A stretch of 64,000 bases of DNA from Candidatus Latescibacterota bacterium (GCA_965217585.1 OZ244561.1:4544001-4608000), one strand, 5' to 3'; positions 1 through 64,000 are shown, counted from the stretch's first letter. Notes: generated by a model not told the origin, from the sequence alone. A program made the numbers and translations.

Positions 1-1
1 T

Positions 2-2332
2 TCCGATGTTGACTTGCTCTTCCTGTTCGCCAAGAGCCAAGACAAGGTTCCCGAAGTGGTCGCCGGCGTATTCAATCCGCTCTGGGACTTGGGGTTTGAG
101 GTGGGGCACAGCAGTCGCACGTTGGACGAGGTGGTCCGGGCGGTGCGCGAAGATTTGGAGTCGCGCACGGCGATGATGGACGGCCGCCTACTGGCTGGCG
201 ACGCCGCGCTTTTCGCCCAGTTCCAAAAGCAGCTCTACAAGCGCGTGCCCAAGCGCACGATCACCGAGCTGAATCGGCTGCGCCAGCAGCGGCTCGAAGC
301 GCGGCAGTCCGTCCAGCTTTTAGAGCCGAATGTCAAGGAGAGTCCCGGGGGCCTGCGCGAGATGCAGATGTTCGAGTGGGCGCTCAAGGCCAAGGCCAAA
401 GCGCCCGAGTGCGGCGATTTGTGCGCGCAGTATCTCGATGGCGGCAGTGAGAGTCTCGCCAAGAGCCGCGCCTTCCTCTGGCGAGTGCGGCACGCGCTCC
501 ACTTTGCCGTGGGCCGCAAGCGCGATGTGCTAGAGCACGATCTCAAGCCGAAGATCGCGGCCGCCTTGGGCTATGAGGACCAAGATCAAGAGTTGGCGGC
601 CGAGTGCTTTATGCGCGATTACTACCTACATGCGCGCACTGTGTACCACCTAGTGGAGCGGGCCTTCCAGCGGTTGACGCGCAAGCCGCGCAACAGCAGC
701 CGCAGCATGTATCTAGAGCGCGGCGTGGCCGCGGTGGAAGGGGAGATCGTCCTCACCGATGACGAGGCGTACTTTGCCGCTGATCCCCTACGCCTGCTGA
801 AGATTTTCTTTACGGCTCAGAGCAAGAGCTTGAAGCTGAGCGATCAGGTGCAGTGTGCGGTGCGCGCCAGTCTGCCGCTGATCGACGACGAATTCAGACG
901 CCTGCCAGCGGCCCGCGACTTGTTCTTCAAGATACTCAAGCGCAAATACCGCACGGCGCGCACCCTCCGGCGCATGCACGACCTAGGAGTCTTGGGCGCG
1001 TACTTGCCCGAGTTTGGGCGGCTGACCTGCTTGGTCCAATACGACATTTACCACATCTACACAGTCGATGAGCACACGCTGGTCGCGCTGGAAAACTTGG
1101 AAGCCCTCGGTCAGAAGGAGGGGAGCATGTCGGCGATCCTCGCCCAATGTACGCGCCGCGACCTGCTGTTCTTCGCCGTGCTCTTGCACGATGTGGGCAA
1201 GTGGAAGCGCAACGACCACATCGCGCGCGGCATTGAGATGACCGAGGAGCTGAGCGAGCGGATGGGGCTGGACCAAGAGGAGCGGTCCATGCTGCGCTTC
1301 CTCGTGAAGCACCACCAAGACATGGTGCTGATCTCTAGGCGGCGCAATCTCGACGACTACGAGATGATCGCCGAGTTCGCCGGTTTGTTCGCCAGCGAGG
1401 AATGGCTGCGCGCTCTCTACTTGGTTTCATACGCCGACCTGTCGGCTGTTGCGCCCGACGCTTGGACCGACTGGCAAGGGGCTTTGCTGTGGGAATTGTA
1501 CCACAAGACGGCCGAGCAATTGCACTCGGACATGCAGGCTCTAGAGGCCAAACAGCGCGCGCGCCAGAAGCTCAACGAGCACCTCGATCACATCGAGGGC
1601 CGCTGGTCGGCCCAGCGGGTCGTCCAGTTCCAAGAGCACATTGAGCAGCTATCCCCCAGCTACTTGGTGGCCTACGACCGCGAGCAAATCAAGGTGCATC
1701 TGGAGATGATCGCCCGCCTGGGCCGCGAGCAGCCTTTTGTCTTGGAATTCATCGAGCACGAGGGGCACACCGAGATCGTCGTCTGCACCCGTGACCAGCG
1801 CCAGATCATGGCCAAGATCTGCGGCGCTTTGGCCGTCAACGACATCAACATCCTCCGCGCGGATGTCAATACCCGCGCTGACGACGTCGTGCTCGACATT
1901 TTCCAGGTGACCGACATCGACGACAGCCCGGTGCTGCCCGACTGGAAGAAGGAGCGCATGCGCGAGCGGGTGGCCGAGGTTATTTCGCTGCGGCTCAAGG
2001 CCCGCGACTTGATAGCGCGCTACAGCAGCAGTTGGGATCGCCGCCGTCGGCAGCGGCAGTACGACCAGCCGCCTCGCATCGCGTTCGACAATCAGATTTC
2101 GGCCCGCTACACAGTTGTCGATATCGAAGCCCAAGACACCGTGGGTCTGCTCTACAGAATCGCGTACCTGCTGGACGAGCTGGATCTCAACATTCACCGC
2201 GCCATTATCAATACGGTGGCGGCGCGGGCGCAAGACGCCTTCTACATCGTCGATGCCGAGGGGCAGAAAATCGCCAGCTACGAAGAACTCGACCGGATAC
2301 AGCAGTACCTGCTCGACGGGCTGGCGTCTTAA
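2..2332 (+). CDS. glnD: [protein-PII] uridylyltransferase GlnD (5' end outside window)
   Basis: Frame is open from the window edge (SDVDLLFL, NTase motif); NVKESPGGLR, HD domain (YHIYTVDEHT, LLHDVGK) and two C-terminal ACT domains. Confidence 0.95.
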   Translation, partial: SDVDLLFLFAKSQDKVPEVVAGVFNPLWDLGFEVGHSSRTLDEVVRAVREDLESRTAMMDGRLLAGDAALFAQFQKQLYKRVPKRTITELNRLRQQRLEARQSVQLLEPNVKESPGGLREMQMFEWALKAKAKAPECGDLCAQYLDGGSESLAKSRAFLWRVRHALHFAVGRKRDVLEHDLKPKIAAALGYEDQDQELAAECFMRDYYLHARTVYHLVERAFQRLTRKPRNSSRSMYLERGVAAVEGEIVLTDDEAYFAADPLRLLKIFFTAQSKSLKLSDQVQCAVRASLPLIDDEFRRLPAARDLFFKILKRKYRTARTLRRMHDLGVLGAYLPEFGRLTCLVQYDIYHIYTVDEHTLVALENLEALGQKEGSMSAILAQCTRRDLLFFAVLLHDVGKWKRNDHIARGIEMTEELSERMGLDQEERSMLRFLVKHHQDMVLISRRRNLDDYEMIAEFAGLFASEEWLRALYLVSYADLSAVAPDAWTDWQGALLWELYHKTAEQLHSDMQALEAKQRARQKLNEHLDHIEGRWSAQRVVQFQEHIEQLSPSYLVAYDREQIKVHLEMIARLGREQPFVLEFIEHEGHTEIVVCTRDQRQIMAKICGALAVNDINILRADVNTRADDVVLDIFQVTDIDDSPVLPDWKKERMRERVAEVISLRLKARDLIARYSSSWDRRRRQRQYDQPPRIAFDNQISARYTVVDIEAQDTVGLLYRIAYLLDELDLNIHRAIINTVAARAQDAFYIVDAEGQKIASYEELDRIQQYLLDGLAS

Positions 2333-2898
2333 TGCTCAAAGAAGGTCAACTCGTCAAAGCCATTCCCCTAGAAGGGGGACAGGTGCTATGCCGCTATCCG
2401 CGCTGGCAGGACATACCCTCGTACGTCGAAATGTGCCAGATTCTGCACCGCGAGCGGGTGCGGGCCTATCACGCTGATACGGATTTCGCCCTGGGCTGCC
2501 AACGCTTGGCCCAGATCATGGTCGAAGTCGAGACAGGTCAGGCCTCCCACCTTTTGCTGGAGGTGGATGGACGCATTATCGGCGAGGGCCGCATGGCCCC
2601 TCACAACCGGGTCATGGGGATTTTAGGAATCAAAATCATCGGCGAGTACCAGGGTCGGCACTTGGGCACGGCGCTGATGGGAGTTTTGGAGGAAGAGGCG
2701 CGCAAAATGGAGCTGCAGCAGATCTACCTGACTGTATTCGCCAATAACACCTCTGCCCGCCGTTTGTACGAAAAGGTCGGTTACCGGCAAGTGGGGCGCA
2801 TTGCCGAATGGTTCAGTGAAGAGGACGAAGACGGTCCTATTGCACTGGTGGACAGAATAGATATGATGAAACGCATAGAGCCGGAGACTCGAGAATGA
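2332..2898 (+). CDS. GNAT family N-acetyltransferase
   Basis: ATG overlaps the glnD stop (TAATG); acetyl-CoA motif YQGRHLGTALM and NTSARRLYEKVGY. Confidence 0.85.
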   Translation: MLKEGQLVKAIPLEGGQVLCRYPRWQDIPSYVEMCQILHRERVRAYHADTDFALGCQRLAQIMVEVETGQASHLLLEVDGRIIGEGRMAPHNRVMGILGIKIIGEYQGRHLGTALMGVLEEEARKMELQQIYLTVFANNTSARRLYEKVGYRQVGRIAEWFSEEDEDGPIALVDRIDMMKRIEPETRE

Positions 2899-2927
2899 AG
2901 ACACCTGCGATCATTTTCACCGACAAC

Positions 2928-2940
2928 GGCTGGCGTCTTA
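2928..2940 (+). repeat. 13-bp copy of the glnD 3' end (GGCTGGCGTCTTA, also at 2319-2331)
   Basis: Exact match seen, just downstream of the GNAT gene. Confidence 0.6.
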
Positions 2941-2967
2941 GATCTGTAAATTCATAGAGGAGACCAA

Positions 2968-3381
2968 ATGTCAGAGCATCTCAAGCCAACCTGCAAAGTG
3001 ATTCGTGGCCGAGAAACCTACGAAGGCAAACAGGCACTCTCCTATATTTCGGGGATCGCAGCCGAGACCACCGGCTCGCAGGGGATTTGCATGCACCTGC
3101 TGAACATGCCTCCTAAAGAACGAGCGAAGGCACACCTGCACGAAAACCACGAGACAGCTATTTATGTCATCAGCGGCCAAGCTGGAATGTGGTATGGCGA
3201 GCGGCTGGAGGAGCATGAATCCATCAACAGCGGCGACTTTGTTTACATCCCCGCCGGCATCCCTCACCTTCCCTACAATCCCAGCGAGACTGAGACCTGC
3301 ACTGCTGTGATCGCCCGGACGGATCCCAACGAACAAGAGAGCGTTAAACTCTTACCCGAACTGGACGGGATACACTGCTAG
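2968..3381 (+). CDS. Cupin domain protein
   Basis: AHLHENHETAIYVISG and GDFVYIPAGIPH cupin motifs; GAGGAG RBS. Confidence 0.9.
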   Translation: MSEHLKPTCKVIRGRETYEGKQALSYISGIAAETTGSQGICMHLLNMPPKERAKAHLHENHETAIYVISGQAGMWYGERLEEHESINSGDFVYIPAGIPHLPYNPSETETCTAVIARTDPNEQESVKLLPELDGIHC

Positions 3382-3407
3382 ACAAAGGCGGGAAGGGAAG
3401 GTGCTCT

Positions 3408-3806
3408 ATGAGCGACGTTAAATGCGCGAGGATGCTGCTGGATGCGGCTGAGCGCAATGTCGCGGCACTTCGCGTCATGTGCCGTTCCGACGAAATCTCC
3501 GACGAGATTTTCGGCTTTCACGTTCAGCAGGCCGCCGAGAAGCTGTCCAAGGCTTGGATCTCACTGCTGGGCGAGGTGTATCCGCTGACCGACAATATCG
3601 AAAGATTGCTCAATCTCCTCGCCGATCAAGGCGTCGCTGTAGAGTCCTTCCGCAAGCTGATCGATTACACTCCATACGCCGTCGAGTTCCGTTATACAGG
3701 TGTCGGCTCAAGTACCGAAGCAATCGATCGCGCTGGTGCGCTCGCGATCGTCGAATCGTTGCTGGAGCAGGTTCGGCGGCGGTTGGCAGAGGTGGAGGGG
3801 GTGTGA
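3408..3806 (+). CDS. HEPN domain protein (orphan, no adjacent nucleotidyltransferase)
   Basis: FHVQQAAEKLSKAW...YAVEFRY HEPN pattern; usual THDL motif reads TDNI. Confidence 0.8.
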   Translation: MSDVKCARMLLDAAERNVAALRVMCRSDEISDEIFGFHVQQAAEKLSKAWISLLGEVYPLTDNIERLLNLLADQGVAVESFRKLIDYTPYAVEFRYTGVGSSTEAIDRAGALAIVESLLEQVRRRLAEVEGV

Positions 3807-4020
3807 TGGAAATGCTGATTTCGTAGTCGATGCGATTCAGCAGAAGATGAACAGTCTTTAGGCATTCAACAGGGTGCTATAAGTCAAAGGTGTCCTGCGA
3901 AAAGAAGTGGAAAAACTCGAAATTTCCCTTCCTTCATTTTTAATCCAACAGAAATTTGCAGACTCGGTTTCTGATATTATGAGATTAGAAGCCGACCGAT
4001 TCGAGGCATACCGCCACTTA

Positions 4021-4890
4021 GAAGCTGTTGAGTTATTCAGATGCATTTAGCGACCGTACTCTTTATCATGGCAATACGAATCATGTTCTCTGCGGATTGG
4101 GTGAGGATTTCGAAGTCTTTCGCCAAGCGTCGAAATCCACCCAACCAAGCCAAGGTTCGTTCGATGATCCAGCGTTTGGGCACCACTTGGAACCCTTGGG
4201 TTGGTTTATCCGCTATATCGAGTCGCAACCCCAACAGGTTTTCAACGAATTCAACGGTGGTACCGCGATAGCCTTGGTCGCCGCAGAAGGCTTCGACCGA
4301 ATCATACTTTTCCGCGACCCGATCACATACGTCCCATCCTTGGCTGGTATCGGCCACATGGGCGGCATGTACTTGGATGGTCAGCATATTACCCAGCGTA
4401 TCGGTGGCGAGGTGGCGTTTACGTCCTTTGATCTTTTTTCCCCCCATCCACGCCTCGATCCTGACTGGCATATTGGGTTTTAACCGATTGCGAATCGATC
4501 AAGGCATAGGTCGGATGTTCGTTTTTGCCCTGCTTGTGACGGGCGCGCTCATTCAGCGCGTCCAAGGCTTGTTCCCACACGCCACGCTGATTCCAGCGTC
4601 GGTAATGGTCATAGACGGTATCCCAAGGGGGAAAATCAAGCGGCAGCATCCGCCACGGAATACCCCCTTTGACGACATATAAAATGGCATTGACCACCTC
4701 GCGTTTGGCATACTTGCCGGGGTTGCCCCGGGGATCAGGACGGTCGAAAAACCCCGCGATCAGGGCCCATTCTGGATCAGTCAAGTCACTTGGATACCCG
4801 CCCATACTAAAAGCCTCCCTGCGCAAAAAAGACAGCAAGCAATACATTATACATACAATACATACAGAGCTTTTTTAACTCAACAGCTTC
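4021..4890 (-). mobile_element. IS5-family insertion sequence (IS1031-like), 870 bp
   Basis: Perfect 15-bp TIRs GAAGCTGTTGAGTTA (4021-4035) / TAACTCAACAGCTTC (4876-4890); TTA target duplication at 4018-4020 and 4891-4893. Confidence 0.95.
4037..4805 (-). CDS. IS5 transposase in two reading frames joined at GGGGGGAAAAAAG
   Basis: ORF A YPSDLTDPEW...WRMLPLDFPPWDTVY...IDSQSVK; ORF B GKKIKGRKRHLATDTLG...KRWIIERTLAWL; a +1 shift is needed at GGKK. Confidence 0.9.
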
Positions 4891-5049
4891 TTAGAGACTC
4901 TATTTCAGGCCAGCCTCCACAGTACTTTCTCCGGTGACCTGACCACCTATTGGCGCGAGGCACATAAGGAGGAACTGCTCCAAGAAAGATAGAGCGGCAG
5001 GCTAAAGAAATCTCTCACGTAGAAACGAAACTGGGGTAATTCCAGTAAT

Positions 5050-8000
5050 ATGTCTTTGAACACAGCAGAGTTGGACAACCAAGAAAAACTCAAGGAAGAG
5101 CTACAAAACGCCCAAGAAGCGTCCAAGCTCGAACGTCTCGCGGCTGCTTTGCTTAGTCGTCTTCTCGACGTGCCGATTGCGGTCGCCAAATCCGGCTTTC
5201 AACATGGCGCGGATGCTGGTCCGGCTGGACAGCAAGGGCGACGGTTTCGGGTGGAATGCAAGAAGTATAGTGATAACAGTAGCTTGAGTGAACGAGAACT
5301 ACTTGGGGAGATTGACCAAGCGCTAGCGCGGGATGAGGCCCTTGAAGCTTGGGTTCTGGTTGTGACCTGTAGCGTTTCAGAACAGATCCGGCAATCGCTT
5401 GATCAGCATGGCGAACAGATGGGTGTCCCCATCGTGATTATCGCTTGGATAGATCAAGATCACGAAGTGGCACCGCTTGCAGCATTGTGTGCATTCGCTC
5501 CTGATTTGGTCGAGAAAGAATTCTCAAAGGAAGCTGGCGCGGCGGCTCGCTCCCTTCAAGCCATATCAGAGGGAGCAATCGAAAGGTTGCGACGCGACTT
5601 GCAGTCTTGGTGTTTGGGGTTTGAAGCAATACGGATGCGCTCTCACGATAAGCTCGATAAGATTTGGAACTCGCCGCAAGAATCAAAGGCTGCAATCGGA
5701 CAAGACGCGGCTGGGGGCGCTCAAAATAAGAAGGTCAAACGTAGCGCAGTACATGAGGCACTGAATGCGTGGTGGCAAGGACCGGCTCGGGATGGTGCCC
5801 CGGCTGCTGTAGTCGGATTGGAAGGGACCGGCAAGACATGGGCGACTTTCCACTGGTTGATCGACAGTAAGGACACGCAACCAATTGTTCTGATAACGCC
5901 ATCCTCTGCGGTAGCCGCCATCGGAAATGTCTCCGAAACCATCGTGAAACAACTCCTAGCGGATAGCCTTCACGAGATGAGCGGGATACGGGATCGGGAA
6001 CACTGGCTCCGCCGGCTCGATTATCTACTTAAACGTCCGATCTGTGAAGGACCAGTCCTGACCATATTCTTCGATGGCCTGAACCAAGAGCCTTCCGTTC
6101 AATGGCTACGACTCTTGCAAGTTTTGCAAGGCGAGACGTTTGGGGAACGCGTAAGGGTAATCGTCAGCACTCGCAATCATCATTTTGAAGAAAAGTTGTC
6201 AGGGCTTCGCGACCTCGTCGTACTAGCCAAGCGGGTTGACGTAAATCTCTATGATACGGCACCCGGGAGCGAACTCGACCAAATGCTTGAGTTCGAGAAT
6301 CTCACGCAGGCCGACTTGCGTCCTGATGTGCTTGAGTTGGCGAGTAACCCCCGTCTTTTCAAGCTCGTAGTACGTTTTCGAGAAAATCTGACTGGGACAG
6401 GTCGAATGACAGGCCACCGCCTGTTGTGGGAGTACGGACGCGACACTTCCGGGATTCTGGCTGGCAGGTCGTTCAGTGAGAGCGAGTGGAGAGAATGGCT
6501 CAAGGAAATTGCTCAGAAACGTCGGAAAGGTATTAAAGAATACTCAGAGAAGTCGCTCGTCGCGACGGTGAACCGTCCAGATCTGAATAAAAACGAAGTG
6601 TATGCACGACTCAGCGACATAATTGACGGTCGGTTCGCCACACGTAGCGCATCGGGCGACCTGCAACTCACTCCTGCGGTCATTTCACATGCCCTCGGCG
6701 TTGCGCTTCTGAACGATCTTGATCAAGTAAACTCGCCAACTTTTGAAACCTTAGATGCCACGTTGGCAGAATGGCTTGATCCCATCGCGGGTCTTGATGA
6801 ACAAGTGGAAATCCTGCGTGCGGCGGTGTCAATTTTGGTAGAGCAGGGACGAGCGTCAGAGGCACCTGTTCCCGGAGTGCTCGTTACGGCATGGCTGCAA
6901 AGCCAGAATACACCCGACGAGCATCGCCAAGAACTTGCCGATCTTGCCCCGCATTTTCCGAATGCTCTACTCGACGCGATCGAATATTCGAATAGTCACG
7001 CTCACAATTCCGCTAGAGTTTGGGCCGTGAACGCGCTGAGTACAATCCCGCGAGACGATAGCGCAGTCCTTGATATGATTGTCAAACGGTCCTGCTGCTG
7101 GCTGGGCGTTGTCGCCTGTGACAGCGATAGGCAGTCGGATAGGCTTAAACGCCTGATCGGTATCGATACCCCGGGTCCGATTACGGTCGTCGACGTCGAT
7201 CTCAAACTGGTCGATCAGTCCTCTAGCTTGATGAAAGCTGTAGTGCCTTTGATCGTCGAAGGCTTTCCGTTGGCTGACGCACTGCCGATTTTCGAGACAG
7301 CAGCCGTTGCGTTAGCGGTCGGAGATCGCAGTAGTTGTTGGGATGGTCTGAAGTGGCTCTGCCTGCTCAACGAAGTTGATTCCAATGAAACGGCGACGGC
7401 TTTACGTGGATTGTCAGAAGAAGTCAGCCGCCGCCAGCCAGAACAGGGCGTACATCCGGATCTTCCGAAGCGCATTGCTGCGCTCCTGCTGTGGCTGACA
7501 GGTCAGGACGAGGACGAGGACGCTGCTGTGTCTATAGATCCCGGCATTGGCCGCCCGCTCACCTATAAGAAAGACTATCTGCCACAGCCCGGTCGAAGCA
7601 TGTTCCCGCTGGAGCGGCGACATGCACACAGCGTCCTCACCGACACAGAACTACCTCTACACTCCCGCGTACAGCGGACCGAAGAGCTATGGCTTGATCC
7701 GAGTTTTGGTCCGCCAGCGAGTTTTGTTGAAGAAGTTTGCGCCGCAGCGACCTGTATTGATGTTGAGAAGTTGAACCGACACGGAGATCTCACTTCTGAG
7801 GATGATGACTTTGAAAGACTGGAACCGGTGCTGGCTCGATGTGCGCCGGATCTGCTCGCGGATCTAATCCGCCGCAAGATGCGGAGTATGGCTACCTGTC
7901 CGCCGGAGTCTAGGCACTGGAGCGCTATCCACGCTACCGAGCACCTAGTGCTGGCGGGCGAGGATGAGGCGGCAGCAGCGAGAGCGTTACGTCTGAATGT

Positions 8001-9465
8001 AGAGGATGAAGATGATGATGCTTCTGACGCCAATAACCTCCTGTTGATAGAGATCCGAAATCTGGATGCACAGGACCAATTCGACGAATTAATTCATGCG
8101 GATTTGAAGTACATCTCGACCAACTTCGCCAAAATCGTGCGTCCTCCGACACCGAATGATGTCGATGGCCTGATCGCTCGCTATGCCGATGGATCACTCA
8201 AACAGCAACGCGACCTGCTCACTCTATTGTCGATCCACCCGGTTGAACTCACGGACACGGCTTGGTCATGGGTTGAAAGATGTGCGAAATGTCAAGACAA
8301 GGATTCTCGCGGATTTGCCTTCCGAATTCTAACCCATGCTGATCCAGTGCGGTCCGGTCAAACGCTTGAGACTGATGGTTGGTCTTGGAGCCGGGACGAG
8401 CATGACTGGGTCAACGATTACGGAACGGACGCCCTTATCAAGGCCACGCTGGATATTCCTTTCGACGACCTAGCACCAAGACTGGCACCTTGGTGGTTGC
8501 TGGAAGCTGTTCGTCAACGTGGAGCTGACCCCACCGAAGTAAGGCTGGCAGCTAAAATCTTCGGTCAATTACTCGATGGGAAGCATCGCGCGGAAGCTAT
8601 CTCCTATTGCGCGGAGGATTTCGTTCCCGTCCTGCAACATGCACCTGATATTGTCGAACAGTGGCTTGAGGGTTGCACTGAGGTCACGACAGATTTTCAG
8701 CACCGTATTTTTTTTGCTGGAAGAGCTTATATTGCGCTCTGCGAGGCCCTCCTTGCACACGCCCCGATGCAGGGCGCGCAGTTGTGTCGTACTCTTTGCA
8801 CTCCCATGATAACACAATATATCGGAGGCGTAGAAAATCTCTTATATATAGTCTTTCGCGTTCCAGACTCACCTACAGTAACGGCGCTCCGAGACGAACT
8901 GGCTGGGTTAGAACATTGCCATACCAATCAGGCACTATTCAATCTGGCAATCGCTGCGTCTTATAACGGTAAGGACGATTGGCTCGCCACTCTCATTGGG
9001 CAAGATAAAGCATCGAAATTCGCTTGGCGACGGGAACGCGCCGCAGTCCTCGCGAGATTCACCGTGAACAATAAGCTACCGGTCGACGACGCTTGGCCTA
9101 ATGGGGAAATCAAAACTGGCTACGCCAATCTTGCTCAGAAAGCAGCACGTTATAGGTGGGCTGAGGCATGTGCCCGCCACTGGTGGCGAGCCTATCTTGC
9201 GTCCTCTGATCCGACTGAGGCTTACGCCGCTTGGGTTTTATTTTTGCGCTCGGCGGATCGTCGTTGTCGGGTCTGGATGAAACAAGATGTTGAAGCTGCA
9301 CAAGAATCGGACGACTTCTTCAAGCTCAAGATGATCCATGCTCGACTTAATCAAGGAAAGCTAGAGAATGCTTTGAAGAAGCGCGAGGACAAGCTCGACA
9401 AGAACTTTTTGGATCGTCGGATTTTTGCGGGTGTAGGCCCTTGGCCAATATACGTGCCGAGTTAG
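5050..9465 (+). CDS. Restriction-endonuclease-like / STAND-NACHT-type ATPase fusion (Avs-like defence candidate), 1471 aa
   Basis: N-terminal PD-(D/E)xK-like QHGADAG...VECKKY; Walker A GLEGTGKT; Walker B IFFDGLNQ; long helical C-terminus; AT-richer than flanks. Confidence 0.75.
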   Translation: MSLNTAELDNQEKLKEELQNAQEASKLERLAAALLSRLLDVPIAVAKSGFQHGADAGPAGQQGRRFRVECKKYSDNSSLSERELLGEIDQALARDEALEAWVLVVTCSVSEQIRQSLDQHGEQMGVPIVIIAWIDQDHEVAPLAALCAFAPDLVEKEFSKEAGAAARSLQAISEGAIERLRRDLQSWCLGFEAIRMRSHDKLDKIWNSPQESKAAIGQDAAGGAQNKKVKRSAVHEALNAWWQGPARDGAPAAVVGLEGTGKTWATFHWLIDSKDTQPIVLITPSSAVAAIGNVSETIVKQLLADSLHEMSGIRDREHWLRRLDYLLKRPICEGPVLTIFFDGLNQEPSVQWLRLLQVLQGETFGERVRVIVSTRNHHFEEKLSGLRDLVVLAKRVDVNLYDTAPGSELDQMLEFENLTQADLRPDVLELASNPRLFKLVVRFRENLTGTGRMTGHRLLWEYGRDTSGILAGRSFSESEWREWLKEIAQKRRKGIKEYSEKSLVATVNRPDLNKNEVYARLSDIIDGRFATRSASGDLQLTPAVISHALGVALLNDLDQVNSPTFETLDATLAEWLDPIAGLDEQVEILRAAVSILVEQGRASEAPVPGVLVTAWLQSQNTPDEHRQELADLAPHFPNALLDAIEYSNSHAHNSARVWAVNALSTIPRDDSAVLDMIVKRSCCWLGVVACDSDRQSDRLKRLIGIDTPGPITVVDVDLKLVDQSSSLMKAVVPLIVEGFPLADALPIFETAAVALAVGDRSSCWDGLKWLCLLNEVDSNETATALRGLSEEVSRRQPEQGVHPDLPKRIAALLLWLTGQDEDEDAAVSIDPGIGRPLTYKKDYLPQPGRSMFPLERRHAHSVLTDTELPLHSRVQRTEELWLDPSFGPPASFVEEVCAAATCIDVEKLNRHGDLTSEDDDFERLEPVLARCAPDLLADLIRRKMRSMATCPPESRHWSAIHATEHLVLAGEDEAAAARALRLNVEDEDDDASDANNLLLIEIRNLDAQDQFDELIHADLKYISTNFAKIVRPPTPNDVDGLIARYADGSLKQQRDLLTLLSIHPVELTDTAWSWVERCAKCQDKDSRGFAFRILTHADPVRSGQTLETDGWSWSRDEHDWVNDYGTDALIKATLDIPFDDLAPRLAPWWLLEAVRQRGADPTEVRLAAKIFGQLLDGKHRAEAISYCAEDFVPVLQHAPDIVEQWLEGCTEVTTDFQHRIFFAGRAYIALCEALLAHAPMQGAQLCRTLCTPMITQYIGGVENLLYIVFRVPDSPTVTALRDELAGLEHCHTNQALFNLAIAASYNGKDDWLATLIGQDKASKFAWRRERAAVLARFTVNNKLPVDDAWPNGEIKTGYANLAQKAARYRWAEACARHWWRAYLASSDPTEAYAAWVLFLRSADRRCRVWMKQDVEAAQESDDFFKLKMIHARLNQGKLENALKKREDKLDKNFLDRRIFAGVGPWPIYVPS

Positions 9466-9529
9466 GGCGGTTAAGGCGTTCTTACCTCGCTACAAGACCT
9501 GAAGACCGCTAAGTGCAACTGTCAAACCC

Positions 9530-9556
9530 TAGCGCAAAAAGAGCAGTGTGCTCGTC
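9530..9556 (-). repeat. Copy of the 3' end of the DUF2330 gene (TAGCGCAAAAAGAGCA, also 11588-11603)
   Basis: 16-bp exact match, extending to 27 bp with 4 mismatches; reads LLFLR-stop on the minus strand in both places. Confidence 0.75.
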
Positions 9557-9575
9557 CGTACTGTCTATTACCTAA

Positions 9576-9675
9576 GAGGCCCTAACAAAACTGGATTCCC
9601 GCTTTCGCGGGAATGACATGGGTGGGCGGGACGCCCGCGTTCCGAGGATCGCCTAGCAGGTTTTGTTAGAATCTC
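9576..9675. mobile_element. MITE-like element, 100 bp, containing an ATTCCCGC-TTTC-GCGGGAAT hairpin
   Basis: Imperfect TIRs GAGGCCCTAACAAAAC / GTTTTGTTAGAATCTC (13/16); TAA duplicated at 9573-9575 and 9676-9678. Confidence 0.7.
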
Positions 9676-9794
9676 TAAGTGTGGACATGCCTAGGAGATG
9701 GCACTAGATTGAAATGATTCGCAAAACGAGCGACAACGGCCTAGACCTCGACCCCGTGACCCAAAATTTGGAATAGGAACGCCGGAGATATAAG

Positions 9795-10103
9795 ATGACT
9801 AATGTTGACAAAAACGTCGAAATTAACTTGCCCCTCGAAAATCTCATTGACACTCTCTGCAAACTGCCCCCTGACACTCTGAGGGAAGTCAAACGAAGGC
9901 TTGAAAGGCAACTCCAAGAATCTGATCGGTCTCAAGGGCCGTTGGATGACCTCCATGAGGACGACTTGTGGGGCTTGGAATGGAGTCGAGAAAGTGCCGA
10001 CGACGCGGAGGCTCCGGCCTCGATGGAGGAAGTGCTCAGAATCACATCTAAGTTCAAAGGGTCCATGGCAAAGATCGTGCGTGAAGAACGAGATGAACGA
10101 TAA
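9795..10103 (+). CDS. Small protein, probable type II antitoxin
   Basis: GGAG RBS; ends SMEEVLRITSKFKGSMAKIVREERDER, a C-terminus typical of VapB-like antitoxins; overlapping downstream ATG (MNDNAF...) does not lead into a recognisable toxin. Confidence 0.55.
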   Translation: MTNVDKNVEINLPLENLIDTLCKLPPDTLREVKRRLERQLQESDRSQGPLDDLHEDDLWGLEWSRESADDAEAPASMEEVLRITSKFKGSMAKIVREERDER

Positions 10104-10138
10104 TGCTTTCTGTTGCTTGATACGCGGGGTAAGAACAA

Positions 10139-10816
10139 CTAAAGCTTCAGAAAGTGTTTGGCGGCAGCCATGCTGGGGGCATACTCTAAGTCAAGATCAC
10201 TGAATTCATCCTTAATGTCAGCCCGAATTATTGCCTTATTAGGTTCCGCGTAATCTTTCTTGTTAGAAGATACAAACACTATTGGAGTCGTTATACCGTC
10301 GCTGCGAAGTTGGCGAACGCGTTCGAGATATGTCTCCAAGATTACGCAGTCTTTCATGTTGCCCTTCCCCCTTCGAGCCGGAGCGAGTGCCCTATTGACT
10401 CGATCAAACGCGCGTTCGAGGATTTGCGAGGGTTGAGGCACTGGAGTGCCGGCCTTCAACCAGCGCTCTGCCACCTTACGACATCGATTCTCGTGATTGT
10501 TCAAATGACTTAAATCGACTTCACCCGGCGATTCATACAGCGTAGACAACTCATCAAGCTTGGACACCTGATCTCGAAATTTTGCAAGTGAAGTCTTGGC
10601 TTCCTCATGAACGACATCTACCGTGTCGCAAAACTCCTTACGCACCTGTTCGGCAATAAGGGCTGTAAGCCTTTTACCACTCTCTACCTCGGGCAAGAGC
10701 TCCAAAGATGCGGCCTGATCGAGTACGCGAATATCGTCTCTCGCAGGGTCGCGCATAATGTCCAGAATTACACATGTGTCTAAGCACAAGAATCGCGTGT
10801 CTAACATTGTCGTCAC
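10139..10816 (-). CDS. PIN-like domain protein
   Basis: CLDTCVILD, MKDCVILE and VFVSSNKKDY acidic PIN motifs. Confidence 0.8.
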   Translation of the reverse strand: MTTMLDTRFLCLDTCVILDIMRDPARDDIRVLDQAASLELLPEVESGKRLTALIAEQVRKEFCDTVDVVHEEAKTSLAKFRDQVSKLDELSTLYESPGEVDLSHLNNHENRCRKVAERWLKAGTPVPQPSQILERAFDRVNRALAPARRGKGNMKDCVILETYLERVRQLRSDGITTPIVFVSSNKKDYAEPNKAIIRADIKDEFSDLDLEYAPSMAAAKHFLKL

Positions 10817-11463
10817 GAGAGATCATATGTATTCAACAAACCTATCCCGAATTCATATTGACCAACAAGATCCTCAGCGACATCGGATGGCCATTCTTCT
10901 ACTTCGGTCAACCACGTAAGCAATGACTCAGCATCAAGTTCACCGTTAGCCTTATAGGCAGCAATCAGAAACCTAAACCACTGGTCTTGGTCTGAGGGGT
11001 GGCTAGATCCGGTAGATTTGTTCGCCCCCATAGAGAAGCTGTGGAGAGCAGCGGCGGCTTCTTGGGATATCCAATCCGTAATAGGTCGCTTGCGTTTTGT
11101 AACCTCTACACAAAATTCGGGATCATTCGATACGACGGGCTCTACAATTTGAACCCTAAAGTCGTTTAGCACATCATTGTACTCTGAGGTACTAAGTTGT
11201 ATAGTCGCCAGAGGTAAAATATTTGAAACTTTGTACCCATCTGATTCCGGCCAAAGCGTCAGGATAGAAGCAGCAATACTGCCTCCAGGCATGTGCTCGA
11301 ACGCCATGCAGCCTTCGGGAAGTCTTTCCTCTGTGTCTTCTGCAAGACGCCACGGAGACTTCGCCTGCGCGATAAGAGCTCGGCGAAGTTCATCTCGGCG
11401 TCTATAGGGACATCTTAGAAACAAATCTTGGAAAACCTCAATGGATTCGATTCTCTCTGGCAT
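10813..11463 (-). CDS. Hypothetical protein, translationally coupled to the PIN gene
   Basis: 216-aa ORF, GAGGAG RBS, GTGA overlap with the PIN gene; motif ANKSTGSSHPSDQDQWFRF. Confidence 0.75.
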   Translation of the reverse strand: MPERIESIEVFQDLFLRCPYRRRDELRRALIAQAKSPWRLAEDTEERLPEGCMAFEHMPGGSIAASILTLWPESDGYKVSNILPLATIQLSTSEYNDVLNDFRVQIVEPVVSNDPEFCVEVTKRKRPITDWISQEAAAALHSFSMGANKSTGSSHPSDQDQWFRFLIAAYKANGELDAESLLTWLTEVEEWPSDVAEDLVGQYEFGIGLLNTYDLS

Positions 11464-11586
11464 GATTTCGCTCCTCGCTTTCTTTAGTAGAGTCTTGAAT
11501 TAAAAGATACTTGCCACTTGCTGCTAATACAATCCCCTCAGTTTGCTGTGCCACGTCCGTAAGCTGCACGGACAAAACCCACGCTC

Positions 11587-13306
11587 TTAGCGCAAAAAGA
11601 GCAACTTGCGCGTCAATTCTACTCCTTCGGTCTCTAAGCGATAGAGATACACGCCGCTGGCCACGACGTGGCCGCTGTGGTCGCGGCCATCCCAAGCGGC
11701 TTCGCCGTACCCGGCCGCGACTTGGCCGGTGGTGAGGGTGCGCACCTTCTGCCCGTGGAGATTGTAGATGTGTAGGGCGGCGGGCGCGGAGTCGGGCGCG
11801 AGAAAGGGCAAGATCGTGCCCGCATTGAAGGGGTTGGGGTAGTTGGGCAAGAGGGACCAGCTAACCGGGGTCGAGCCAGTGGTCGCTTCTATGGCCGTGG
11901 GGAGGGCGCGGATGACCTGGGGCGGGCCAGAGGTGGTTAGCTGCTCGATGACCGCGGCGGCCGGCTGGCCGACGAGCGGGAGCGGACCAATGCCGCCGGC
12001 AAAGGGGCGGGAGCGGAACTCGCGGCCGTCGGACAGGGTGATAATCAACTCCCATTCCTCCTCGGGCCGAGGGTCCGCCAAGTCGACGGCGCAGTCCATC
12101 CGGATGTCGGCCGAGCGGACATTGCTGACGTCGGGCAGATCGGGATTGTAGGCGAACAGGGGATCGCGGGTCATCTCGTCGGCCGAAAGGGTGGTGTAGA
12201 GCCGAGTGAGATAGGGCTTTTCCTCTACGAGCTGTCGTACGCTTTCCAGCGGCTCGACCACGATGCGCTGTAAGTCAGCGGCAAAGGCGTTGGCGTCAAA
12301 GGCGAAGTCGGCGAGATAGCGGTCATAGGCACGCATGTTGTTGTAGAAGGAGCGTTCGGCGACGTCTTGGAGCCGGCCTTCCTCCCGCGCTTGCTCATAG
12401 GCTTCGCGGTCGCCAGCAAACATCACTTCGAGCACCCCTTCTTCAAGCACGGCTGGTGGCATGGGAATGTGGCGGCGGATCAGGGTCTGCATCTGCGCGT
12501 CGTCGGGGAAACCCTGCACGAAGGCTGCGTTGAGAAAATCGGCAGGGTGATCCTGCTGGCGCAATTGCGCTAGGTCGAAGTCCCACCAGAAAAAGTTGCG
12601 GACGATCTGGCTGGGACCAGCGTAGTCGGTGACAAACGCTTGGCCTCCGGCCTCGTTTGCGGCTTGGGTGACGACCTGTTGATAGTTGAAGCCGCCGTTG
12701 AACCAATCAATGAGGGCTTCGTTGATCTGCACGTGCCGGTAGTTGGTAGGGACGGCGCGGTACTCGCCCAAGATATATGCGAAGATGCCTAGGTCCGGCT
12801 CGGTGGCTACGGCGGTGAGGCGGATGGGGATGCCGGGCGCGTCGGCCGCATAGGTTACGGCGATGGGCTGCAGGTCGCCGACATCGCGGTCTGGCGCGAG
12901 CTTGAGCGCCAAGAAGTAGAAGCCCTCTTCCACGTAGGGCGTCAAAAGCTCAACCCCCAGTTCGCCGAGCTGGTAGCCGTTGTCCACGAGCCAATCGACA
13001 ATGGCTTGGGCGTCGTCCGAGGAAACGACCGCGGTGTCGTAGGGGCCGACCTGTTCTTGGGCGACCACTGCTATGTGACCGTAGCTTTCCGTGGTTTCAG
13101 CGCAGCCTAAGCAGAGCCCTGGGAAAATGACATCAAATAAATCGAAGAAGAGGTAGCAGCTATCCCCAAACTCCTCAAAGTTTATTTCAAAGACGGGCTG
13201 GGTAGCAAATTGTAGCAGGGCGAAAATTTGGTTGTGGCTGACGGCGAGTTCGGGCACCGCCGGCAGGGGTAGTATCCACGCAAAGTCCGCGGCCGCGCCG
13301 CTGTAT
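11587..13306 (-). pseudogene. DUF2330-like protein with C-terminal FlgD-Ig/secretion-type domain, 5'-truncated
   Basis: YSGAAADFAWILPLPAVP, VGPYD, IPIRLTAVA motifs; C-terminal NYPNPFN...WDGRD...SGVYLYRL; homology starts abruptly at the upstream gene's stop with no signal peptide or start. Confidence 0.7.
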
Positions 13307-14995
13307 TTAGTACGACCGCGTCGTCCGCCCCAGCTCCTCGGCCTCAATCCACTGCCGCAACACGGCACCAGAGCGCGCCAGCAGCGCTCGATAGGGTCGC
13401 CCCAACGCCTTGTTTTTTGGGTTTTTTCCCGACTGCCGGGGCACGGCGTTGAACCGTCCCCGCACCTCGACGATGTTGCGGCTCGGATTGTGCATGGCGA
13501 TCGTCAATACCCGGGCGCTGTGGCCCTCCGCATCGACCTGCATGGACCACACCGACTTGCTGCCCCGCCGACAGTTGGACACATAGGAGGCGACGCAGTG
13601 GTTCATCGCCCGTCCTTCGAGCGTGAGCTCCTTTTTGGAATTAAGCTCGCGGATGGTCCAGCGCAGCCCTTCTTCTTTGTCGTCCATCCACTCAAAGTTA
13701 GCTATGCCCGACGACTCCCAACTTCCTGAGGGCTGGCGGTTATCGCGGGCTAAGCGTTCGTGCCACTCCTCAACTTGGCGCAGGAGCTTGACCGCGCTGC
13801 GGCCCTTCATGGTGTAGCTAGGTTGCGGCGGCTCGCCCTCCTCTGTGGGGACGTACTTCTGGTGGTTTATATAATCGACGATGGGTCCCACCATATCCGG
13901 GTCGAGCATGGGGTTTTCCACGAAAAAGAGTACCACTGTGCTCCAGAAGGATTCGTCGGCAAAACTGCGGCCCAATTCCGTGGCTATCACGGCCTGGGCT
14001 AGCACCTCGCTGCCTTCCTGACCCACCACTTGTGCCCAGCGCAGGGCCTCGGTCGCCGTCAGTTCGCCCGGTGCCTCGGTAAAGACGTGCGCCATGCGCT
14101 TGGAGAGCACCAGCGGCAGGTCGGCCGTGCGGATGTTCTGCCCGCTGCCCACGTGGACGAACCACCCCTGCTGGCGTTGGGCCTCTTGGTCCCAGCCACC
14201 GAACCACGCCGAATCCAAGCAGGTCGGCACGTCGTAGCGGGCCAATAAAAACCGCGTCAGCGAGGCGAATTGCCGCCGGGGGTTGCGGCTATCTGGCTTC
14301 CACTCGGCTGGTGACTGCTGCCAAGCGTCGCTGTGCCGCGCCAATGCACCGAGGGCCTCGACGAAGGTATTGCCCTCCACCCGCCCCAAGCGCTGGAGAG
14401 TTGGTCGCGCGTCGAGGAGGTTGGGCGCTCGCTTCTCTACGTGCAGGAGCAAATCCCGTAGCTGTGCCCGCTGGTCGCCCGCCAATCCCGCAAAGGCCCG
14501 ATGGATCAGGCGCAGGACCTCAGTGCGCAGCTCTTCCTCGGCGATGGCTCCGGCCCAGAGCTGGTGGACGAGGTCTTTGGTGCGCCGGCTGTGCTTGCGG
14601 CCCGTTTGCAGGGCTTGGGTGCTCTGGAACTGCTGGTGGAGCTTGAGTTCCTTGGTGCGCTGGGCGGCGCTTTTGTGGATGGCGTCGCCGAGTCCCTGTT
14701 GCCGGCACCACGTCTGATAGGCGGCCACCCCGTCTAACCCTAGCTGCGCGACGTGTTGTTGAAAGGCACCTTCGGCTTGGGCGGCCTGTTGGTCGCGCTG
14801 ATGAGCCGCGCGCTCTTGTCGCCGCTCTTGCCAAGTTTTGCTCAGGGCCGCGCTAAATCCGTGTTGGCGGCACCAGACCTTATAGGCTTCGATGGCCTCT
14901 AAGCCTAGCGATTCCATGTGCGCGCCCAACTCGGCATTGGCGCGCGCGGTGGCACCCCGGCGTCGGCTCTTTTTGCGCTTGAGTTGTTTAGCCAT
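13307..14995 (-). CDS. PcfJ-like domain protein
   Basis: C-terminal IRELNSKKELTLEGRAMNHCVASY PcfJ-type motif; start overlaps the upstream dehydratase stop. Confidence 0.8.
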   Translation of the reverse strand: MAKQLKRKKSRRRGATARANAELGAHMESLGLEAIEAYKVWCRQHGFSAALSKTWQERRQERAAHQRDQQAAQAEGAFQQHVAQLGLDGVAAYQTWCRQQGLGDAIHKSAAQRTKELKLHQQFQSTQALQTGRKHSRRTKDLVHQLWAGAIAEEELRTEVLRLIHRAFAGLAGDQRAQLRDLLLHVEKRAPNLLDARPTLQRLGRVEGNTFVEALGALARHSDAWQQSPAEWKPDSRNPRRQFASLTRFLLARYDVPTCLDSAWFGGWDQEAQRQQGWFVHVGSGQNIRTADLPLVLSKRMAHVFTEAPGELTATEALRWAQVVGQEGSEVLAQAVIATELGRSFADESFWSTVVLFFVENPMLDPDMVGPIVDYINHQKYVPTEEGEPPQPSYTMKGRSAVKLLRQVEEWHERLARDNRQPSGSWESSGIANFEWMDDKEEGLRWTIRELNSKKELTLEGRAMNHCVASYVSNCRRGSKSVWSMQVDAEGHSARVLTIAMHNPSRNIVEVRGRFNAVPRQSGKNPKNKALGRPYRALLARSGAVLRQWIEAEELGRTTRSY

Positions 14996-15959
14996 TTTGC
15001 AAAATCCGCGCCAAGTGATCGGCGGGCGCGTTTCCGCCGCTGATGATGCCAACTACTTTCTTGCCGGCCAAGGAATCGCGAATCTTCAAGGCCGCGGCTA
15101 ATGATGCGGCTCCGGCTCCTTCGGCCACCAGCTTGGCCTCCCGCGCCAATAGGCCAATAGCCGCGTCGATCTCCTCGTCGGAGACGAGTTCAAAGCGATC
15201 TACGAGTTCCCACATCATGCGCGTGGTCGTCTCAAAGGGTACGCGCGTGGCTAGCCCCTCGTGCCGCGTGGCCATAGGGGCCGCCACGTCGAGCTGCCGT
15301 TGCTGCCAGGCCCGGTGGCAGACGGGAGCGCTCTCGCTTTGCACGCCGATGATCTCGACGGCTGGGTTTAGGTGGCGCGCTACGAGCGCGATGCCGCAGA
15401 TGCCGCTGCCGCCGCCTACGGGCACGATCAGCGCGGCGACATCGGGCAGGTCGGCAAAAATCTCCAAGCCCATGGTGCCCACGCCGGCGATTAGATGCGG
15501 TTCGTTAGCCGAATGCACGTAGCGGTAGCCCTCGCCCCGTGCCACGCGCTCGACTTCCTCTCTCGCCTCGTCGAAGTCGCGGCCGAAGAGCCGGACTTCG
15601 GCACCGAGGGCGCGCATGGCCGCGACTTTGGCCGGGTTGCTGGCACGTTCCGGCCCGTAGATAACCACCGGCACGCCAAAGATCCTGCCGGCGTAGGCTA
15701 GCGACTGGCCGTGATTGCCAGTGCTGGCGCTGATGACGCCTCGCTGTCGCTCCGAGGCGTCTAAACGCCCGAGCAGATTGACGCCGCCGCGGACCTTAAA
15801 GGCCCCGGTAGGCTGCAAGTTTTCGCACTTGGCATAGTACTGGCAGCCCAGCAGTTGCGACAACTTCCAGCAATGGACCAGCGGCGTCGGCGCAAGATGC
15901 GCTCCGACTAGGCCTTGTGCCGCTTCTACGTCGGCGAACGTAGGTAGATTTGCAGTCAT
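14988..15959 (-). CDS. PLP-dependent threonine/serine dehydratase family
   Basis: KCENLQPTGAFKVRG, SASTGNHG, VPVGGGSG, SGGN. Confidence 0.92.
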   Translation of the reverse strand: MTANLPTFADVEAAQGLVGAHLAPTPLVHCWKLSQLLGCQYYAKCENLQPTGAFKVRGGVNLLGRLDASERQRGVISASTGNHGQSLAYAGRIFGVPVVIYGPERASNPAKVAAMRALGAEVRLFGRDFDEAREEVERVARGEGYRYVHSANEPHLIAGVGTMGLEIFADLPDVAALIVPVGGGSGICGIALVARHLNPAVEIIGVQSESAPVCHRAWQQRQLDVAAPMATRHEGLATRVPFETTTRMMWELVDRFELVSDEEIDAAIGLLAREAKLVAEGAGAASLAAALKIRDSLAGKKVVGIISGGNAPADHLARILQNG

Positions 15960-16102
15960 AATCGCTCCTAGGGTAAAAAAACCTAGCCCGCAAGCTGCAC
16001 TGTAGCAAGTAGAGGCCGCCCTATGCAGGCATAGCAACTAGTTGCCCTAATCCTGCTCTCTTGCTATGCTCCCCACACTTGCTACGAAGGGAGGGGTAGC
16101 GC

Positions 16103-16951
16103 GTGAGCACCGAAGTTTGGGGGCTGGTATTGACGGCGGCAGTCGGGCACGCCTTGTGGAACTTCGCCGCCCGCAAAGCCGCTGGCGATGCGGCAGTAAT
16201 TTGGCTCTCCGTAGCTGTTGGTACGCTAGTCGCTGTCCTGCTTTGCGCGTACACTTGGTGGCAGGGCGCACCGCCGACTCTGTCGTGGCCAGGCGGCCTT
16301 TGCCTCGTGGCCACGGGCATTATTCACGGGCTGTACTTCGCCCTGCTGGCCGAGGCTTACGAGCACGGCGAAATCTCCCTCGTCTATCCGGTCGCACGTG
16401 GGTCGGGCGTGGGGCTAACGGCCCTAGCTGCGTGGCTGGTCTTGGGCGAAGACATTTCGCTGTTGGGTGCCAGCGGCATCGCCTTGGTCTTGGCGGGGAT
16501 TTTCTGCTTGGGTGCCCCAGCCCTCAAGCACCAGACACGCGGCTTGCAGCTCGCCTTGGGCGTGGGGCTGACGATTACCTGCTACTCGCTGGTGGATAAA
16601 ATAGGCGTCGGCTACGTGCAACCGCTCCACTATATCACCGGCATGTGGCTGATCAGCACCCTCGTGTGCTCGCCTTGGGTCGTGCGCCGGTACGGGGCAG
16701 GGTTGCTGACGACAGCCCGCGTCCGTTGGCAGACTATCGCCTTGATCGGCGTCGCCTCGCTGGGCACTTATTTCCTGATTCTCTACGCCTACACCCAAGG
16801 CCCAGTTGGCTACATCGTCGCTGTGCGCGAGTCCTCGGTAGTACTCGGGGCACTCCTTGGTTGGTGCTTTCTGCAAGAACGGCTCACTCTGCTCAAGGCG
16901 ACCGGCATCCTCGCCATCGTCGGGGGTTTGGTGCTTATTAAGGCCAGTTGA
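16103..16951 (+). CDS. EamA/DMT family transporter
   Basis: Multiple hydrophobic segments; HALWN, SLVYPVARG, AVRESSV. Confidence 0.9.
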   Translation: MSTEVWGLVLTAAVGHALWNFAARKAAGDAAVIWLSVAVGTLVAVLLCAYTWWQGAPPTLSWPGGLCLVATGIIHGLYFALLAEAYEHGEISLVYPVARGSGVGLTALAAWLVLGEDISLLGASGIALVLAGIFCLGAPALKHQTRGLQLALGVGLTITCYSLVDKIGVGYVQPLHYITGMWLISTLVCSPWVVRRYGAGLLTTARVRWQTIALIGVASLGTYFLILYAYTQGPVGYIVAVRESSVVLGALLGWCFLQERLTLLKATGILAIVGGLVLIKAS

Positions 16952-16952
16952 C

Positions 16953-17525
16953 ATGGAACCACGCATCTTCCCCATCTACCCGCCGTCTGCCGCCCTGTTC
17001 GGCAAAGTGCTGGCCGCATCTTTTGCTGTGATTACCGCCTTTTTCGCCGTGCTGACCCTCGCGCTCTACGCGGCCATTGACCCGGACGGCCCGGTCGCCC
17101 GCATCGCCGCGCCCGTGGCCTTGGGTTCGTCTTGTGTGCTGATGCTGTTCATATTTTTTTCGGTTTTCACTTGGTTTTACTTGAGCGCCCGCCGCACGGA
17201 TTTCGTCTTGCTAGAGGGGCATCTGCTCATCCGCAACAGCGCCCACGGCAAGCACTTCACCTATGACGAGCTAAAGGTGGAGGAGGCCCGCGTCGTCGAT
17301 TTGCCGGCCGCGCCCCAATACCGGCCCGGGGGCAAAATTTTTGCCATCAGCGCGTTCTTTTTTTACGGCGGGGCGTTTTATCTGCGCAGCGGGGAGAAGG
17401 CGCACGTGTTCTACACGGGTGCGCCGCGCGCTGTGTACATTCCAACGCACGGCCCCCATGCCCTCTTGCTCGGCCCGGTCGATCCAGCCGTCTTTTTGCA
17501 CGCTTTGCGAGAAGCGGTGCAGTAG
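16953..17525 (+). CDS. Membrane protein with bacterial PH-like domain
   Basis: Two TM segments then G-F-LRSGEKA...VYIPT...LLL pattern. Confidence 0.65.
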   Translation: MEPRIFPIYPPSAALFGKVLAASFAVITAFFAVLTLALYAAIDPDGPVARIAAPVALGSSCVLMLFIFFSVFTWFYLSARRTDFVLLEGHLLIRNSAHGKHFTYDELKVEEARVVDLPAAPQYRPGGKIFAISAFFFYGGAFYLRSGEKAHVFYTGAPRAVYIPTHGPHALLLGPVDPAVFLHALREAVQ

Positions 17526-17549
17526 GGGCGACCGGCCGGTCGCCCCTAC
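17522..17549. repeat. GTAG-type REP palindrome GTAGGGGCGACCGGCCGGTCGCCCCTAC
   Basis: Perfect 28-bp palindrome; identical copy at 35599-35626. Confidence 0.9.
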
Positions 17550-17577
17550 CTTCTAACACCTTTTGGAGGAGATTTTC

Positions 17578-18588
17578 ATGGCCTATCACGTATATGTTTC
17601 AAACTCGGGTAGCAACTTTTTATCGCATTTCCTGATGGACGAAGACACCGGCGCGTTAGAGCCGCAGCCCAATGTCGAGTTGGAGGACTCCCCTGGGGCG
17701 GTGGCCACGCGCCCAGACGGGACCCAGATGTTCGTGGCCCTGCGCTCGGCCCAAAAACTGGCTAGCTATGCGGTCGATGGGGAGAAGGGGACGCTGGTCA
17801 AGCTGGCGGAGACGAGCCTAGAAGAAGGCCCGCCCTATCTGTTTTTGGACAACACCGGTGCCTTTTTGTTGTCGTCCTATTATGGGTCAGGTCAGGTCGC
17901 CGTGCACGGCGTGGCTGTGGACGGCGCACTCTCGGCCGAGCCGCTGCAAACGATCCCCACCGCAGTACGCGCCCACAGCATCCAAACCGACCGTGCGAAC
18001 CGCTTTGCCTTTGTGCCGCACACCAACCCAGCCAACGCGATATTTCAGTTTCGCTTTGACGAGCAAACCGGGCAGCTGACGCCCAACGACCCGCCCAAGA
18101 TAGAACCGGCCACGCCCGAAGGCCCGCGCCACTTTGCCTTCCACCCGACTCGCGACCTGCTCTATTCGATCAACGAAAACGGCAGCACGGCTTCGGCTCA
18201 CCACTTCGACCCGGAGGCCGGGACGCTGTCGTCGTTTCAGGTTATCTCGACCTTGCCGGAGGGGTTTGCCCGCGATGACAACACGACAGCCGAAATAAAG
18301 ATCACGCCCGACGGCCAGTTTCTCTACGGGTCCAACCGCGGCCACGATTCCTTGGCCCTCTTTGCCATTGGCGACGATGGGCGGCTGACGGCCAAAGGGC
18401 ACTACCCGACTGAGGCCACACCTCGCTTTTTCGAGCTGGATCCGAGTGGCCGCTTTGTCTGTTCGGCTGGTCAGGGATCGGGACGGATGACCTCGTACCG
18501 CATTGACGCCACTACTGGTGCGCTGACGCCCTTGGAGCAACACGAAGTAGGGGATAGCCCGCTGTGGATCACCTTCGTCAAACGGTAG
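17578..18588 (+). CDS. Lactonase family (6-phosphogluconolactonase-like beta-propeller)
   Basis: GPRHFAFHP, LYGSNRGHDSL, TPRFF; GGAGGAG RBS. Confidence 0.9.
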   Translation: MAYHVYVSNSGSNFLSHFLMDEDTGALEPQPNVELEDSPGAVATRPDGTQMFVALRSAQKLASYAVDGEKGTLVKLAETSLEEGPPYLFLDNTGAFLLSSYYGSGQVAVHGVAVDGALSAEPLQTIPTAVRAHSIQTDRANRFAFVPHTNPANAIFQFRFDEQTGQLTPNDPPKIEPATPEGPRHFAFHPTRDLLYSINENGSTASAHHFDPEAGTLSSFQVISTLPEGFARDDNTTAEIKITPDGQFLYGSNRGHDSLALFAIGDDGRLTAKGHYPTEATPRFFELDPSGRFVCSAGQGSGRMTSYRIDATTGALTPLEQHEVGDSPLWITFVKR

Positions 18589-18605
18589 AGGCGGTTGCGA
18601 AATAG

Positions 18606-18633
18606 GTAGGGGCGGTTTGCGAACCGCCCCTAC
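18606..18633. repeat. GTAG-type REP variant GTAGGGGCGGTTTGCGAACCGCCCCTAC
   Basis: Hairpin right after the lactonase stop. Confidence 0.85.
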
Positions 18634-18795
18634 CTAGCCGATTCTGACGCACTGCGACAATTCTGACGCTTGTCGTGGTTCCGGTGGTTTACTCATTGGT
18701 GTGTGGTCGGGTGCGGCCGTAAGATGGGCGCGGATTCCGAAAGATAGATTAGGGTACTGAGCCATCAATGCTTGCGAGCCGTCCAAGCAATGTTA

Positions 18796-18811
18796 TCTTT
18801 ACTAGTAAAGA
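18796..18811. promoter_or_regulatory. Probable TA autoregulatory operator TCTTTACTAGTAAAGA
   Basis: Perfect 16-bp palindrome about 50 bp upstream of the AbrB-type antitoxin. Confidence 0.6.
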
Positions 18812-18858
18812 ATGTAAAGACCTTTGCTTTCTTTACCTCTACCCAAGCCAATCCACTT

Positions 18859-19080
18859 ATGGACCCGATCAGAATTAGCACGATCTCATCCAAAGGCCAG
18901 ACCACGGTGCCCGTGGCCATTCGCCGTTCGCTGGATCTACATCCGGGAGACGCCATCGCCTATCGAGTAGAAGGCGATAAGGTCAGCATCCACAAAGCCG
19001 CAAAAATCGACTTAGAGTGGGTCAAGGCTCTCGAACAAACCCTGGCGGAGTGGCAGGACGAGGAAGACGATGATCTGTAG
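18859..19080 (+). CDS. AbrB/MazE-family antitoxin
   Basis: TISSKGQTTVPVAIRRSLDLHPGD. Confidence 0.9.
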   Translation: MDPIRISTISSKGQTTVPVAIRRSLDLHPGDAIAYRVEGDKVSIHKAAKIDLEWVKALEQTLAEWQDEEDDDL

Positions 19081-19405
19081 CCGCTTTGACATCGTTGATG
19101 TGCCTTTCCCGTTCAGCGATGTGCCCTACGCCAAACGCCGCAAGGCCCTGGTACTGTCCGACGCTGTTTTTAACCAGAAAAACGCCTCCAGCCTGCTTAT
19201 GATGATCACCAGCGCCGCCCGCAGTGCTTGGCATCTCGATGTGTCGCTCGAGCAGTGGAGCCAAGCCGGCTTGCGCAAACCCTGTCTCGCCCGGATGAAG
19301 CTGTTCACGTTGGACAACGGACTCATCCTCGGTACGGTGGGGCGCTTGACAGCGGAAGACCAGCAGAGGGTAACTCAGGCACTGCGAGCGGCACTGCCCT
19401 GCTGA
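19070..19405 (+). CDS. PemK/MazF-family toxin
   Basis: DIVDVPFPFSD...KRRKALVLS...MITS; overlaps the antitoxin. Confidence 0.9.
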   Translation: MICSRFDIVDVPFPFSDVPYAKRRKALVLSDAVFNQKNASSLLMMITSAARSAWHLDVSLEQWSQAGLRKPCLARMKLFTLDNGLILGTVGRLTAEDQQRVTQALRAALPC

Positions 19406-19540
19406 CTTAGACCCCAGACCACCCAACCGCAGCGCCTTTTGCGGATTCGTTAATCCTTTACGCCGGGTTCCAGCACCAATCCCATCTCGTGTCAGACGGC
19501 TGTCCGCACCGATGCTCACCCGGTGCCAGCCGGTCGGAGA

Positions 19541-20035
19541 TTATTGGTCCGCTAAAGGGCCGAGCAATTCGTCTAGTTTGGCCTTGAGCTTTTTTTCGTC
19601 TCCGGGCCGATACCCTTGGTGCTTGTACCACACCGTCCCGTCGGCTGCAATAATCAGGGTCGCCGGGACGCCCGCTAGGTGGAACTGCTTGAGCACCTCG
19701 TTGGTCTTGTCGAGCAAGACCGGCAACTTGAGCTTGTGGCGCTGCATAAAGGGCCGCACTTTGGGCAGGTTTCTGGGGCCATCGACATTGATCGTCAGTA
19801 CTTGGACGCCGCGCTTGGCGTATTCTTCAGAGAGGGATTGGAGCTTGGGCAGGCTCTTGATACAGGGCTTGCACCAAGTCGCCCAGAAGTCGAAGACCAC
19901 CGGCCCTTTTTTGAGCGCCTCCACCAGCGAGAAGGTCGATCCGTCGAGATTTTCCAACACGAGTTGCGGTGCCTTTTCGGCGCGAGCCGAGCCGCTGAGT
20001 AGCAAGCAGGTTGTCAATGCGAAAATTGGTTTCAT
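19541..20035 (-). CDS. Exported TlpA/ResA-like thiol-disulfide oxidoreductase
   Basis: Signal peptide; DFWATWCKPC; GVP cis-Pro loop. Confidence 0.92.
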   Translation of the reverse strand: MKPIFALTTCLLLSGSARAEKAPQLVLENLDGSTFSLVEALKKGPVVFDFWATWCKPCIKSLPKLQSLSEEYAKRGVQVLTINVDGPRNLPKVRPFMQRHKLKLPVLLDKTNEVLKQFHLAGVPATLIIAADGTVWYKHQGYRPGDEKKLKAKLDELLGPLADQ

Positions 20036-20080
20036 TTTAAGGCTCCGTTCCTATAGCAATCCTCAATCATTCACAAGATG

Positions 20081-20109
20081 ATCCGCAGATGGACGCAGAT
20101 GGACGCAGA
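20081..20109 (+). repeat. ATC(CGCAGATG[A/G]A)n decamer repeat element, copy 1 of 4
   Basis: Other copies at 21708-21738, 24576-24604 and 34080-34108. Confidence 0.85.
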
Positions 20110-20184
20110 ATAGTATTCACAAGACGATCCACCTATCGAATCGTTCAAGTCATTCAGGACTGCTATATCTATAGGATTCAAATC

Positions 20185-21708
20185 ATGCGCTCAGTTTTTG
20201 CATTTGTACTGCTGCTGGCAGCCCCCCTCCAAGCCGAGTTTAGACTTTCGACCCTGACCGAAGCCCAAGTCGGCAATCTGCCCGGCGCGCAGCCCAGCGA
20301 TTTGCGGACGATCTACCATCAGTTCAGCCTCGACTATGCAGTCGCCGACCTCCAGTTCGGGGTTCGCGGCGAGACCTTCGGCGCTAGCGCCTCCAGCCGC
20401 AACTACGGCGAGCTTCTCCAGCGCTCCGCTGTCTATCGCCGGAGTGGCTTTGAGGCCACTATTGGCAATTTCTACACCATCGTCGGCAGCGGCCTGCTCC
20501 TCCACGCCTTTGAACTGCCCGGCGTCATCACCGAGGAGCGGGGTGCTCGCCGCCGCTACCAGATCGTGCGCGATCTCGACGGCGTTCAGGCGCGCTATCG
20601 CGCCAAGCGGGCCGAAGTGTTGCTGTTGCGCGGCGCGCCGGTCAACAGCACGCTGCCGCCTGGCTTGGAGGGGGTTGAGCGCCGCCCGGACGCGCTCCAC
20701 GCCGGCTCGCTCCAGCTCAAGCCGCACCCGCATTTTGACGTTGGTTTTAGCGCCATCCGCTACGCAATCGGCAGGGGACAGGAAACGAGCGCGGCCTTCA
20801 ATGCCCGCTGGCGACTCGCGTCTGTGCTGGCTCGTCTCGGCCTCACCGGAGTGTATGCCGATGTCCAAGGCGAGTACGCCCAGCGCGATGTGGCGCTCAA
20901 GCGCTTCTTTTCGCTCGACCGCAGTTTGGGCCGCGCCCTGTATCTGGCGGCCACCTTGGCGTCCGGGCCGTGGGGATTGAGCTTGGAATACAAAGACTAC
21001 CAAGATTTCGCCCTCGAACACATCAACAATCCGCCGCCCCTGATCCGCGAACACTCGGCCTATCTCCTCAACCGCATCACGCACGATGTGCTCGCCGATG
21101 ACGAGCAGGGCTACCAAGCTGAACTGAGTTATGTACTACCCAGCGGTCAGACCCTCACTGCCAATGCGACTCGCGCCACGCGCCGCCGCGATCCAGGCTC
21201 AGCCGACGACAACGCCCTGCGCGAATTCTTTGTGGAGCTGGAATCGCCCTTGGGCCAACGCGCCGATGTGCAGCTTTTTGCCGACTTCAGTCACAACCAG
21301 ATTCTCCTCGACGACAAAAGCCGTCTCTTGGGCACGCGCTGGGCGTGGTCTCCAGACGGGTTCTACACCTTTGAACTCGACGCCCAATTCCAAGACGTCG
21401 ATCGGCGGTTTGGCACCCTAGCGCTTCCTTACACCAATCACTACTATGCTCTAGCAGTCCACCGCGCCCCCAGCCTCTCCGCCGCCGTGCAGATTCAGCG
21501 CACCTCCGACAAATTGGAAACCGGGGCCGATCCCTCCGGCATCACTTGGTGGCGGGGCCTCAACATCGGTGCCGACATTGGCGAGGGCCACATCATCAAT
21601 GTTTTCGCCGGCCAGCGCCGCTCGGGCTTGGCCTGCACGGCCGGCATCTGCTATGAGGTGTTAGGGTTTAAGGGCGTTGAAGTCCGGCTGCTCAACCGCT
21701 TCTTCTGA
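20185..21708 (+). CDS. Outer-membrane beta-barrel-like protein (DUF6029-like)
   Basis: Signal peptide, amphipathic beta strands, GNFYTIVGSGLLL, NNPPPLIREH, C-terminal GLACTAGICYEVLGFKG...RFF. Confidence 0.7.
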   Translation: MRSVFAFVLLLAAPLQAEFRLSTLTEAQVGNLPGAQPSDLRTIYHQFSLDYAVADLQFGVRGETFGASASSRNYGELLQRSAVYRRSGFEATIGNFYTIVGSGLLLHAFELPGVITEERGARRRYQIVRDLDGVQARYRAKRAEVLLLRGAPVNSTLPPGLEGVERRPDALHAGSLQLKPHPHFDVGFSAIRYAIGRGQETSAAFNARWRLASVLARLGLTGVYADVQGEYAQRDVALKRFFSLDRSLGRALYLAATLASGPWGLSLEYKDYQDFALEHINNPPPLIREHSAYLLNRITHDVLADDEQGYQAELSYVLPSGQTLTANATRATRRRDPGSADDNALREFFVELESPLGQRADVQLFADFSHNQILLDDKSRLLGTRWAWSPDGFYTFELDAQFQDVDRRFGTLALPYTNHYYALAVHRAPSLSAAVQIQRTSDKLETGADPSGITWWRGLNIGADIGEGHIINVFAGQRRSGLACTAGICYEVLGFKGVEVRLLNRFF

Positions 21709-21754
21709 TCCGCAGATGAACGCAGATGAACGCAGATGTTGCTTGGATGTGCCC

Positions 21755-22597
21755 CTACCTAAGCAGCAGCAGCTTGCGGACCTCTGTGTACTCGTCGGCT
21801 CGCAACTGGTACAGATACACTCCGCTGGTCACCGCTTGCCCCGCTTGGTCGCGGCCGTCCCAGCGCACGGAGAACGTTCCGGCCACGCTCGGCCCTTGTA
21901 CAAGCACGGTCACCGGCTGGCCGAGCAGATTATAGATCGTCAGCTCGACTTGGCTCGGCTGCGGCAGCGCGAAGCGGATCACCGTATTGCTGTTGAACGG
22001 ATTGGGCGCGTTTTGCGCTAGGGCGAAGGCTTGGGGGACGGATGCCTGATCAGACGTTTCCACCGCCGTTTCCACCGTTTCCACTACTTCCTCCTCGATG
22101 GGAGGTAGATCGGCCAGCGCCAGCACCACCTCGTCGCGGAGTTCGCCCACGGGCATCAAGGATTTGGTCTTGAGGCGGAAGATGCCCTCGTGGTCAATGA
22201 TGGCAAAGGTCTGGTTCCCTTGCCCATACGCGATAGCCATCTGGCTGGCCTTCAGCAAGAGGGGCATCGTAACTCCCTTGCCTAATCGCCAGCGGGTGCG
22301 CAACTGTTCCGCGGTGCCGTCCCACACCTCGGCCCCCAGCGCGACAAAGCGCTCGTCGGCAAATTCCTGCCAGAGTTCTTCGAAGCTCTCGGCACGCGAG
22401 AGACAGGCCGGTCAGTTAAAGCCAAAAAAGAAAATCAGCACGACTTGGCCCTCGAAGTCGCTCAGGGCTGCTTGGCCGCCGTCGAGCCGGTCTAAGAGGA
22501 AATCGGGGGCCAGGTCTCCTTCTTGCGGCGCTTGGGCGTCTAGGGCAGAGGCCCCCAACACCGCTAAAGTTGTCAAATGCAACAAAGGTTTGTTCAT
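21755..22597 (-). CDS. Secreted AhpC/TSA-redoxin selenoprotein (UxxC) with C-terminal FlgD-Ig/secretion-type domain, 280 aa
   Basis: ORFs 22412-22597 and 21755-22327 are one frame separated only by TGA (22412-22414) in VVLIFFFGFN-U-PAC; AAGGAGG RBS; signal peptide; NAPNPFN...WDGRD tail. Confidence 0.88.
22386..22402 (-). promoter_or_regulatory. Putative bacterial SECIS hairpin CUCUCG-CGUGC-CGAGAG
   Basis: Stem begins 9 nt after the in-frame UGA; loop has GU at positions 2-3. Confidence 0.55.
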
Positions 22598-22608
22598 AAC
22601 CAGCCTCC

Positions 22609-23469
22609 TTAGTTTTGCCGCACGAACTTCTGAATGCGGTGGTCGGCCTGCACTTCACCCACGTAGAGGTCGCCTTTTGAGTTCATCCAGATGCCGTGGG
22701 GACAGCCGAGGAATTCCCCGAGTTGGTCGCTGCGCTCGCCCGATCCCCACTGAGCAAGCCATTCGCCGTCGAGGTTAAGAATGCTCACCCGCTGGTCGAG
22801 TTCCGCGACATAGACCGTATCTCCGTCGAGGAAGATCGTATCGGGATGGTGAAAGCCGCCCCATTCCTCTAGGTAATTGCCGTCGAGATCGAAGAACTGG
22901 ATGCGGTTGTTGGCGCGGTCGGCCACCATCAGCCGTCCGCGCTGGTCCACGCGCACGCAGTGGGGCAGATCGAACTCCCCTGGGCCGGTGCCGGGACGGC
23001 CCCACGTCTTGATGAATTCGCCGTCGGGTGAATACTTGTGGATGCAGGTGTTGCCGTAGCCGTCAGACACGTAGATACAGCCGTCGGCGTCGAGCGCCAA
23101 GTCGGTAGGCAACCGGAAGGGCTGGCCGTCCGCGCCCTCTTGGTCCGGCGTCCCCAAGGTCATCAGCAGTTCGCCGTCGCGGGTGAACTGGCGCACGCAG
23201 TGGGTTTCGCGCTCGACGCACCAGATTTGGTCGCGGTCGTCGATAAAGATGCCGTGGGCGTCCTTCAGTACCTCGTCGCCCCACGAGGCGATGAAGCGCC
23301 CCTCGCTGTCGAAGACGATCATGGGATGCTCGCTGCGGCTGTACACATAGACCCGATCTGCGGAATCGCAGGCTACGGCCGGAACCCAGCCAAAGCGCCA
23401 GCCGTCCGGCAACTCGAACCAATCTTGCTGCACTTCATAGGTGAATGCTCCGCTGCCTACTAAAGTCAT
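22609..23469 (-). CDS. NHL-repeat protein (peptidyl-alpha-hydroxyglycine lyase-like)
   Basis: IYVSDGYGN, GPGEFDLPH, VADRANNRIQFF repeats. Confidence 0.9.
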   Translation of the reverse strand: MTLVGSGAFTYEVQQDWFELPDGWRFGWVPAVACDSADRVYVYSRSEHPMIVFDSEGRFIASWGDEVLKDAHGIFIDDRDQIWCVERETHCVRQFTRDGELLMTLGTPDQEGADGQPFRLPTDLALDADGCIYVSDGYGNTCIHKYSPDGEFIKTWGRPGTGPGEFDLPHCVRVDQRGRLMVADRANNRIQFFDLDGNYLEEWGGFHHPDTIFLDGDTVYVAELDQRVSILNLDGEWLAQWGSGERSDQLGEFLGCPHGIWMNSKGDLYVGEVQADHRIQKFVRQN

Positions 23470-23515
23470 GGGATGCTCCTCTTTGCAATGATCTTCGCGT
23501 TTCTCCGTAGATAAC

Positions 23516-24439
23516 TCAAATTCCCCGCAATCTCTCTATCTCGTCGGCGGGCAAAAGCTGTGCTCCGGCTGCAGCGTTGGCGCGGGCTTGGGCCGCCGAT
23601 TTGGCACCGGGGATGGCCACTGGCGCGGCTGGATGGGAGATGACGTACTGGAGGGCTTTTTCCACCATGGTCTCTCCGGGCGCGGCGACCTCGGCGAGGC
23701 GCTCGACTTGTGCTAGCTGAGCCTCGAATTTGGCGCGCTGTGGCTCGCCGGCGTTGAGGGGCTGCCGCACTTCGTCGGTAAAAACCGACTCTTTCGTGTA
23801 GCGCCCAGACAAAAGTCCCTTGGCCAGTGGCCCCCGCACCAGCACGGCAATGCCGTGCTCTTGGCAATAGGGTAAAAGCTCGGCTTCGGCCTGGAGGTTG
23901 ACCAGCGAATAGTCTATCTCCACCACCGAGCAGTCGCCTTGGGCGTTGAAGCGCTGGAGCACTTCTAGGCTGTCGGTCGAAATGCCGAAGGCCCGCAGCC
24001 GCCCTTCCTCGACGAGTGCAGCGAAAGCATCCAAGTAGATCGATGGATCGGCGATGTTGCCTTCGTGGCACAGCAGCACATCGTGCCAGTCCGTGCGCAG
24101 CCGGTGCAGAGAGGCGTGGGCGCACAGGCGGATCATATCGACCGTGGTTTTGGGCACGCCCTGCCCGGTGCGCGTCCCCCAATTGCCGATTTTGCTGACC
24201 ACAAAAACTTGGTGCCGGATGCCGGCCAAGGCGCGCCCCAACCGCTCCTCCGACAGCCCGTTGGGCGTGCCGTAGGACTCGGCTGCGTCGAAGAGATTGA
24301 CGCCGCAATCAAAGGCTGTGTTCACGGTGTCCCAAGCTGTGGCTTCGTCGATGGTTCCCCATTGGTTGCCAATGTTCCAAGTTCCCAAACCGATGGCCGA
24401 GACCGGCCAGCCGGTCCGGCCAAATGCTCTGTACAACAT
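23516..24439 (-). CDS. Aldo/keto reductase
   Basis: VSAIGLGTW, FDAAESYG, RGPLAKGLLSG, IPGAKS. Confidence 0.92.
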   Translation of the reverse strand: MLYRAFGRTGWPVSAIGLGTWNIGNQWGTIDEATAWDTVNTAFDCGVNLFDAAESYGTPNGLSEERLGRALAGIRHQVFVVSKIGNWGTRTGQGVPKTTVDMIRLCAHASLHRLRTDWHDVLLCHEGNIADPSIYLDAFAALVEEGRLRAFGISTDSLEVLQRFNAQGDCSVVEIDYSLVNLQAEAELLPYCQEHGIAVLVRGPLAKGLLSGRYTKESVFTDEVRQPLNAGEPQRAKFEAQLAQVERLAEVAAPGETMVEKALQYVISHPAAPVAIPGAKSAAQARANAAAGAQLLPADEIERLRGI

Positions 24440-24645
24440 GGGTGGTCTCCTTTCTGAGTTTCAAGGTAAGCCACCGCCTGCGCCGGTCAAGCGGTGCGCG
24501 TTGCTGGGGATAGCCGAGGTGCCTACTTTAGAAGCCGTCTGAAAACCCCTCGCGGCTGTCGTCCGGCGGCAAAGTATCCGCAGATGAACGCAGATGAACG
24601 CAGAGGGGGATAACGGGCGGCATCTTAATGCCTTGGGAGGCTGCT

Positions 24646-24846
24646 ATGGAATACTTTGGCAAAGGGCTGTACCTAATTTTCTTCGCGCTAATTTTCTGGT
24701 TTGTCCACCGGGCTCACGGTCGCGGCCTCGGCCGCCTCGTCGAGGACAACCACCGGGCACACGAGCGGGTCCACCACACCCTAAAAGAGCACCCGGAGGG
24801 CGGCACGTGGCCCCAATACAAGCAATGGATGGAGGAGGCAGCATGA
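24646..24846 (+). CDS. Small membrane protein
   Basis: GGAGG RBS, N-terminal TM helix, ATGA overlap with msrA. Confidence 0.6.
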   Translation: MEYFGKGLYLIFFALIFWFVHRAHGRGLGRLVEDNHRAHERVHHTLKEHPEGGTWPQYKQWMEEAA

Positions 24847-25385
24847 CTTTGGAAACTACTACTTTGGGCGCGGGTTGCTTCTGGTGCGTCGAAGCCGTGT
24901 ATCAAGACCTGCGGGGGGTCGCCAGCGCGGTCTCCGGCTATATGGGCGGTCCGTCGGAGCACCCCACATACCAAGCCGTTTGCAGCGGCCAGACCGGCCA
25001 CGCCGAGGTCTTACAACTGCAATTCGACCCCGAGGTCACTAGCTTTGACGATTTGCTCTACATATTCTGGCGCACGCACGACCCCACCACGCTCAACCGC
25101 CAGGGCGCGGACTCCGGCACCCAGTACCGCTCGGCGATTTTCTACCACAGCCCTGAGCAGCAAGCGATAGCTGCCGCCTCCAAGTCCGCCACGGACGCGA
25201 GCGACCTCTGGGCCGATCCGATTGTGACCGAGATCGCGCCCGCCAGCGCCTTTTGGCCGGCCGAGTCGTATCACCAAAACTACTACCGGCTCAACCCCAA
25301 CCAGCCCTACTGCGCGATAGTTATCGATCCCAAGATGCAGGCGTTCCGCCGGAAGTTTGCCGGCCGCCTCCAGCCGACTGCCTAG
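24843..25385 (+). CDS. msrA: Peptide-methionine (S)-S-oxide reductase
   Basis: GAGCFWC, TGHAEV, HDPTTLNRQG, QYRS, AESYHQNY. Confidence 0.96.
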   Translation: MTLETTTLGAGCFWCVEAVYQDLRGVASAVSGYMGGPSEHPTYQAVCSGQTGHAEVLQLQFDPEVTSFDDLLYIFWRTHDPTTLNRQGADSGTQYRSAIFYHSPEQQAIAAASKSATDASDLWADPIVTEIAPASAFWPAESYHQNYYRLNPNQPYCAIVIDPKMQAFRRKFAGRLQPTA

Positions 25386-25390
25386 GCGTC

Positions 25391-26542
25391 GTGTCCACTG
25401 CCATCAGCCGGCTGCACGCCGCGGACTTTGAAGAGGCCCTCGACGTCCTCAACCTCGCCTTTGGCAAAGCGCCGCCCCGGGATTTTGAGGCCATTTTGCC
25501 GGCTCTGTACCGGTGTGGGGAAGAGGAGATGAACTGGAACTTTGCCTTGCGCGAAAGCGGTCGCATCCGCGCCATCGTCGGGCTGTTCCCCCTCGCTTAC
25601 CGCTGGGGAGGTGCGACTCTGCGCGTGGCTGGTATCGGCGGTGTCTCCTGCCATCCGCACGCCCGCGGCCGGGGCTACATGCAGCAGCTCATGGCCCATT
25701 GCGTCCAAGCCGCGCCCGCGGAGGGTTTTCACCTGTCTTGGCTGGGGGGACAGCGCCAGCGCTACGGCTATTCCGGCTACGAGAAGTGCGGCGTTTACTA
25801 CCGGCTGACGCTGAGCCAAACCAATGTGCGCCACGCCTTGGGGTCCGCCGATTTCGGGATTGACTTTCGTCCGCTTGAGCGCGAGGACCATACGCACCTG
25901 CAAGGCGTAATCGGCCTGCACGACGCTCAGCCGTTTCGCGGGGTGCGCGCCCCGCCCCGCTTCTACGACCTGCTCCTGAGCTGGGGTCACCGGCCCTATG
26001 TGGCCCGCTCGCGCGATGGCCGCATGATCGGCTATCTCGTCGCTCAGGCCGACCGGACGTGCGTCACCGAACTGTTGGCCGTCAATGAGGGCGAGCCTGA
26101 GTTGGATATAGCCGCTGCTTGGGTGCAGCGCCACGGGAATACCTGCTTTGAGCTGCCGCCTTGGAGCCGCCTCCTGCCCAAGCTGGCCCAGCTCTGCGAA
26201 GGCGCGAGCGCATCGAGTTCGGGCAATTGGCAAATTTTTGATTGGGCGGCAACGCTCGACGCCTTGCTCAAGACGTGCGCCGCGCTGGTGCCGCTGATGG
26301 ACGGCGCGGTCGTCGTGGAGATTGCGGGTTACGGCCGGGTGGCGCTGGAGGTGCGAGGCAACGCCGCGCAGTGCGTCCGCACCGAGGCCGCGCCCGTGCT
26401 GCAAATGGACACCTTTACGGCCATGCGCCTGCTCTGCGGCCCCCTGCCGCCCTCGCTCGTATCGCCTCTGCCTGCTGCGGCCGCCCCACTCGAACAGTGG
26501 TGCCCTCTGCCGCTTTTTTTAGGCCGCCAAGACGCAGTCTAA
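25391..26542 (+). CDS. GNAT acetyltransferase (Eis-like)
   Basis: GIGGVSCHPHARGRGYMQQLM; GQRQRY. Confidence 0.8.
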   Translation: MSTAISRLHAADFEEALDVLNLAFGKAPPRDFEAILPALYRCGEEEMNWNFALRESGRIRAIVGLFPLAYRWGGATLRVAGIGGVSCHPHARGRGYMQQLMAHCVQAAPAEGFHLSWLGGQRQRYGYSGYEKCGVYYRLTLSQTNVRHALGSADFGIDFRPLEREDHTHLQGVIGLHDAQPFRGVRAPPRFYDLLLSWGHRPYVARSRDGRMIGYLVAQADRTCVTELLAVNEGEPELDIAAAWVQRHGNTCFELPPWSRLLPKLAQLCEGASASSSGNWQIFDWAATLDALLKTCAALVPLMDGAVVVEIAGYGRVALEVRGNAAQCVRTEAAPVLQMDTFTAMRLLCGPLPPSLVSPLPAAAAPLEQWCPLPLFLGRQDAV

Positions 26543-27474
26543 GGCGTCAGTACCCGCTCGACGAATAGCTCGAGAAAGCGCGCCCGCTCCACGTCCATCG
26601 CACACGCTACGGGCTGTCCCTGCGGCTTTTGCTCGCTCGCCAAGGCACGCTGGTCAACTACCAACTGCCCGGCGGTCAACTCGCCGGTGGTCTCCACATC
26701 CACCCACAGTCGCTGCGTGCGAAAGAGCTGCGGCCACAGGGCCGCTCCCAAGGCCACGGGATCGTGCACGTGCATTCCGGCAAACCCGTAGTGCGCGGAC
26801 TCAAAGGCTATCACCGGCTCACACGCCGCTCGGCAAAACGCAGTGCGCGCCCCTGCGCAACTTTGCAAGGCGGCCTGCTCCAGCACGACCTGCTCGGTGA
26901 CGTCGAGCCCTACTAACACCAGCTCGGCCTCGGACGCGAGGACTTGGCGCGCTGCGTGCGGGTCGGCGTAGAAATTGAACTCGGCCGTTGGCGTGACATT
27001 GCCCGGCACTCGCATGGCTCCGCCCATGATCACCACTTGACGCGCCCGCCGCAGCACGCCCGGCACCTGCGCCTCGGCCCGCGCCAAGTTGGTCAACGGC
27101 CCGGTGGCGACGAGAGTCACCTCTCCGGGACGCGCCTGCAAGGTGTTCAGCAGAAATTCCACCCCGTCGCCCGCTGGTGAGGTGCGCGCCTCGGGCAACT
27201 GGGCCGCGCCTAGTCCCGTCACGCCGTGAACATCCGCTGCCGCGACTGCGTTCCGTACCAAGGGCCGCTCTGCACCGGCGTAAACAGGAACGTCGGCCCG
27301 CCCCGCCCACTGCAACAGGCGCAGTGTGTTGTCGGTAGTCCGCGGTAGCGGCACATTGCCGGCCACCGTAGAGACGCCCACTAGCTCGACCTCGGGCGAG
27401 GACAAGGCCAAGAGCAGGGCGAGGGCATCGTCAACGCCCGTATCGACGTCCATAATCAGGGGAGTTGCAGGCAA
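26539..27474 (-). CDS. Nucleoside hydrolase
   Basis: DVDTGVDDALAL, GPLTNLA, AEFNFYADPHAA, HDP. Confidence 0.93.
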   Translation of the reverse strand: MPATPLIMDVDTGVDDALALLLALSSPEVELVGVSTVAGNVPLPRTTDNTLRLLQWAGRADVPVYAGAERPLVRNAVAAADVHGVTGLGAAQLPEARTSPAGDGVEFLLNTLQARPGEVTLVATGPLTNLARAEAQVPGVLRRARQVVIMGGAMRVPGNVTPTAEFNFYADPHAARQVLASEAELVLVGLDVTEQVVLEQAALQSCAGARTAFCRAACEPVIAFESAHYGFAGMHVHDPVALGAALWPQLFRTQRLWVDVETTGELTAGQLVVDQRALASEQKPQGQPVACAMDVERARFLELFVERVLTP

Positions 27475-27589
27475 TGCACAGCCTCCTTGTGTCCGTGAAT
27501 TCGTCGCCTTAAAATACCAAATAGCGGCCGCGAGCCAATCGCCGAGCCGCCGCTTACTCCAACCCACCCGTTAGCCGAGGGAATAGCCC

Positions 27590-28483
27590 ATGACTACCGC
27601 CTCCATCGATATAGCTCCCCTGCCGCAAGCCACTTTTGGCAAGACCGGCGCACACGTCCCCTTGCTCGGCTTGGGCACGGCCCCCGGCGGCTTTGGCCTA
27701 GCAGACGCGGATGCCATCGCGCTTTTTGAACGGGCCATTGACCTCGGCGTTACCTACATCGATACGGCCCCCGGCTACGAGCGCGCCCAGAGCCAGCTCG
27801 CCCAGATCGTCCCTCATTGTCGGCGCGAGCTGTTCTTGGTTAGCAAAGCCCACACGGCCCACTACCAAGAGGCGCTCGATATCGTCGAAAAGAACTTGGA
27901 CGCCTTGGGCACTGATCACTTGGACCTGATGTACGTCCACTCGCTGGGGCACTTAGACGTGGAACAAGTGCTGGCCAAAGACGGTGCCCTCGCTGGCTTG
28001 CGCGAAGCGCAGCGTCGCGGTTGGACCCGCTATATCGGCATCACCGCTCACCACGCACCTTGGAAATCCGCCAAGGTCCTGCGCGAGGTCGAGATCGACG
28101 CCTGCATGTTCGCCTTCAACTTCGTCGACTGCCACATTTACAACTTTGAGGAGGTGGTCCTGCCCTTGGCCCGCGCCCAGAGCGCTGGCATTGCCGCGAT
28201 GAAGGTGTACGGCGGGGCCATCGACATGAAGTACGACAAGTCCCGGCCCTCGCAGATGGCCAACAGCGGCTTTGACGATCACGAGCGGGCGCTGCGCTAC
28301 GCCATGGGATTGCCGGGAGTGAGCTTGGCGGTCATTGGAGTCTATAACGAGGAGGAGCTAGTGCAGAATATCGAATGGGTGCGGCGTTACGCGCCGTTAG
28401 ATGCTGGCGAACAACAGGCGCTCCTAGCGCAGGGGCGGGATATGGCGCGTCAATGGGGGCCGCACTACGGGCCGGTGGAGTGA
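27590..28483 (+). CDS. Aldo/keto reductase
   Basis: LGLGTAP, YIDTAPGY, LVSK, AMKVYGG. Confidence 0.9.
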   Translation: MTTASIDIAPLPQATFGKTGAHVPLLGLGTAPGGFGLADADAIALFERAIDLGVTYIDTAPGYERAQSQLAQIVPHCRRELFLVSKAHTAHYQEALDIVEKNLDALGTDHLDLMYVHSLGHLDVEQVLAKDGALAGLREAQRRGWTRYIGITAHHAPWKSAKVLREVEIDACMFAFNFVDCHIYNFEEVVLPLARAQSAGIAAMKVYGGAIDMKYDKSRPSQMANSGFDDHERALRYAMGLPGVSLAVIGVYNEEELVQNIEWVRRYAPLDAGEQQALLAQGRDMARQWGPHYGPVE

Positions 28484-28487
28484 GCCT
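28422..28487 (+). repeat. AKR 3'-end repeat, native copy
   Basis: TCCTAGCGCAGGGGCGGGA...CGTCAATGGGGGCCGCACTACGGGCCGGTGGAGTGAGCCT. Confidence 0.95.
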
Positions 28488-28516
28488 CCGTAATACAAAA
28501 CATTAATGGGGAATTT

Positions 28517-29650
28517 ATGAAAATCACCAAGGTCAAAGCCCTTGTTTCATCAAGCGGCCATTTTTTCGTGAAGGTAGAAACCGATGCTGGCATCTACGGT
28601 CTCGGTGAAGGTGGCGTAAGACGACGTGCCCTCGCCCTAGCCGAAGTCGTTCGCTCTTTTGAACCGTTTCTCATTGGTGCAGACCCGTTCCAAATCGAAC
28701 ATCTGTGGCAAGTGATGTTCCGCGGTGGCTTCTTCCCCGGCGGGGTCGTCCAATCCGCCGCAGTAAGTGCCGTAGATATCGCACTTTGGGACATCAAAGG
28801 AAAAGCACTAAATGTTCCTGTGTACGAACTTTTAGGCGGACGCACGCGAGACAAAGTCGTCTGCTATCCTCACAACGGTGGCGGTACGATTGATGCTCTC
28901 GTTGAGAGCTGTCGAAAAACCCATGCAGCCGGTTGGAAATTCGTCCGCTGGGGCTTGGCTGACGGTGCAGACAAAGGGACGTTTGAACCCAGACGCGCTA
29001 TTCAGCACGGCGTTGAGCAGGTACAGGCAGTTCGCAATGCATTGGGCGACCAGGTCGAAATATTAGTTGACGTGCATACCCGTCTCGACCCAGCGGATAG
29101 TCTCGATTTCTGCAACCGGGTTGCTCCCTACAATCCGTTTTTTATTGAAGATCCGCTGCGGAGTGAAAACCCAGCCAGTCTCCGGCGGCTCCGCCAACAG
29201 ACTTCTGTCCCGCTTGCTGTCGGGGAACAATTTGATAGCAAGTGGACCTTCAGAGAAGTCATTGAGGAGGATCTGATGGATTACTGCCGAGTTGATCTGT
29301 GCATTGCCGGTGGATTGACAGAGGCGCGTAAAATTGCCGGGTGGTGCGAAACGCATTACATCCATCTGGCACCACACAACCCGCTTGGTCCTGTCTCCAC
29401 TGCAGCCTGTCTGCATCTTTGTTTAGCATCCTCACTCGTGGGTGTCCAGGAACTTCCTCGTGCGCCGATGTCTTCACTGACCGATGAGTTTCCGGTGCAG
29501 GTGCCGTTTGAATCTGGTTACCTCTTGCCGCCCGCAGCCCCTGGTCTCGGTATTGAATTCAACGAGGCAGCATTCATCAACGTGTCAACACAGGACTACG
29601 GACCACCCACCGGCTATCAGCGCGATGATGGGTCCTATACAAATTGGTAG
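28517..29650 (+). CDS. Mandelate racemase/muconate lactonizing family sugar-acid dehydratase
   Basis: SAVDIALWDIKGK, VDVHTR, FIEDP, AVGEQ, APHNPLGP; AT-richer codon usage than flanks. Confidence 0.92.
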   Translation: MKITKVKALVSSSGHFFVKVETDAGIYGLGEGGVRRRALALAEVVRSFEPFLIGADPFQIEHLWQVMFRGGFFPGGVVQSAAVSAVDIALWDIKGKALNVPVYELLGGRTRDKVVCYPHNGGGTIDALVESCRKTHAAGWKFVRWGLADGADKGTFEPRRAIQHGVEQVQAVRNALGDQVEILVDVHTRLDPADSLDFCNRVAPYNPFFIEDPLRSENPASLRRLRQQTSVPLAVGEQFDSKWTFREVIEEDLMDYCRVDLCIAGGLTEARKIAGWCETHYIHLAPHNPLGPVSTAACLHLCLASSLVGVQELPRAPMSSLTDEFPVQVPFESGYLLPPAAPGLGIEFNEAAFINVSTQDYGPPTGYQRDDGSYTNW

Positions 29651-30044
29651 GGATTTAAAGGGTTATACATCGACTACATCCCACGAAAGGCACGCTTTCA
29701 AACCCGGCCTCGATCCGACGCTATCTAGAGGGGGAGGGCTGTCGGCGGTGCCCCAGTTCGATTTCGCCGCCGGACCTGCCTTGTCTTTCGCTTCCGCCTC
29801 CGGCCATACGGCTTGGTGTGCCCTGAAGGATCCCCAAGTACCGGGTTGACCCCGATAGGTGCCGACGGGCAACTAAACCGTACGTACTACGAGCCCTGTC
29901 GAGGAACCTGCAAACGATCTTCAGGGAACTTGCCCGACCCTTGCCTGCGCTTAGTGCCTTGACAGGGAATAAATGCCTATGTTATCTTGCGCCTAGTTGG
30001 ACCCACCTAGCCCATACATAGCGCATAATTTAAGGAGGAGAGGA

Positions 30045-30722
30045 ATGTCTGACCACAATAAGCAGGGTAACAGCGATGATAAGCCTACCTTGCTAAAGGC
30101 AGTGGAACTCGTACTAGCCGATCCTGCGGAAATAAGAAGAGAGGCTATTGTCCTCAAGCAGCAATATCAGCGACGATTTTCCGACTCAAATTCGGATGAC
30201 GAAATCAACACCTTGGTGGCTGACAAAATCATATCCAACTATTCCTACTATGCTGCTTTTGTCGGAGGCACTACTGCGCTGACAGGTGTGGTGCCTGGAT
30301 TAGGAACAGCGATAGCAACTTTTGGTGGAGCAACCGCTGATGCTGCTTTATCTATGAAATATCAGATCGAAATGACAATGGCTCTTGCTACTGTTTATGA
30401 CCATAACATCGAAATTGAGGAAGAGAAAAGACTTTGCTTCATCGTAGCGGGTCTAGGAGCAATTAATGAGGCAGCTAAAAAAGGCGGCAAAGCTGTAGGG
30501 ACAAAGGCTTTCGTCAAAATGACTCAGCAATATTTGAGAGGCGCAACCTTGCAGGCAGTAAAAGAAATCTTCAAAAAGGTCGGTGTTACATTCACGCGAA
30601 AAGCTGTTGAAAAATCAATTCCTTTTGGAATTGGAGTGATTATAAGCTTTTCGGCCAACAAGGGGCTCACTTGGTATGTGGGTAACAAAGCTAAGAATTT
30701 CTTTGCTATATACGATTCCTAG
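30045..30722 (+). CDS. EcsC/DUF697-like protein
   Basis: AGGAGGAG RBS; GGTTALTGVVPGLG...KSIPFGIGVII; AT-rich. Confidence 0.7.
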   Translation: MSDHNKQGNSDDKPTLLKAVELVLADPAEIRREAIVLKQQYQRRFSDSNSDDEINTLVADKIISNYSYYAAFVGGTTALTGVVPGLGTAIATFGGATADAALSMKYQIEMTMALATVYDHNIEIEEEKRLCFIVAGLGAINEAAKKGGKAVGTKAFVKMTQQYLRGATLQAVKEIFKKVGVTFTRKAVEKSIPFGIGVIISFSANKGLTWYVGNKAKNFFAIYDS

Positions 30723-30780
30723 TGCAGGGACGGGACTCGCACGTCAATGGGGCCGCACTACGGGCCGGTGGAGTGAGCCT
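30717..30780 (+). repeat. AKR 3'-end repeat, copy 2
   Basis: Matches 28422-28487; core 39 bp identical except G5 to G4. Confidence 0.95.
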
Positions 30781-30806
30781 TACCGATTGTTCAAACTGTT
30801 AAAGCT

Positions 30807-31133
30807 CTATAGCTCGGCGAAATCCAATCTGATCCGAAATCCCAAGGCCGATACAATGGCCATCAGATTGTCTATCTTCGGCTTACTGCGACTTGAAAGC
30901 ACGCGGTAGAGATGTTCGCGGTTGAGGCCAGAGCGCTCTGCCAATGCCCCAACGCCCCCTTGTGCTTGGGCGACATCGCGCAGGGCCAATAGCAGCCCAT
31001 CGATCTCGCCGCTTGCTTCACACTCATCTAGCGCGACTTCCAAGTAGGCCCGAGCTTCTTCGGGGTCTTTGAGTGCTTTTAGCAGCCCTTCGTCGTAGCT
31101 GACCGTGCGTTTCAAAACATGTTTCTCATTCAT
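30807..31133 (-). CDS. Addiction-module antidote (HigA-like HTH antitoxin)
   Basis: LLLALRDVAQAQGG...GLNREHLYRVLS...PK. Confidence 0.9.
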   Translation of the reverse strand: MNEKHVLKRTVSYDEGLLKALKDPEEARAYLEVALDECEASGEIDGLLLALRDVAQAQGGVGALAERSGLNREHLYRVLSSRSKPKIDNLMAIVSALGFRIRLDFAEL

Positions 31134-31464
31134 CGCTATAGCTCCTCAAGTCCTGCCAATATGCTTTGGCGCGTTCAATGTCGCGGCGTTGTGATCGTTT
31201 AGTACCGCCGCAGAGCAAAATTACAATCGTCCTTCCTATTTCTCCATAATACACGCGATACCCCGGACCATAGTGGATTCTCAGTTCAAACACACCTCCA
31301 CCTAGAGATTCGGCATCGCCCATGTTTCCCTGTCGCACACGATTAATTCGGTTGCGGACGATCGCTCGTGCTTTTCTATCTTTGAGAGACTCCAACCAAT
31401 CATCAAAAGGCACGTTTCCTTGTGGGGAAACGTAATTGCGCAACGTCCTAGGAGACATGTTCAT
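31126..31464 (-). CDS. RelE/HigB-family toxin (addiction-module killer)
   Basis: GNMGD...GVFELRIHYGPGYRVYY...LLCGGTKRSQRRDI. Confidence 0.92.
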   Translation of the reverse strand: MNMSPRTLRNYVSPQGNVPFDDWLESLKDRKARAIVRNRINRVRQGNMGDAESLGGGVFELRIHYGPGYRVYYGEIGRTIVILLCGGTKRSQRRDIERAKAYWQDLRSYSDE

Positions 31465-31472
31465 ATGCAGAA

Positions 31473-31490
31473 TGTAGCGTACGCGCTACA
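31473..31490. promoter_or_regulatory. Probable HigBA operator TGTAGCG-TACG-CGCTACA
   Basis: Inverted repeat immediately upstream of the toxin start. Confidence 0.65.
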
Positions 31491-31515
31491 AGAAGTAAAC
31501 TAAAGGTGTGGCGTT

Positions 31516-31559
31516 TGGCCCGTCAATGGGGCCGCACTACGGACCGGTGGAGTGATCCT
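31516..31559 (+). repeat. AKR 3'-end repeat, copy 3
   Basis: TGGCCCGTCAATGGGGCCGCACTACGGACCGGTGGAGTGATCCT; same G5 to G4 change as copy 2. Confidence 0.92.
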
Positions 31560-33107
31560 TTATCCTTGAGGAGGCGACATATTAACAACGGTAGCGTCTC
31601 CATAAGTGGATTGCACGACACGTTCCATAGAATCGATTTCCTCATCCGCCAGATGGTTAAAGTGGCTTGCACGTCTTCGTGCGGACAGTCGGCCGTTGTT
31701 TTGGAGGCAAAAACGAATGAAGAGGTCAATCTGTCGGTCGGGCATATCTACGATGTCTTGGATAGCTTGTTTGGTCGCATCGTAGTTGGCCAGGAAGGCC
31801 AGTTCGCGGGCGAGTTCGGTATCGATGGTCTGATCGATGAAGCGAAAAAGTGCCTCCGCTTGGGGGGTCATGTCGATATAGCGGTACCATGTAGCGGTAT
31901 CGTTGTGCACAGTCAAGCGTCCATCTTGGTCGAGTGTGTATTCCACCAAGGGCATTAGCTGTCGGGAGAACGCATTTAGGGAAGCGTCATAGTCGGCTGG
32001 ATTTTTTAGCATGACTGCCGATATGGGAAACATAACGCTTTCGGGTGTAAAGCCGCGGCGAGCGAGAATATTGTGGATCAAGAAGCGGTGGATTCGGCCA
32101 TTGCCGTCCTCAAATGGGTGCAGAAAGACGAATCCATAGGCGATGGCGGCAGCTTGAATCACAGGTGGGACAACACCGGCTTCCATGCGTTTGTGAGCAG
32201 CTACCAAGCCTTCCATCAGGCCAGCTAAATCGTCGGGCTTTGGGGCCACAAAGTGGATATGTTCTTTCTGCCAAGCCACGCTTTGTCCGACGTAGTTTTG
32301 GGTAATTCGATAGTCGGCATCGCGGAAGCGGGCATCAACGATGCGGTTCTGTAAATCAATTAACCGCGATTTTCGACAAAAGTCCTCCTGCTCGGCCAGT
32401 TGGAGCAGTGCTACGAAGCGTTCGGTTCGGGTTGAGGTGGGGGTGATGTGTTCAATTGCAAAGGACGATTTCGTTTCCTTGGTGTACAGGTAGCTGAGCG
32501 CGTGCTTTAACAATTCTGGCGCATAACGAGACACCACTTGCCGGCATCTCGTATGCAACTCGTCCGTCCCAAAGTTTCGCAGAATATCGGTACGACGGAT
32601 TGTTGGACAGAATCGGCGTTCACCAAGCAGGTTGTCATTGACCCGTTGACGGCGAATTTGTCGAGCCGGCACAACCGTATAATAGGCATCCGGTTCGAGG
32701 AGATCGATGTAGTTCCCTCGCTTCAAGTCATCTAGCGGGAGGATCTTCCCGGTCAGGAACTCATAGAGAAACCACAAGCGCCTGACATACTTACCGGTCG
32801 GTTTCGAGCGGACATAGTCGAGCAAATCGTCCTCTGATGCTTTCTGGAACAAGCTGGCGAGAATTGCGAGATTCGTCCCGTCATACTTGAGAGCAAATTC
32901 CAGATGGTCGCCCAGTGTCTCCCCAGGCCAGTACTTGGGTGGGTAAACTTCTTTGATGATGCCTGTGCGAGAATCGATCCGGTGGATTCCGCTGGTGGCC
33001 ACCAAGGATGTATGCCAATTCGGGATGACGTCGAGTTCGTACTGCTCAATCAGTGCTGCGTACCCCGCGAGCTTGTATAGCGATGGATCTCGATCGTGTT
33101 TAGCCAT
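31560..33107 (-). CDS. Fic family protein
   Basis: HPFEDGNGRIHR Fic motif. Confidence 0.93.
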   Translation of the reverse strand: MAKHDRDPSLYKLAGYAALIEQYELDVIPNWHTSLVATSGIHRIDSRTGIIKEVYPPKYWPGETLGDHLEFALKYDGTNLAILASLFQKASEDDLLDYVRSKPTGKYVRRLWFLYEFLTGKILPLDDLKRGNYIDLLEPDAYYTVVPARQIRRQRVNDNLLGERRFCPTIRRTDILRNFGTDELHTRCRQVVSRYAPELLKHALSYLYTKETKSSFAIEHITPTSTRTERFVALLQLAEQEDFCRKSRLIDLQNRIVDARFRDADYRITQNYVGQSVAWQKEHIHFVAPKPDDLAGLMEGLVAAHKRMEAGVVPPVIQAAAIAYGFVFLHPFEDGNGRIHRFLIHNILARRGFTPESVMFPISAVMLKNPADYDASLNAFSRQLMPLVEYTLDQDGRLTVHNDTATWYRYIDMTPQAEALFRFIDQTIDTELARELAFLANYDATKQAIQDIVDMPDRQIDLFIRFCLQNNGRLSARRRASHFNHLADEEIDSMERVVQSTYGDATVVNMSPPQG

Positions 33108-33177
33108 AAGGCGTTCCAGAAAAATGATTACTAAATGAGAATTATGGTTATTTTTTGGCAAATAGCAAAAAAAACAG

Positions 33178-34068
33178 TTACGTCCTATCCATATCGTTTC
33201 CCCTTTGCTGGTAGAGCAAGCCGGCGACGATGAGCACTAGTCCCGCTAGGGTCGCCCAGCGGATCGCCTCTCCCAGCGCGAAGTGAATCAGCACTAGGGA
33301 GCAGAACGGGGAAATGAAGATTAGGTTGCCGACTCTGGAGGTGTTTTCCGCGTAGCGCAGCGCCCACTGCCAGAGGACATACGCGATCCCCATTTCGAAG
33401 AGGCCGATGTAAGCCGCCCCCAACAAACCCGGCCAAGCAGGTGCCCGCCACTGTCCCATCAGCAGAACGCAGCCGAGCGCCAGCGGCAGCGATAGAGCGA
33501 AATTGAGGAAGAGCCGCACCACGGGATCGCGCTCGTCGCGGGTGTTGTAGATCCAATAGAAGGCCCATACCACTGTGCTGCCCAGCGCCAAGGCCACCCC
33601 GAGCGGATCGGAAAAGCGCAAGGTCCAGATTTCGCCGCGAGTGGAGATGACCAGTACGCCCGCATAACAAATCAAGCCTGCGGCCAGATCGCGTCGGCCG
33701 ATTCGCTGTCCCAAGAGCGGGATCGAGAGCCAAGTCAGGGTGAGCGCCCAAGTATAATTGAGTGCCTGCGCCTCTTGGGCGGGCAGCAACTGGTAGGCTT
33801 TGAAGAGGATCAGATAATAGAGCAGGGGATTTAACGCCCCCAGCGCCAGCGAGCGAGCGTAGTCAGTCGGCCGGCTCTTGAGCACTTGTCCCATCTTCCC
33901 CTGCGCGACGAGTAGCACCCCCAGTACCCCGGTCGAAGCGCAGCTAGCCCAGAATAGCAGCTCGGCGTAGTCCATATAGCGGAGGGTGATCTTGAACGCC
34001 GACGCCACGGTGGACCACAACAACACCGCGGCCAATCCGCAGAGATAAGCCCTTTTTCGATTGTGCAT
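33178..34068 (-). CDS. EamA/DMT family transporter
   Basis: WSTVASAFK, AQEAQALNYTW; multiple TM segments. Confidence 0.9.
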   Translation of the reverse strand: MHNRKRAYLCGLAAVLLWSTVASAFKITLRYMDYAELLFWASCASTGVLGVLLVAQGKMGQVLKSRPTDYARSLALGALNPLLYYLILFKAYQLLPAQEAQALNYTWALTLTWLSIPLLGQRIGRRDLAAGLICYAGVLVISTRGEIWTLRFSDPLGVALALGSTVVWAFYWIYNTRDERDPVVRLFLNFALSLPLALGCVLLMGQWRAPAWPGLLGAAYIGLFEMGIAYVLWQWALRYAENTSRVGNLIFISPFCSLVLIHFALGEAIRWATLAGLVLIVAGLLYQQRGNDMDRT

Positions 34069-34151
34069 GAGAAAAATGTATCCGCAGATGAACGCAGATG
34101 AACGCAGAGGCGGGGAATGTTAAGACGGCCTCTATGGCAACCGCCACCCCG

Positions 34152-35537
34152 CTAAAACTGCGTAACCTGCTTGGGGCCAATATCTACGACTTGGGCCAGC
34201 GCGTCGAAGTTCTGTTTCAGCAGCGCGAAGCGCACCTCTGCGTAGGTGGGATCGTCCCAGCGGTTGTCGAACTCGCCTGGGTCTTCCTCTAGGTCAAATA
34301 GCTCTCCCAAGGCGCGGTCGTGGTAGCAGACTAGTTTGTAGCGCTGGTCGCGGATCATCGTGCCGTAGGTGCCTTGGAGATGCTCCCGACCCGGCGCGTC
34401 GGGGTTTAGGGCACGGTAGTACTCGCTGCGGACGTAGGCGCGGTGCGTCTGGGTTTGGCCGGTTAGCAGCGGCCACAGCGAGCGCCCCTGCATCCTCTCG
34501 GGCGCGGCGACCCCAGCTAGTTCCAGCAAGGTCGGGGCAATGTCCATCAGTTCGACCAGCGCATCGCAGACGCTCCCTTCGCGCACGTGCCCCGGCCAAG
34601 AGCAGACCAATGGCACCCGCACCAAGCACTCGTAAAATCGGCACCCCTTGCCCACGAGCTGGTGATCGCCCAACAGTTCGCCGTGATCCGACGTGAAAAT
34701 CACTAGGGTATTGTCGCGCTGGCCGCTTTCTTCTAAGGCTTGGATCATGCGTCCCACATTGTCGTCGATCAATTCGATCATCGCGTAGTACGCTGCCATA
34801 ACTTCCTTGGCCCGAGCTAAGTCAATGGACGCGGCTCCGTCCACCGGCCCGAGTTTCGCATGGGCTTCGAGGTCCTTTTCGCTCCACAGCGGATCGGGCA
34901 GTGTCGCTGGATCGTAGCGGTCCAAGTACTCTTGCGGCGGGTCGAAGGGCGCGTGCGGGTCGAACATGTTGACGCTCATCAGCCAAGGCGTGGTGCGTTC
35001 CTCGCGCATAAATTCGATGGTCTTGTCCGCACACCAAGTCGTCTGATGCAGCGCGGGCGGTAGCTGGGCTGGATCCTCGCGCAGCTTGGCTAATGTGCGG
35101 TCCTGGGCGCGGACCCAATCCGCGTACGCGTGGCCTTCGGGCCACTGGTCGCGCGAGTCGTGGCTCCAGTGGAAGACGCGATAGCCGTCGTCGCCGCGCG
35201 GCTCGATCCGACCGTGGGCACCGGCTAGGTGCAGCTTGCCGGCCAATCCGCAGTCGTAGGACGCGGCGTCGGTTAGCAGCTTGGTGATCAGGGGAGCCGC
35301 GCCCGACCAGTGGGCATTGCCATTGGTGCAGCCGTGGACGCTGCTCGGGTACATGCCGGTGAGGAAACTGGCGCGACTGGGGGTGCAGATCGGGCTTTGG
35401 CAGAAGGTGTGGGTAAACGCGGTGCCCTCGCCGACTAGGCGGTCGATGTGCGGGGTGCGGATGTGCTCGTTGCCCAACGCGCTAATTGTATCGTAGCGCT
35501 GCTGATCGGTGCAGATCCAGAGAATGTTCGGACGCAT
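34152..35537 (-). CDS. Sulfatase
   Basis: RPNILWICTDQQR, CTPSRAS, GKLH, SDHGE. Confidence 0.95.
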   Translation of the reverse strand: MRPNILWICTDQQRYDTISALGNEHIRTPHIDRLVGEGTAFTHTFCQSPICTPSRASFLTGMYPSSVHGCTNGNAHWSGAAPLITKLLTDAASYDCGLAGKLHLAGAHGRIEPRGDDGYRVFHWSHDSRDQWPEGHAYADWVRAQDRTLAKLREDPAQLPPALHQTTWCADKTIEFMREERTTPWLMSVNMFDPHAPFDPPQEYLDRYDPATLPDPLWSEKDLEAHAKLGPVDGAASIDLARAKEVMAAYYAMIELIDDNVGRMIQALEESGQRDNTLVIFTSDHGELLGDHQLVGKGCRFYECLVRVPLVCSWPGHVREGSVCDALVELMDIAPTLLELAGVAAPERMQGRSLWPLLTGQTQTHRAYVRSEYYRALNPDAPGREHLQGTYGTMIRDQRYKLVCYHDRALGELFDLEEDPGEFDNRWDDPTYAEVRFALLKQNFDALAQVVDIGPKQVTQF

Positions 35538-35598
35538 GGTTGGGTCTTCCATCCTGTCTAGGCGTGGTTTCGTATATTTACCCTATTGACATTGCACC

Positions 35599-35626
35599 GT
35601 AGGGGCGACCGGCCGGTCGCCCCTAC
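35599..35626. repeat. GTAG-type REP palindrome
   Basis: Identical to 17522-17549. Confidence 0.9.
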
Positions 35627-35634
35627 CCTTACGT

Positions 35635-36630
35635 ATGATAAACTATCGCAACATCCTCCTCCTCGCCCTTGTCCTCGCTGGATCGGCCTTGGCCAACGAC
35701 GCCGAGGTCCGCGGCATCACCATCTCTACGCACGGCATCGGCCGCGACTGGGGGACCGACGCCATCGTGCCGACGCTAGAGGATATTCGCGCCGTCGGGG
35801 CCAACTGGGTGGCGATCCATCCCTACGCCAGAATCAGCGCCGACGGCACACTCCGGTGGTCGGAGATCGATCCGGCCGACCCGCCGGCCCATATCGTCCG
35901 CCCCATTCGCGAGGCCCACCGCTTGGGATTGCGCATCTATATCAAGCCCCATATTGCCTATTGGCGCTCGCCCTTCTCCTGGCGGGGCGAAATCGCCTTT
36001 GCCCGCGCCGAGGATTGGCAGCGGTTCTGGCGGGACTATCGGGAGTGGATCGCGCTGTTGGCTACCGTCTGCCGGGAGGCCGATGGCTTTGTCGTCGGCA
36101 CCGAACTCGACCGCATGTTGGCCTTTGAGGAGGAATGGCGTGCGCTCATCGCCGAGGTGCGCCAGCGCACCGACGCGCCCCTGACCTACGCGGCCAATTG
36201 GACCGACTACCGCCAAGTGCCCTTCTGGGACGCCCTCGACGTCATCGGCATCCAGGCCTATTTCCCCCTCACCGACGATCCTGCGTACGACGAGGAGGAT
36301 ATCCGCGCTGGCTGGGCGGAGCGGATGGGGGAACTGCGGGCCTTTAGCGAGCGACACAACCGCAACATCCTCTTCACCGAGCTGGGCTACAACCAGTCGC
36401 ACCAAGCGCCGCTCGCGCCGTGGACGTACCCGGTGGATGGCGAGGACGCGCTCCCCGTCCAGGTGGCTTGCATGCGCGCCGCGCTTGACGCCATCGCCGC
36501 TGAGCCGCGCGTCGTTGGTGCCTTGCTGTGGAAGTGGTTTCCGCATCCGCGCCCGGTCGGCCGCAACTTTCAGCTAGCGATTCCGCCGATCAAGCGCGTC
36601 ATTACCGAGGCATGGCTCAATCCGCGATAA
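35635..36630 (+). CDS. Secreted TIM-barrel glycoside hydrolase (GH113-like)
   Basis: Signal peptide; KPHI, VGTEL, LTYAANW, IGIQAYFPL, FTELGY. Confidence 0.8.
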   Translation: MINYRNILLLALVLAGSALANDAEVRGITISTHGIGRDWGTDAIVPTLEDIRAVGANWVAIHPYARISADGTLRWSEIDPADPPAHIVRPIREAHRLGLRIYIKPHIAYWRSPFSWRGEIAFARAEDWQRFWRDYREWIALLATVCREADGFVVGTELDRMLAFEEEWRALIAEVRQRTDAPLTYAANWTDYRQVPFWDALDVIGIQAYFPLTDDPAYDEEDIRAGWAERMGELRAFSERHNRNILFTELGYNQSHQAPLAPWTYPVDGEDALPVQVACMRAALDAIAAEPRVVGALLWKWFPHPRPVGRNFQLAIPPIKRVITEAWLNPR

Positions 36631-37612
36631 GCCCGGTCCCGCGCAGCAAGGTTTCCTGCACGAGGAGTTCGTGGTCGAGCGAGCGGTCTGGGTCGTGTTC
36701 GCCCTTGAGTACCCTTATAAGGGAAGCCAATTCGAGTTCGTAGAGCCCCTGCCGCGAAATTCCCGTAAAAGGCACCATCTGCTCGCCCTGTGCATAACCG
36801 TCGGCTGCCTCGGTCAGACAGAGCCGGATGGTGTGGCCCGGCTCAAAAGGCTCGAGCAAAATCGCGCTGCCGCGCTCTCCATAGACCTCAAAGCGCCGCG
36901 CCATCGGCTGCGGCTCCATCGCTGCAATATCGACCCAGGCCATGGCCCGCTCGTATTCAAAAACGCCGAGCGTATTGTCCTGAAACGCGGGCACGATTCC
37001 GGTGTCGTTGCGCAGGAAGGTCGTCACCTGCTCGGGCCGCCCCAGAATCCACACCACTTGATCGAGCATGTGCCCGGCTAAATCGTAGAAGATGCCGCCG
37101 TGGTGCCCGGCGGCGACTACGTCGCGCCCGGCCACGGTAATGTTGGTGGACATGTGGGCGCGCACCGAATAGACGTTGCCCAAAAACCCCGACCGCGCCC
37201 ACTCCGCGATCTGGCTGAAGCCGGGATGGTAGCGCAACATAAAGCCCATTTGCACTTGCAGGTCGGCGGCCCGCGCCTCTGCTACAACCCGCTGCCACTG
37301 TGCCCAGTCGTCCCCGGCTGGCTTGTCGTACCACACGTGCTTGCCGGCTTGGACGATGCGCTCGGTCTGGTCCAAGCTCTCGTCGTTGCGGCCCTCGGAG
37401 GCGACGGCGACAATAGAGCTATCGCCGAGTAGCTCCTCTTCGCTGTCCAAGAAGCGAACCTGCCGATAGGGTTCGTCGTCTGCAACTTGCCGGCGGCGCT
37501 CGGCGTCGGGTTCGTACAGGCCGACGACTTCGACTTCGGGGTTGTCGAGCATTGCCTTGAGTTTGCCAGCGGCGTGACCGTGCTTGGTGCCGTACTGCGC
37601 CATGCGGATCAT
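36617..37612 (-). CDS. Gfo/Idh/MocA family oxidoreductase
   Basis: GKHVWYDKPAG, MGFMLRYHP, DLAGHMLD. Confidence 0.88.
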   Translation of the reverse strand: MIRMAQYGTKHGHAAGKLKAMLDNPEVEVVGLYEPDAERRRQVADDEPYRQVRFLDSEEELLGDSSIVAVASEGRNDESLDQTERIVQAGKHVWYDKPAGDDWAQWQRVVAEARAADLQVQMGFMLRYHPGFSQIAEWARSGFLGNVYSVRAHMSTNITVAGRDVVAAGHHGGIFYDLAGHMLDQVVWILGRPEQVTTFLRNDTGIVPAFQDNTLGVFEYERAMAWVDIAAMEPQPMARRFEVYGERGSAILLEPFEPGHTIRLCLTEAADGYAQGEQMVPFTGISRQGLYELELASLIRVLKGEHDPDRSLDHELLVQETLLRGTGLIAD

Positions 37613-37698
37613 GGGATCTCCTTGCGTAAAAATGCGTTGTGATTGGGTTGGGGCGGGACTCGATTATAAGGTTTGTACGTTTCGGTCAGTGAGGCGAC

Positions 37699-37968
37699 TT
37701 ATGATACTTTGGCTTTCAAGGGAAACCTTTCCGGGTGCTCGATGGATTCTATGCTCAGATCTACATCCAAATCCGGCCAATAGAAGTGCCCGGGCGTTGG
37801 CTGCTCAACTTGGAGGATGTTCCCAATCGAAACCTCCTTGAACCAAGGAAAATCCTCATAAGAAAGGAAGAATTCCTGCTTACCGACGAGAAGCCATATC
37901 CCATGAGTCGATATATTGGTTACTTCAACGTCCGAAGCGATCTTGCCAAGCTGTTCTGAGTTCATCAT
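37699..37968 (-). CDS. DUF2442-like protein (orphan putative antitoxin)
   Basis: EVTNISTHGIWLL...FPWF...YWPDLDVDL; AT-rich; begins at the kduD stop. Confidence 0.75.
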   Translation of the reverse strand: MMNSEQLGKIASDVEVTNISTHGIWLLVGKQEFFLSYEDFPWFKEVSIGNILQVEQPTPGHFYWPDLDVDLSIESIEHPERFPLKAKVS

Positions 37969-38735
37969 CAGCGGCCCATCCACCCGCCATCGACGAGCAC
38001 GACGGCCCCATGCACGTAGTCGGCTGCTCGCGACGCCAGCCACACTACCGCGCCTTTTAAGTCGTCCGGCGTGCCCCACCGGCCCGCTGGAATCCGCACT
38101 AATAGCTGCTCGTTGCGCACCTTATCGTCGCGCAGGGCCTGATTGTTGTCGGTGGCGATATAGCCGGGGGCGATGGCATTGACGTTGACCCCGCGACCGG
38201 CCCATTCGTTGGCCAGCGCCATGGTCAACTGCCCGATCCCGCCCTTGGCCGCGGCATAGCCCGGCACGGTGATCCCGCCTTGGAAGGTCAGCACCGAAGC
38301 GGTGAAGACGATCTTGCCTCGGCCCCGGGATAGCATCTGCTTGCCGAATTCCCGCGCCAGCACGAACTGTGCGTTTAAGTTGACCTCGATGACGTGGTCC
38401 CAGTCTTCGTCTCCATGTTCCTCAGCCGGGGCGCGCCGAATCGTCCCGGCGTTGTTGATGAGGATGTCGATTGGGCCGACCTCGGTGTTGACCTGCTCGA
38501 CGAAGGCGCGGACCGCCGCCCGGTCGCTGAAATCGCAAGCGTATCCTTTGAAACGCTTGCCGCGGGCCGCAATGTCTTTGCCGACCTCGGAATCTGCTTC
38601 TAGCGAGGCACTGACGCCGACGATATCCGCGCCCGCCTCGGCCAATGCTTGCGCAAACCCGCGTCCGATGCCTCGACGGCACCCGGTGACCAGCGCCGTC
38701 TGGCCGTCGAGCTTAAAAAAATCCAAAATCCCCAT
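37968..38735 (-). CDS. kduD: SDR oxidoreductase, 2-dehydro-3-deoxy-D-gluconate 5-dehydrogenase-like
   Basis: TGCRRGIG, NNAGTIRR, FQGGITVPGYAAAK, RIPAGRWG, VDGGWMGR. Confidence 0.85.
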   Translation of the reverse strand: MGILDFFKLDGQTALVTGCRRGIGRGFAQALAEAGADIVGVSASLEADSEVGKDIAARGKRFKGYACDFSDRAAVRAFVEQVNTEVGPIDILINNAGTIRRAPAEEHGDEDWDHVIEVNLNAQFVLAREFGKQMLSRGRGKIVFTASVLTFQGGITVPGYAAAKGGIGQLTMALANEWAGRGVNVNAIAPGYIATDNNQALRDDKVRNEQLLVRIPAGRWGTPDDLKGAVVWLASRAADYVHGAVVLVDGGWMGR

Positions 38736-38736
38736 G

Positions 38737-39111
38737 CTATTCCCCTTGGTTCTGTCCTTGAAGAACGGTCAGTGCATCCCACGTCGCCGGAAATCCTCCG
38801 AAAGCGCTCATCTGCAACACGACCTCCTCAATCTCCGTCCTTGTGGATCCACAACCAAGGGCTCGGTCGATGTGAACAGCAAGTTGTTCCGGCCGGCCGA
38901 GAACCGTCAAGGCCGCGATCGTGCAGAGCAGACGGGTCTTGATGTCCAGCCCGTCCCGTCCGTACAGGTCATGCATCACGTGCTCCATCACGAGTCGCTC
39001 GAACTCGGGATGAAGTGTGCGCATCTTCTTGGCAGCGGCCTCTGCAGCGGCCTCTCCGAGCATCGTCGAGAGGACTCTGCGCCCTGCTTCGTAGCGTTCA
39101 CCTTCAGTCAT
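38737..39111 (-). CDS. Carboxymuconolactone decarboxylase family
   Basis: RDGLDIKTRLLCTIAAL...H...GFPA. Confidence 0.88.
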   Translation of the reverse strand: MTEGERYEAGRRVLSTMLGEAAAEAAAKKMRTLHPEFERLVMEHVMHDLYGRDGLDIKTRLLCTIAALTVLGRPEQLAVHIDRALGCGSTRTEIEEVVLQMSAFGGFPATWDALTVLQGQNQGE

Positions 39112-40138
39112 ACATCCTCTCCTCTTGGGTGTCGATTAAAATTTTGACCGCATCGGTGCCCGCTGCCAGCCGGGCAAAGGCGTCGGGTAGCGCGTCTAAG
39201 GGAAGGTGCTCGGTAATCAGTTCGTTGAGCGGCAGCGCGCCGCTGGCCGCTAGCTCGATGGCGCGGTCGTAGTCCTCGGGTTCGTACACGCGCACGCCGC
39301 ACATTTTCAGCTCGCGCCAGAAGAACTGAAAGAGATCGACTTTAGGAGCGTCAGCGAAAATCGCCACTACCACGATCCGTCCCCGGACCTTGGCGAGCTT
39401 AGTCATCACCTCGGCCCCGGCCGACGAGCCGGAGACCTCGAAGACTGCGTCGGCTCCCGCGCCCTCGGTCCAGGCTTCGACGTAGGCGACCAAGTCCTCC
39501 TCCTGCGGATGAACGGTTTCCAACCCCAGCGCGTGCGCCGCCTGCAGCCGAAAGGCATTGACCTCGGCCACTCGCACCTCGGCCCCTGCGTGCTGTGCCA
39601 CCAGCGCATTGAGCAGGCCGATCGGGCCACCGCCGATCACCACCACCTTCTCGCCCGGCACCACCTCGCCCAAGCGCACGTCGTGGCAGGCGACCGCTAG
39701 CGGCTCGACTAGGGCACCCAGCGTCAGCGGCATGTCGTCCGGCAGGCGATGCAACGTGTGGGCCGGCACCGTCCACGATCCCTGAAAGGCCCCCGGACTG
39801 TCGATGCCGATGAAGTTTAGGTGCTGGCAGATATGGCCATTGCCGGCGTTGCAGGCCGCGCACACGCCACAAGCCTCTAAGGGGCGCACTACGACCGGAT
39901 CGCCCACGGCCCAACCTTCGACACCGGTCCCGACTTCCGCGATCCGCCCCGACATCTCGTGCCCAATGACTTGGGGCATGTCGATCCGGCGGTCCTGATG
40001 GCCGAGGTAAATGTGAATATCCGTGCCGCATACCCCGCAATAGGCCACCTCGATCCGCACCTGACCGGCGCTAGGGGATTGTACTCGGCACTCGCCGATT
40101 TCGACCGTGCGGTCGCCGCAGTAGTAGGCCGCCTTCAT
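39104..40138 (-). CDS. Zn-dependent alcohol/sugar dehydrogenase
   Basis: CGVCGTD, GHE, CGVCAAC, GGGPIG. Confidence 0.92.
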   Translation of the reverse strand: MKAAYYCGDRTVEIGECRVQSPSAGQVRIEVAYCGVCGTDIHIYLGHQDRRIDMPQVIGHEMSGRIAEVGTGVEGWAVGDPVVVRPLEACGVCAACNAGNGHICQHLNFIGIDSPGAFQGSWTVPAHTLHRLPDDMPLTLGALVEPLAVACHDVRLGEVVPGEKVVVIGGGPIGLLNALVAQHAGAEVRVAEVNAFRLQAAHALGLETVHPQEEDLVAYVEAWTEGAGADAVFEVSGSSAGAEVMTKLAKVRGRIVVVAIFADAPKVDLFQFFWRELKMCGVRVYEPEDYDRAIELAASGALPLNELITEHLPLDALPDAFARLAAGTDAVKILIDTQEERMYD

Positions 40139-42033
40139 CGCAAATGCCAGTCCGCGTCTTCAAGCGCTTCGTAGATTACGCCGCCTTCCACCTGCGCGGG
40201 CATGGGGATGCCGAGCAAGTAGCACAGCGTCGGTGCGACGTCCACCGCCCGCACCTGCCGACTGAGCGCCAGCCCTTGCTTCACACCGGCACCGGCTAGT
40301 ACGAACGTGCAGTGTTGCCCGCCGATACCGAGGGTGGCCGAGGGAAGTTGCTTGCCGTGCGCTCCGTCGTATTCGGGCCGCAGCGCATAGACCACGTCGC
40401 CGACGAGTTCACCCGACAGATTGACCATTTCCGCGTCTTCCCTGGTCAGCGCGAGGGCAAAAGGACAGCGCTCGGTCTGCGGATGGCTATAGGCGTGGAG
40501 GGCTTCGATGAGGTCGAGCCGCGTCTGCTCGTAGGCGTTTGGCTCGACGATCCCCGTAGGCTCGCGTCCCTTGAGATTGATGAAGATGTGTACCAGCCCC
40601 ACATTGGCCGCCAGCGTCCGCTGCCAGTCGATATGTTTTTTCTCTGCGTCTGCATAGACCAAAAAGCCCGCCTGTTCCAGCACCTCGGAGATATCGACCG
40701 GCTGGTGCTGGTTGGGGGTGCCGCCGTGGTCGGAGACGACCGCGACGACGGTGTCGTCGTCGGCCAGCTCGACTAGGCGGCCGATCATGCGATCGATGGA
40801 GGCGTAGGTCTGGGCCACGCCCGCTTGGCAGCGCGCCAGCGTGTGCGGGTCGGCCCCGCTGCACTCGTCGGCCTGCGACAAGAAGAAATGGCTGGTGTAA
40901 TCCGAGGCGTGGGTTTCGATGAACAGCACGTCCCAGTCGTTGCTCTCCGTCAGGTAGTCAGCCACATCGGCTAACCGCTGGTGGTGGAAGTCCAATAGCT
41001 CGAAATAGGTCTCGTCATCGACTACGCCCAAAGCGTCGCGCCCTGGATTCTGCAGGAAGTTGCCGACATGTTCGTCGATCTGCTGCGCCACTTCCTCCGG
41101 CTGGGTGTAGCCGGTCGCCGGCCAGACCTGCGGCACAAAAAGCTCGAAGACATCGCCTGCTGCGCTCAGGCTGACGAGCTTCATGCGCAGGTAGCCGTCG
41201 AGCGCTTGGCCGTCGATTTCAAAGCCGTCCTTCCACCACTCAGTCCACTGGCCCACGGCCAGCTCGGCGACCCGCTCGCTCGCATCGCGGCTGCGGCAGA
41301 TTAGCAGCCGGTCATAGCCCTTGTCGGCCGAGGCGTATATCAGGCCGTAGAAATGCTTAGGCGGCCCCCCTCGGCCTGGGTGCATATCCGATCGCCCGCG
41401 CTTGAGCGGTTCGATGACTAGCTCCACTTCTTTTGGCGGTAGCGCGGATGCGGGCGTAGCTTGCCACCCCTCGGCCGGGACGATCTCCACCGGATCGACG
41501 CTGCGCACCTTTTGCAGGGCGCTCGGGTCCAAGGTCTCTGGATCGCGCGGTCCGCCGATCGGCCGGGGCGTCCAGCCGCCGCCGACAAAGAGATGGTATC
41601 CGGTGATCTGATGGACATTGGACACGCCCGGCCCGGTGCCCTCGACTTGGATGCCGGTTTGCACGGTCGGTGGCCACGACATCTCCCACTTGACCAAGAT
41701 TGGCTTTTTGCCGACCCGCTCGACCGTGTTCCACAAGTACTCGGCCTGCGAGAGCTGGGTGTTGATCCCCCACACGGTCTCGTCGAGACGCCCACCGAGC
41801 TTGCGGATATTGAAGTCCATTACCTGATGGGTTCCCGGCCAAGCCCCGGTCGAAGTCGCCGTCCAGCCGGGTGGAGTCAGGGTTGGAAAGACGCCGATCA
41901 TGGGCCGTTTGACGCCCTGCGCCATGAGCTGACCCAAGTGGGGCATGTGACCTTGATCCACCATGTGTTGTACTAGCTCCATGGCGGCACCATCCATGCC
42001 GATGACAATGGCTTTTTGTGCCGGACTCTGCAT
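40135..42033 (-). CDS. Alkaline phosphatase superfamily (nucleotide pyrophosphatase/phosphodiesterase-like)
   Basis: IGMDGA, PTLTPPGW, SDHG, VDVAPT. Confidence 0.88.
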   Translation of the reverse strand: MQSPAQKAIVIGMDGAAMELVQHMVDQGHMPHLGQLMAQGVKRPMIGVFPTLTPPGWTATSTGAWPGTHQVMDFNIRKLGGRLDETVWGINTQLSQAEYLWNTVERVGKKPILVKWEMSWPPTVQTGIQVEGTGPGVSNVHQITGYHLFVGGGWTPRPIGGPRDPETLDPSALQKVRSVDPVEIVPAEGWQATPASALPPKEVELVIEPLKRGRSDMHPGRGGPPKHFYGLIYASADKGYDRLLICRSRDASERVAELAVGQWTEWWKDGFEIDGQALDGYLRMKLVSLSAAGDVFELFVPQVWPATGYTQPEEVAQQIDEHVGNFLQNPGRDALGVVDDETYFELLDFHHQRLADVADYLTESNDWDVLFIETHASDYTSHFFLSQADECSGADPHTLARCQAGVAQTYASIDRMIGRLVELADDDTVVAVVSDHGGTPNQHQPVDISEVLEQAGFLVYADAEKKHIDWQRTLAANVGLVHIFINLKGREPTGIVEPNAYEQTRLDLIEALHAYSHPQTERCPFALALTREDAEMVNLSGELVGDVVYALRPEYDGAHGKQLPSATLGIGGQHCTFVLAGAGVKQGLALSRQVRAVDVAPTLCYLLGIPMPAQVEGGVIYEALEDADWHLR

Positions 42034-42047
42034 AGTGTTCTCCTGTG

Positions 42048-43523
42048 TTAGATTCCCAAGCGTTCGTATTGCTCCGGCGGAGCTTCACACGCTTCCATCT
42101 GCCCGCGCAACAGCCCCTGCATGCGCTGCTCTAGCGCCGCGTCGGTGAGCGGGGTCTCCTGTTGCGGGTCTTGCTCCAAGTCGAAAAGCAGGGTCCCGTA
42201 CTCGTGCTGCTTGCTCCGCGTGTGTCCTTGCGTCCGCAGCAGCCGACAGCCCTTGCTGAAACCAAACGGCTCGGCTAGCTCCACGCCGGCAAATTCATCG
42301 ACGGCGAATGGGTCGCGCATGTGCGTGGGCATGAGCGTGTAGTTGTACAGGGGCTGGTTGTCGGGCCGGGTGGGCGCGCGCATATACACGTAGCGGCCGT
42401 CGGTGACGTTCACCTGCCCGCCGTGATTGCCGAAAATCGCGGCCTCGCGCACGGGTGCGTCGCTGGCGCAAACTTCGCGCAGGCTCTGGCCGAGCATGTC
42501 CGCGGTCGGCTCTATCCCAAAGAGGTCCAGCAAGGTCGGCCCCAAGTCGATCGACGGTTGCACCAAGCTCTGCCGCCGCTGGCCCGCTTGGCCACAGCGG
42601 GGATCCCAGACGAAGAACGGCGTGTTGGACAGCTCGCGGTACCAAGGCATCTGAATCTTGGCCCACAGGTCGTGCTCGCTGAGCAGGAAGCCGTGGTCGG
42701 TCCACACGATGAGCATGGTGTCGTCCCACAGCGCGAGGCGGTCCATTTCGTCGAGGATGTCGCCGAGGCGGGCGTCGCACATGCTCAGCAGCGATGCGTA
42801 GTGGCCCCGGCATTGATCGACGAGTGCTTGCTCTTCGGTCACGGGGCCGTAGGTCGGCCAGTCGAACAGCCGGGACGAGCGGTTTTTAAAAAGCTCTGGG
42901 TAGAGGTCTTGGTATTGGCGCTGGGTGAAAAACGGCTCGTGCGGGTCAAAGGTCTCGATTTGCAAAAACCAGTCGTCTTCCGCGTGGTTGCGGCGGATGA
43001 ACTCGACGCCGGCCTTGAAGGTCTGGGTTTGGGGCTGGTCTTCCTCGCGGCGCATGTATTGCCGGTTGACGCGGTCTTGACGATGCCACATGCTGCGGCC
43101 CGCATTGCTCGCATGCCCTTCTACGGGCGGCGGGTCGGCCACCTGCCCGATCCACGGATCGCCCTCTTGGCCGCGGAAGAACTGCCAAGTGCTGTACTGG
43201 GTGTGGTAGGTGGCACCGCCGGCCTCCCAGTAGTGGTAGTGGTCGCTGATGAGGTGCGACGAGACTCCGGCGTCGCGCAGCATTCGTGGCGTGGAGTCGT
43301 CGAAAGGCTCCAGCGGCCCCCAAGAGCGGTGGAGAAAGTTGGGCCGCCCGGTGTGCAAATCGCGGCGGGCTGGCATACACGGCATGGAGCAGACGTAGCT
43401 GGTATCGAATGTCAGCGTCCGCTCGGCGAGCCGCTGGAAATTGGGCGCGTGCGTCCAATCGCAGCCGTAGGGCGGCAACATGTGCCGGTTGAGCGAGTCG
43501 AACATGACCATAATTACCTTCAT
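42048..43523 (-). CDS. Sulfatase
   Basis: DSLNR, CMPARR, FDPHEPF, TDHG. Confidence 0.93.
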   Translation of the reverse strand: MKVIMVMFDSLNRHMLPPYGCDWTHAPNFQRLAERTLTFDTSYVCSMPCMPARRDLHTGRPNFLHRSWGPLEPFDDSTPRMLRDAGVSSHLISDHYHYWEAGGATYHTQYSTWQFFRGQEGDPWIGQVADPPPVEGHASNAGRSMWHRQDRVNRQYMRREEDQPQTQTFKAGVEFIRRNHAEDDWFLQIETFDPHEPFFTQRQYQDLYPELFKNRSSRLFDWPTYGPVTEEQALVDQCRGHYASLLSMCDARLGDILDEMDRLALWDDTMLIVWTDHGFLLSEHDLWAKIQMPWYRELSNTPFFVWDPRCGQAGQRRQSLVQPSIDLGPTLLDLFGIEPTADMLGQSLREVCASDAPVREAAIFGNHGGQVNVTDGRYVYMRAPTRPDNQPLYNYTLMPTHMRDPFAVDEFAGVELAEPFGFSKGCRLLRTQGHTRSKQHEYGTLLFDLEQDPQQETPLTDAALEQRMQGLLRGQMEACEAPPEQYERLGI

Positions 43524-44569
43524 ACATTCACCTCGTGTAGAAGTTGGAGAGCCTGCTGCCCGCGCTCGGATTCAGGATCGCGCCGCGCAATGCGCCGCAA
43601 TTGGTACAAGGCCCGCTGGTCGCCGTCCCGCGCTAAGGACAGGGCCTCGGCAAACCCTCGATCCCCCCAGCGGGACACCTGCGGCACTACCTCTAGGTCT
43701 AGATCCTGCCAATAGTACTGCAATGCTTCGCTTTGCCAGCCCGTGTAGCAGGTTTCCCAGTTAAAGCCGGTGACTCCCGTCAGGTGCGGCTCCAGCATGT
43801 GCCGCGCAATCGGCTCGTCCCGTGCCTGATAGCGGTTGTCGAGCGAAATGCGCAGGCGATCTTCGGTGTAATTGGGCAGGGCTTGGTGGACGGTTAGGCT
43901 CGGAAAGATCAGCGCGTCTCCGGCTTCGTAATTCGCGCTGAGCCAGTGCCCGGCCAGCTCGGATTCGTCCACGGCCAAGCCGCCGGCCCCCAACGAGAAG
44001 TGGTGCTCCCGCACCTCGCCGATTTTGTGCGACCCTGGCAGCACCGCCAAGCCTCCTAACTCCAGCGGGCAATCGCCCACAGGCGCCCAGAAGGTATAGG
44101 TGTTGAAACTGCCTTGGAAGTGGACGAAGTCTTGGTGCATGGGCGTGGTGTGCTCTGTGTATTGGGGAAACCACAGCCGGGCGATCTTCTGGGGATGCGG
44201 CAGCACCGGGCCACCGACGACTTGCTCCATCACGGCTAGGACCTCCGGCCAATGCCCGGCTTGGTGAAAGGCCTCCAAGCGGTACACTCGGTGATACACC
44301 TCGGCGTATTCGGGATCGCCTTCGGTACACTGCGTGCCGATCTGCGCAATACCTTCCATGGGATCCGTGCCAGCGACCAACCACCCGGCTTCCAGCAACA
44401 CTTCCGCCATCTCTTGCCGCAGGGATAGCAGCTTGTCTTTGGCCATGATCTGCCGCAAAAAGATGTACCCTTGTTCGTCCAAGCGCCGCCGCAGCTCGGC
44501 GCTGTCTCCGAGGGCATCGTTGGCTTCTTGCATCAGGCCGACTGCACTCGCGTTTTTTTCTCTCATCAT
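43520..44569 (-). CDS. Phytanoyl-CoA dioxygenase (PhyH) family
   Basis: TPMHQD, PGSHK, VHQALPN, RISLDNRY. Confidence 0.88.
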   Translation of the reverse strand: MMREKNASAVGLMQEANDALGDSAELRRRLDEQGYIFLRQIMAKDKLLSLRQEMAEVLLEAGWLVAGTDPMEGIAQIGTQCTEGDPEYAEVYHRVYRLEAFHQAGHWPEVLAVMEQVVGGPVLPHPQKIARLWFPQYTEHTTPMHQDFVHFQGSFNTYTFWAPVGDCPLELGGLAVLPGSHKIGEVREHHFSLGAGGLAVDESELAGHWLSANYEAGDALIFPSLTVHQALPNYTEDRLRISLDNRYQARDEPIARHMLEPHLTGVTGFNWETCYTGWQSEALQYYWQDLDLEVVPQVSRWGDRGFAEALSLARDGDQRALYQLRRIARRDPESERGQQALQLLHEVNV

Positions 44570-44587
44570 GCTTGTCCTTGCACGGGG

Positions 44588-45400
44588 TTAGCTGGCCGCT
44601 GCCTCCATCTCGTTGTCCCGAAATCCGGCCACGACGATGTTGTTGTTGCGCTCCAGCACGTTGTCTCGGTCGATGCGATGCGGGTTGTCCTCAGCTCGTC
44701 CCACTGGCCGCAGCGCCGTGCTATGATAGCCAAAGCGCACGGACTTGCGCCAAGAATCCGTGCGGTTGCAATCCGACCAGTGGATTGTCTGGTAGCTGAA
44801 GAAGATCATGTCGCCGCGCTGCGCCGGCACGGAGACGCTGTCGAGGCGATCGGGATGGAATCGCTCCGGCGGCAGATGCGGGGCTGTATCTGGCCCCAGC
44901 ACGTGCTCCAGCGGCCCTTGCTTGTGGCTGCCCGGCACGACCATCAGCGCACCGCTCTCCAGCGGTGTGTCGTCTAAGTGCAACAAGCAGTCGACGAAAT
45001 CCGGCCCGTCGTGCGGGTAGAACGGATAGTCTTGGTGCATGGGGAAGGGCGTACCTTTTTCCGGCGGCTTGGCGTGCAGGACCGTGTGGTGCCACTGCAC
45101 TGGGTCGTCGATGAGCTGCCGCACGCAGGTGATCATGGCCTCGTGGAAGAGGACTCGGCCCCAAGCGGCCGAGTAAAAGTGCGGGTTGTGCATGAAGACC
45201 GCCCGCGTGTTGAGGCGGTCTTCTTCTTCGAGGTAGCGATCGCGCCAGGGGCCGACCCAGCCGATGGACTCCTGTCCCCATTGTTCGATCACTCGCACCA
45301 TCTCCGAGGCCAGCTCTGCGGTTTCCTCTGGCGTGAAGAGCTGGGGGACCTTGAGGTAGCCCTGTTCGCGGTATTGCGCTATCTGTTCCTTGCTTAGCAT
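44588..45400 (-). CDS. Phytanoyl-CoA dioxygenase (PhyH) family
   Basis: FPMHQD, PGSHK, IHWSDCN. Confidence 0.9.
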   Translation of the reverse strand: MLSKEQIAQYREQGYLKVPQLFTPEETAELASEMVRVIEQWGQESIGWVGPWRDRYLEEEDRLNTRAVFMHNPHFYSAAWGRVLFHEAMITCVRQLIDDPVQWHHTVLHAKPPEKGTPFPMHQDYPFYPHDGPDFVDCLLHLDDTPLESGALMVVPGSHKQGPLEHVLGPDTAPHLPPERFHPDRLDSVSVPAQRGDMIFFSYQTIHWSDCNRTDSWRKSVRFGYHSTALRPVGRAEDNPHRIDRDNVLERNNNIVVAGFRDNEMEAAAS

Positions 45401-45429
45401 GTCTAGCTCCTTTGGGAAAGTTCAGTGAT

Positions 45430-45451
45430 ATCGGCTCCCGCTCTTCGCCGA
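45430..45451 (-). repeat. 22-bp copy of a near-3' segment of the LRR/peptidase gene (46804-46825)
   Basis: ATCGGCTCCCGCT[C/G]TTCGCCGA, 21/22 identical. Confidence 0.8.
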
Positions 45452-45467
45452 TTTCACAAGTATCGCG

Positions 45468-46322
45468 CTATTCTGCCGTTGATTCATCCGGTTTCGTGGA
45501 CGAATTCTGTTGACCTATTTCGGGGCCAAGCTCCTCCTCTTCCGTTGCCGTCAGCGCACGGATGCGGGCGATGATCGCCTCGACGGTCTCGGTCACCGCC
45601 GCGAGCAACTCAAAGCGGTCGTCCATGACCACCTCCGCGCCGGCATAGCGGTAGCGCACCGCATACTCGGTCAGCCACGCCAGTCGCTCGCCAGCCGAGG
45701 TGTCGCTTTCGGCCGGATGCTGGCGCACAATCGCCATCAAATCCGCCAAGTCGTGGGTGTTGCGATAGTCGGCGTCGAGCGCGGAAATCCAGCCTTTCAG
45801 CGCATTTTCAAGGGCCTGCTGCGCGGTAAACCCAATCAGTTCTTGCGAAGACCGGGGGTTTTCTGTGAGAACTTCCAAATCGTTGAGGTAGCGCTCGGCA
45901 TTGGCAATGCGCTGCCGTATGTCGGGCCAGTTGGTCGGTTCCGGGTTGTCGTAGGTCACTTTGTCTCCATTCGCGTCAAAGCCATCGCGGACGGCTTGGC
46001 CAGCCACGTGGTTGCGCGCCCGACGACCATCGCGGAAGGCCCTTTCGCTCATGCGGACCAAATCGACGCTGATCGAATCGCCGTATAGTTCCTCGACTTT
46101 GCGATGAGCTGCCGCGCTGGTGCGTTGGTACGTCTGCTGGTCCACCGGGCCGGAGCCGGTGATGATGAGCAGGTCAATGTCCGAATCTGGGGTAAAATCG
46201 CCCCGAGCGCGGGAGCCGAACAGGATGACCTTGTCCGGGTGGACTGCCTCGCCAACGGCGCGCGCGACGGCGCAGGCTCTCAGGTCGGGAGGCCGATGAG
46301 TTGAGGGCTTTGGCATGGTCAA
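45468..46322 (-). CDS. Nucleotidyltransferase (MNT)-HEPN fusion protein
   Basis: ILFGSRARGD...SDIDLL, then AQQALENALKG...THDL...YAVRYRY. Confidence 0.88.
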   Translation of the reverse strand: MTMPKPSTHRPPDLRACAVARAVGEAVHPDKVILFGSRARGDFTPDSDIDLLIITGSGPVDQQTYQRTSAAAHRKVEELYGDSISVDLVRMSERAFRDGRRARNHVAGQAVRDGFDANGDKVTYDNPEPTNWPDIRQRIANAERYLNDLEVLTENPRSSQELIGFTAQQALENALKGWISALDADYRNTHDLADLMAIVRQHPAESDTSAGERLAWLTEYAVRYRYAGAEVVMDDRFELLAAVTETVEAIIARIRALTATEEEELGPEIGQQNSSTKPDESTAE

Positions 46323-46331
46323 CTTTTAGTT

Positions 46332-46355
46332 TCACCTGTGCAGGGTGCGGATGAT
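46332..46355 (-). repeat. 24-bp exact copy of the LRR/peptidase gene 3' end (46755-46778)
   Basis: TCACCTGTGCAGGGTGCGGATGAT; reads IIRTLHR-stop on the minus strand. Confidence 0.9.
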
Positions 46356-46692
46356 GTATCTTCGTCCGTATCTTTCCATATCCACAGGGTTATGAACGCC
46401 ACACATGCTAGCGCAATAAGCAGAACAAGCATGTTCTGCTGGGGCGGTCCATGCGAAAATATAGATAAATCCCAGCAGATACCACACTGCATCCATCTCA
46501 ATAATATGCCTGCTTTGCAAATCGGGCGAGGGCTTGTATCTGCCGGTGCGCAAGCGGCTTGGGTTACGTCGGATGCGGAAGATCAGTACACGCACCCAGA
46601 GTAAGACAGTGTCCTGCGTCGGCTTTCGCCCCGAGCTAGAAAAGGCGCTCGGCATCGACTGAACATGTGGCGACTACGTGGCCTCGGTTGCA

Positions 46693-46735
46693 CCCCCCGT
46701 TATGCTGTCCAAGTAGCGGGGGGCTTTTTTATTTT
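46693..46735 (+). terminator. Rho-independent terminator
   Basis: CCCCCCGTTAT...GTAGCGGGGGG stem followed by a T tract. Confidence 0.6.
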
Positions 46736-46754
46736 AACTTCACCGGATTGAGCG

Positions 46755-49700
46755 TCACCTGTGCAGGGTGCGGATGATATTCCCCTGCTCATCCACCACA
46801 TAGATCGGCTCCCGCTGTTCGCCGACGCCGCACGAAAACTCTGGCTGTGCATGAGTAGATGGAGCCGCGATCTTCGCACTGGCCTTTGCGGCGACACTGG
46901 GCAGGGTATATGGGTCGGCCTGTGTGACATCGACACTGTAGCCGAGATCGGCTAGGGCCTGAATCGTGATCGCGCTCAGCGTCCCCCTTCCGCCACTCGG
47001 AGTCATGAGTTCGCCCCCGACCCCGAACACGGAATCCCTCCAGTGCGCCCCATCCATCTTCTGCATCGGTACCTTTTTGCCCGCGTAGTCCCGTCCGCCC
47101 GCGTCGTTAAATGCGGCAATCGCCAGAGGACCGTTGAAGTGCGGGTCGCCATTCGGGTCTTGAAGGAAGCCAAGATCGTAGAATATTGACCCGATCCCCA
47201 GCACGTGTCCTATCTCGTGAAGTCCTGTCCCCACAAAACTATAACTATCAATATGTTTCAAGTTGAACCCCATGCATCCTAAGACGGTCTGCGAGGAAGT
47301 CCTGCGCAACACGCGTGGGCTAGCCCACCCTGCTGCTGTGTCTTCATAGCCGTCGTAGCTGGTTATATAGATCCGTAGGTCGTCTATTCGCTCCCCAGAA
47401 GGGATCGCATACGAATGATCGCCGCACTCCCCCGACCAACCCTGAGTAAATGTATAGTCCGGCAAGTCCTCTCTAATAATCGACATCCAGCGCCGGGCCG
47501 CGTATTGGAGCACCCTCTTCTGACGTTGAGTGAAATCGGCGAGAAAAACCAGTTCGATGTCGAAGTCGCTCTCGCGGAACGAGTCAAAGAATACCGTAAC
47601 CCCGCTCCTTTCAAGGGCAGGAATATGATCGTTGATGGAGGAGGATCTCAGGGGGTTTCCCCTAAGCTCCAGCTCTGTCAGCTTGGTCAAGCCCCGAAGC
47701 GCCGAGATGTCCGTAATGTTGTTAAAATTAAGCTCCAGCCCTGTCAGGTTGGTCAAGCCCGAAAGCGACGATACATCCGTAATGTTGTTAAAATTAAGCT
47801 TCAGCCCTGTCAGGTTGGTCAAGCCCCGAAGCGCCGAGATGTCCGTAATGTTGGTGCTGCTAAGCTCCAGCCCTGTCAGGTTGGTCAAGCCCCGAAGCGC
47901 CGAGATGTCCGTAATGTTGGTGCTGCTAAGCTCCAGCCCTGTCAGGTTGGTCAAGCCCCGAAGCGCCGAGATGTCCGTAATGTTGGTGCCCCCCCCAAGA
48001 TACAGGACTTCCAGGTTGGTCAAGCGTCTCAGTGCCGAAATGCTCTTGATCTGGTTGCCGGAAAGCGTCAGCCATGTCAGGTTGGTCAAATCCGAAAGTG
48101 CCGAAATGCTCTTGATCTGGTTGCGGGAAAGCCCCAGGGATGTCAGGTTGGTCAAATCCGAAAGTGCCGAGACGTCCGTGATCCTGTTGTTATCAAGCCC
48201 CAGCCATGTCAGGTTTATTAAGCCCGAAAGCGCCGATATATTCGTGATGTTGTTAACGCCAAGTTCCAACCGTGTCAGGTTGGTAGCGAACTCCAACCCG
48301 GTCAAATCGCTAATGTCCGCACTCCGCGCGTCCAAGCGGCGCAATCTCGTCATGTCACCCTTGGTAATCGTCGCACCGCTCGCCTTGCTCAGCGCCGCCT
48401 CAATCGCCGCCCGCAGGTTGGCGTCGGGAATGGTCGCGGGACTCGATTCAGACCAGACCCTCACGGCCCTTGAACTGGAGCAGTTGTTATCGGTATTGGA
48501 TTCCCCGGCTACCGATGTCACACAGGCCCCATATAATAGATGCCCTCACTCAACGGGGTGGTCAGGCGGATAACTTTGTCACTGGTGCCGGCCGCCGCCA
48601 GAGCGTCCACCGCGTCCGTGTCCACTTCCGTATCCCGGGTAGAAATCGTCTCGTCGGTCGAGCGGTAGTAACGCAGCGTCGTTGCAGCGGCTTGACTGTC
48701 CCCTTGGTTGCGGACGGTCACCAGCAGAGTGAAGTGCTCCCCCGGAGACACGAAAGTCGACCCTATCTTCAAAGGCGGCTCGACCACCAAGTCCGGCCCC
48801 CCTTGGCTGGACGTACTATCCGTTTCCGCTTGTTGTCCATCTTGATGGTCTGGCAACGTCGTAAAATTCGGCCCGAAGACCCATTCAGAGGGGCCATCGC
48901 TATTCTCGGCTCTGGCGGCCCAGCGATACTCTGTATTCGGCTCAAGATCGTAGATCGTGTTGTATAGCCTCACGCCTTTATGCGGTTCGTTGGTCCACCT
49001 ACCACCGACGGCCCGCTTGTAGTTGACATCATAGTCGGTGGCCCCCTCAGCCGCATCCCAGCGCACCCGGCAGGACGAATCGGTCACCGCCTCAAAGCGC
49101 AGATTGGTCGGCGCAGGCGGCGCTTCGAGGGCCGCCTGTGCCTTCCCGCTGGGACCGGGGCCCTCTTCTTCGTCGTTGAGCGAGTCGAACAGATCGCAAA
49201 AGGCACAGTCGTCGTCCGTAGCCTTGCCCGCCGAATGCGGTCCCACCGACACCACCAACTCCACCGGAGCCATGCCCGCCTCGACCCGAAAGGCCGAATC
49301 CACATAGGGAACCAACCCGCTGCCCGAAACGATCAACCCATATACCTGGGATTCCGCTCTATCAGACCCGCCACCAGACACACCCGACAAAACAGAAGCA
49401 GCCCCCGCCGCCGAGACACCCGCTTGCCCATCAACCAGCACCATCCGTCCCGTCTGGCTCTCCACCCCCACCGTCATCCGGTAGATATACACCCCCGCCC
49501 CTACCGCCCGACCAGACGCATCCGTAGCGTGCCAAGTCGCGGTATGAAAACCGGCCGGACGCTCCCCATCCACCAACGTCGCAATGCGCTGCCCCAACAG
49601 GTTAAACACCTCTAGGCGCACCTCGGACAAAGCCGCCAGTTGATAGGGAATGATCGTCGAGGGATTGAATGGATTGGGGTAATTCTGACCCAACGCGAAC

Positions 49701-49936
49701 CGCTCCGGCAGTGCCCTGCCCGTCAGGGTGGCTAACGGCAGCGCGAAATACCCGGTTCCATCGGTCGTGGCGCGGGCAATGGCTCCCCGTTGAAGGTCGG
49801 TCATATCGAATATCCGCACCTGCGCGTCGGCGACCGGTTCTCCCGACGCCAGCCGCACTCGCCCCTCAAGCAGCGGCTCCGCGCCGACGCTAACGCTTAA
49901 TACTAAGCCGATGAGACTGCTGATTAACGACTTCAT
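46755..49936 (-). pseudogene. Frameshifted secreted multidomain protein: FlgD-Ig, Fn3, CARDB, internalin-type LRR, leishmanolysin-like HExxH peptidase
   Basis: Signal peptide; NYPNPFN; Fn3 PPAPTNL; CARDB split at GIYY/GACVTSV by a single missing base near 48530; LRRs; HEIGHVLG...HW...ELM. Confidence 0.8.
47677..48290 (-). repeat. 66-bp LRR-coding tandem repeats
   Basis: 47809-47874 and 47875-47940 are identical, with identity continuing to 47989. Confidence 0.9.
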
Positions 49937-49951
49937 AAAAAAGTTCCTTTT

Positions 49952-50195
49952 AACGTGAGTTCGGGTTAAGCGGCCTTCTAACTGGAGTCGTACCTCGCCT
50001 TTTAGGGCCGGTTTTTAGGTTGGTGGCACTTGCTTATAGATACGTTTGCAAAAATAGTACGAAAATTCCCTCTGTCAACGAAGAAAGGTTGGTTTTGAGC
50101 TTGGTGACCAACTAAAGATTAAAGCGCGTGCTCAATTTGAACCGAAAAACTAGTCTGTCGAGCTTTTGCCCCTCTGCTTATCCCGAACTCACGTT
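49952..50195. mobile_element. MITE-like element, 244 bp
   Basis: TIRs AACGTGAGTTCGGGTTAAG / CTTATCCCGAACTCACGTT (18/19); CCTTTT duplicated at 49946-49951 and 50196-50201. Confidence 0.88.
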
Positions 50196-50224
50196 CCTTT
50201 TAGGTGAACGGGCCTGTGTGAAAA

Positions 50225-51235
50225 CTAATTGATTTCTTCTTCGGCCCTCTTTTGCAGGGCGCGCATGTAAGCCAATGTATAAGCCGTGCCCAGCCGCCCG
50301 TCGTCGCCCATCTGCGGGATGTGATCCGGGATCAAGGTGCCGTCGTAGCCGACTTCGGCCAGCGTGCGCATGGCTTGATACATGTCGAAGTATCCATCGT
50401 CGACGAAGGTCTCGACAAAGTGCGGCAGCGGCTTATCTACGTTGCGGTAGTGGACTTTGAATATCTTGCCCTGCCCGCCGAAGTAGCGGATTGTCTCCAC
50501 CACGTCGCGGCCCATCGCCTCGCCCCCCTCCAGCCAGCAGCCGATGCACAAGCACATCCCCACATTGGGGCTGTCGGCGATTTCAAGGGCGCGTTGGTAC
50601 CCGTCAAAGCTGCTAAAAATGGGCCGCGGCACTCCGCCCAGCGGCACCCCGGGTGGGTCGTCCGGGTGAATGCCAATGCGGACGCCGGCCTCCTCGGCGA
50701 CCGGCGCGACTTCCTTGGCAAAGGAGGCGAAGTTGTCCCACAGCTCTTCCTCAGTGTATTCGCGGTCGTGCGTCAGCCCCTCGCCGGTAAAGCCGCCGCC
50801 GGCCGCCTCGGCGAGCCGCGCCATGTCAAAGGCCCGCGCCCTAGAGCCGCCCCGGGTCTGCTCCGGCGGCGTGCTCCACACGCTGTTGGCCATGTGGGCA
50901 TACGTCGTGTAGGGAATGTCGGCTTGGCCCAAGTTGCGGATGTGTGCCTTGTACTCGGCGACTTTTTCGTCGCGGTTGGGTAGGTTGAGGGTGATCGCAT
51001 CCACGTTGTGGACGCTGCCGTTGCCCAAGCCGTAGAGCTGGATGCCGCCACGGGCAAAGTGCTCCTGGCGGCTGCGATAGTACTCGGGGCTGGCCTTGGC
51101 CGAATCGACCCAAGTCACTGCGTATTCGACGCCCATCTGCCGCACAAAGGCCATTTCCTCCTCGCTCGGCTCCGGGGACATCTGGGCCGCGACCTTGAGG
51201 CCGGGCGCTATTTCAATGTGGCTTTTGACGGCCAT
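50225..51235 (-). CDS. Mannonate dehydratase (UxuA-like)
   Basis: VAEEAGVRIGIHPDDPP, VHYRNV, IPDHIP. Confidence 0.85.
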   Translation of the reverse strand: MAVKSHIEIAPGLKVAAQMSPEPSEEEMAFVRQMGVEYAVTWVDSAKASPEYYRSRQEHFARGGIQLYGLGNGSVHNVDAITLNLPNRDEKVAEYKAHIRNLGQADIPYTTYAHMANSVWSTPPEQTRGGSRARAFDMARLAEAAGGGFTGEGLTHDREYTEEELWDNFASFAKEVAPVAEEAGVRIGIHPDDPPGVPLGGVPRPIFSSFDGYQRALEIADSPNVGMCLCIGCWLEGGEAMGRDVVETIRYFGGQGKIFKVHYRNVDKPLPHFVETFVDDGYFDMYQAMRTLAEVGYDGTLIPDHIPQMGDDGRLGTAYTLAYMRALQKRAEEEIN

Positions 51236-51392
51236 GATGATCTTCCTTTCGCTGCAAAGGGGAGGGGTGGGATTACGCCGCAAATCTAAGGCTCCAGCCG
51301 CGCGCTATCAACAGAGGAACGCAAGCGATAAATTGAATACGTCGCTATACTTTGAGAGCGGAAGGGATACGTGCAAAATGCAGCATAAACTC

Positions 51393-52181
51393 ATGCGGCG
51401 TCCGGTCCCAATTGTCACGCTGACGACGGATTTCGGCGGTGGCGATTACTATGTCGGTGCGATGAAGGGAGTCATCTTAGGTATCGCACCGGAGGCCCAT
51501 CTCGTGGATATCTCCCACCAGATTCCGCCCCAAGACGTGCTCGCCGCCGCCTTTGTTCTGCGCCACGCCGCGCGCGAATTCCCGCCCGGCACCGTGCACG
51601 TAGCCGTCGTCGATCCCGGCGTAGGTACCCAGCGCCGTCCCCTCGCCCTGCAGAGCAACGGGCACTTGTGGGTGGGGCCGGACAACGGCCTCTTCAGCTT
51701 CGTCCTCGACCGCGCCGACAGCCGGGTGTATGAAATCGCCCGGCGCGACCTCGGCCGGCCCGACCCGAGCAGCACCTTCCACGGCCGCGATCTCTTCGCT
51801 CCGCTGGCCGCTCACCTCTGTCGCGGCTTGGACCTCGCGGCAGTCGGTCCGCCGGTGACCGACCCGGTGCGCTTGGCCGAGTCCACACCTTGTAAATCGG
51901 CTGGCCGCATCGCCGGCCACATCGTCCACATCGACGGCTTTGGCAACTTGGTAAGCAACATTGCGGCCGCCGACATTGAGCCGTGGGGCTCCGCGCTGCG
52001 CATCCGTCTCGGGGACCATGTACTCACGGAGCTTTGCCGCACGTACGAGGATGTCGAGTCGGGCGCGCCGCTCGCTTTGATCGGCAGCGCCGGTCTGTTG
52101 GAAGTTGCGGTCAACCGCGGCCATGCCGCCCGTCAATTGGGCGTGCAACGCCGCGCTACCCTTGTCGTCGAAAAGCTTTGA
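51393..52181 (+). CDS. SAM hydroxide adenosyltransferase / chlorinase-fluorinase superfamily (DUF62)
   Basis: LTTDFG, VVDPGVGTQR, GPDNG, TFHGRDLFAP, IDGFGN. Confidence 0.92.
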   Translation: MRRPVPIVTLTTDFGGGDYYVGAMKGVILGIAPEAHLVDISHQIPPQDVLAAAFVLRHAAREFPPGTVHVAVVDPGVGTQRRPLALQSNGHLWVGPDNGLFSFVLDRADSRVYEIARRDLGRPDPSSTFHGRDLFAPLAAHLCRGLDLAAVGPPVTDPVRLAESTPCKSAGRIAGHIVHIDGFGNLVSNIAAADIEPWGSALRIRLGDHVLTELCRTYEDVESGAPLALIGSAGLLEVAVNRGHAARQLGVQRRATLVVEKL

Positions 52182-52196
52182 GAAAGAAATAAAGTT

Positions 52197-53555
52197 ATGT
52201 CTAGTGCTCCGCTCATCGTCAGCATTTCTGGAATTCGCGGTCTCGTCGGCCAGTCGCTCACCGATGAGGTGGTCGCCCGCTTTGCCGCGGCCTTTGGCAC
52301 CACCTTGACGCCGGGCGCTACCGTCGTCCTCGCCCGCGACACGCGCCCGTCTGGAGCGGCTTTTGCCCAAGCTGCGGCCGCCGCCCTGTGCCAGACGGGA
52401 TGCCGCGTCGTCGATTTGGGCAAATGCTCTACGCCTGGGGCCAAGCTAATGGTCGCCGCGCTCGCTGCCGAGGGTGCGATCATCATCACTGCCAGTCACA
52501 ACCCGGCTCCTTGGAACGGCCTCAAGCTGGTGCGCGCCGACGGCGTCTTTCTCAATGCGGAAGAGGGTGCGCGCGTCGAGGTCCTCTTCCACGCGGGCCA
52601 GTTTCGCTGCGCTGCGTCCGGCGAGCTAGAAACGCTCGATTCAGACGCCGTGGTGGCGCGCCACGTCCAGCAGATTGTGGACTATGTCGATGCCGACGCC
52701 ATTCGCCGGGCCGGGTTCAAGGTGGCCGTCGATCCCTGCAATGGCACGGGGGCCTTGTCGATCCCGAGCCTGCTGGACGCCTTGGGCGTCGAAGCCACCT
52801 TCATCAACGCGCGGCCCGACGGTGATTTTGCCCACAACCCGGAGCCGGTGCCCGCTAACCTCGTCCAGCTCGGCCAGGCCGTGCGCGACAACGGTTGCGC
52901 CATCGGCTTTGCCATCGACCCAGACGCCGATCGCGTCGCGTTGGTCGATGCGAGCGGCTCGCCCGTAGGCGAAGACTATACGCTCGCGCTGGCGGTTCAA
53001 GCGGTGGCGGCGCGGCAGCCCGGCCCGGTCGTCACCACCCTCTCCACCTCACAGGCCGTTACCGACGCGGCCGTTGCTCACAACTGTCCGGTTTTTCTTA
53101 CGGCGGTCGGCGAGGTCCACGTGGTGGAGAAGATGATGGCCGAGCGAGCGGTCATCGGCGGCGAGGGCAACGGCGGCGTCATCGTCGCTCAAGTTGGCCC
53201 CAGTCGAGACGCGGCCGTCGGCTTGGCCCTAGTGCTGGAGGCTATGGCACGCACCGGCCAGTCCCTCGAAGAACGGGTCGCCGCCCTGCCCAGCTACGCC
53301 ATCGACAAGCGCAAAATTACTTGCACCCCAGAGCAGCTAGCCGCCGCCATCGCCGCGCTGCGCGAGCGCTATCCCCAAGCGTATGTCCACCCGGTGCGAG
53401 ATGGTTCCAAGCTCTACCTGAGCGGACAGCTCGAATGCCCCTGGATCCACCTCCGCGCCTCCAATACCGAACCCATTGTCCGCGTCATCGCCGAGAGCGC
53501 GAGCGCCGCAGAAGCCGCCCTGCTCTGCGACGAGGTGGAAGGTCTGTTTGCGTAG
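52197..53555 (+). CDS. Phosphohexomutase (GlmM/PMM-like)
   Basis: SGIRG, TASHNP, DPDADR, GGEGNGG, RASNTEP. Confidence 0.92.
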   Translation: MSSAPLIVSISGIRGLVGQSLTDEVVARFAAAFGTTLTPGATVVLARDTRPSGAAFAQAAAAALCQTGCRVVDLGKCSTPGAKLMVAALAAEGAIIITASHNPAPWNGLKLVRADGVFLNAEEGARVEVLFHAGQFRCAASGELETLDSDAVVARHVQQIVDYVDADAIRRAGFKVAVDPCNGTGALSIPSLLDALGVEATFINARPDGDFAHNPEPVPANLVQLGQAVRDNGCAIGFAIDPDADRVALVDASGSPVGEDYTLALAVQAVAARQPGPVVTTLSTSQAVTDAAVAHNCPVFLTAVGEVHVVEKMMAERAVIGGEGNGGVIVAQVGPSRDAAVGLALVLEAMARTGQSLEERVAALPSYAIDKRKITCTPEQLAAAIAALRERYPQAYVHPVRDGSKLYLSGQLECPWIHLRASNTEPIVRVIAESASAAEAALLCDEVEGLFA

Positions 53556-53702
53556 GGAGAAGGAGCGACTTGCCCTTCATGGGCGGTGGTTCGATTGGTG
53601 ATGCCGCGTGTGCAGTAGGCTATGAAAGTATTGGCGTTGCAGGCGACCCCGCGTTTTCAGCATGGCAAAAGCCGCGATTCTGCAATTGGCCTACGCGGAG
53701 GG

Positions 53703-54209
53703 TCAACTAGCAGCGACAATATCTCCGTAGGAGCCTTTGACTAGCTGGTCGCTGGTGATTTCCAATGCCCGCATCAGGGCCTCGACGCGTCGGTGCGACT
53801 CCTCGATGCCCTTTTCTTCGGTCACCGCCTCTAGCTCGACGAACTGGCCGAGGCCTTTTACGTCGTCGAGGTGGATGCGCACGTTTTCCCACAGCCAGAC
53901 TTGGCGCGTCTTCTCCACCTCGACCCAGATGCCGTGGATGCCGCTGAGGATGTTGCGCAGGCCCTCGGGGTCTTCGGTCTTGGCAATCTCGTAGTCGCTG
54001 CGCTTGGGGCCGGCTAGGTCCTCGCGCTGGTAGAAAATCAGATGGCCTTCGTCGGTCCCAAGCTCGCGCAGCTTGAGCCGCCCCCGGTCAATGTTGAAAT
54101 AGGTGTCCTTCTGGTGGAAGGTCCCCGCCAGCCCCGCGCCGAGGGCGTTGAGGTTTTCTTCGGCGCGCTCGACGTCGTGATAGTGAGCCTTGATCTCGAT
54201 ATTGGTCAT
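53703..54209 (-). CDS. CYTH-domain protein (class IV adenylate cyclase-like)
   Basis: NIEIKA, QKDTYF, RLKLR, GLGQFVELE. Confidence 0.9.
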   Translation of the reverse strand: MTNIEIKAHYHDVERAEENLNALGAGLAGTFHQKDTYFNIDRGRLKLRELGTDEGHLIFYQREDLAGPKRSDYEIAKTEDPEGLRNILSGIHGIWVEVEKTRQVWLWENVRIHLDDVKGLGQFVELEAVTEEKGIEESHRRVEALMRALEITSDQLVKGSYGDIVAAS

Positions 54210-54306
54210 GTTGGATGCGTTTCGTTGAATGCGGCTTGAAAATCTACGCCCGCCCCCCGGCCCGTGCAAGCTTGCGCTCCACTTCCCGATGCATCAAAGT
54301 ATAGCC

Positions 54307-55281
54307 ATGAAAGCCATAACCGTAGCCAACGACGTTGGCCACTCGCTCTGCTGGCAAGAGGTCCCAGACCCCACTTGCGGCCCGGGCGAGGTCCTCGTTG
54401 ATATCCATGCCACAGCCGTCAATCGCGCCGATCTCCTCCAGCGCGCTGGCAACTACCCGCCTCCTCCGGGCGCGTCTCCCTACATGGGCTTGGAAATGGC
54501 GGGCGTGGTCGCCGCCACCGACGCGGCCGTAACGCAGTGGCAGCCCGGCGACCGCGTCCTCGGCTTGCTCTCCGGCGGCGGGTACGCCGAGCGCGTGGCC
54601 GTTCCCGCCACCCATTTGCTGCCCCTGCCCGCCGAGCGCGACTTCACTTGGGGAGCTGCCATCTGCGAGGTCTTTCTCACCGCTTTTGTCAACCTGTTCC
54701 GCGAAGCCGGCTTGCGCGCCGGCGAGACCGCCCTCATCCACGGCGGGGGCAGCGGCGTCGGCACGGCCGCTGTGCAACTGTGCTGCCAAGCCGCCGCCAA
54801 GGCGATCGTCACGGCCGGCACGGACGACAAAGTGGCGTGCTGCCTAGCGCTGGGCGCGGAGTTTGGGGTCAACTACAAGGAGCGGGACTTCGCCGAGGCC
54901 ATTCTCGCTCACACCGACGGGGTTGATGTGATCCTCGACATCGCGGGGGCCGACTATTTGGCGCGCAATATGCGGCTGCTCAAGTCCGGTGGCCGCCTCG
55001 TGATCATCGCCGTCCTGACCGGTGCCGAGGCTCAGATCGACCTCTTGGAACTACAGAGAAAACGGCTGCGCCTGATCGGCTCGGTCTTGCGCAGCCGCTC
55101 GGACGCGGAGAAAACCGCGATCGTTGCGGCCTTCCAAGAGCGCTTCTGGCCGCTGCTAGTCGACGGGCGCATGCGAGCCGTGATCGAGGACGTGCTGCCC
55201 ATCGAGCGCGCGGCCGAAGCCCAGGACATCCTGCGGCAAAACCGCAACATCGGCAAGGTCGTCCTGCAAGTTAGGAATTAG
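54307..55281 (+). CDS. NAD(P)H-quinone oxidoreductase (PIG3 family)
   Basis: VNRADLLQRAGNYPPPPGAS, GLE, IHGGGSGVG, GKVVL. Confidence 0.92.
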   Translation: MKAITVANDVGHSLCWQEVPDPTCGPGEVLVDIHATAVNRADLLQRAGNYPPPPGASPYMGLEMAGVVAATDAAVTQWQPGDRVLGLLSGGGYAERVAVPATHLLPLPAERDFTWGAAICEVFLTAFVNLFREAGLRAGETALIHGGGSGVGTAAVQLCCQAAAKAIVTAGTDDKVACCLALGAEFGVNYKERDFAEAILAHTDGVDVILDIAGADYLARNMRLLKSGGRLVIIAVLTGAEAQIDLLELQRKRLRLIGSVLRSRSDAEKTAIVAAFQERFWPLLVDGRMRAVIEDVLPIERAAEAQDILRQNRNIGKVVLQVRN

Positions 55282-55297
55282 GAATTAGGAGTTTTCT

Positions 55298-56347
55298 ATG
55301 AGCACTCGTTATCGCCACATCGAAGTCAGCGGCCCGCCGCACGAGTTGGGCCGCCAGATCGGGGAGGCCGCCCGCGACGAAATTCGCGGCTTTGCCGCCA
55401 TCGCCCTAGAGCGGGTCAACAAGACCGTGAGCGTATCGCGCACCCGCGCCATGGATATAAGCCGCCGGAGCATGGATTGCGCGGCTGCGTACGCGCCCGA
55501 CATGCTCGACGAGTTGCGCGGCATGAGCGCGGGCGCTGGCGTCGCGCTCGACGAGTTGATGCTTTTGCAGGTGCGCAACCAGCTTTGCCCGGAGGAGGAC
55601 GCGGCCTGCACGGCCTTTGCCGTCGCCCCCCAGCGCAGCGCCGAGGGCCGAGCGATTGCAGCGCAGAACTGGGACAACGACCCCGCGTTGGACCCCTTCA
55701 CCATCGTGCTGACGCGCCGACCGGCCGGCAAGCCAGCGCTGATGAACGTCACCCAAGCGGGCCTGATCGCCTACATCGGCTGCAACGACGCTGGCATGGG
55801 CGTCTGCATGAACACCCTGCCGGCCCCCAGCCGCCCGGTCGGCGTCCCACACTACTTTGCCGTGCGCGCCATCTACGAACAGACCTCGCTCAGCGATGCG
55901 GTCGCCGCGGTGCGCCGGGCCGACCGCGCCATTCCCGGCAACGTCCTCCTCGCCACCCCGCAGGGGCCGGCCGATCTCGAACTCACTTTGGGCCACGTTC
56001 ACGTCTTGCGCGACGACGAGTTCGTCGTCCACACCAACCACTGCCTGCACCCGGAGCTCGCGCCGATCAACCGCGAATTTCCCGAGCTGATTGAGTCCGG
56101 CCCGCGCCAGCACCGCATCGAACAGTTGCTCGGCCCCGAGCAGCTCGTGAGCATGGCGCAAGTGCAGGAGGCCCTGCGCGACCACGACCGGCACCCGCAC
56201 TCCATTTGCCGCCACGTCAACGATCACCCGCAGACCGGCTTTTGGGCGAGCGTGTTTTCGGTGGTGATCGAGGCCGATCAAGGCCGCATGCACATCAGCC
56301 GCGGCAACCCCTGCGCGGCTCCGTACGAAACGTATTCGCTCAACTGA
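55298..56347 (+). CDS. C45-family Ntn hydrolase/acyltransferase
   Basis: Autoproteolytic A-CT site, AQNWD, HTNH. Confidence 0.88.
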   Translation: MSTRYRHIEVSGPPHELGRQIGEAARDEIRGFAAIALERVNKTVSVSRTRAMDISRRSMDCAAAYAPDMLDELRGMSAGAGVALDELMLLQVRNQLCPEEDAACTAFAVAPQRSAEGRAIAAQNWDNDPALDPFTIVLTRRPAGKPALMNVTQAGLIAYIGCNDAGMGVCMNTLPAPSRPVGVPHYFAVRAIYEQTSLSDAVAAVRRADRAIPGNVLLATPQGPADLELTLGHVHVLRDDEFVVHTNHCLHPELAPINREFPELIESGPRQHRIEQLLGPEQLVSMAQVQEALRDHDRHPHSICRHVNDHPQTGFWASVFSVVIEADQGRMHISRGNPCAAPYETYSLN

Positions 56348-56358
56348 CAGGAGGCACT

Positions 56359-57804
56359 ATGGGCACCCTGCACGGCACGATTGTCGATGAAGTCACCGGC
56401 GAATCGCTCGACGCCAAAGTCCACGTACTCAACGCCTCGGGCACCTTTTCCCATCCACCGGACTCCATGCTGAAGCGCGGTCCGGGGACGCCGTTTTTCT
56501 TTTGCGATGGCTCGTTTGTCGCTGAGGGCAGCCGGGGGCGCACGGATGTGCTGGTCGAGCGCGGCACCGAGTACGAACCCTATCGCACGACCGTCGAATT
56601 GCCCGCCAAGGGCCGCGTCGAGTTGGAGATTCCGCTGCGCCGTTGGTACCGCCCCCAAGAGGATGCTTGGTATCCGGGCAACACGCACATTCACTACGAC
56701 GAAAAAGAAACCCGGCCCGACGAGCGGCTCGGGATCGATTGCAGCGTCGAGGGGTACAACGTCACCTGTGTCAGCGTGCTCGACCGCCGCCAACTGCCCT
56801 ACGCATCCAACAAGTATCCCATTGGCGTGATGAACGAGTTTACAACCGCCCATCACGTCCTCGACATCGGCGAGGAAAACCGCCACTACGGAGACAACTC
56901 GCCGTGGGGCTTTGGCTACGGTCACGTGATGTTGCTCAACATCCGCAACCTCGTGCAGCCCGTCAGCCGCGGCCACACTCTCGCCGGGCAATTCGACCCG
57001 GACTATCCGCCCTTGTGCTTTTGCTGCGACGATGCCCGCGAGCAGGGCGGCTTGGTCATCTGGTGCCACAACGGCCGCGGCATGGAGGCCCCGGTGGCCG
57101 CAGCGCTCGGCAAGCTCGACGCCTTCAACCTGTTCGACCCCTTTTGGATGGATCCAGAATACGACCTCTGGTACAAGCTGCTCAACTGCGGTCTGCGGCT
57201 GCCGGCCTCGACCGGCACGGACTGGTTTGTGTGCTCCAACAACCGCGTGTACGTCCAAGTGGATGGAGAATTTTCGTATGCGCGCTGGATCGAAGGCATG
57301 AAACAGGGGCGGACCTTCATAACCAACGGCCCGGCCCTCCAGCTCACACTCAACGAGCGTCCGATGGGCGAGACCGTGGAATGCGAAAGCGGCGCGGAGT
57401 TAGAGGCCGAAGTGAACTTTAGTTCGTTTTATCCAATTGAACGCGCCGAGTTGGTGGTCAACGGCTCGGTAGTCCAGCGCTGGGAATGGCCGGCCGGCTG
57501 GCGCGAGGGCGCGTTGCGCCACGGCTTCAGGGCCGAGCGCGACGGTTGGGTTGCCGCCCGTCTGTGGGGCGACTCGCGCGACAGCTTTGGCCAGTCCATT
57601 TACGCGCATTCGAGCCCGAGCTATTTCCGTTGCGGCGCGCCGCCGGCCGAGCGCGAGGCGGACGCGAGTTTCTTCCTCCGCTCGATTGACGAATCGCTCA
57701 AGTGGATCGGCACCTATGGCCGCTACAACAACGACCAGCAGCGCGAGGATGTGCGGGAACTGTTCAGGAGGGGGCGCGAGGTGTACGCGGGGTTGGCTGG
57801 CTGA
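56359..57804 (+). CDS. CehA/McbA-family metallohydrolase (PHP-like)
   Basis: AGGAGG RBS; VERGTEY, GNTHIH, YGHV, WCH, ASTGTD, GRTFITNGP, AHSSP. Confidence 0.85.
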   Translation: MGTLHGTIVDEVTGESLDAKVHVLNASGTFSHPPDSMLKRGPGTPFFFCDGSFVAEGSRGRTDVLVERGTEYEPYRTTVELPAKGRVELEIPLRRWYRPQEDAWYPGNTHIHYDEKETRPDERLGIDCSVEGYNVTCVSVLDRRQLPYASNKYPIGVMNEFTTAHHVLDIGEENRHYGDNSPWGFGYGHVMLLNIRNLVQPVSRGHTLAGQFDPDYPPLCFCCDDAREQGGLVIWCHNGRGMEAPVAAALGKLDAFNLFDPFWMDPEYDLWYKLLNCGLRLPASTGTDWFVCSNNRVYVQVDGEFSYARWIEGMKQGRTFITNGPALQLTLNERPMGETVECESGAELEAEVNFSSFYPIERAELVVNGSVVQRWEWPAGWREGALRHGFRAERDGWVAARLWGDSRDSFGQSIYAHSSPSYFRCGAPPAEREADASFFLRSIDESLKWIGTYGRYNNDQQREDVRELFRRGREVYAGLAG

Positions 57805-58561
57805 GCGGCCACCAGGCGCGGGTGATTTCGCCGAACTCACGCGGTGTGACCGTGTACACGGGTTTGTTCTTGATCTTCTTGCTCAGGTTGGCGGCTACGG
57901 GGACGATCTGCTGGACTTGCTCTTGGCGGCGGGCAAAGAGGCTTTCCAAGACCTGCCTAAAGAAATCTTCGGACGGCACGGCGAACTTGGGCTTGGTGCG
58001 CTTGATGAGTACGAGCGCGCTCTCGACCTCGGGGCGGGGAGAAAAGGCGTCTTTGCCTACCTGCTCGATCCACTCTACTTGGGCCAGCCGCCCCACGGCG
58101 ACTCCTAGCCGACCATAGCCCTTTTGGCCGACGGTGGCGCACAGCCGCTGAGCCAGCCGCTTGGGCAACATGAGCACGGCCCGCTCAAAGCGCTGGTTTA
58201 GCAGCTTGAATACAATCGGCAGGGCCACTTGATACGGCAGGTTGGCCACCGCCTTGTCAAAGGGCGGAAAATCCACGGCCAACGCATCGCCCCATAGTAC
58301 CTTGAGATGCCCGTGCCGCCGCTGCAAATCCTTTAGACACGGAGCGAACTGGCTGTCTTGCTCCACCGCCACGACCCGCCCGGCTCGCTCCAGCAGCAAC
58401 TGCGTCAGATTGCCGATCCCAGCCCCGATCTCCAGCACGGTATCCCCGGCCGCAATGTCGGCGCAGGCTACTTCTCGGCGCAGGACGGCAGTGTCGGTGA
58501 GGAAGTTTTGGCCGAGACTTTTCTTGGGGCGGATGCGGTAGTTACGCCAAAACTCACTCAA
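57764..58561 (-). CDS. rsmA: 16S rRNA dimethyladenosine transferase (KsgA/RsmA)
   Basis: KKSLGQNFL, LEIGAGIG, ANLPY, FSPRPEVES. Confidence 0.88.
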   Translation of the reverse strand: MSEFWRNYRIRPKKSLGQNFLTDTAVLRREVACADIAAGDTVLEIGAGIGNLTQLLLERAGRVVAVEQDSQFAPCLKDLQRRHGHLKVLWGDALAVDFPPFDKAVANLPYQVALPIVFKLLNQRFERAVLMLPKRLAQRLCATVGQKGYGRLGVAVGRLAQVEWIEQVGKDAFSPRPEVESALVLIKRTKPKFAVPSEDFFRQVLESLFARRQEQVQQIVPVAANLSKKIKNKPVYTVTPREFGEITRAWWPLSQPTPRTPRAPS

Positions 58562-58577
58562 ATCACAGTCCAGATTC

Positions 58578-59513
58578 CTAATGCGCTAAAAATCGCTCGG
58601 CTTCAATCGCCGCCATACATCCGGTGCCGGCTGCGGTGACGGCTTGGCGGTACACGGAGTCCTGCACGTCGCCGCAGGCAAAAACCCCGGGGATGGCGGT
58701 TGCGGTCGAATCCGGGTCGGTGAGGATGTAGCCCTGCTCGTTCATGGTCAATGCGCCCGCGAAAAGCTGGGAGTTGGGCACGTGGCCGATGGCCATAAAG
58801 ACCCCCTCGCAGGGAAATTCGCGCGTCTGACCCGTTTGGGTGTCGCGCAGCAGCACCCCGCGCACGGCTAGCTCGCCCTCGGTCTGCAAAATTTCGTCGA
58901 TTGTGGCGTTGACTACGAAGTCGATCTTGTCGTTGTCCTGCGCGCGCTTGAGCATGATTTTGGACGCGCGAAACTCGTCGCGGCGGTGGACGATGGTGAC
59001 CTTGGAGGCGAATTTCGTCAGGTAGGTCCCTTCCTCCATGGCCGAGTCGCCACCGCCGCCGACGACTAGCTCCTTGTCGCGGAAGAAAAAGCCGTCGCAG
59101 GTGGCGCAAGCCGAGACCCCGTGCCCCATGAGCCGCGTCTCGGACTCTAGGCCGAGAAGGCGCGCCGAGGCACCAGTGGCGATGATTAGCGCATCGCAAG
59201 TGTAGGAGGCGTCGTCGCTTTTGACGGCAAAGGGTCGCTTGGACAGATCGACTTCGGTCGCAATTTTGAATTGGCACTCGGCCCCAAAGCGCTGTGACTG
59301 CTGGCGCATCAGATCGACGAGTTCTGGCCCCATGATGCCGTCGGGGAAGCCTGGGTAATTCTCTACGTCCGTGGTAATGGTTAGCTGGCCGCCCGGCTGC
59401 AAGCCCTCTAGGACGAGCGGGGCTAGATCGGCTCTGGCCGCGTACAGGGCGGCGGTCAGTCCGGCTGGACCCGAGCCGACGATGACGACCTTGTAGTGGT
59501 GATTCGCGCTCAT
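58578..59513 (-). CDS. trxB: Thioredoxin-disulfide reductase
   Basis: [30 protein letters not shown]. Confidence 0.97.
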
Positions 59514-59525
59514 TGTTCTCCTTTT

Positions 59526-60482
59526 TTAGACGATGCGGCTCAAAAGTTCTCGGCCCTCCAACCCGGCCAGCAGGTTGCCCACCGACCGCTCGGCCATGAC
59601 TTGGCGCGTCTGATGAGTCGCGCTGCCTAGGTGGGGTATGATGACGACGTTGTCCAGCGCTAGGAGGGGATGATCGCGGGGCAGGGGTTCGGGTTCGGTT
59701 ACGTCGAGGGCGGCTGCGTGGAGGCCGTTGTTTTGCAGGGTTTCTAACAGTGCGTCGTGATCGACGACGCCTCCGCGCGCGGCGTTGACTAGCACAGCCG
59801 ACTTTTTCATCAGGCCCAGTTCGCGCCGGCCTATCATGCCCCGCGTCTGAGCGGTCAGCGGCATGTTCAAGGTCACAAAATCCGCCTGCTGGAGCAGCTC
59901 GTCCAGCCCGACGTAGCGCGCTCCGAGGTCGGCTTCGGCCTTGGGGTTGCGATGGCGGTTGTGGTACAAGACGGTCATGTCGAAGGCCAGCGCGCGGCGC
60001 GCTACTTGGTAGCCGATGCTGCCCAGCCCGATGATGCCGAGGACTTGGTGGTGTACCTCCTGCCCTAGCATGAAGCTCGGATCGTAGGCCACGAAATCTG
60101 GGCTGCGGGCAAAGCGGTCACCTTGGATGAGGTTGCGCGCCGCGGCCAAGAGGAGGGCGAAGGTCACATCGGCCGTTGCGCCGTCGAGGACGTTGGGCGT
60201 GTTGCCTACGGGGATGCCGCGCTCTTGAGCAGCTTGGAGGTCGATGTGATCAACGCCGACTCCGTAGTTGCTGATGACGCGGAGTTCGGGCATGAGATCC
60301 ATGTATGCGGCGGTGAAGGCGTAGTGGCCGTAGTTGTACACGCCTTCGATGGGGCGGAGGAGTTCGGCTGGGGGCTGCGGGTGCAGCGGATTCCAGCGCA
60401 CGATCTCGGCGCGTTCCTCGATCATGGGGATGATGGTGTAATACGGTTCGATTTCCGAGCGGATTAAGACTTTGTAGGGCAT
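59526..60482 (-). CDS. D-2-hydroxyacid dehydrogenase (glyoxylate reductase-like)
   Basis: GVGVDHID, GLGSIG, NAARG, LDVTEPEP, PHLGSAT. Confidence 0.93.
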   Translation of the reverse strand: MPYKVLIRSEIEPYYTIIPMIEERAEIVRWNPLHPQPPAELLRPIEGVYNYGHYAFTAAYMDLMPELRVISNYGVGVDHIDLQAAQERGIPVGNTPNVLDGATADVTFALLLAAARNLIQGDRFARSPDFVAYDPSFMLGQEVHHQVLGIIGLGSIGYQVARRALAFDMTVLYHNRHRNPKAEADLGARYVGLDELLQQADFVTLNMPLTAQTRGMIGRRELGLMKKSAVLVNAARGGVVDHDALLETLQNNGLHAAALDVTEPEPLPRDHPLLALDNVVIIPHLGSATHQTRQVMAERSVGNLLAGLEGRELLSRIV

Positions 60483-60605
60483 TGTAATTTAGGAAGTAAG
60501 AATTAGGAATTGGGGATTGGATTGTAGGGGAGGGAATATAAAGAAGGCGTCCGTTTCAGCAAGAGACCTTGACGCCTAGGATGGCGTGGGTGACCTTGAG
60601 GCGTC

Positions 60606-61355
60606 ATGCTGATTGCACATCCCAAAGGACACTACCGCTTTCTCCAGGGCATTGACCCCTATTCCTGTGGCGTCGTTGCCGAGCCGGGCTGGGAGATTGT
60701 CCGCGTCGCGCTGGCCGAGCCGCTGCCTTGGCGGGAGGGCTTTGAGCGCGTGGATGCGCATCTGGCGGCGGAAGGGTGCGACCGCGTCGCGCTCTGCGCG
60801 ATGGAACTGCGCTCACCCGCGCCTTTCACCATGCAGGGATTCATCGACTTCAACCGCGAGTACTGCGCCGTCCTGCGGGCGTGGGGTTTGTACGTGGACG
60901 AGCTCAATCCGGTGGCCCGCACTAACGTCGCGCCGGCGTGCGACCCGCCGTCTGTGCCTTCGCTGTATGCCTTTTCCTACGCTATTCCCAATGACCGGAT
61001 CGACCGCAAAACTCTGATCGTGGCTGGGGCTGGCGAATTGCGGGGTGGTCGTCTCGTGGCCGAGGGGATTATTCGCTCCGGTGACACTTCGCCCGCTGCC
61101 ATGCGCGAGAAGGCCGCTTATGTGGCGCAGGTTATGGGCGAGCGGCTCGCGGGTCTCGGCGGGACGTGGGATCTGATCGACGCGGTTGACGTGTACACCA
61201 TCTACCCCTTAGCGGAAATCCTCGAAGAAATTCTCCTGCCGAAGATGGACGCGGCGCGGCGCGGCGGCGTCTGTTGGCACTATGCTCGGCCGCCGGTTGT
61301 GGACATCGACTTTGAGATGGATCTGCACGGCGTGGTGACGCAGCGGATCGTCTGA
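60606..61355 (+). CDS. CnbZ-like (2-amino-5-chloromuconate deaminase-like) protein
   Basis: YSCGV, ELRSPAPFT, NPVARTNV, RPPVVDIDFEMD. Confidence 0.7.
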   Translation: MLIAHPKGHYRFLQGIDPYSCGVVAEPGWEIVRVALAEPLPWREGFERVDAHLAAEGCDRVALCAMELRSPAPFTMQGFIDFNREYCAVLRAWGLYVDELNPVARTNVAPACDPPSVPSLYAFSYAIPNDRIDRKTLIVAGAGELRGGRLVAEGIIRSGDTSPAAMREKAAYVAQVMGERLAGLGGTWDLIDAVDVYTIYPLAEILEEILLPKMDAARRGGVCWHYARPPVVDIDFEMDLHGVVTQRIV

Positions 61356-61428
61356 TTCTCTCTCAGTGGATGTCTTTGGCGCGCACGCCTAAAAAATTCA
61401 TTTTTTTAACGCAACGGACATTTCCTGT

Positions 61429-61466
61429 CCGATTAGAGTTTATCTTTCCGATTAGAGCTTATCTTT
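61429..61466 (+). repeat. 19-bp tandem duplication CCGATTAGAG[T/C]TTATCTTT
   Basis: Two adjacent copies, one mismatch. Confidence 0.8.
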
Positions 61467-61474
61467 ATGACTAT

Positions 61475-61639
61475 CTGACGTTACGCCCAGGCCCGTTAGA
61501 TATGGGATGCTTCGCTTGCGCTCAGCATGACGAGGAAGGAAAGCGCTAGCCTCTGTCATGCTGAGCGGAGCACAGCGGAGTCGCAGCATCTCGATACCTG
61601 CCAATGCGGGCACACTGGCAAGACGATGCGTAACATCAG
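61475..61639. mobile_element. MITE-like element, 165 bp, carrying an inverted pair of GTCATGCTGAGCG-type REP-like units
   Basis: TIRs CTGACGTTACGC / GCGTAACATCAG (11/12); flanks TGACTAT and GGACTAT. Confidence 0.65.
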
Positions 61640-61700
61640 GGACTATATTTGAGGCGGTAACCCCTTTCACTTGGGTACCTAGCCCAAAGGAGTTGACGCT

Positions 61701-62890
61701 ATGAAGGCAATGATCGGCTGTCTCATAGGATTAGTTTTCGGCTGCGATGTCGCAACCAACCTCACGCACGACGCCGGCGACGACTGGTATCCGGCGTGGT
61801 CTCCGGATGGTCAACGCATCGCCTTTGCGTCCAATCGTGATGGGAATGCTGAGCTTTATGTGATGGATGCCGACGGCAGCAATCCAACCAACCTCACACA
61901 CGACGCCGGCCGCGCCCTGCATCCGGCGTGGTCTCCGGATGGTCAACGCATCGCCTTTGTGTCCAGTCGTGATGGGAATGATGAGCTTTATGTGATGGAT
62001 GCCGACGGCAGCAATCCAACCAACCTCACACACGACGCCGGCGACGACTGGCATCCGGCGCGGTCTCCGGATGGTCAACGCATCGCCTTTATGTCCAATC
62101 GTGATGGGAATACTAAGCTTTATGTGATGGATGCCGACGGTAGCAATCTAACTAACTTGAAAACGACAGGTTCCAGTCCTATTGTTTTTATAACTGACTG
62201 CCCAACAATGAGTTATGAAGATAAAATCTTGGAAATGAAAAATCCCGGATTTCAATCAGTATTCTTCTGGTTTCCCTATGAGAAGCGTTCCCAGAATATT
62301 CCGATTTGGGGCAAACCTGTCGTTTTCAAGTAACTAAGCTCACGCACGACGCCGGCGACGACTGGTATCCGGCGTGGTCTCCGGATGGTCAACGCATCGC
62401 CTTTGCGTCCAATCGCGATGGGAATGATGAGATTTATGTGATGGATGCCGATGGCAGCAATCCAACCAACCTCACACACGACGCCGGCGACGACTGGTAT
62501 CTGGCGTGGTCTCCGGATGGTCAACGCATCGCCTTTGTGTCCAAGCGCGATGGGGACGATGAGCTTTATGTGATGGATGCCGATGGCAGCAATCCAACCA
62601 ACCTCACACAAGAGGCCGGCGACGACGGGTATCCGGCGTGGTCTCCGGACGGCCAACGCATCACCTTTGTGTCCGAGCGCGACGGGAATCCTGAGCTTTA
62701 TGTGATGGATGCCGATGGCAGCAACCCAACTAGACTCACACAAGACGCCGGCAGAGACGGGTCTTCGGCGTGGTCTCCGGACGGTCAACGCATCGCCTTT
62801 GTGTCCCGGCGCGATGGGAATGCTGAGATTTATGTGATAGCCGCGGACGGCAGCAGCCTCATTGGAACTACATCGACAGGCAACAACTGA
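61701..62890 (+). pseudogene. TolB/PD40-repeat lipoprotein-like gene interrupted by a MITE
   Basis: PAWSPDGQRIAF 44-aa repeats; removing 62155-62336 gives one 1008-nt open frame. Confidence 0.9.
62155..62331. mobile_element. MITE-like element, 177 bp
   Basis: Perfect 18-bp TIRs ACTTGAAAACGACAGGTT / AACCTGTCGTTTTCAAGT; AACTA duplicated at 62150-62154 and 62332-62336. Confidence 0.93.
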
Positions 62891-63013
62891 TCCACCAGTG
62901 TTTTACCCTCAGCACTCGTCGGCACATGGACGTATGAGAGTTTTGATCTGTCTGGGCTGTTCGATGTCGTCGTAGAGTACTTCATTAGATAGGATTATCC
63001 TGGACTAAGGCGC

Positions 63014-63091
63014 ATGGACTCCCAGTTCAAATGGATCATCACCACCATGCTGGCGATGACAGGCATCCTCATCGCCGTGATAAAACTCTAA
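63014..63091 (+). pseudogene. Probable C-terminal TM-anchor remnant (MDSQFKWIITTMLAMTGILIAVIKL)
   Basis: Resembles the tail of small coiled-coil membrane-anchored proteins; no RBS or N-terminal part. Confidence 0.35.
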
Positions 63092-63144
63092 ACGCCGTCC
63101 CCAACTCGCCTTCGCTGCCCACGCGGACGAAGGCGAGCCGCTTT

Positions 63145-63864
63145 CTAAGGCTGCCAGCGCCAGCCCCGCATCCGCCAATCCACACCAGCCCCGCACAAAG
63201 CCGCCACGTATCCGTCCGCCGGTTCCAAAGCCATCAACTTCCACCGCTCCACCTCGTCCCGCCCCTCGTCCGAGCGCAAAAGCGCCGCCTCTGCTCCCAG
63301 CGACACCGCAAAGGTGCCGAGGCCAGCGGCTATACCGTCGCCCCGCGCCTTGACATAGGCTTCTTTGCGCGTCCAGATGTTGTAAAAAGCCGCTCGCCGC
63401 GCCTCGTCCGGCACCTGCGCCAGCGCCTCCTGCTCCTCCAGCGAAAAGAAGCGCGCGGCGATTTGCTCGTGTGCGACTTGGGGCCGCATCCACTCCACAT
63501 CGACGCCGACCTCGCGGTCGCGCGCTATCGCGTATAGAGCCAGCTCGTGGGTATGGGATACGTTGAAATGCAGCGTCCCCTCTTGCAGGAAAGGCTTGCC
63601 GTGCGCGCCGCGCGAAAAAGCCACCGCGTCGGGAGCTTGACCGAGATACCGACCCAAGAGCTGGCGCAGCATCCCCCGCGCTACCACAAAGCGCCGCTGA
63701 TGGGTGCCGGTGAGCAAACCGCTCGCCCGCTCGCGCTCGTCCGCGCTGAGACAAGCCGCGAGCGCGGCCACCTCACCGGCCGCGTCCAACTCGACGCACC
63801 AGACGTGGATTTCATCGTCGCTGAGTGGAGGCCAGTTCGACGGGGTTTCCCAAGCAATAGTCAT
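63145..63864 (-). CDS. Sfp-type 4'-phosphopantetheinyl transferase
   Basis: GKP, FNVSHT, VGVDVE, WTRKEAYVKARG. Confidence 0.93.
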   Translation of the reverse strand: MTIAWETPSNWPPLSDDEIHVWCVELDAAGEVAALAACLSADERERASGLLTGTHQRRFVVARGMLRQLLGRYLGQAPDAVAFSRGAHGKPFLQEGTLHFNVSHTHELALYAIARDREVGVDVEWMRPQVAHEQIAARFFSLEEQEALAQVPDEARRAAFYNIWTRKEAYVKARGDGIAAGLGTFAVSLGAEAALLRSDEGRDEVERWKLMALEPADGYVAALCGAGVDWRMRGWRWQP

Positions 63865-63962
63865 CAAAGGTTCACTTGACGCCGCAGGTTATCGCATTCA
63901 GATTAAAACGAATTAGAAATTCTGAAAACACTTAATCCATATATATAAATAAGGAGTGCCTC

Positions 63963-64000
63963 ATGGCTGCCTTTTCCAGCAAAGATTATCCCAACTACAC
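63963..64000 (+). CDS. Start of a CDS running off the window (MAAFSSKDYPNY...)
   Basis: AAGGAG RBS and AT-rich upstream region; too short to assign a product. Confidence 0.5.
   Translation, partial: MAAFSSKDYPNY

Follow-up and report, generated by a model that had tools for sequence, protein, structure and literature searches.

In the genome of a Candidatus Latescibacterota bacterium (G000), unrelated genes are followed directly by accessory cargo and then by copies of their own 3' ends. With a probability of roughly 0.55, these repeats are scars of recombinase-independent displacement rather than att sites or target duplications left by some dedicated enzyme. Four such loci lie in the window, the stretch of 64,000 nucleotides that was analyzed (GCA_965217585.1, OZ244561.1:4544001-4608000), and Pfam confirmed the identities first proposed for their anchors, namely glnD, a DUF2330 gene, an aldo/keto reductase (AKR) gene and an LRR/leishmanolysin-like gene. 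Accessory DNA would enter tight spots right after stop codons, often between convergent genes a few bases apart, and would mostly bring along a copy of the anchor gene's 3' end, since its source would be the same locus in a related strain. On one side, homologous recombination with the resident gene would occur, and on the other an illegitimate join, or a join inside an older remnant. The anchor gene would be kept intact, the resident end would be displaced downstream as a silent remnant, and repetition could build arrays of units of gene-end remnant plus cargo, the oldest being the most distant. Later reshuffling, duplication and removal may proceed through microhomology joins, cargo-trimming deletions, gene conversion, and unequal exchange or excision between copies. 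In this reconstruction, the succession of events, the way in which DNA entered and a dependence on RecA are putative. Gene-end scars of this kind would offer a direct view of how gene-swapping hotspots form.

An excess of these scars is found genome-wide. On crude in-house gene calls, with at least one listed event that turned out to be a tandem IS, the test proposed with the original prediction found the last 60 nt of 139 of 5,096 genes directly repeated in the 10 kb that follow, and lower numbers in the controls (mid-gene, 69; partner upstream, 71; first 60 nt, 94 and 71; inverted, 22). On the same calls, isolated direct repeats ending 0-6 nt past the stop codon, with the partner downstream, number 28 in G000 versus 5, 6 and 2 in mirror controls, and about 79 3'-end remnants are present in the genome. 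The repeats are not assembly artefacts, since short-read contigs span the junctions: those of AKR-end copies 1, 2 and 3 are covered without differences by independent short-read contigs. The same repeat structures are also present in independently assembled relatives. Moreover, in public metagenome contigs, position 30780 is joined to 31559 in one run, corresponding to loss of the HigBA unit, and 31532 is joined back to 30754 in three runs from two studies, corresponding to a tandem or circular form.

At the AKR locus, the anchor gene (27590..28483, plus strand) ends in copy 1, which consists of the functional gene end plus 5 nt (28446..28488, plus strand). These last ~43 nt (28446-28488) are repeated at 30739-30781 and 31518-31560, within longer BLAST matches on the plus strand for copy 2 (30717..30781; 66 nt, 89%) and copy 3 (31516..31560; 45 nt, 91%), and the 15-mer GGGGCCGCACTACGG has three occurrences in the 7.3-Mb genome, all within this locus. 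Behind copy 1 lie an enolase-superfamily gene (28517..29650, plus strand; Pfam), which is missing from G016 and G017 and found between AKR-end copies in G001, G002, G003, G008 and G009, and an EcsC-like membrane protein gene (30045..30722, plus strand), a strain-specific cargo with a weak PADLOC match to PDC-S29. Copies 2 and 3 enclose genes for a HigA-like antitoxin (30807..31133) and a Gp49/HigB-like toxin (31126..31464), both on the minus strand and recognized by Pfam. Next come a Fic-domain protein gene (31560..33161, minus strand; PADLOC PDC-S24, E 2.4e-184) and the conserved convergent flank, an EamA transporter gene (33178..34068, minus strand), which adjoins AKR directly in G016 and G017.

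The LRR locus lies entirely on the minus strand. Its anchor (46755..48521; Pfam) is followed by an insert of 399 nt (46356..46754), absent in G002, that holds a terminator hairpin and lacks a convincing gene, and then by a repeat of the gene end (46325..46355) of which 24 nt are exact; genome-wide, this end exists in just these two copies, the gene's last 24 nt and 46325-46355. The fused nucleotidyltransferase-HEPN (MNT-HEPN) gene beyond it (45468..46322) stands directly behind the LRR end in G002. Two MNT-HEPN units are arranged in tandem in G031, with an LRR-end remnant before each, and the order in G007 is LRR gene, MNT-HEPN copy, 34-nt remnant and second MNT-HEPN copy. The stacked MNT-HEPN genes of G031 and G007 are diverged, and each is preceded by an LRR-end copy. 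Relatives, compared as first suggested for empty sites and alternative cargo, show both, and also stacked units; empty sites are found for AKR in G016 and G017, for LRR in G002, and for gene X (161 kb) in G031, G012, G006 and G003. Altogether, the idea that insertion has acted repeatedly at one site without an integrase is supported.

At glnD (PII uridylyltransferase; 14..2332, plus strand; Pfam GlnD_UR_UTase, HD and ACT), the intact anchor of its locus, the 13-mer GGCTGGCGTCTTA is found at the gene end (2319..2331, plus strand) and again at 2928..2940 (plus strand), where it is made up of the 7-nt microhomology GGCTGGC followed by GTCTTA. Between the two lies a GNAT acetyltransferase gene (2332..2898, plus strand; Pfam) whose ATG overlaps the glnD stop (TAATG), and which in most relatives is located behind the cupin gene, not glnD. 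The ancestral glnD-cupin junction sequence starts at the distal 13-mer and continues onward, and the cupin gene (2968..3381, plus strand; Pfam), followed here by a HEPN-domain gene (3408..3806, plus strand; Pfam), is directly behind glnD in G010, G013 and G004. This is the sole junction resolved: GGCTGGC is shared by the GNAT flank and the glnD end, and the locus is an intra-island rearrangement joined at this microhomology. A presumed second glnD copy (3358-3374, 15/17 nt) was rejected as noise and left uncounted, because its score is at background level in the same scan and the segment belongs, in relatives, to the cupin gene's conserved C-terminus.

Farther on lies an IS5-type insertion sequence (4008..4903, minus strand) that has 28-nt inverted repeats, carries a DDE transposase disrupted by a frameshift and exists in 100% identical copies elsewhere in G000. 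It is followed by a 1471-aa cargo ORF (5050..9465, plus strand) with no Pfam or PADLOC match, present among 19 relatives in G001 only. The DUF2330 and FlgD_ig gene (11587..13368, minus strand; Pfam) anchors the remaining locus; its cargo pair (10139..11463, minus strand; Pfam) comprises a PIN_12 gene (10139..10816) and its upstream partner (10813..11463), and its 3' end remnant (9530..9556, minus strand) matches exactly over 16 nt and at 23 of 27 nt overall. This gene is itself variable, being reduced to 3' remnants in two relatives (59 nt in G009, ~190 nt in G006). Five of the six extra gene-end copies originally reported are accordingly retained, and all five are direct and downstream of the intact gene. 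The cargo was also correctly described as AT-richer, its GC content being 0.47-0.57 compared with 0.60-0.66 in the flanks.

Remnant length is continuous, from 16 to 377 nt, and differs per event even at one gene: LRR-end remnants measure 24-31 nt in G000, 34 in G007, 40 in G013, and 48 and 71 in G031, and AKR-end remnants 66 and 45 nt in G000 and about 30 in G001. Cargo ranges from 0.3 to 10 kb, often a single gene, and a HEPN gene is truncated beside a remnant at 320.5 kb in G000 and also in G001. Mismatches of 52 remnants against the intact gene end number 94/67/221 at codon positions 1/2/3 (523/227/1701 for orthologs), and a model of in-situ duplication with subsequent neutral decay is rejected (p <= 1.8e-6); most divergence therefore arose when both copies coded for protein. 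Over 48 nt, the two remnants in G031 do not differ. Some remnants are 100% identical despite an event older than species splits, which counts against displacement in that gene conversion then has to be assumed.

Few recombinases were detected. Tyrosine recombinase (PF00589) matches number five in G000, none in the window or in cargo, and a profile search of the same genome gave no serine recombinase (PF00239). The view that the window holds no integrase stands, but not that it holds no recombinase, given the IS5-type transposase; transposases in cargo are ordinary IS copies. PF00589 matches number 3-5 in 15 of 16 closer relatives and eight in G003, PF00239 is found in one of 20 genomes, and across 20 genus genomes all positions of both families are distant from the studied loci. 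No integrase-like ORF was seen in the variable AKR-locus DNA of seven relatives, whose N-terminal sequences were read by eye. The search for a trans-acting gene, also suggested, yielded no candidate: Ku was not found, and the single reverse transcriptase match (RVT_1) is far away, at 4.944 Mb, and falls within neither the window nor any listed locus. As first noted for the duplicated ends, no motif is shared at 79 cassette borders, where no 6-mer is enriched beyond paralog repeats. Tandem paralog arrays abound in G000. With regard to natural transformation as a candidate uptake route, homologs of ComEC and DprA were found, which says little because matches likewise occur in 10-11 of 14 control genomes.

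Several other explanations can be weighed against displacement. Decayed or satellite integrative elements, the repeat pairs being attL/attR within a gene 3' end and the integrase either missing by now or provided in trans, as with CIMEs, would produce the classical geometry of intact end, cargo and displaced end stopping at the gene's end; tandem arrays resemble accretion, and an element-borne gene end would likewise produce third-position bias. This origin is nevertheless quite improbable, as the ~79 remnants, of many unrelated sequences, face the handful of tyrosine and no serine recombinases of a genome whose relatives are recombinase-poor too, and boundaries that vary between events at one gene, cut cargo genes and the lack of a border motif also oppose it. 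It is rather doubtful that a dedicated, undescribed capture activity, the attC-less integron of the original prediction, inserts ORF-sized cassettes just past stop codons and copies the local gene end into a target duplication that is long and variable. Such an activity draws on a finding that also speaks against displacement: a DAO oxidoreductase gene occurs at two different loci in two clades, with a copy of the local gene end beside each (46 nt at one locus, a weak ~25 nt at the other), and the loci share only RBS, ORF and stop, which looks like a duplication made on insertion and not donor-borne. Enolase and GNAT inserts trimmed nearly to their ORFs are likewise against displacement, and the sharp repeat edge and the metagenome back-joint, compatible with circles, would also suit a capture activity. 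However, going by the codon positions of the mismatches, in-situ duplication is rejected as the principal origin of the copies, neither a motif nor a candidate enzyme was found, the wide range of remnant lengths and the truncated cargo are unlike the footprint of a single enzyme, and tight convergent gene pairs account for the edge position without any such mechanism. The strong 3' over 5' asymmetry would be explained under displacement by selection, the only, putative, explanation it offers, and among the relatives searched no donor genome was found with the anchor gene directly before HigBA or DAO cargo.

Internal rearrangement alone, through microhomology tandem duplications and differential deletion with no incoming DNA, is unlikely as a general account. 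It fits the glnD locus, with its reordered cupin and GNAT genes and 7-nt join, and is in keeping with the identical G031 remnants and the abundant tandem paralog arrays, but cargo is usually unrelated to the DNA past the distal copy, has a lower GC content and is missing from relatives; decay of tandem paralogs predicts equal upstream and downstream remnants, in contrast to the 28 downstream versus 5 observed; and the allele-like divergence opposes it. For AKR, LRR and gene X, it is refuted by clean empty sites and by cargo that has neither a second copy nor a source elsewhere in the genome. Chance matches or assembly artefacts have a very slim chance of explaining the pattern: the glnD 13-mer alone is expected a few times per genome if any gene is allowed, and the 15/17 glnD match is at noise level, but the excess over four mirror controls, the recurrence in relatives and the contigs across junctions oppose them, and they are already refuted for the AKR, LRR and DUF2330 copies. 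A recombinase-independent cassette system acting genus-wide, in which ORF-sized DNA pieces go in just past stop codons with duplication of the local gene end, any gene end is usable and the repeats serve as handles for circle excision, re-insertion, duplication and loss, is hardly probable; if true, it would be a working integron analogue without IntI and without attC. The undescribed integron-like system of the original prediction is unsupported because remnant lengths are continuous and differ per event, cargo is cut, glnD is a rearrangement, and there is no cis motif or trans gene. Its candidate routes, Campbell-type insertion or homology-assisted uptake, are instead favored because of the third-codon-position bias between copies and the stacked diverged units, in line with displacement; the loss and back-joining between repeats in metagenome contigs are further evidence.

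Among known systems, transposons carry a transposase and terminal inverted repeats and leave duplications of fixed length, compared with lengths of 13-377 nt and no border motif here, and the reverse transcriptase that lies beside the template repeat in diversity-generating retroelements has as its sole counterpart the distant RVT_1 match. As in integrons, small and often promoterless single-gene or toxin-antitoxin cassettes are stacked at one site with strain-to-strain turnover; unlike in integrons, no IntI lies beside the arrays (none of the five PF00589 matches is in the window or cargo), the 6-mer scan of borders gave no attC-like element, and the repeat is the local host gene end, different at each locus. 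Genomic islands and CIMEs are flanked by a duplicated gene or tRNA 3' end. They share with the present loci direct repeats duplicating the target gene 3' end, the order of intact end, cargo and displaced direct end, and tandem accretion; they differ in that LRR-end and AKR-end boundaries vary between events rather than marking a fixed att core, that no cognate integrase was seen in cis or at the same site (ORFs of seven relatives by eye, PF00589 and PF00239 in 20 genomes), that the genus is almost without spare recombinases, and that cargo is 0.3-10 kb.

Integrase-free hotspots of horizontal gene transfer were reportedly described by Oliveira in 2017, and 'C-terminal displacement' of Rhs genes is said to have been described by Jackson in 2009. 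The present loci resemble small variable segments lying between conserved genes without mobile-element genes, which were ascribed to homologous and illegitimate recombination with a one-sided homologous and an illegitimate join; the systematic gene-3'-end remnant signature is present here and is not described in the excerpt of that study considered (Touzain 2010; PMC2884548). The closest described process, going by the part of the source drawn on, is the sequential displacement that has been proposed, through homology-facilitated illegitimate recombination, for V. cholerae T6SS effector-immunity arrays and Rhs loci (PMC5361080). The microhomology join expected of it was found at the glnD junction only, and a putative donor allele of the gene end has support in the third-position bias and the rejection of in-situ decay, with the DAO case against it and no donor genome identified. 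As far as that excerpt goes, neither setting has an integrase; in both, though only putatively here, new DNA enters through homology in a conserved upstream gene, and older material, including a gene 3' end, moves downstream with the oldest unit most distal (PMC5361080). By the same partial account, the process there acts on a single specialized toxin locus and shifts a variable toxin tip or an immunity gene, whereas here the anchors are dozens of ordinary genes (glnD, reductases, membrane proteins), from which the conserved extreme 3' end is shifted together with the stop codon.

The window corresponds to G000:C1:4544001-4608000 in the genome under study (G000), a single contig of 7.32 Mb with a GC content of 59.5%, and the four anchor gene names proposed from the sequence alone are borne out by Pfam matches. 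These are glnD (14..2332), a gene with DUF2330 and FlgD_ig domains (11587..13368, minus strand), an aldo/keto reductase gene (AKR; 27590..28483), and an LRR/leishmanolysin-like gene (46755..48521, minus strand), the last carrying long in-frame tandem repeats with a 66-nt period, the LRR units, at 47593-48350. The AKR end, about 43 nt (28446-28488), is repeated at 30739-30781 and 31518-31560, copies that are lengthened by BLAST to 66 nt at 89% and 45 nt at 91%. The final 24 nt of the LRR gene are repeated exactly 423 nt downstream, at 46325-46355, the DUF2330 gene end at 9530-9556 (16 nt exact, 23/27 overall), and a 13-mer from the glnD end at 2928-2940. Six extra copies had been counted originally, and five of them stand; the sixth, a second glnD copy at 3358-3374 (15/17), has a background-level score and is the conserved end of the cupin coding sequence. 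The window was also said to lack any integrase or recombinase gene, which is correct for tyrosine and serine recombinases, but a frameshifted IS5-type element is present at 4008-4903.

Between the copies lie GNAT, cupin and HEPN genes, a PIN_12 gene with its upstream partner, an enolase-superfamily enzyme, an EcsC-like membrane protein, a HigB/HigA-like pair, a fused nucleotidyltransferase-HEPN gene (MNT-HEPN), and a Fic protein (31560-33161) matching the PADLOC candidate defence family PDC-S24 (E 2.4e-184). GC is 0.47-0.57 in two large cargo stretches, compared with 0.60-0.66 in their surroundings. The Fic/PDC-S24 gene occurs at the AKR locus only in this genome and in one relative (G005), and has 86-89% DNA identity with three genomes of another family in the same class (G029, G021, G030), which suggests a recent cross-family transfer. 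The large cargo gene of the glnD island, a 1471-aa ORF (5050-9465), has neither a Pfam nor a PADLOC match and was found in only one of 19 relatives, G001, at 86-88% DNA identity. A 581-aa ORF with a PcfJ-like domain (13307-15052) adjoins the DUF2330 gene; PADLOC returned no match for it or for the PIN_12 pair, and annotation of 13.4-15.0 kb is uncertain because the crude gene caller favoured other frames there. Next to the DUF2330-end remnant is a 108-nt element (9572-9679) that looks like a MITE, given its 20-nt inverted ends and at least four more copies in the genome at 95-98%; it is also present in several relatives. The intergenic motif CGCAGATGAACGCAGATGAACGCAGA is found at 21703-21741, 24571-24609 and 34075-34113, with a degenerate copy at 20076-20114. 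Six exact copies exist genome-wide on both strands, three of them within a 13-kb stretch of the window and each near a gene boundary, and the motif may serve as a regulator's binding site or represent a small repeat. In-frame tandem repeats with a 132-nt period (61622-62895) occur in the ORFs 61701..62333 and 62306..62890.

Duplication of gene 3' ends is real and extends far beyond the four loci. Direct and inverted repeat pairs were catalogued using 12-nt seeds and spacings of 30-12,000 nt, with genes called crudely by a codon log-odds score and greedy selection and stop-codon edges counted for genes of at least 100 codons. Among 506 isolated direct pairs scoring at least 16, 28 have an edge 0-6 nt past a stop codon and the partner downstream, compared with 5 in the mirror geometry with the partner upstream and 6 and 2 at 5' ends; the bins beside the 0-6 nt bin hold 13 and 3 pairs. 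When the last 60 nt of each gene were compared with the following 10 kb, as the original prediction had proposed, direct repeats were found for 139 of 5,096 genes, in excess of every control: mid-gene segments gave 69, upstream partners 71, gene starts (first 60 nt) 94 and 71, and inverted repeats 22. Tandem paralog arrays account for these high control values: the genome contains many, with paralogs of 2.1-2.4 kb, for example at 2.85-2.90, 3.64-3.66 and 6.79-6.85 Mb, and they raise all repeat-based controls. A BLAST version of the search detected 3' pieces, 16-377 nt long, lying downstream of intact genes, and 79 remnants were left after removal of long-ORF ends and copies less than 200 nt apart. 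The 37-nt repeat at 5.471 Mb was rejected, as it belongs to the ends of a tandem pair of ISAs1-type IS copies, and the cargo at 3.378 Mb is in part a multicopy IS.

Relatives provide both empty sites and alternative cargo, as had been anticipated. At the AKR locus, the gene directly abuts the convergent EamA gene in G016 and G017; only an enolase gene and a degenerate AKR-end copy separate the two in G009; and G001 has the order AKR, enolase, remnant, MNT-HEPN with a shortened HEPN, remnant, PIN-DUF433, EamA. G002, G003, G011 and G012 differ in their cargo, which includes small TA pairs, a 386-aa protein, an IS and another gene of the enolase type, and no integrase-like ORF was seen in the AKR-locus cargo of seven relatives as judged by N-terminal sequence only. 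At the LRR locus, MNT-HEPN directly follows the gene end in G002, whose site is thus empty of the 399-nt insert; a 40-nt remnant is all that G013 has kept of the LRR gene; G031 has two stacked units with remnants of 48 and 71 nt; and in G007 the LRR gene is followed by MNT-HEPN, a 34-nt remnant and MNT-HEPN. The DUF2330 gene itself is gone in G009 and G006, where 3' remnants of 59 nt and about 190 nt, respectively, are kept, and two 3' fragments of the cupin gene are present in G001. Around the HigBA cassette in other families (G028, G029, G030), flanking gene-end repeats were not found, only chance 11-14-mers. A search for cargo at two loci of the studied genome gave nothing clear besides IS elements and one 915-nt segment, located at 1.737 Mb and 1.227 Mb (93% identical), the second site without an obvious gene-end repeat.

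The repeats are active in natural populations. The AKR stretch is present in public runs labelled sponge metagenomes in their records, and in one run a contig joins 30780 to 31559 (shorter side 23 nt), corresponding to loss of the HigBA unit between the second and third AKR-end copies. Junctions between repeat copies had been proposed as a sign of circles, and such a back-joint, from 31532 to 30754 with one extra G, was recovered in three runs from two studies; it represents either a circle or a duplication in tandem, and contig data fit both.

How the copies arise can be approached from their borders and their divergence. Site-specific integration is disfavoured by the scarcity of recombinases and by the borders themselves: no motif common to cassette borders was found among the 79 remnants, remnant length varies between events at one gene, and cargo genes are at times cut exactly at the remnant. 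The genome has five matches to PF00589 and none to PF00239, none of them in cargo. For PF00589, 3-5 matches occur in 15 of 16 closer relatives, eight in G003, and 12-13 in three outlying genomes; PF00239 was found in 1 of 20 genomes, serine recombinases being all but absent from the genus, and no match to either family lies near the studied loci in the 20 genomes. Searches for Ku, RT, ComEC and DprA gave no discriminating information on mechanism. The sole RVT_1 (reverse-transcriptase) match of the genome is in a 636-aa open frame (G000:C1:4944356-4945009).

A dedicated gene-capture activity that duplicates the local gene end on insertion, a kind of "attC-less integron", would be a new gene-capture route if true, and we consider it unlikely. 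In gap-free alignments of 52 remnants with the intact ends, mismatches at codon positions 1/2/3 number 94/67/221 (chi-square p 8.6e-24), and 190 differing codons are synonymous while 140 are not; an ortholog comparison of four genes gave 523/227/1701. In-place duplication followed by neutral decay of one copy would predict about 113-117/98-107/158-172 and is rejected (p <=1.8e-6). On these numbers, about two in three differences seem to date from a time when both copies were coding, a pattern that fits a gene end imported with its cargo from another lineage and not target duplication. The 320.5 kb locus shows the same picture in detail: a longer diverged gene-end copy encloses a 41-nt identical block, and beyond it come MNT, a HEPN gene that is truncated and, at 79%, an older copy of 105 nt. 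Some duplications at least may have been made at insertion, as suggested by a DAO-type FAD oxidoreductase gene (G000:C1:161091-162212) lying behind a gene designated X (159723..161066) in the studied genome, G001 and G005, a site that is clean and empty in four relatives. In eight relatives, the DAO gene (89% identical) lies between two other convergent genes, with a weak copy, about 25 nt, of the neighbour's end beyond it, and the studied genome is empty there (G000:C1:2340172). The two sites, each between convergent genes and in different clades of the genus, have in common only the RBS, ORF and stop, which is the basis for placing duplication at insertion. The DAO gene is flanked by 46-nt X-end copies in the studied genome and G001; the distal copy of G005 has an internal deletion and reaches further left. 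The 46-nt copies of the studied genome are identical despite an insertion older than its split from G001 and G005, which implies gene conversion.

The glnD locus, originally also viewed as cargo capture, is not borne out as such. The order is glnD, cupin, GNAT in G010, G013 and G004, and GNAT, 13-mer, cupin in the studied genome and G001. In G011, the GNAT gene and its flank are followed by a 32-nt HEPN gene-end remnant beginning GGCTGGC; in the studied genome, the GNAT flank runs into GGCTGGC plus GTCTTA, the glnD end, and then into the ancestral glnD-cupin spacer. Because the same flank meets GGCTGGC in both, the 13-mer is a 7-nt microhomology join, and the locus a within-island rearrangement in which no foreign DNA was captured.

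Altogether, we interpret the copies as scars left where DNA at tight gene junctions was displaced and rearranged without the involvement of a recombinase. Many bacterial gene-gain hotspots have no integrase or transposase, and how DNA enters them is known largely by inference. In this genome, and by sampling in its genus, the traces survive: displaced gene ends by the dozen with readable length, position and divergence, empty sites and alternative fillings in relatives, and loss and back-join forms in natural populations. The mechanism is therefore testable, since donor-supplied and locally made duplications are separable, as are RecA-type and microhomology joins. As the cargo is mostly toxin-antitoxin and candidate defence genes, the process bears on the assembly of defence islets in an integrase-poor uncultured lineage. 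What is new is the scale and the ordinary anchor genes: searches of open-access literature, including a paper on TA erosion (PMC13617665), found no account of gene-3'-end remnants as a genome-wide signature. Judging from the accessible text of each source, the nearest published parallel is "sequential displacement", suggested for Rhs tips and for the effector-immunity arrays of T6SS (PMC5361080), and the model of one-sided homologous plus illegitimate recombination put forward for small variable segments fits too (PMC2884548).
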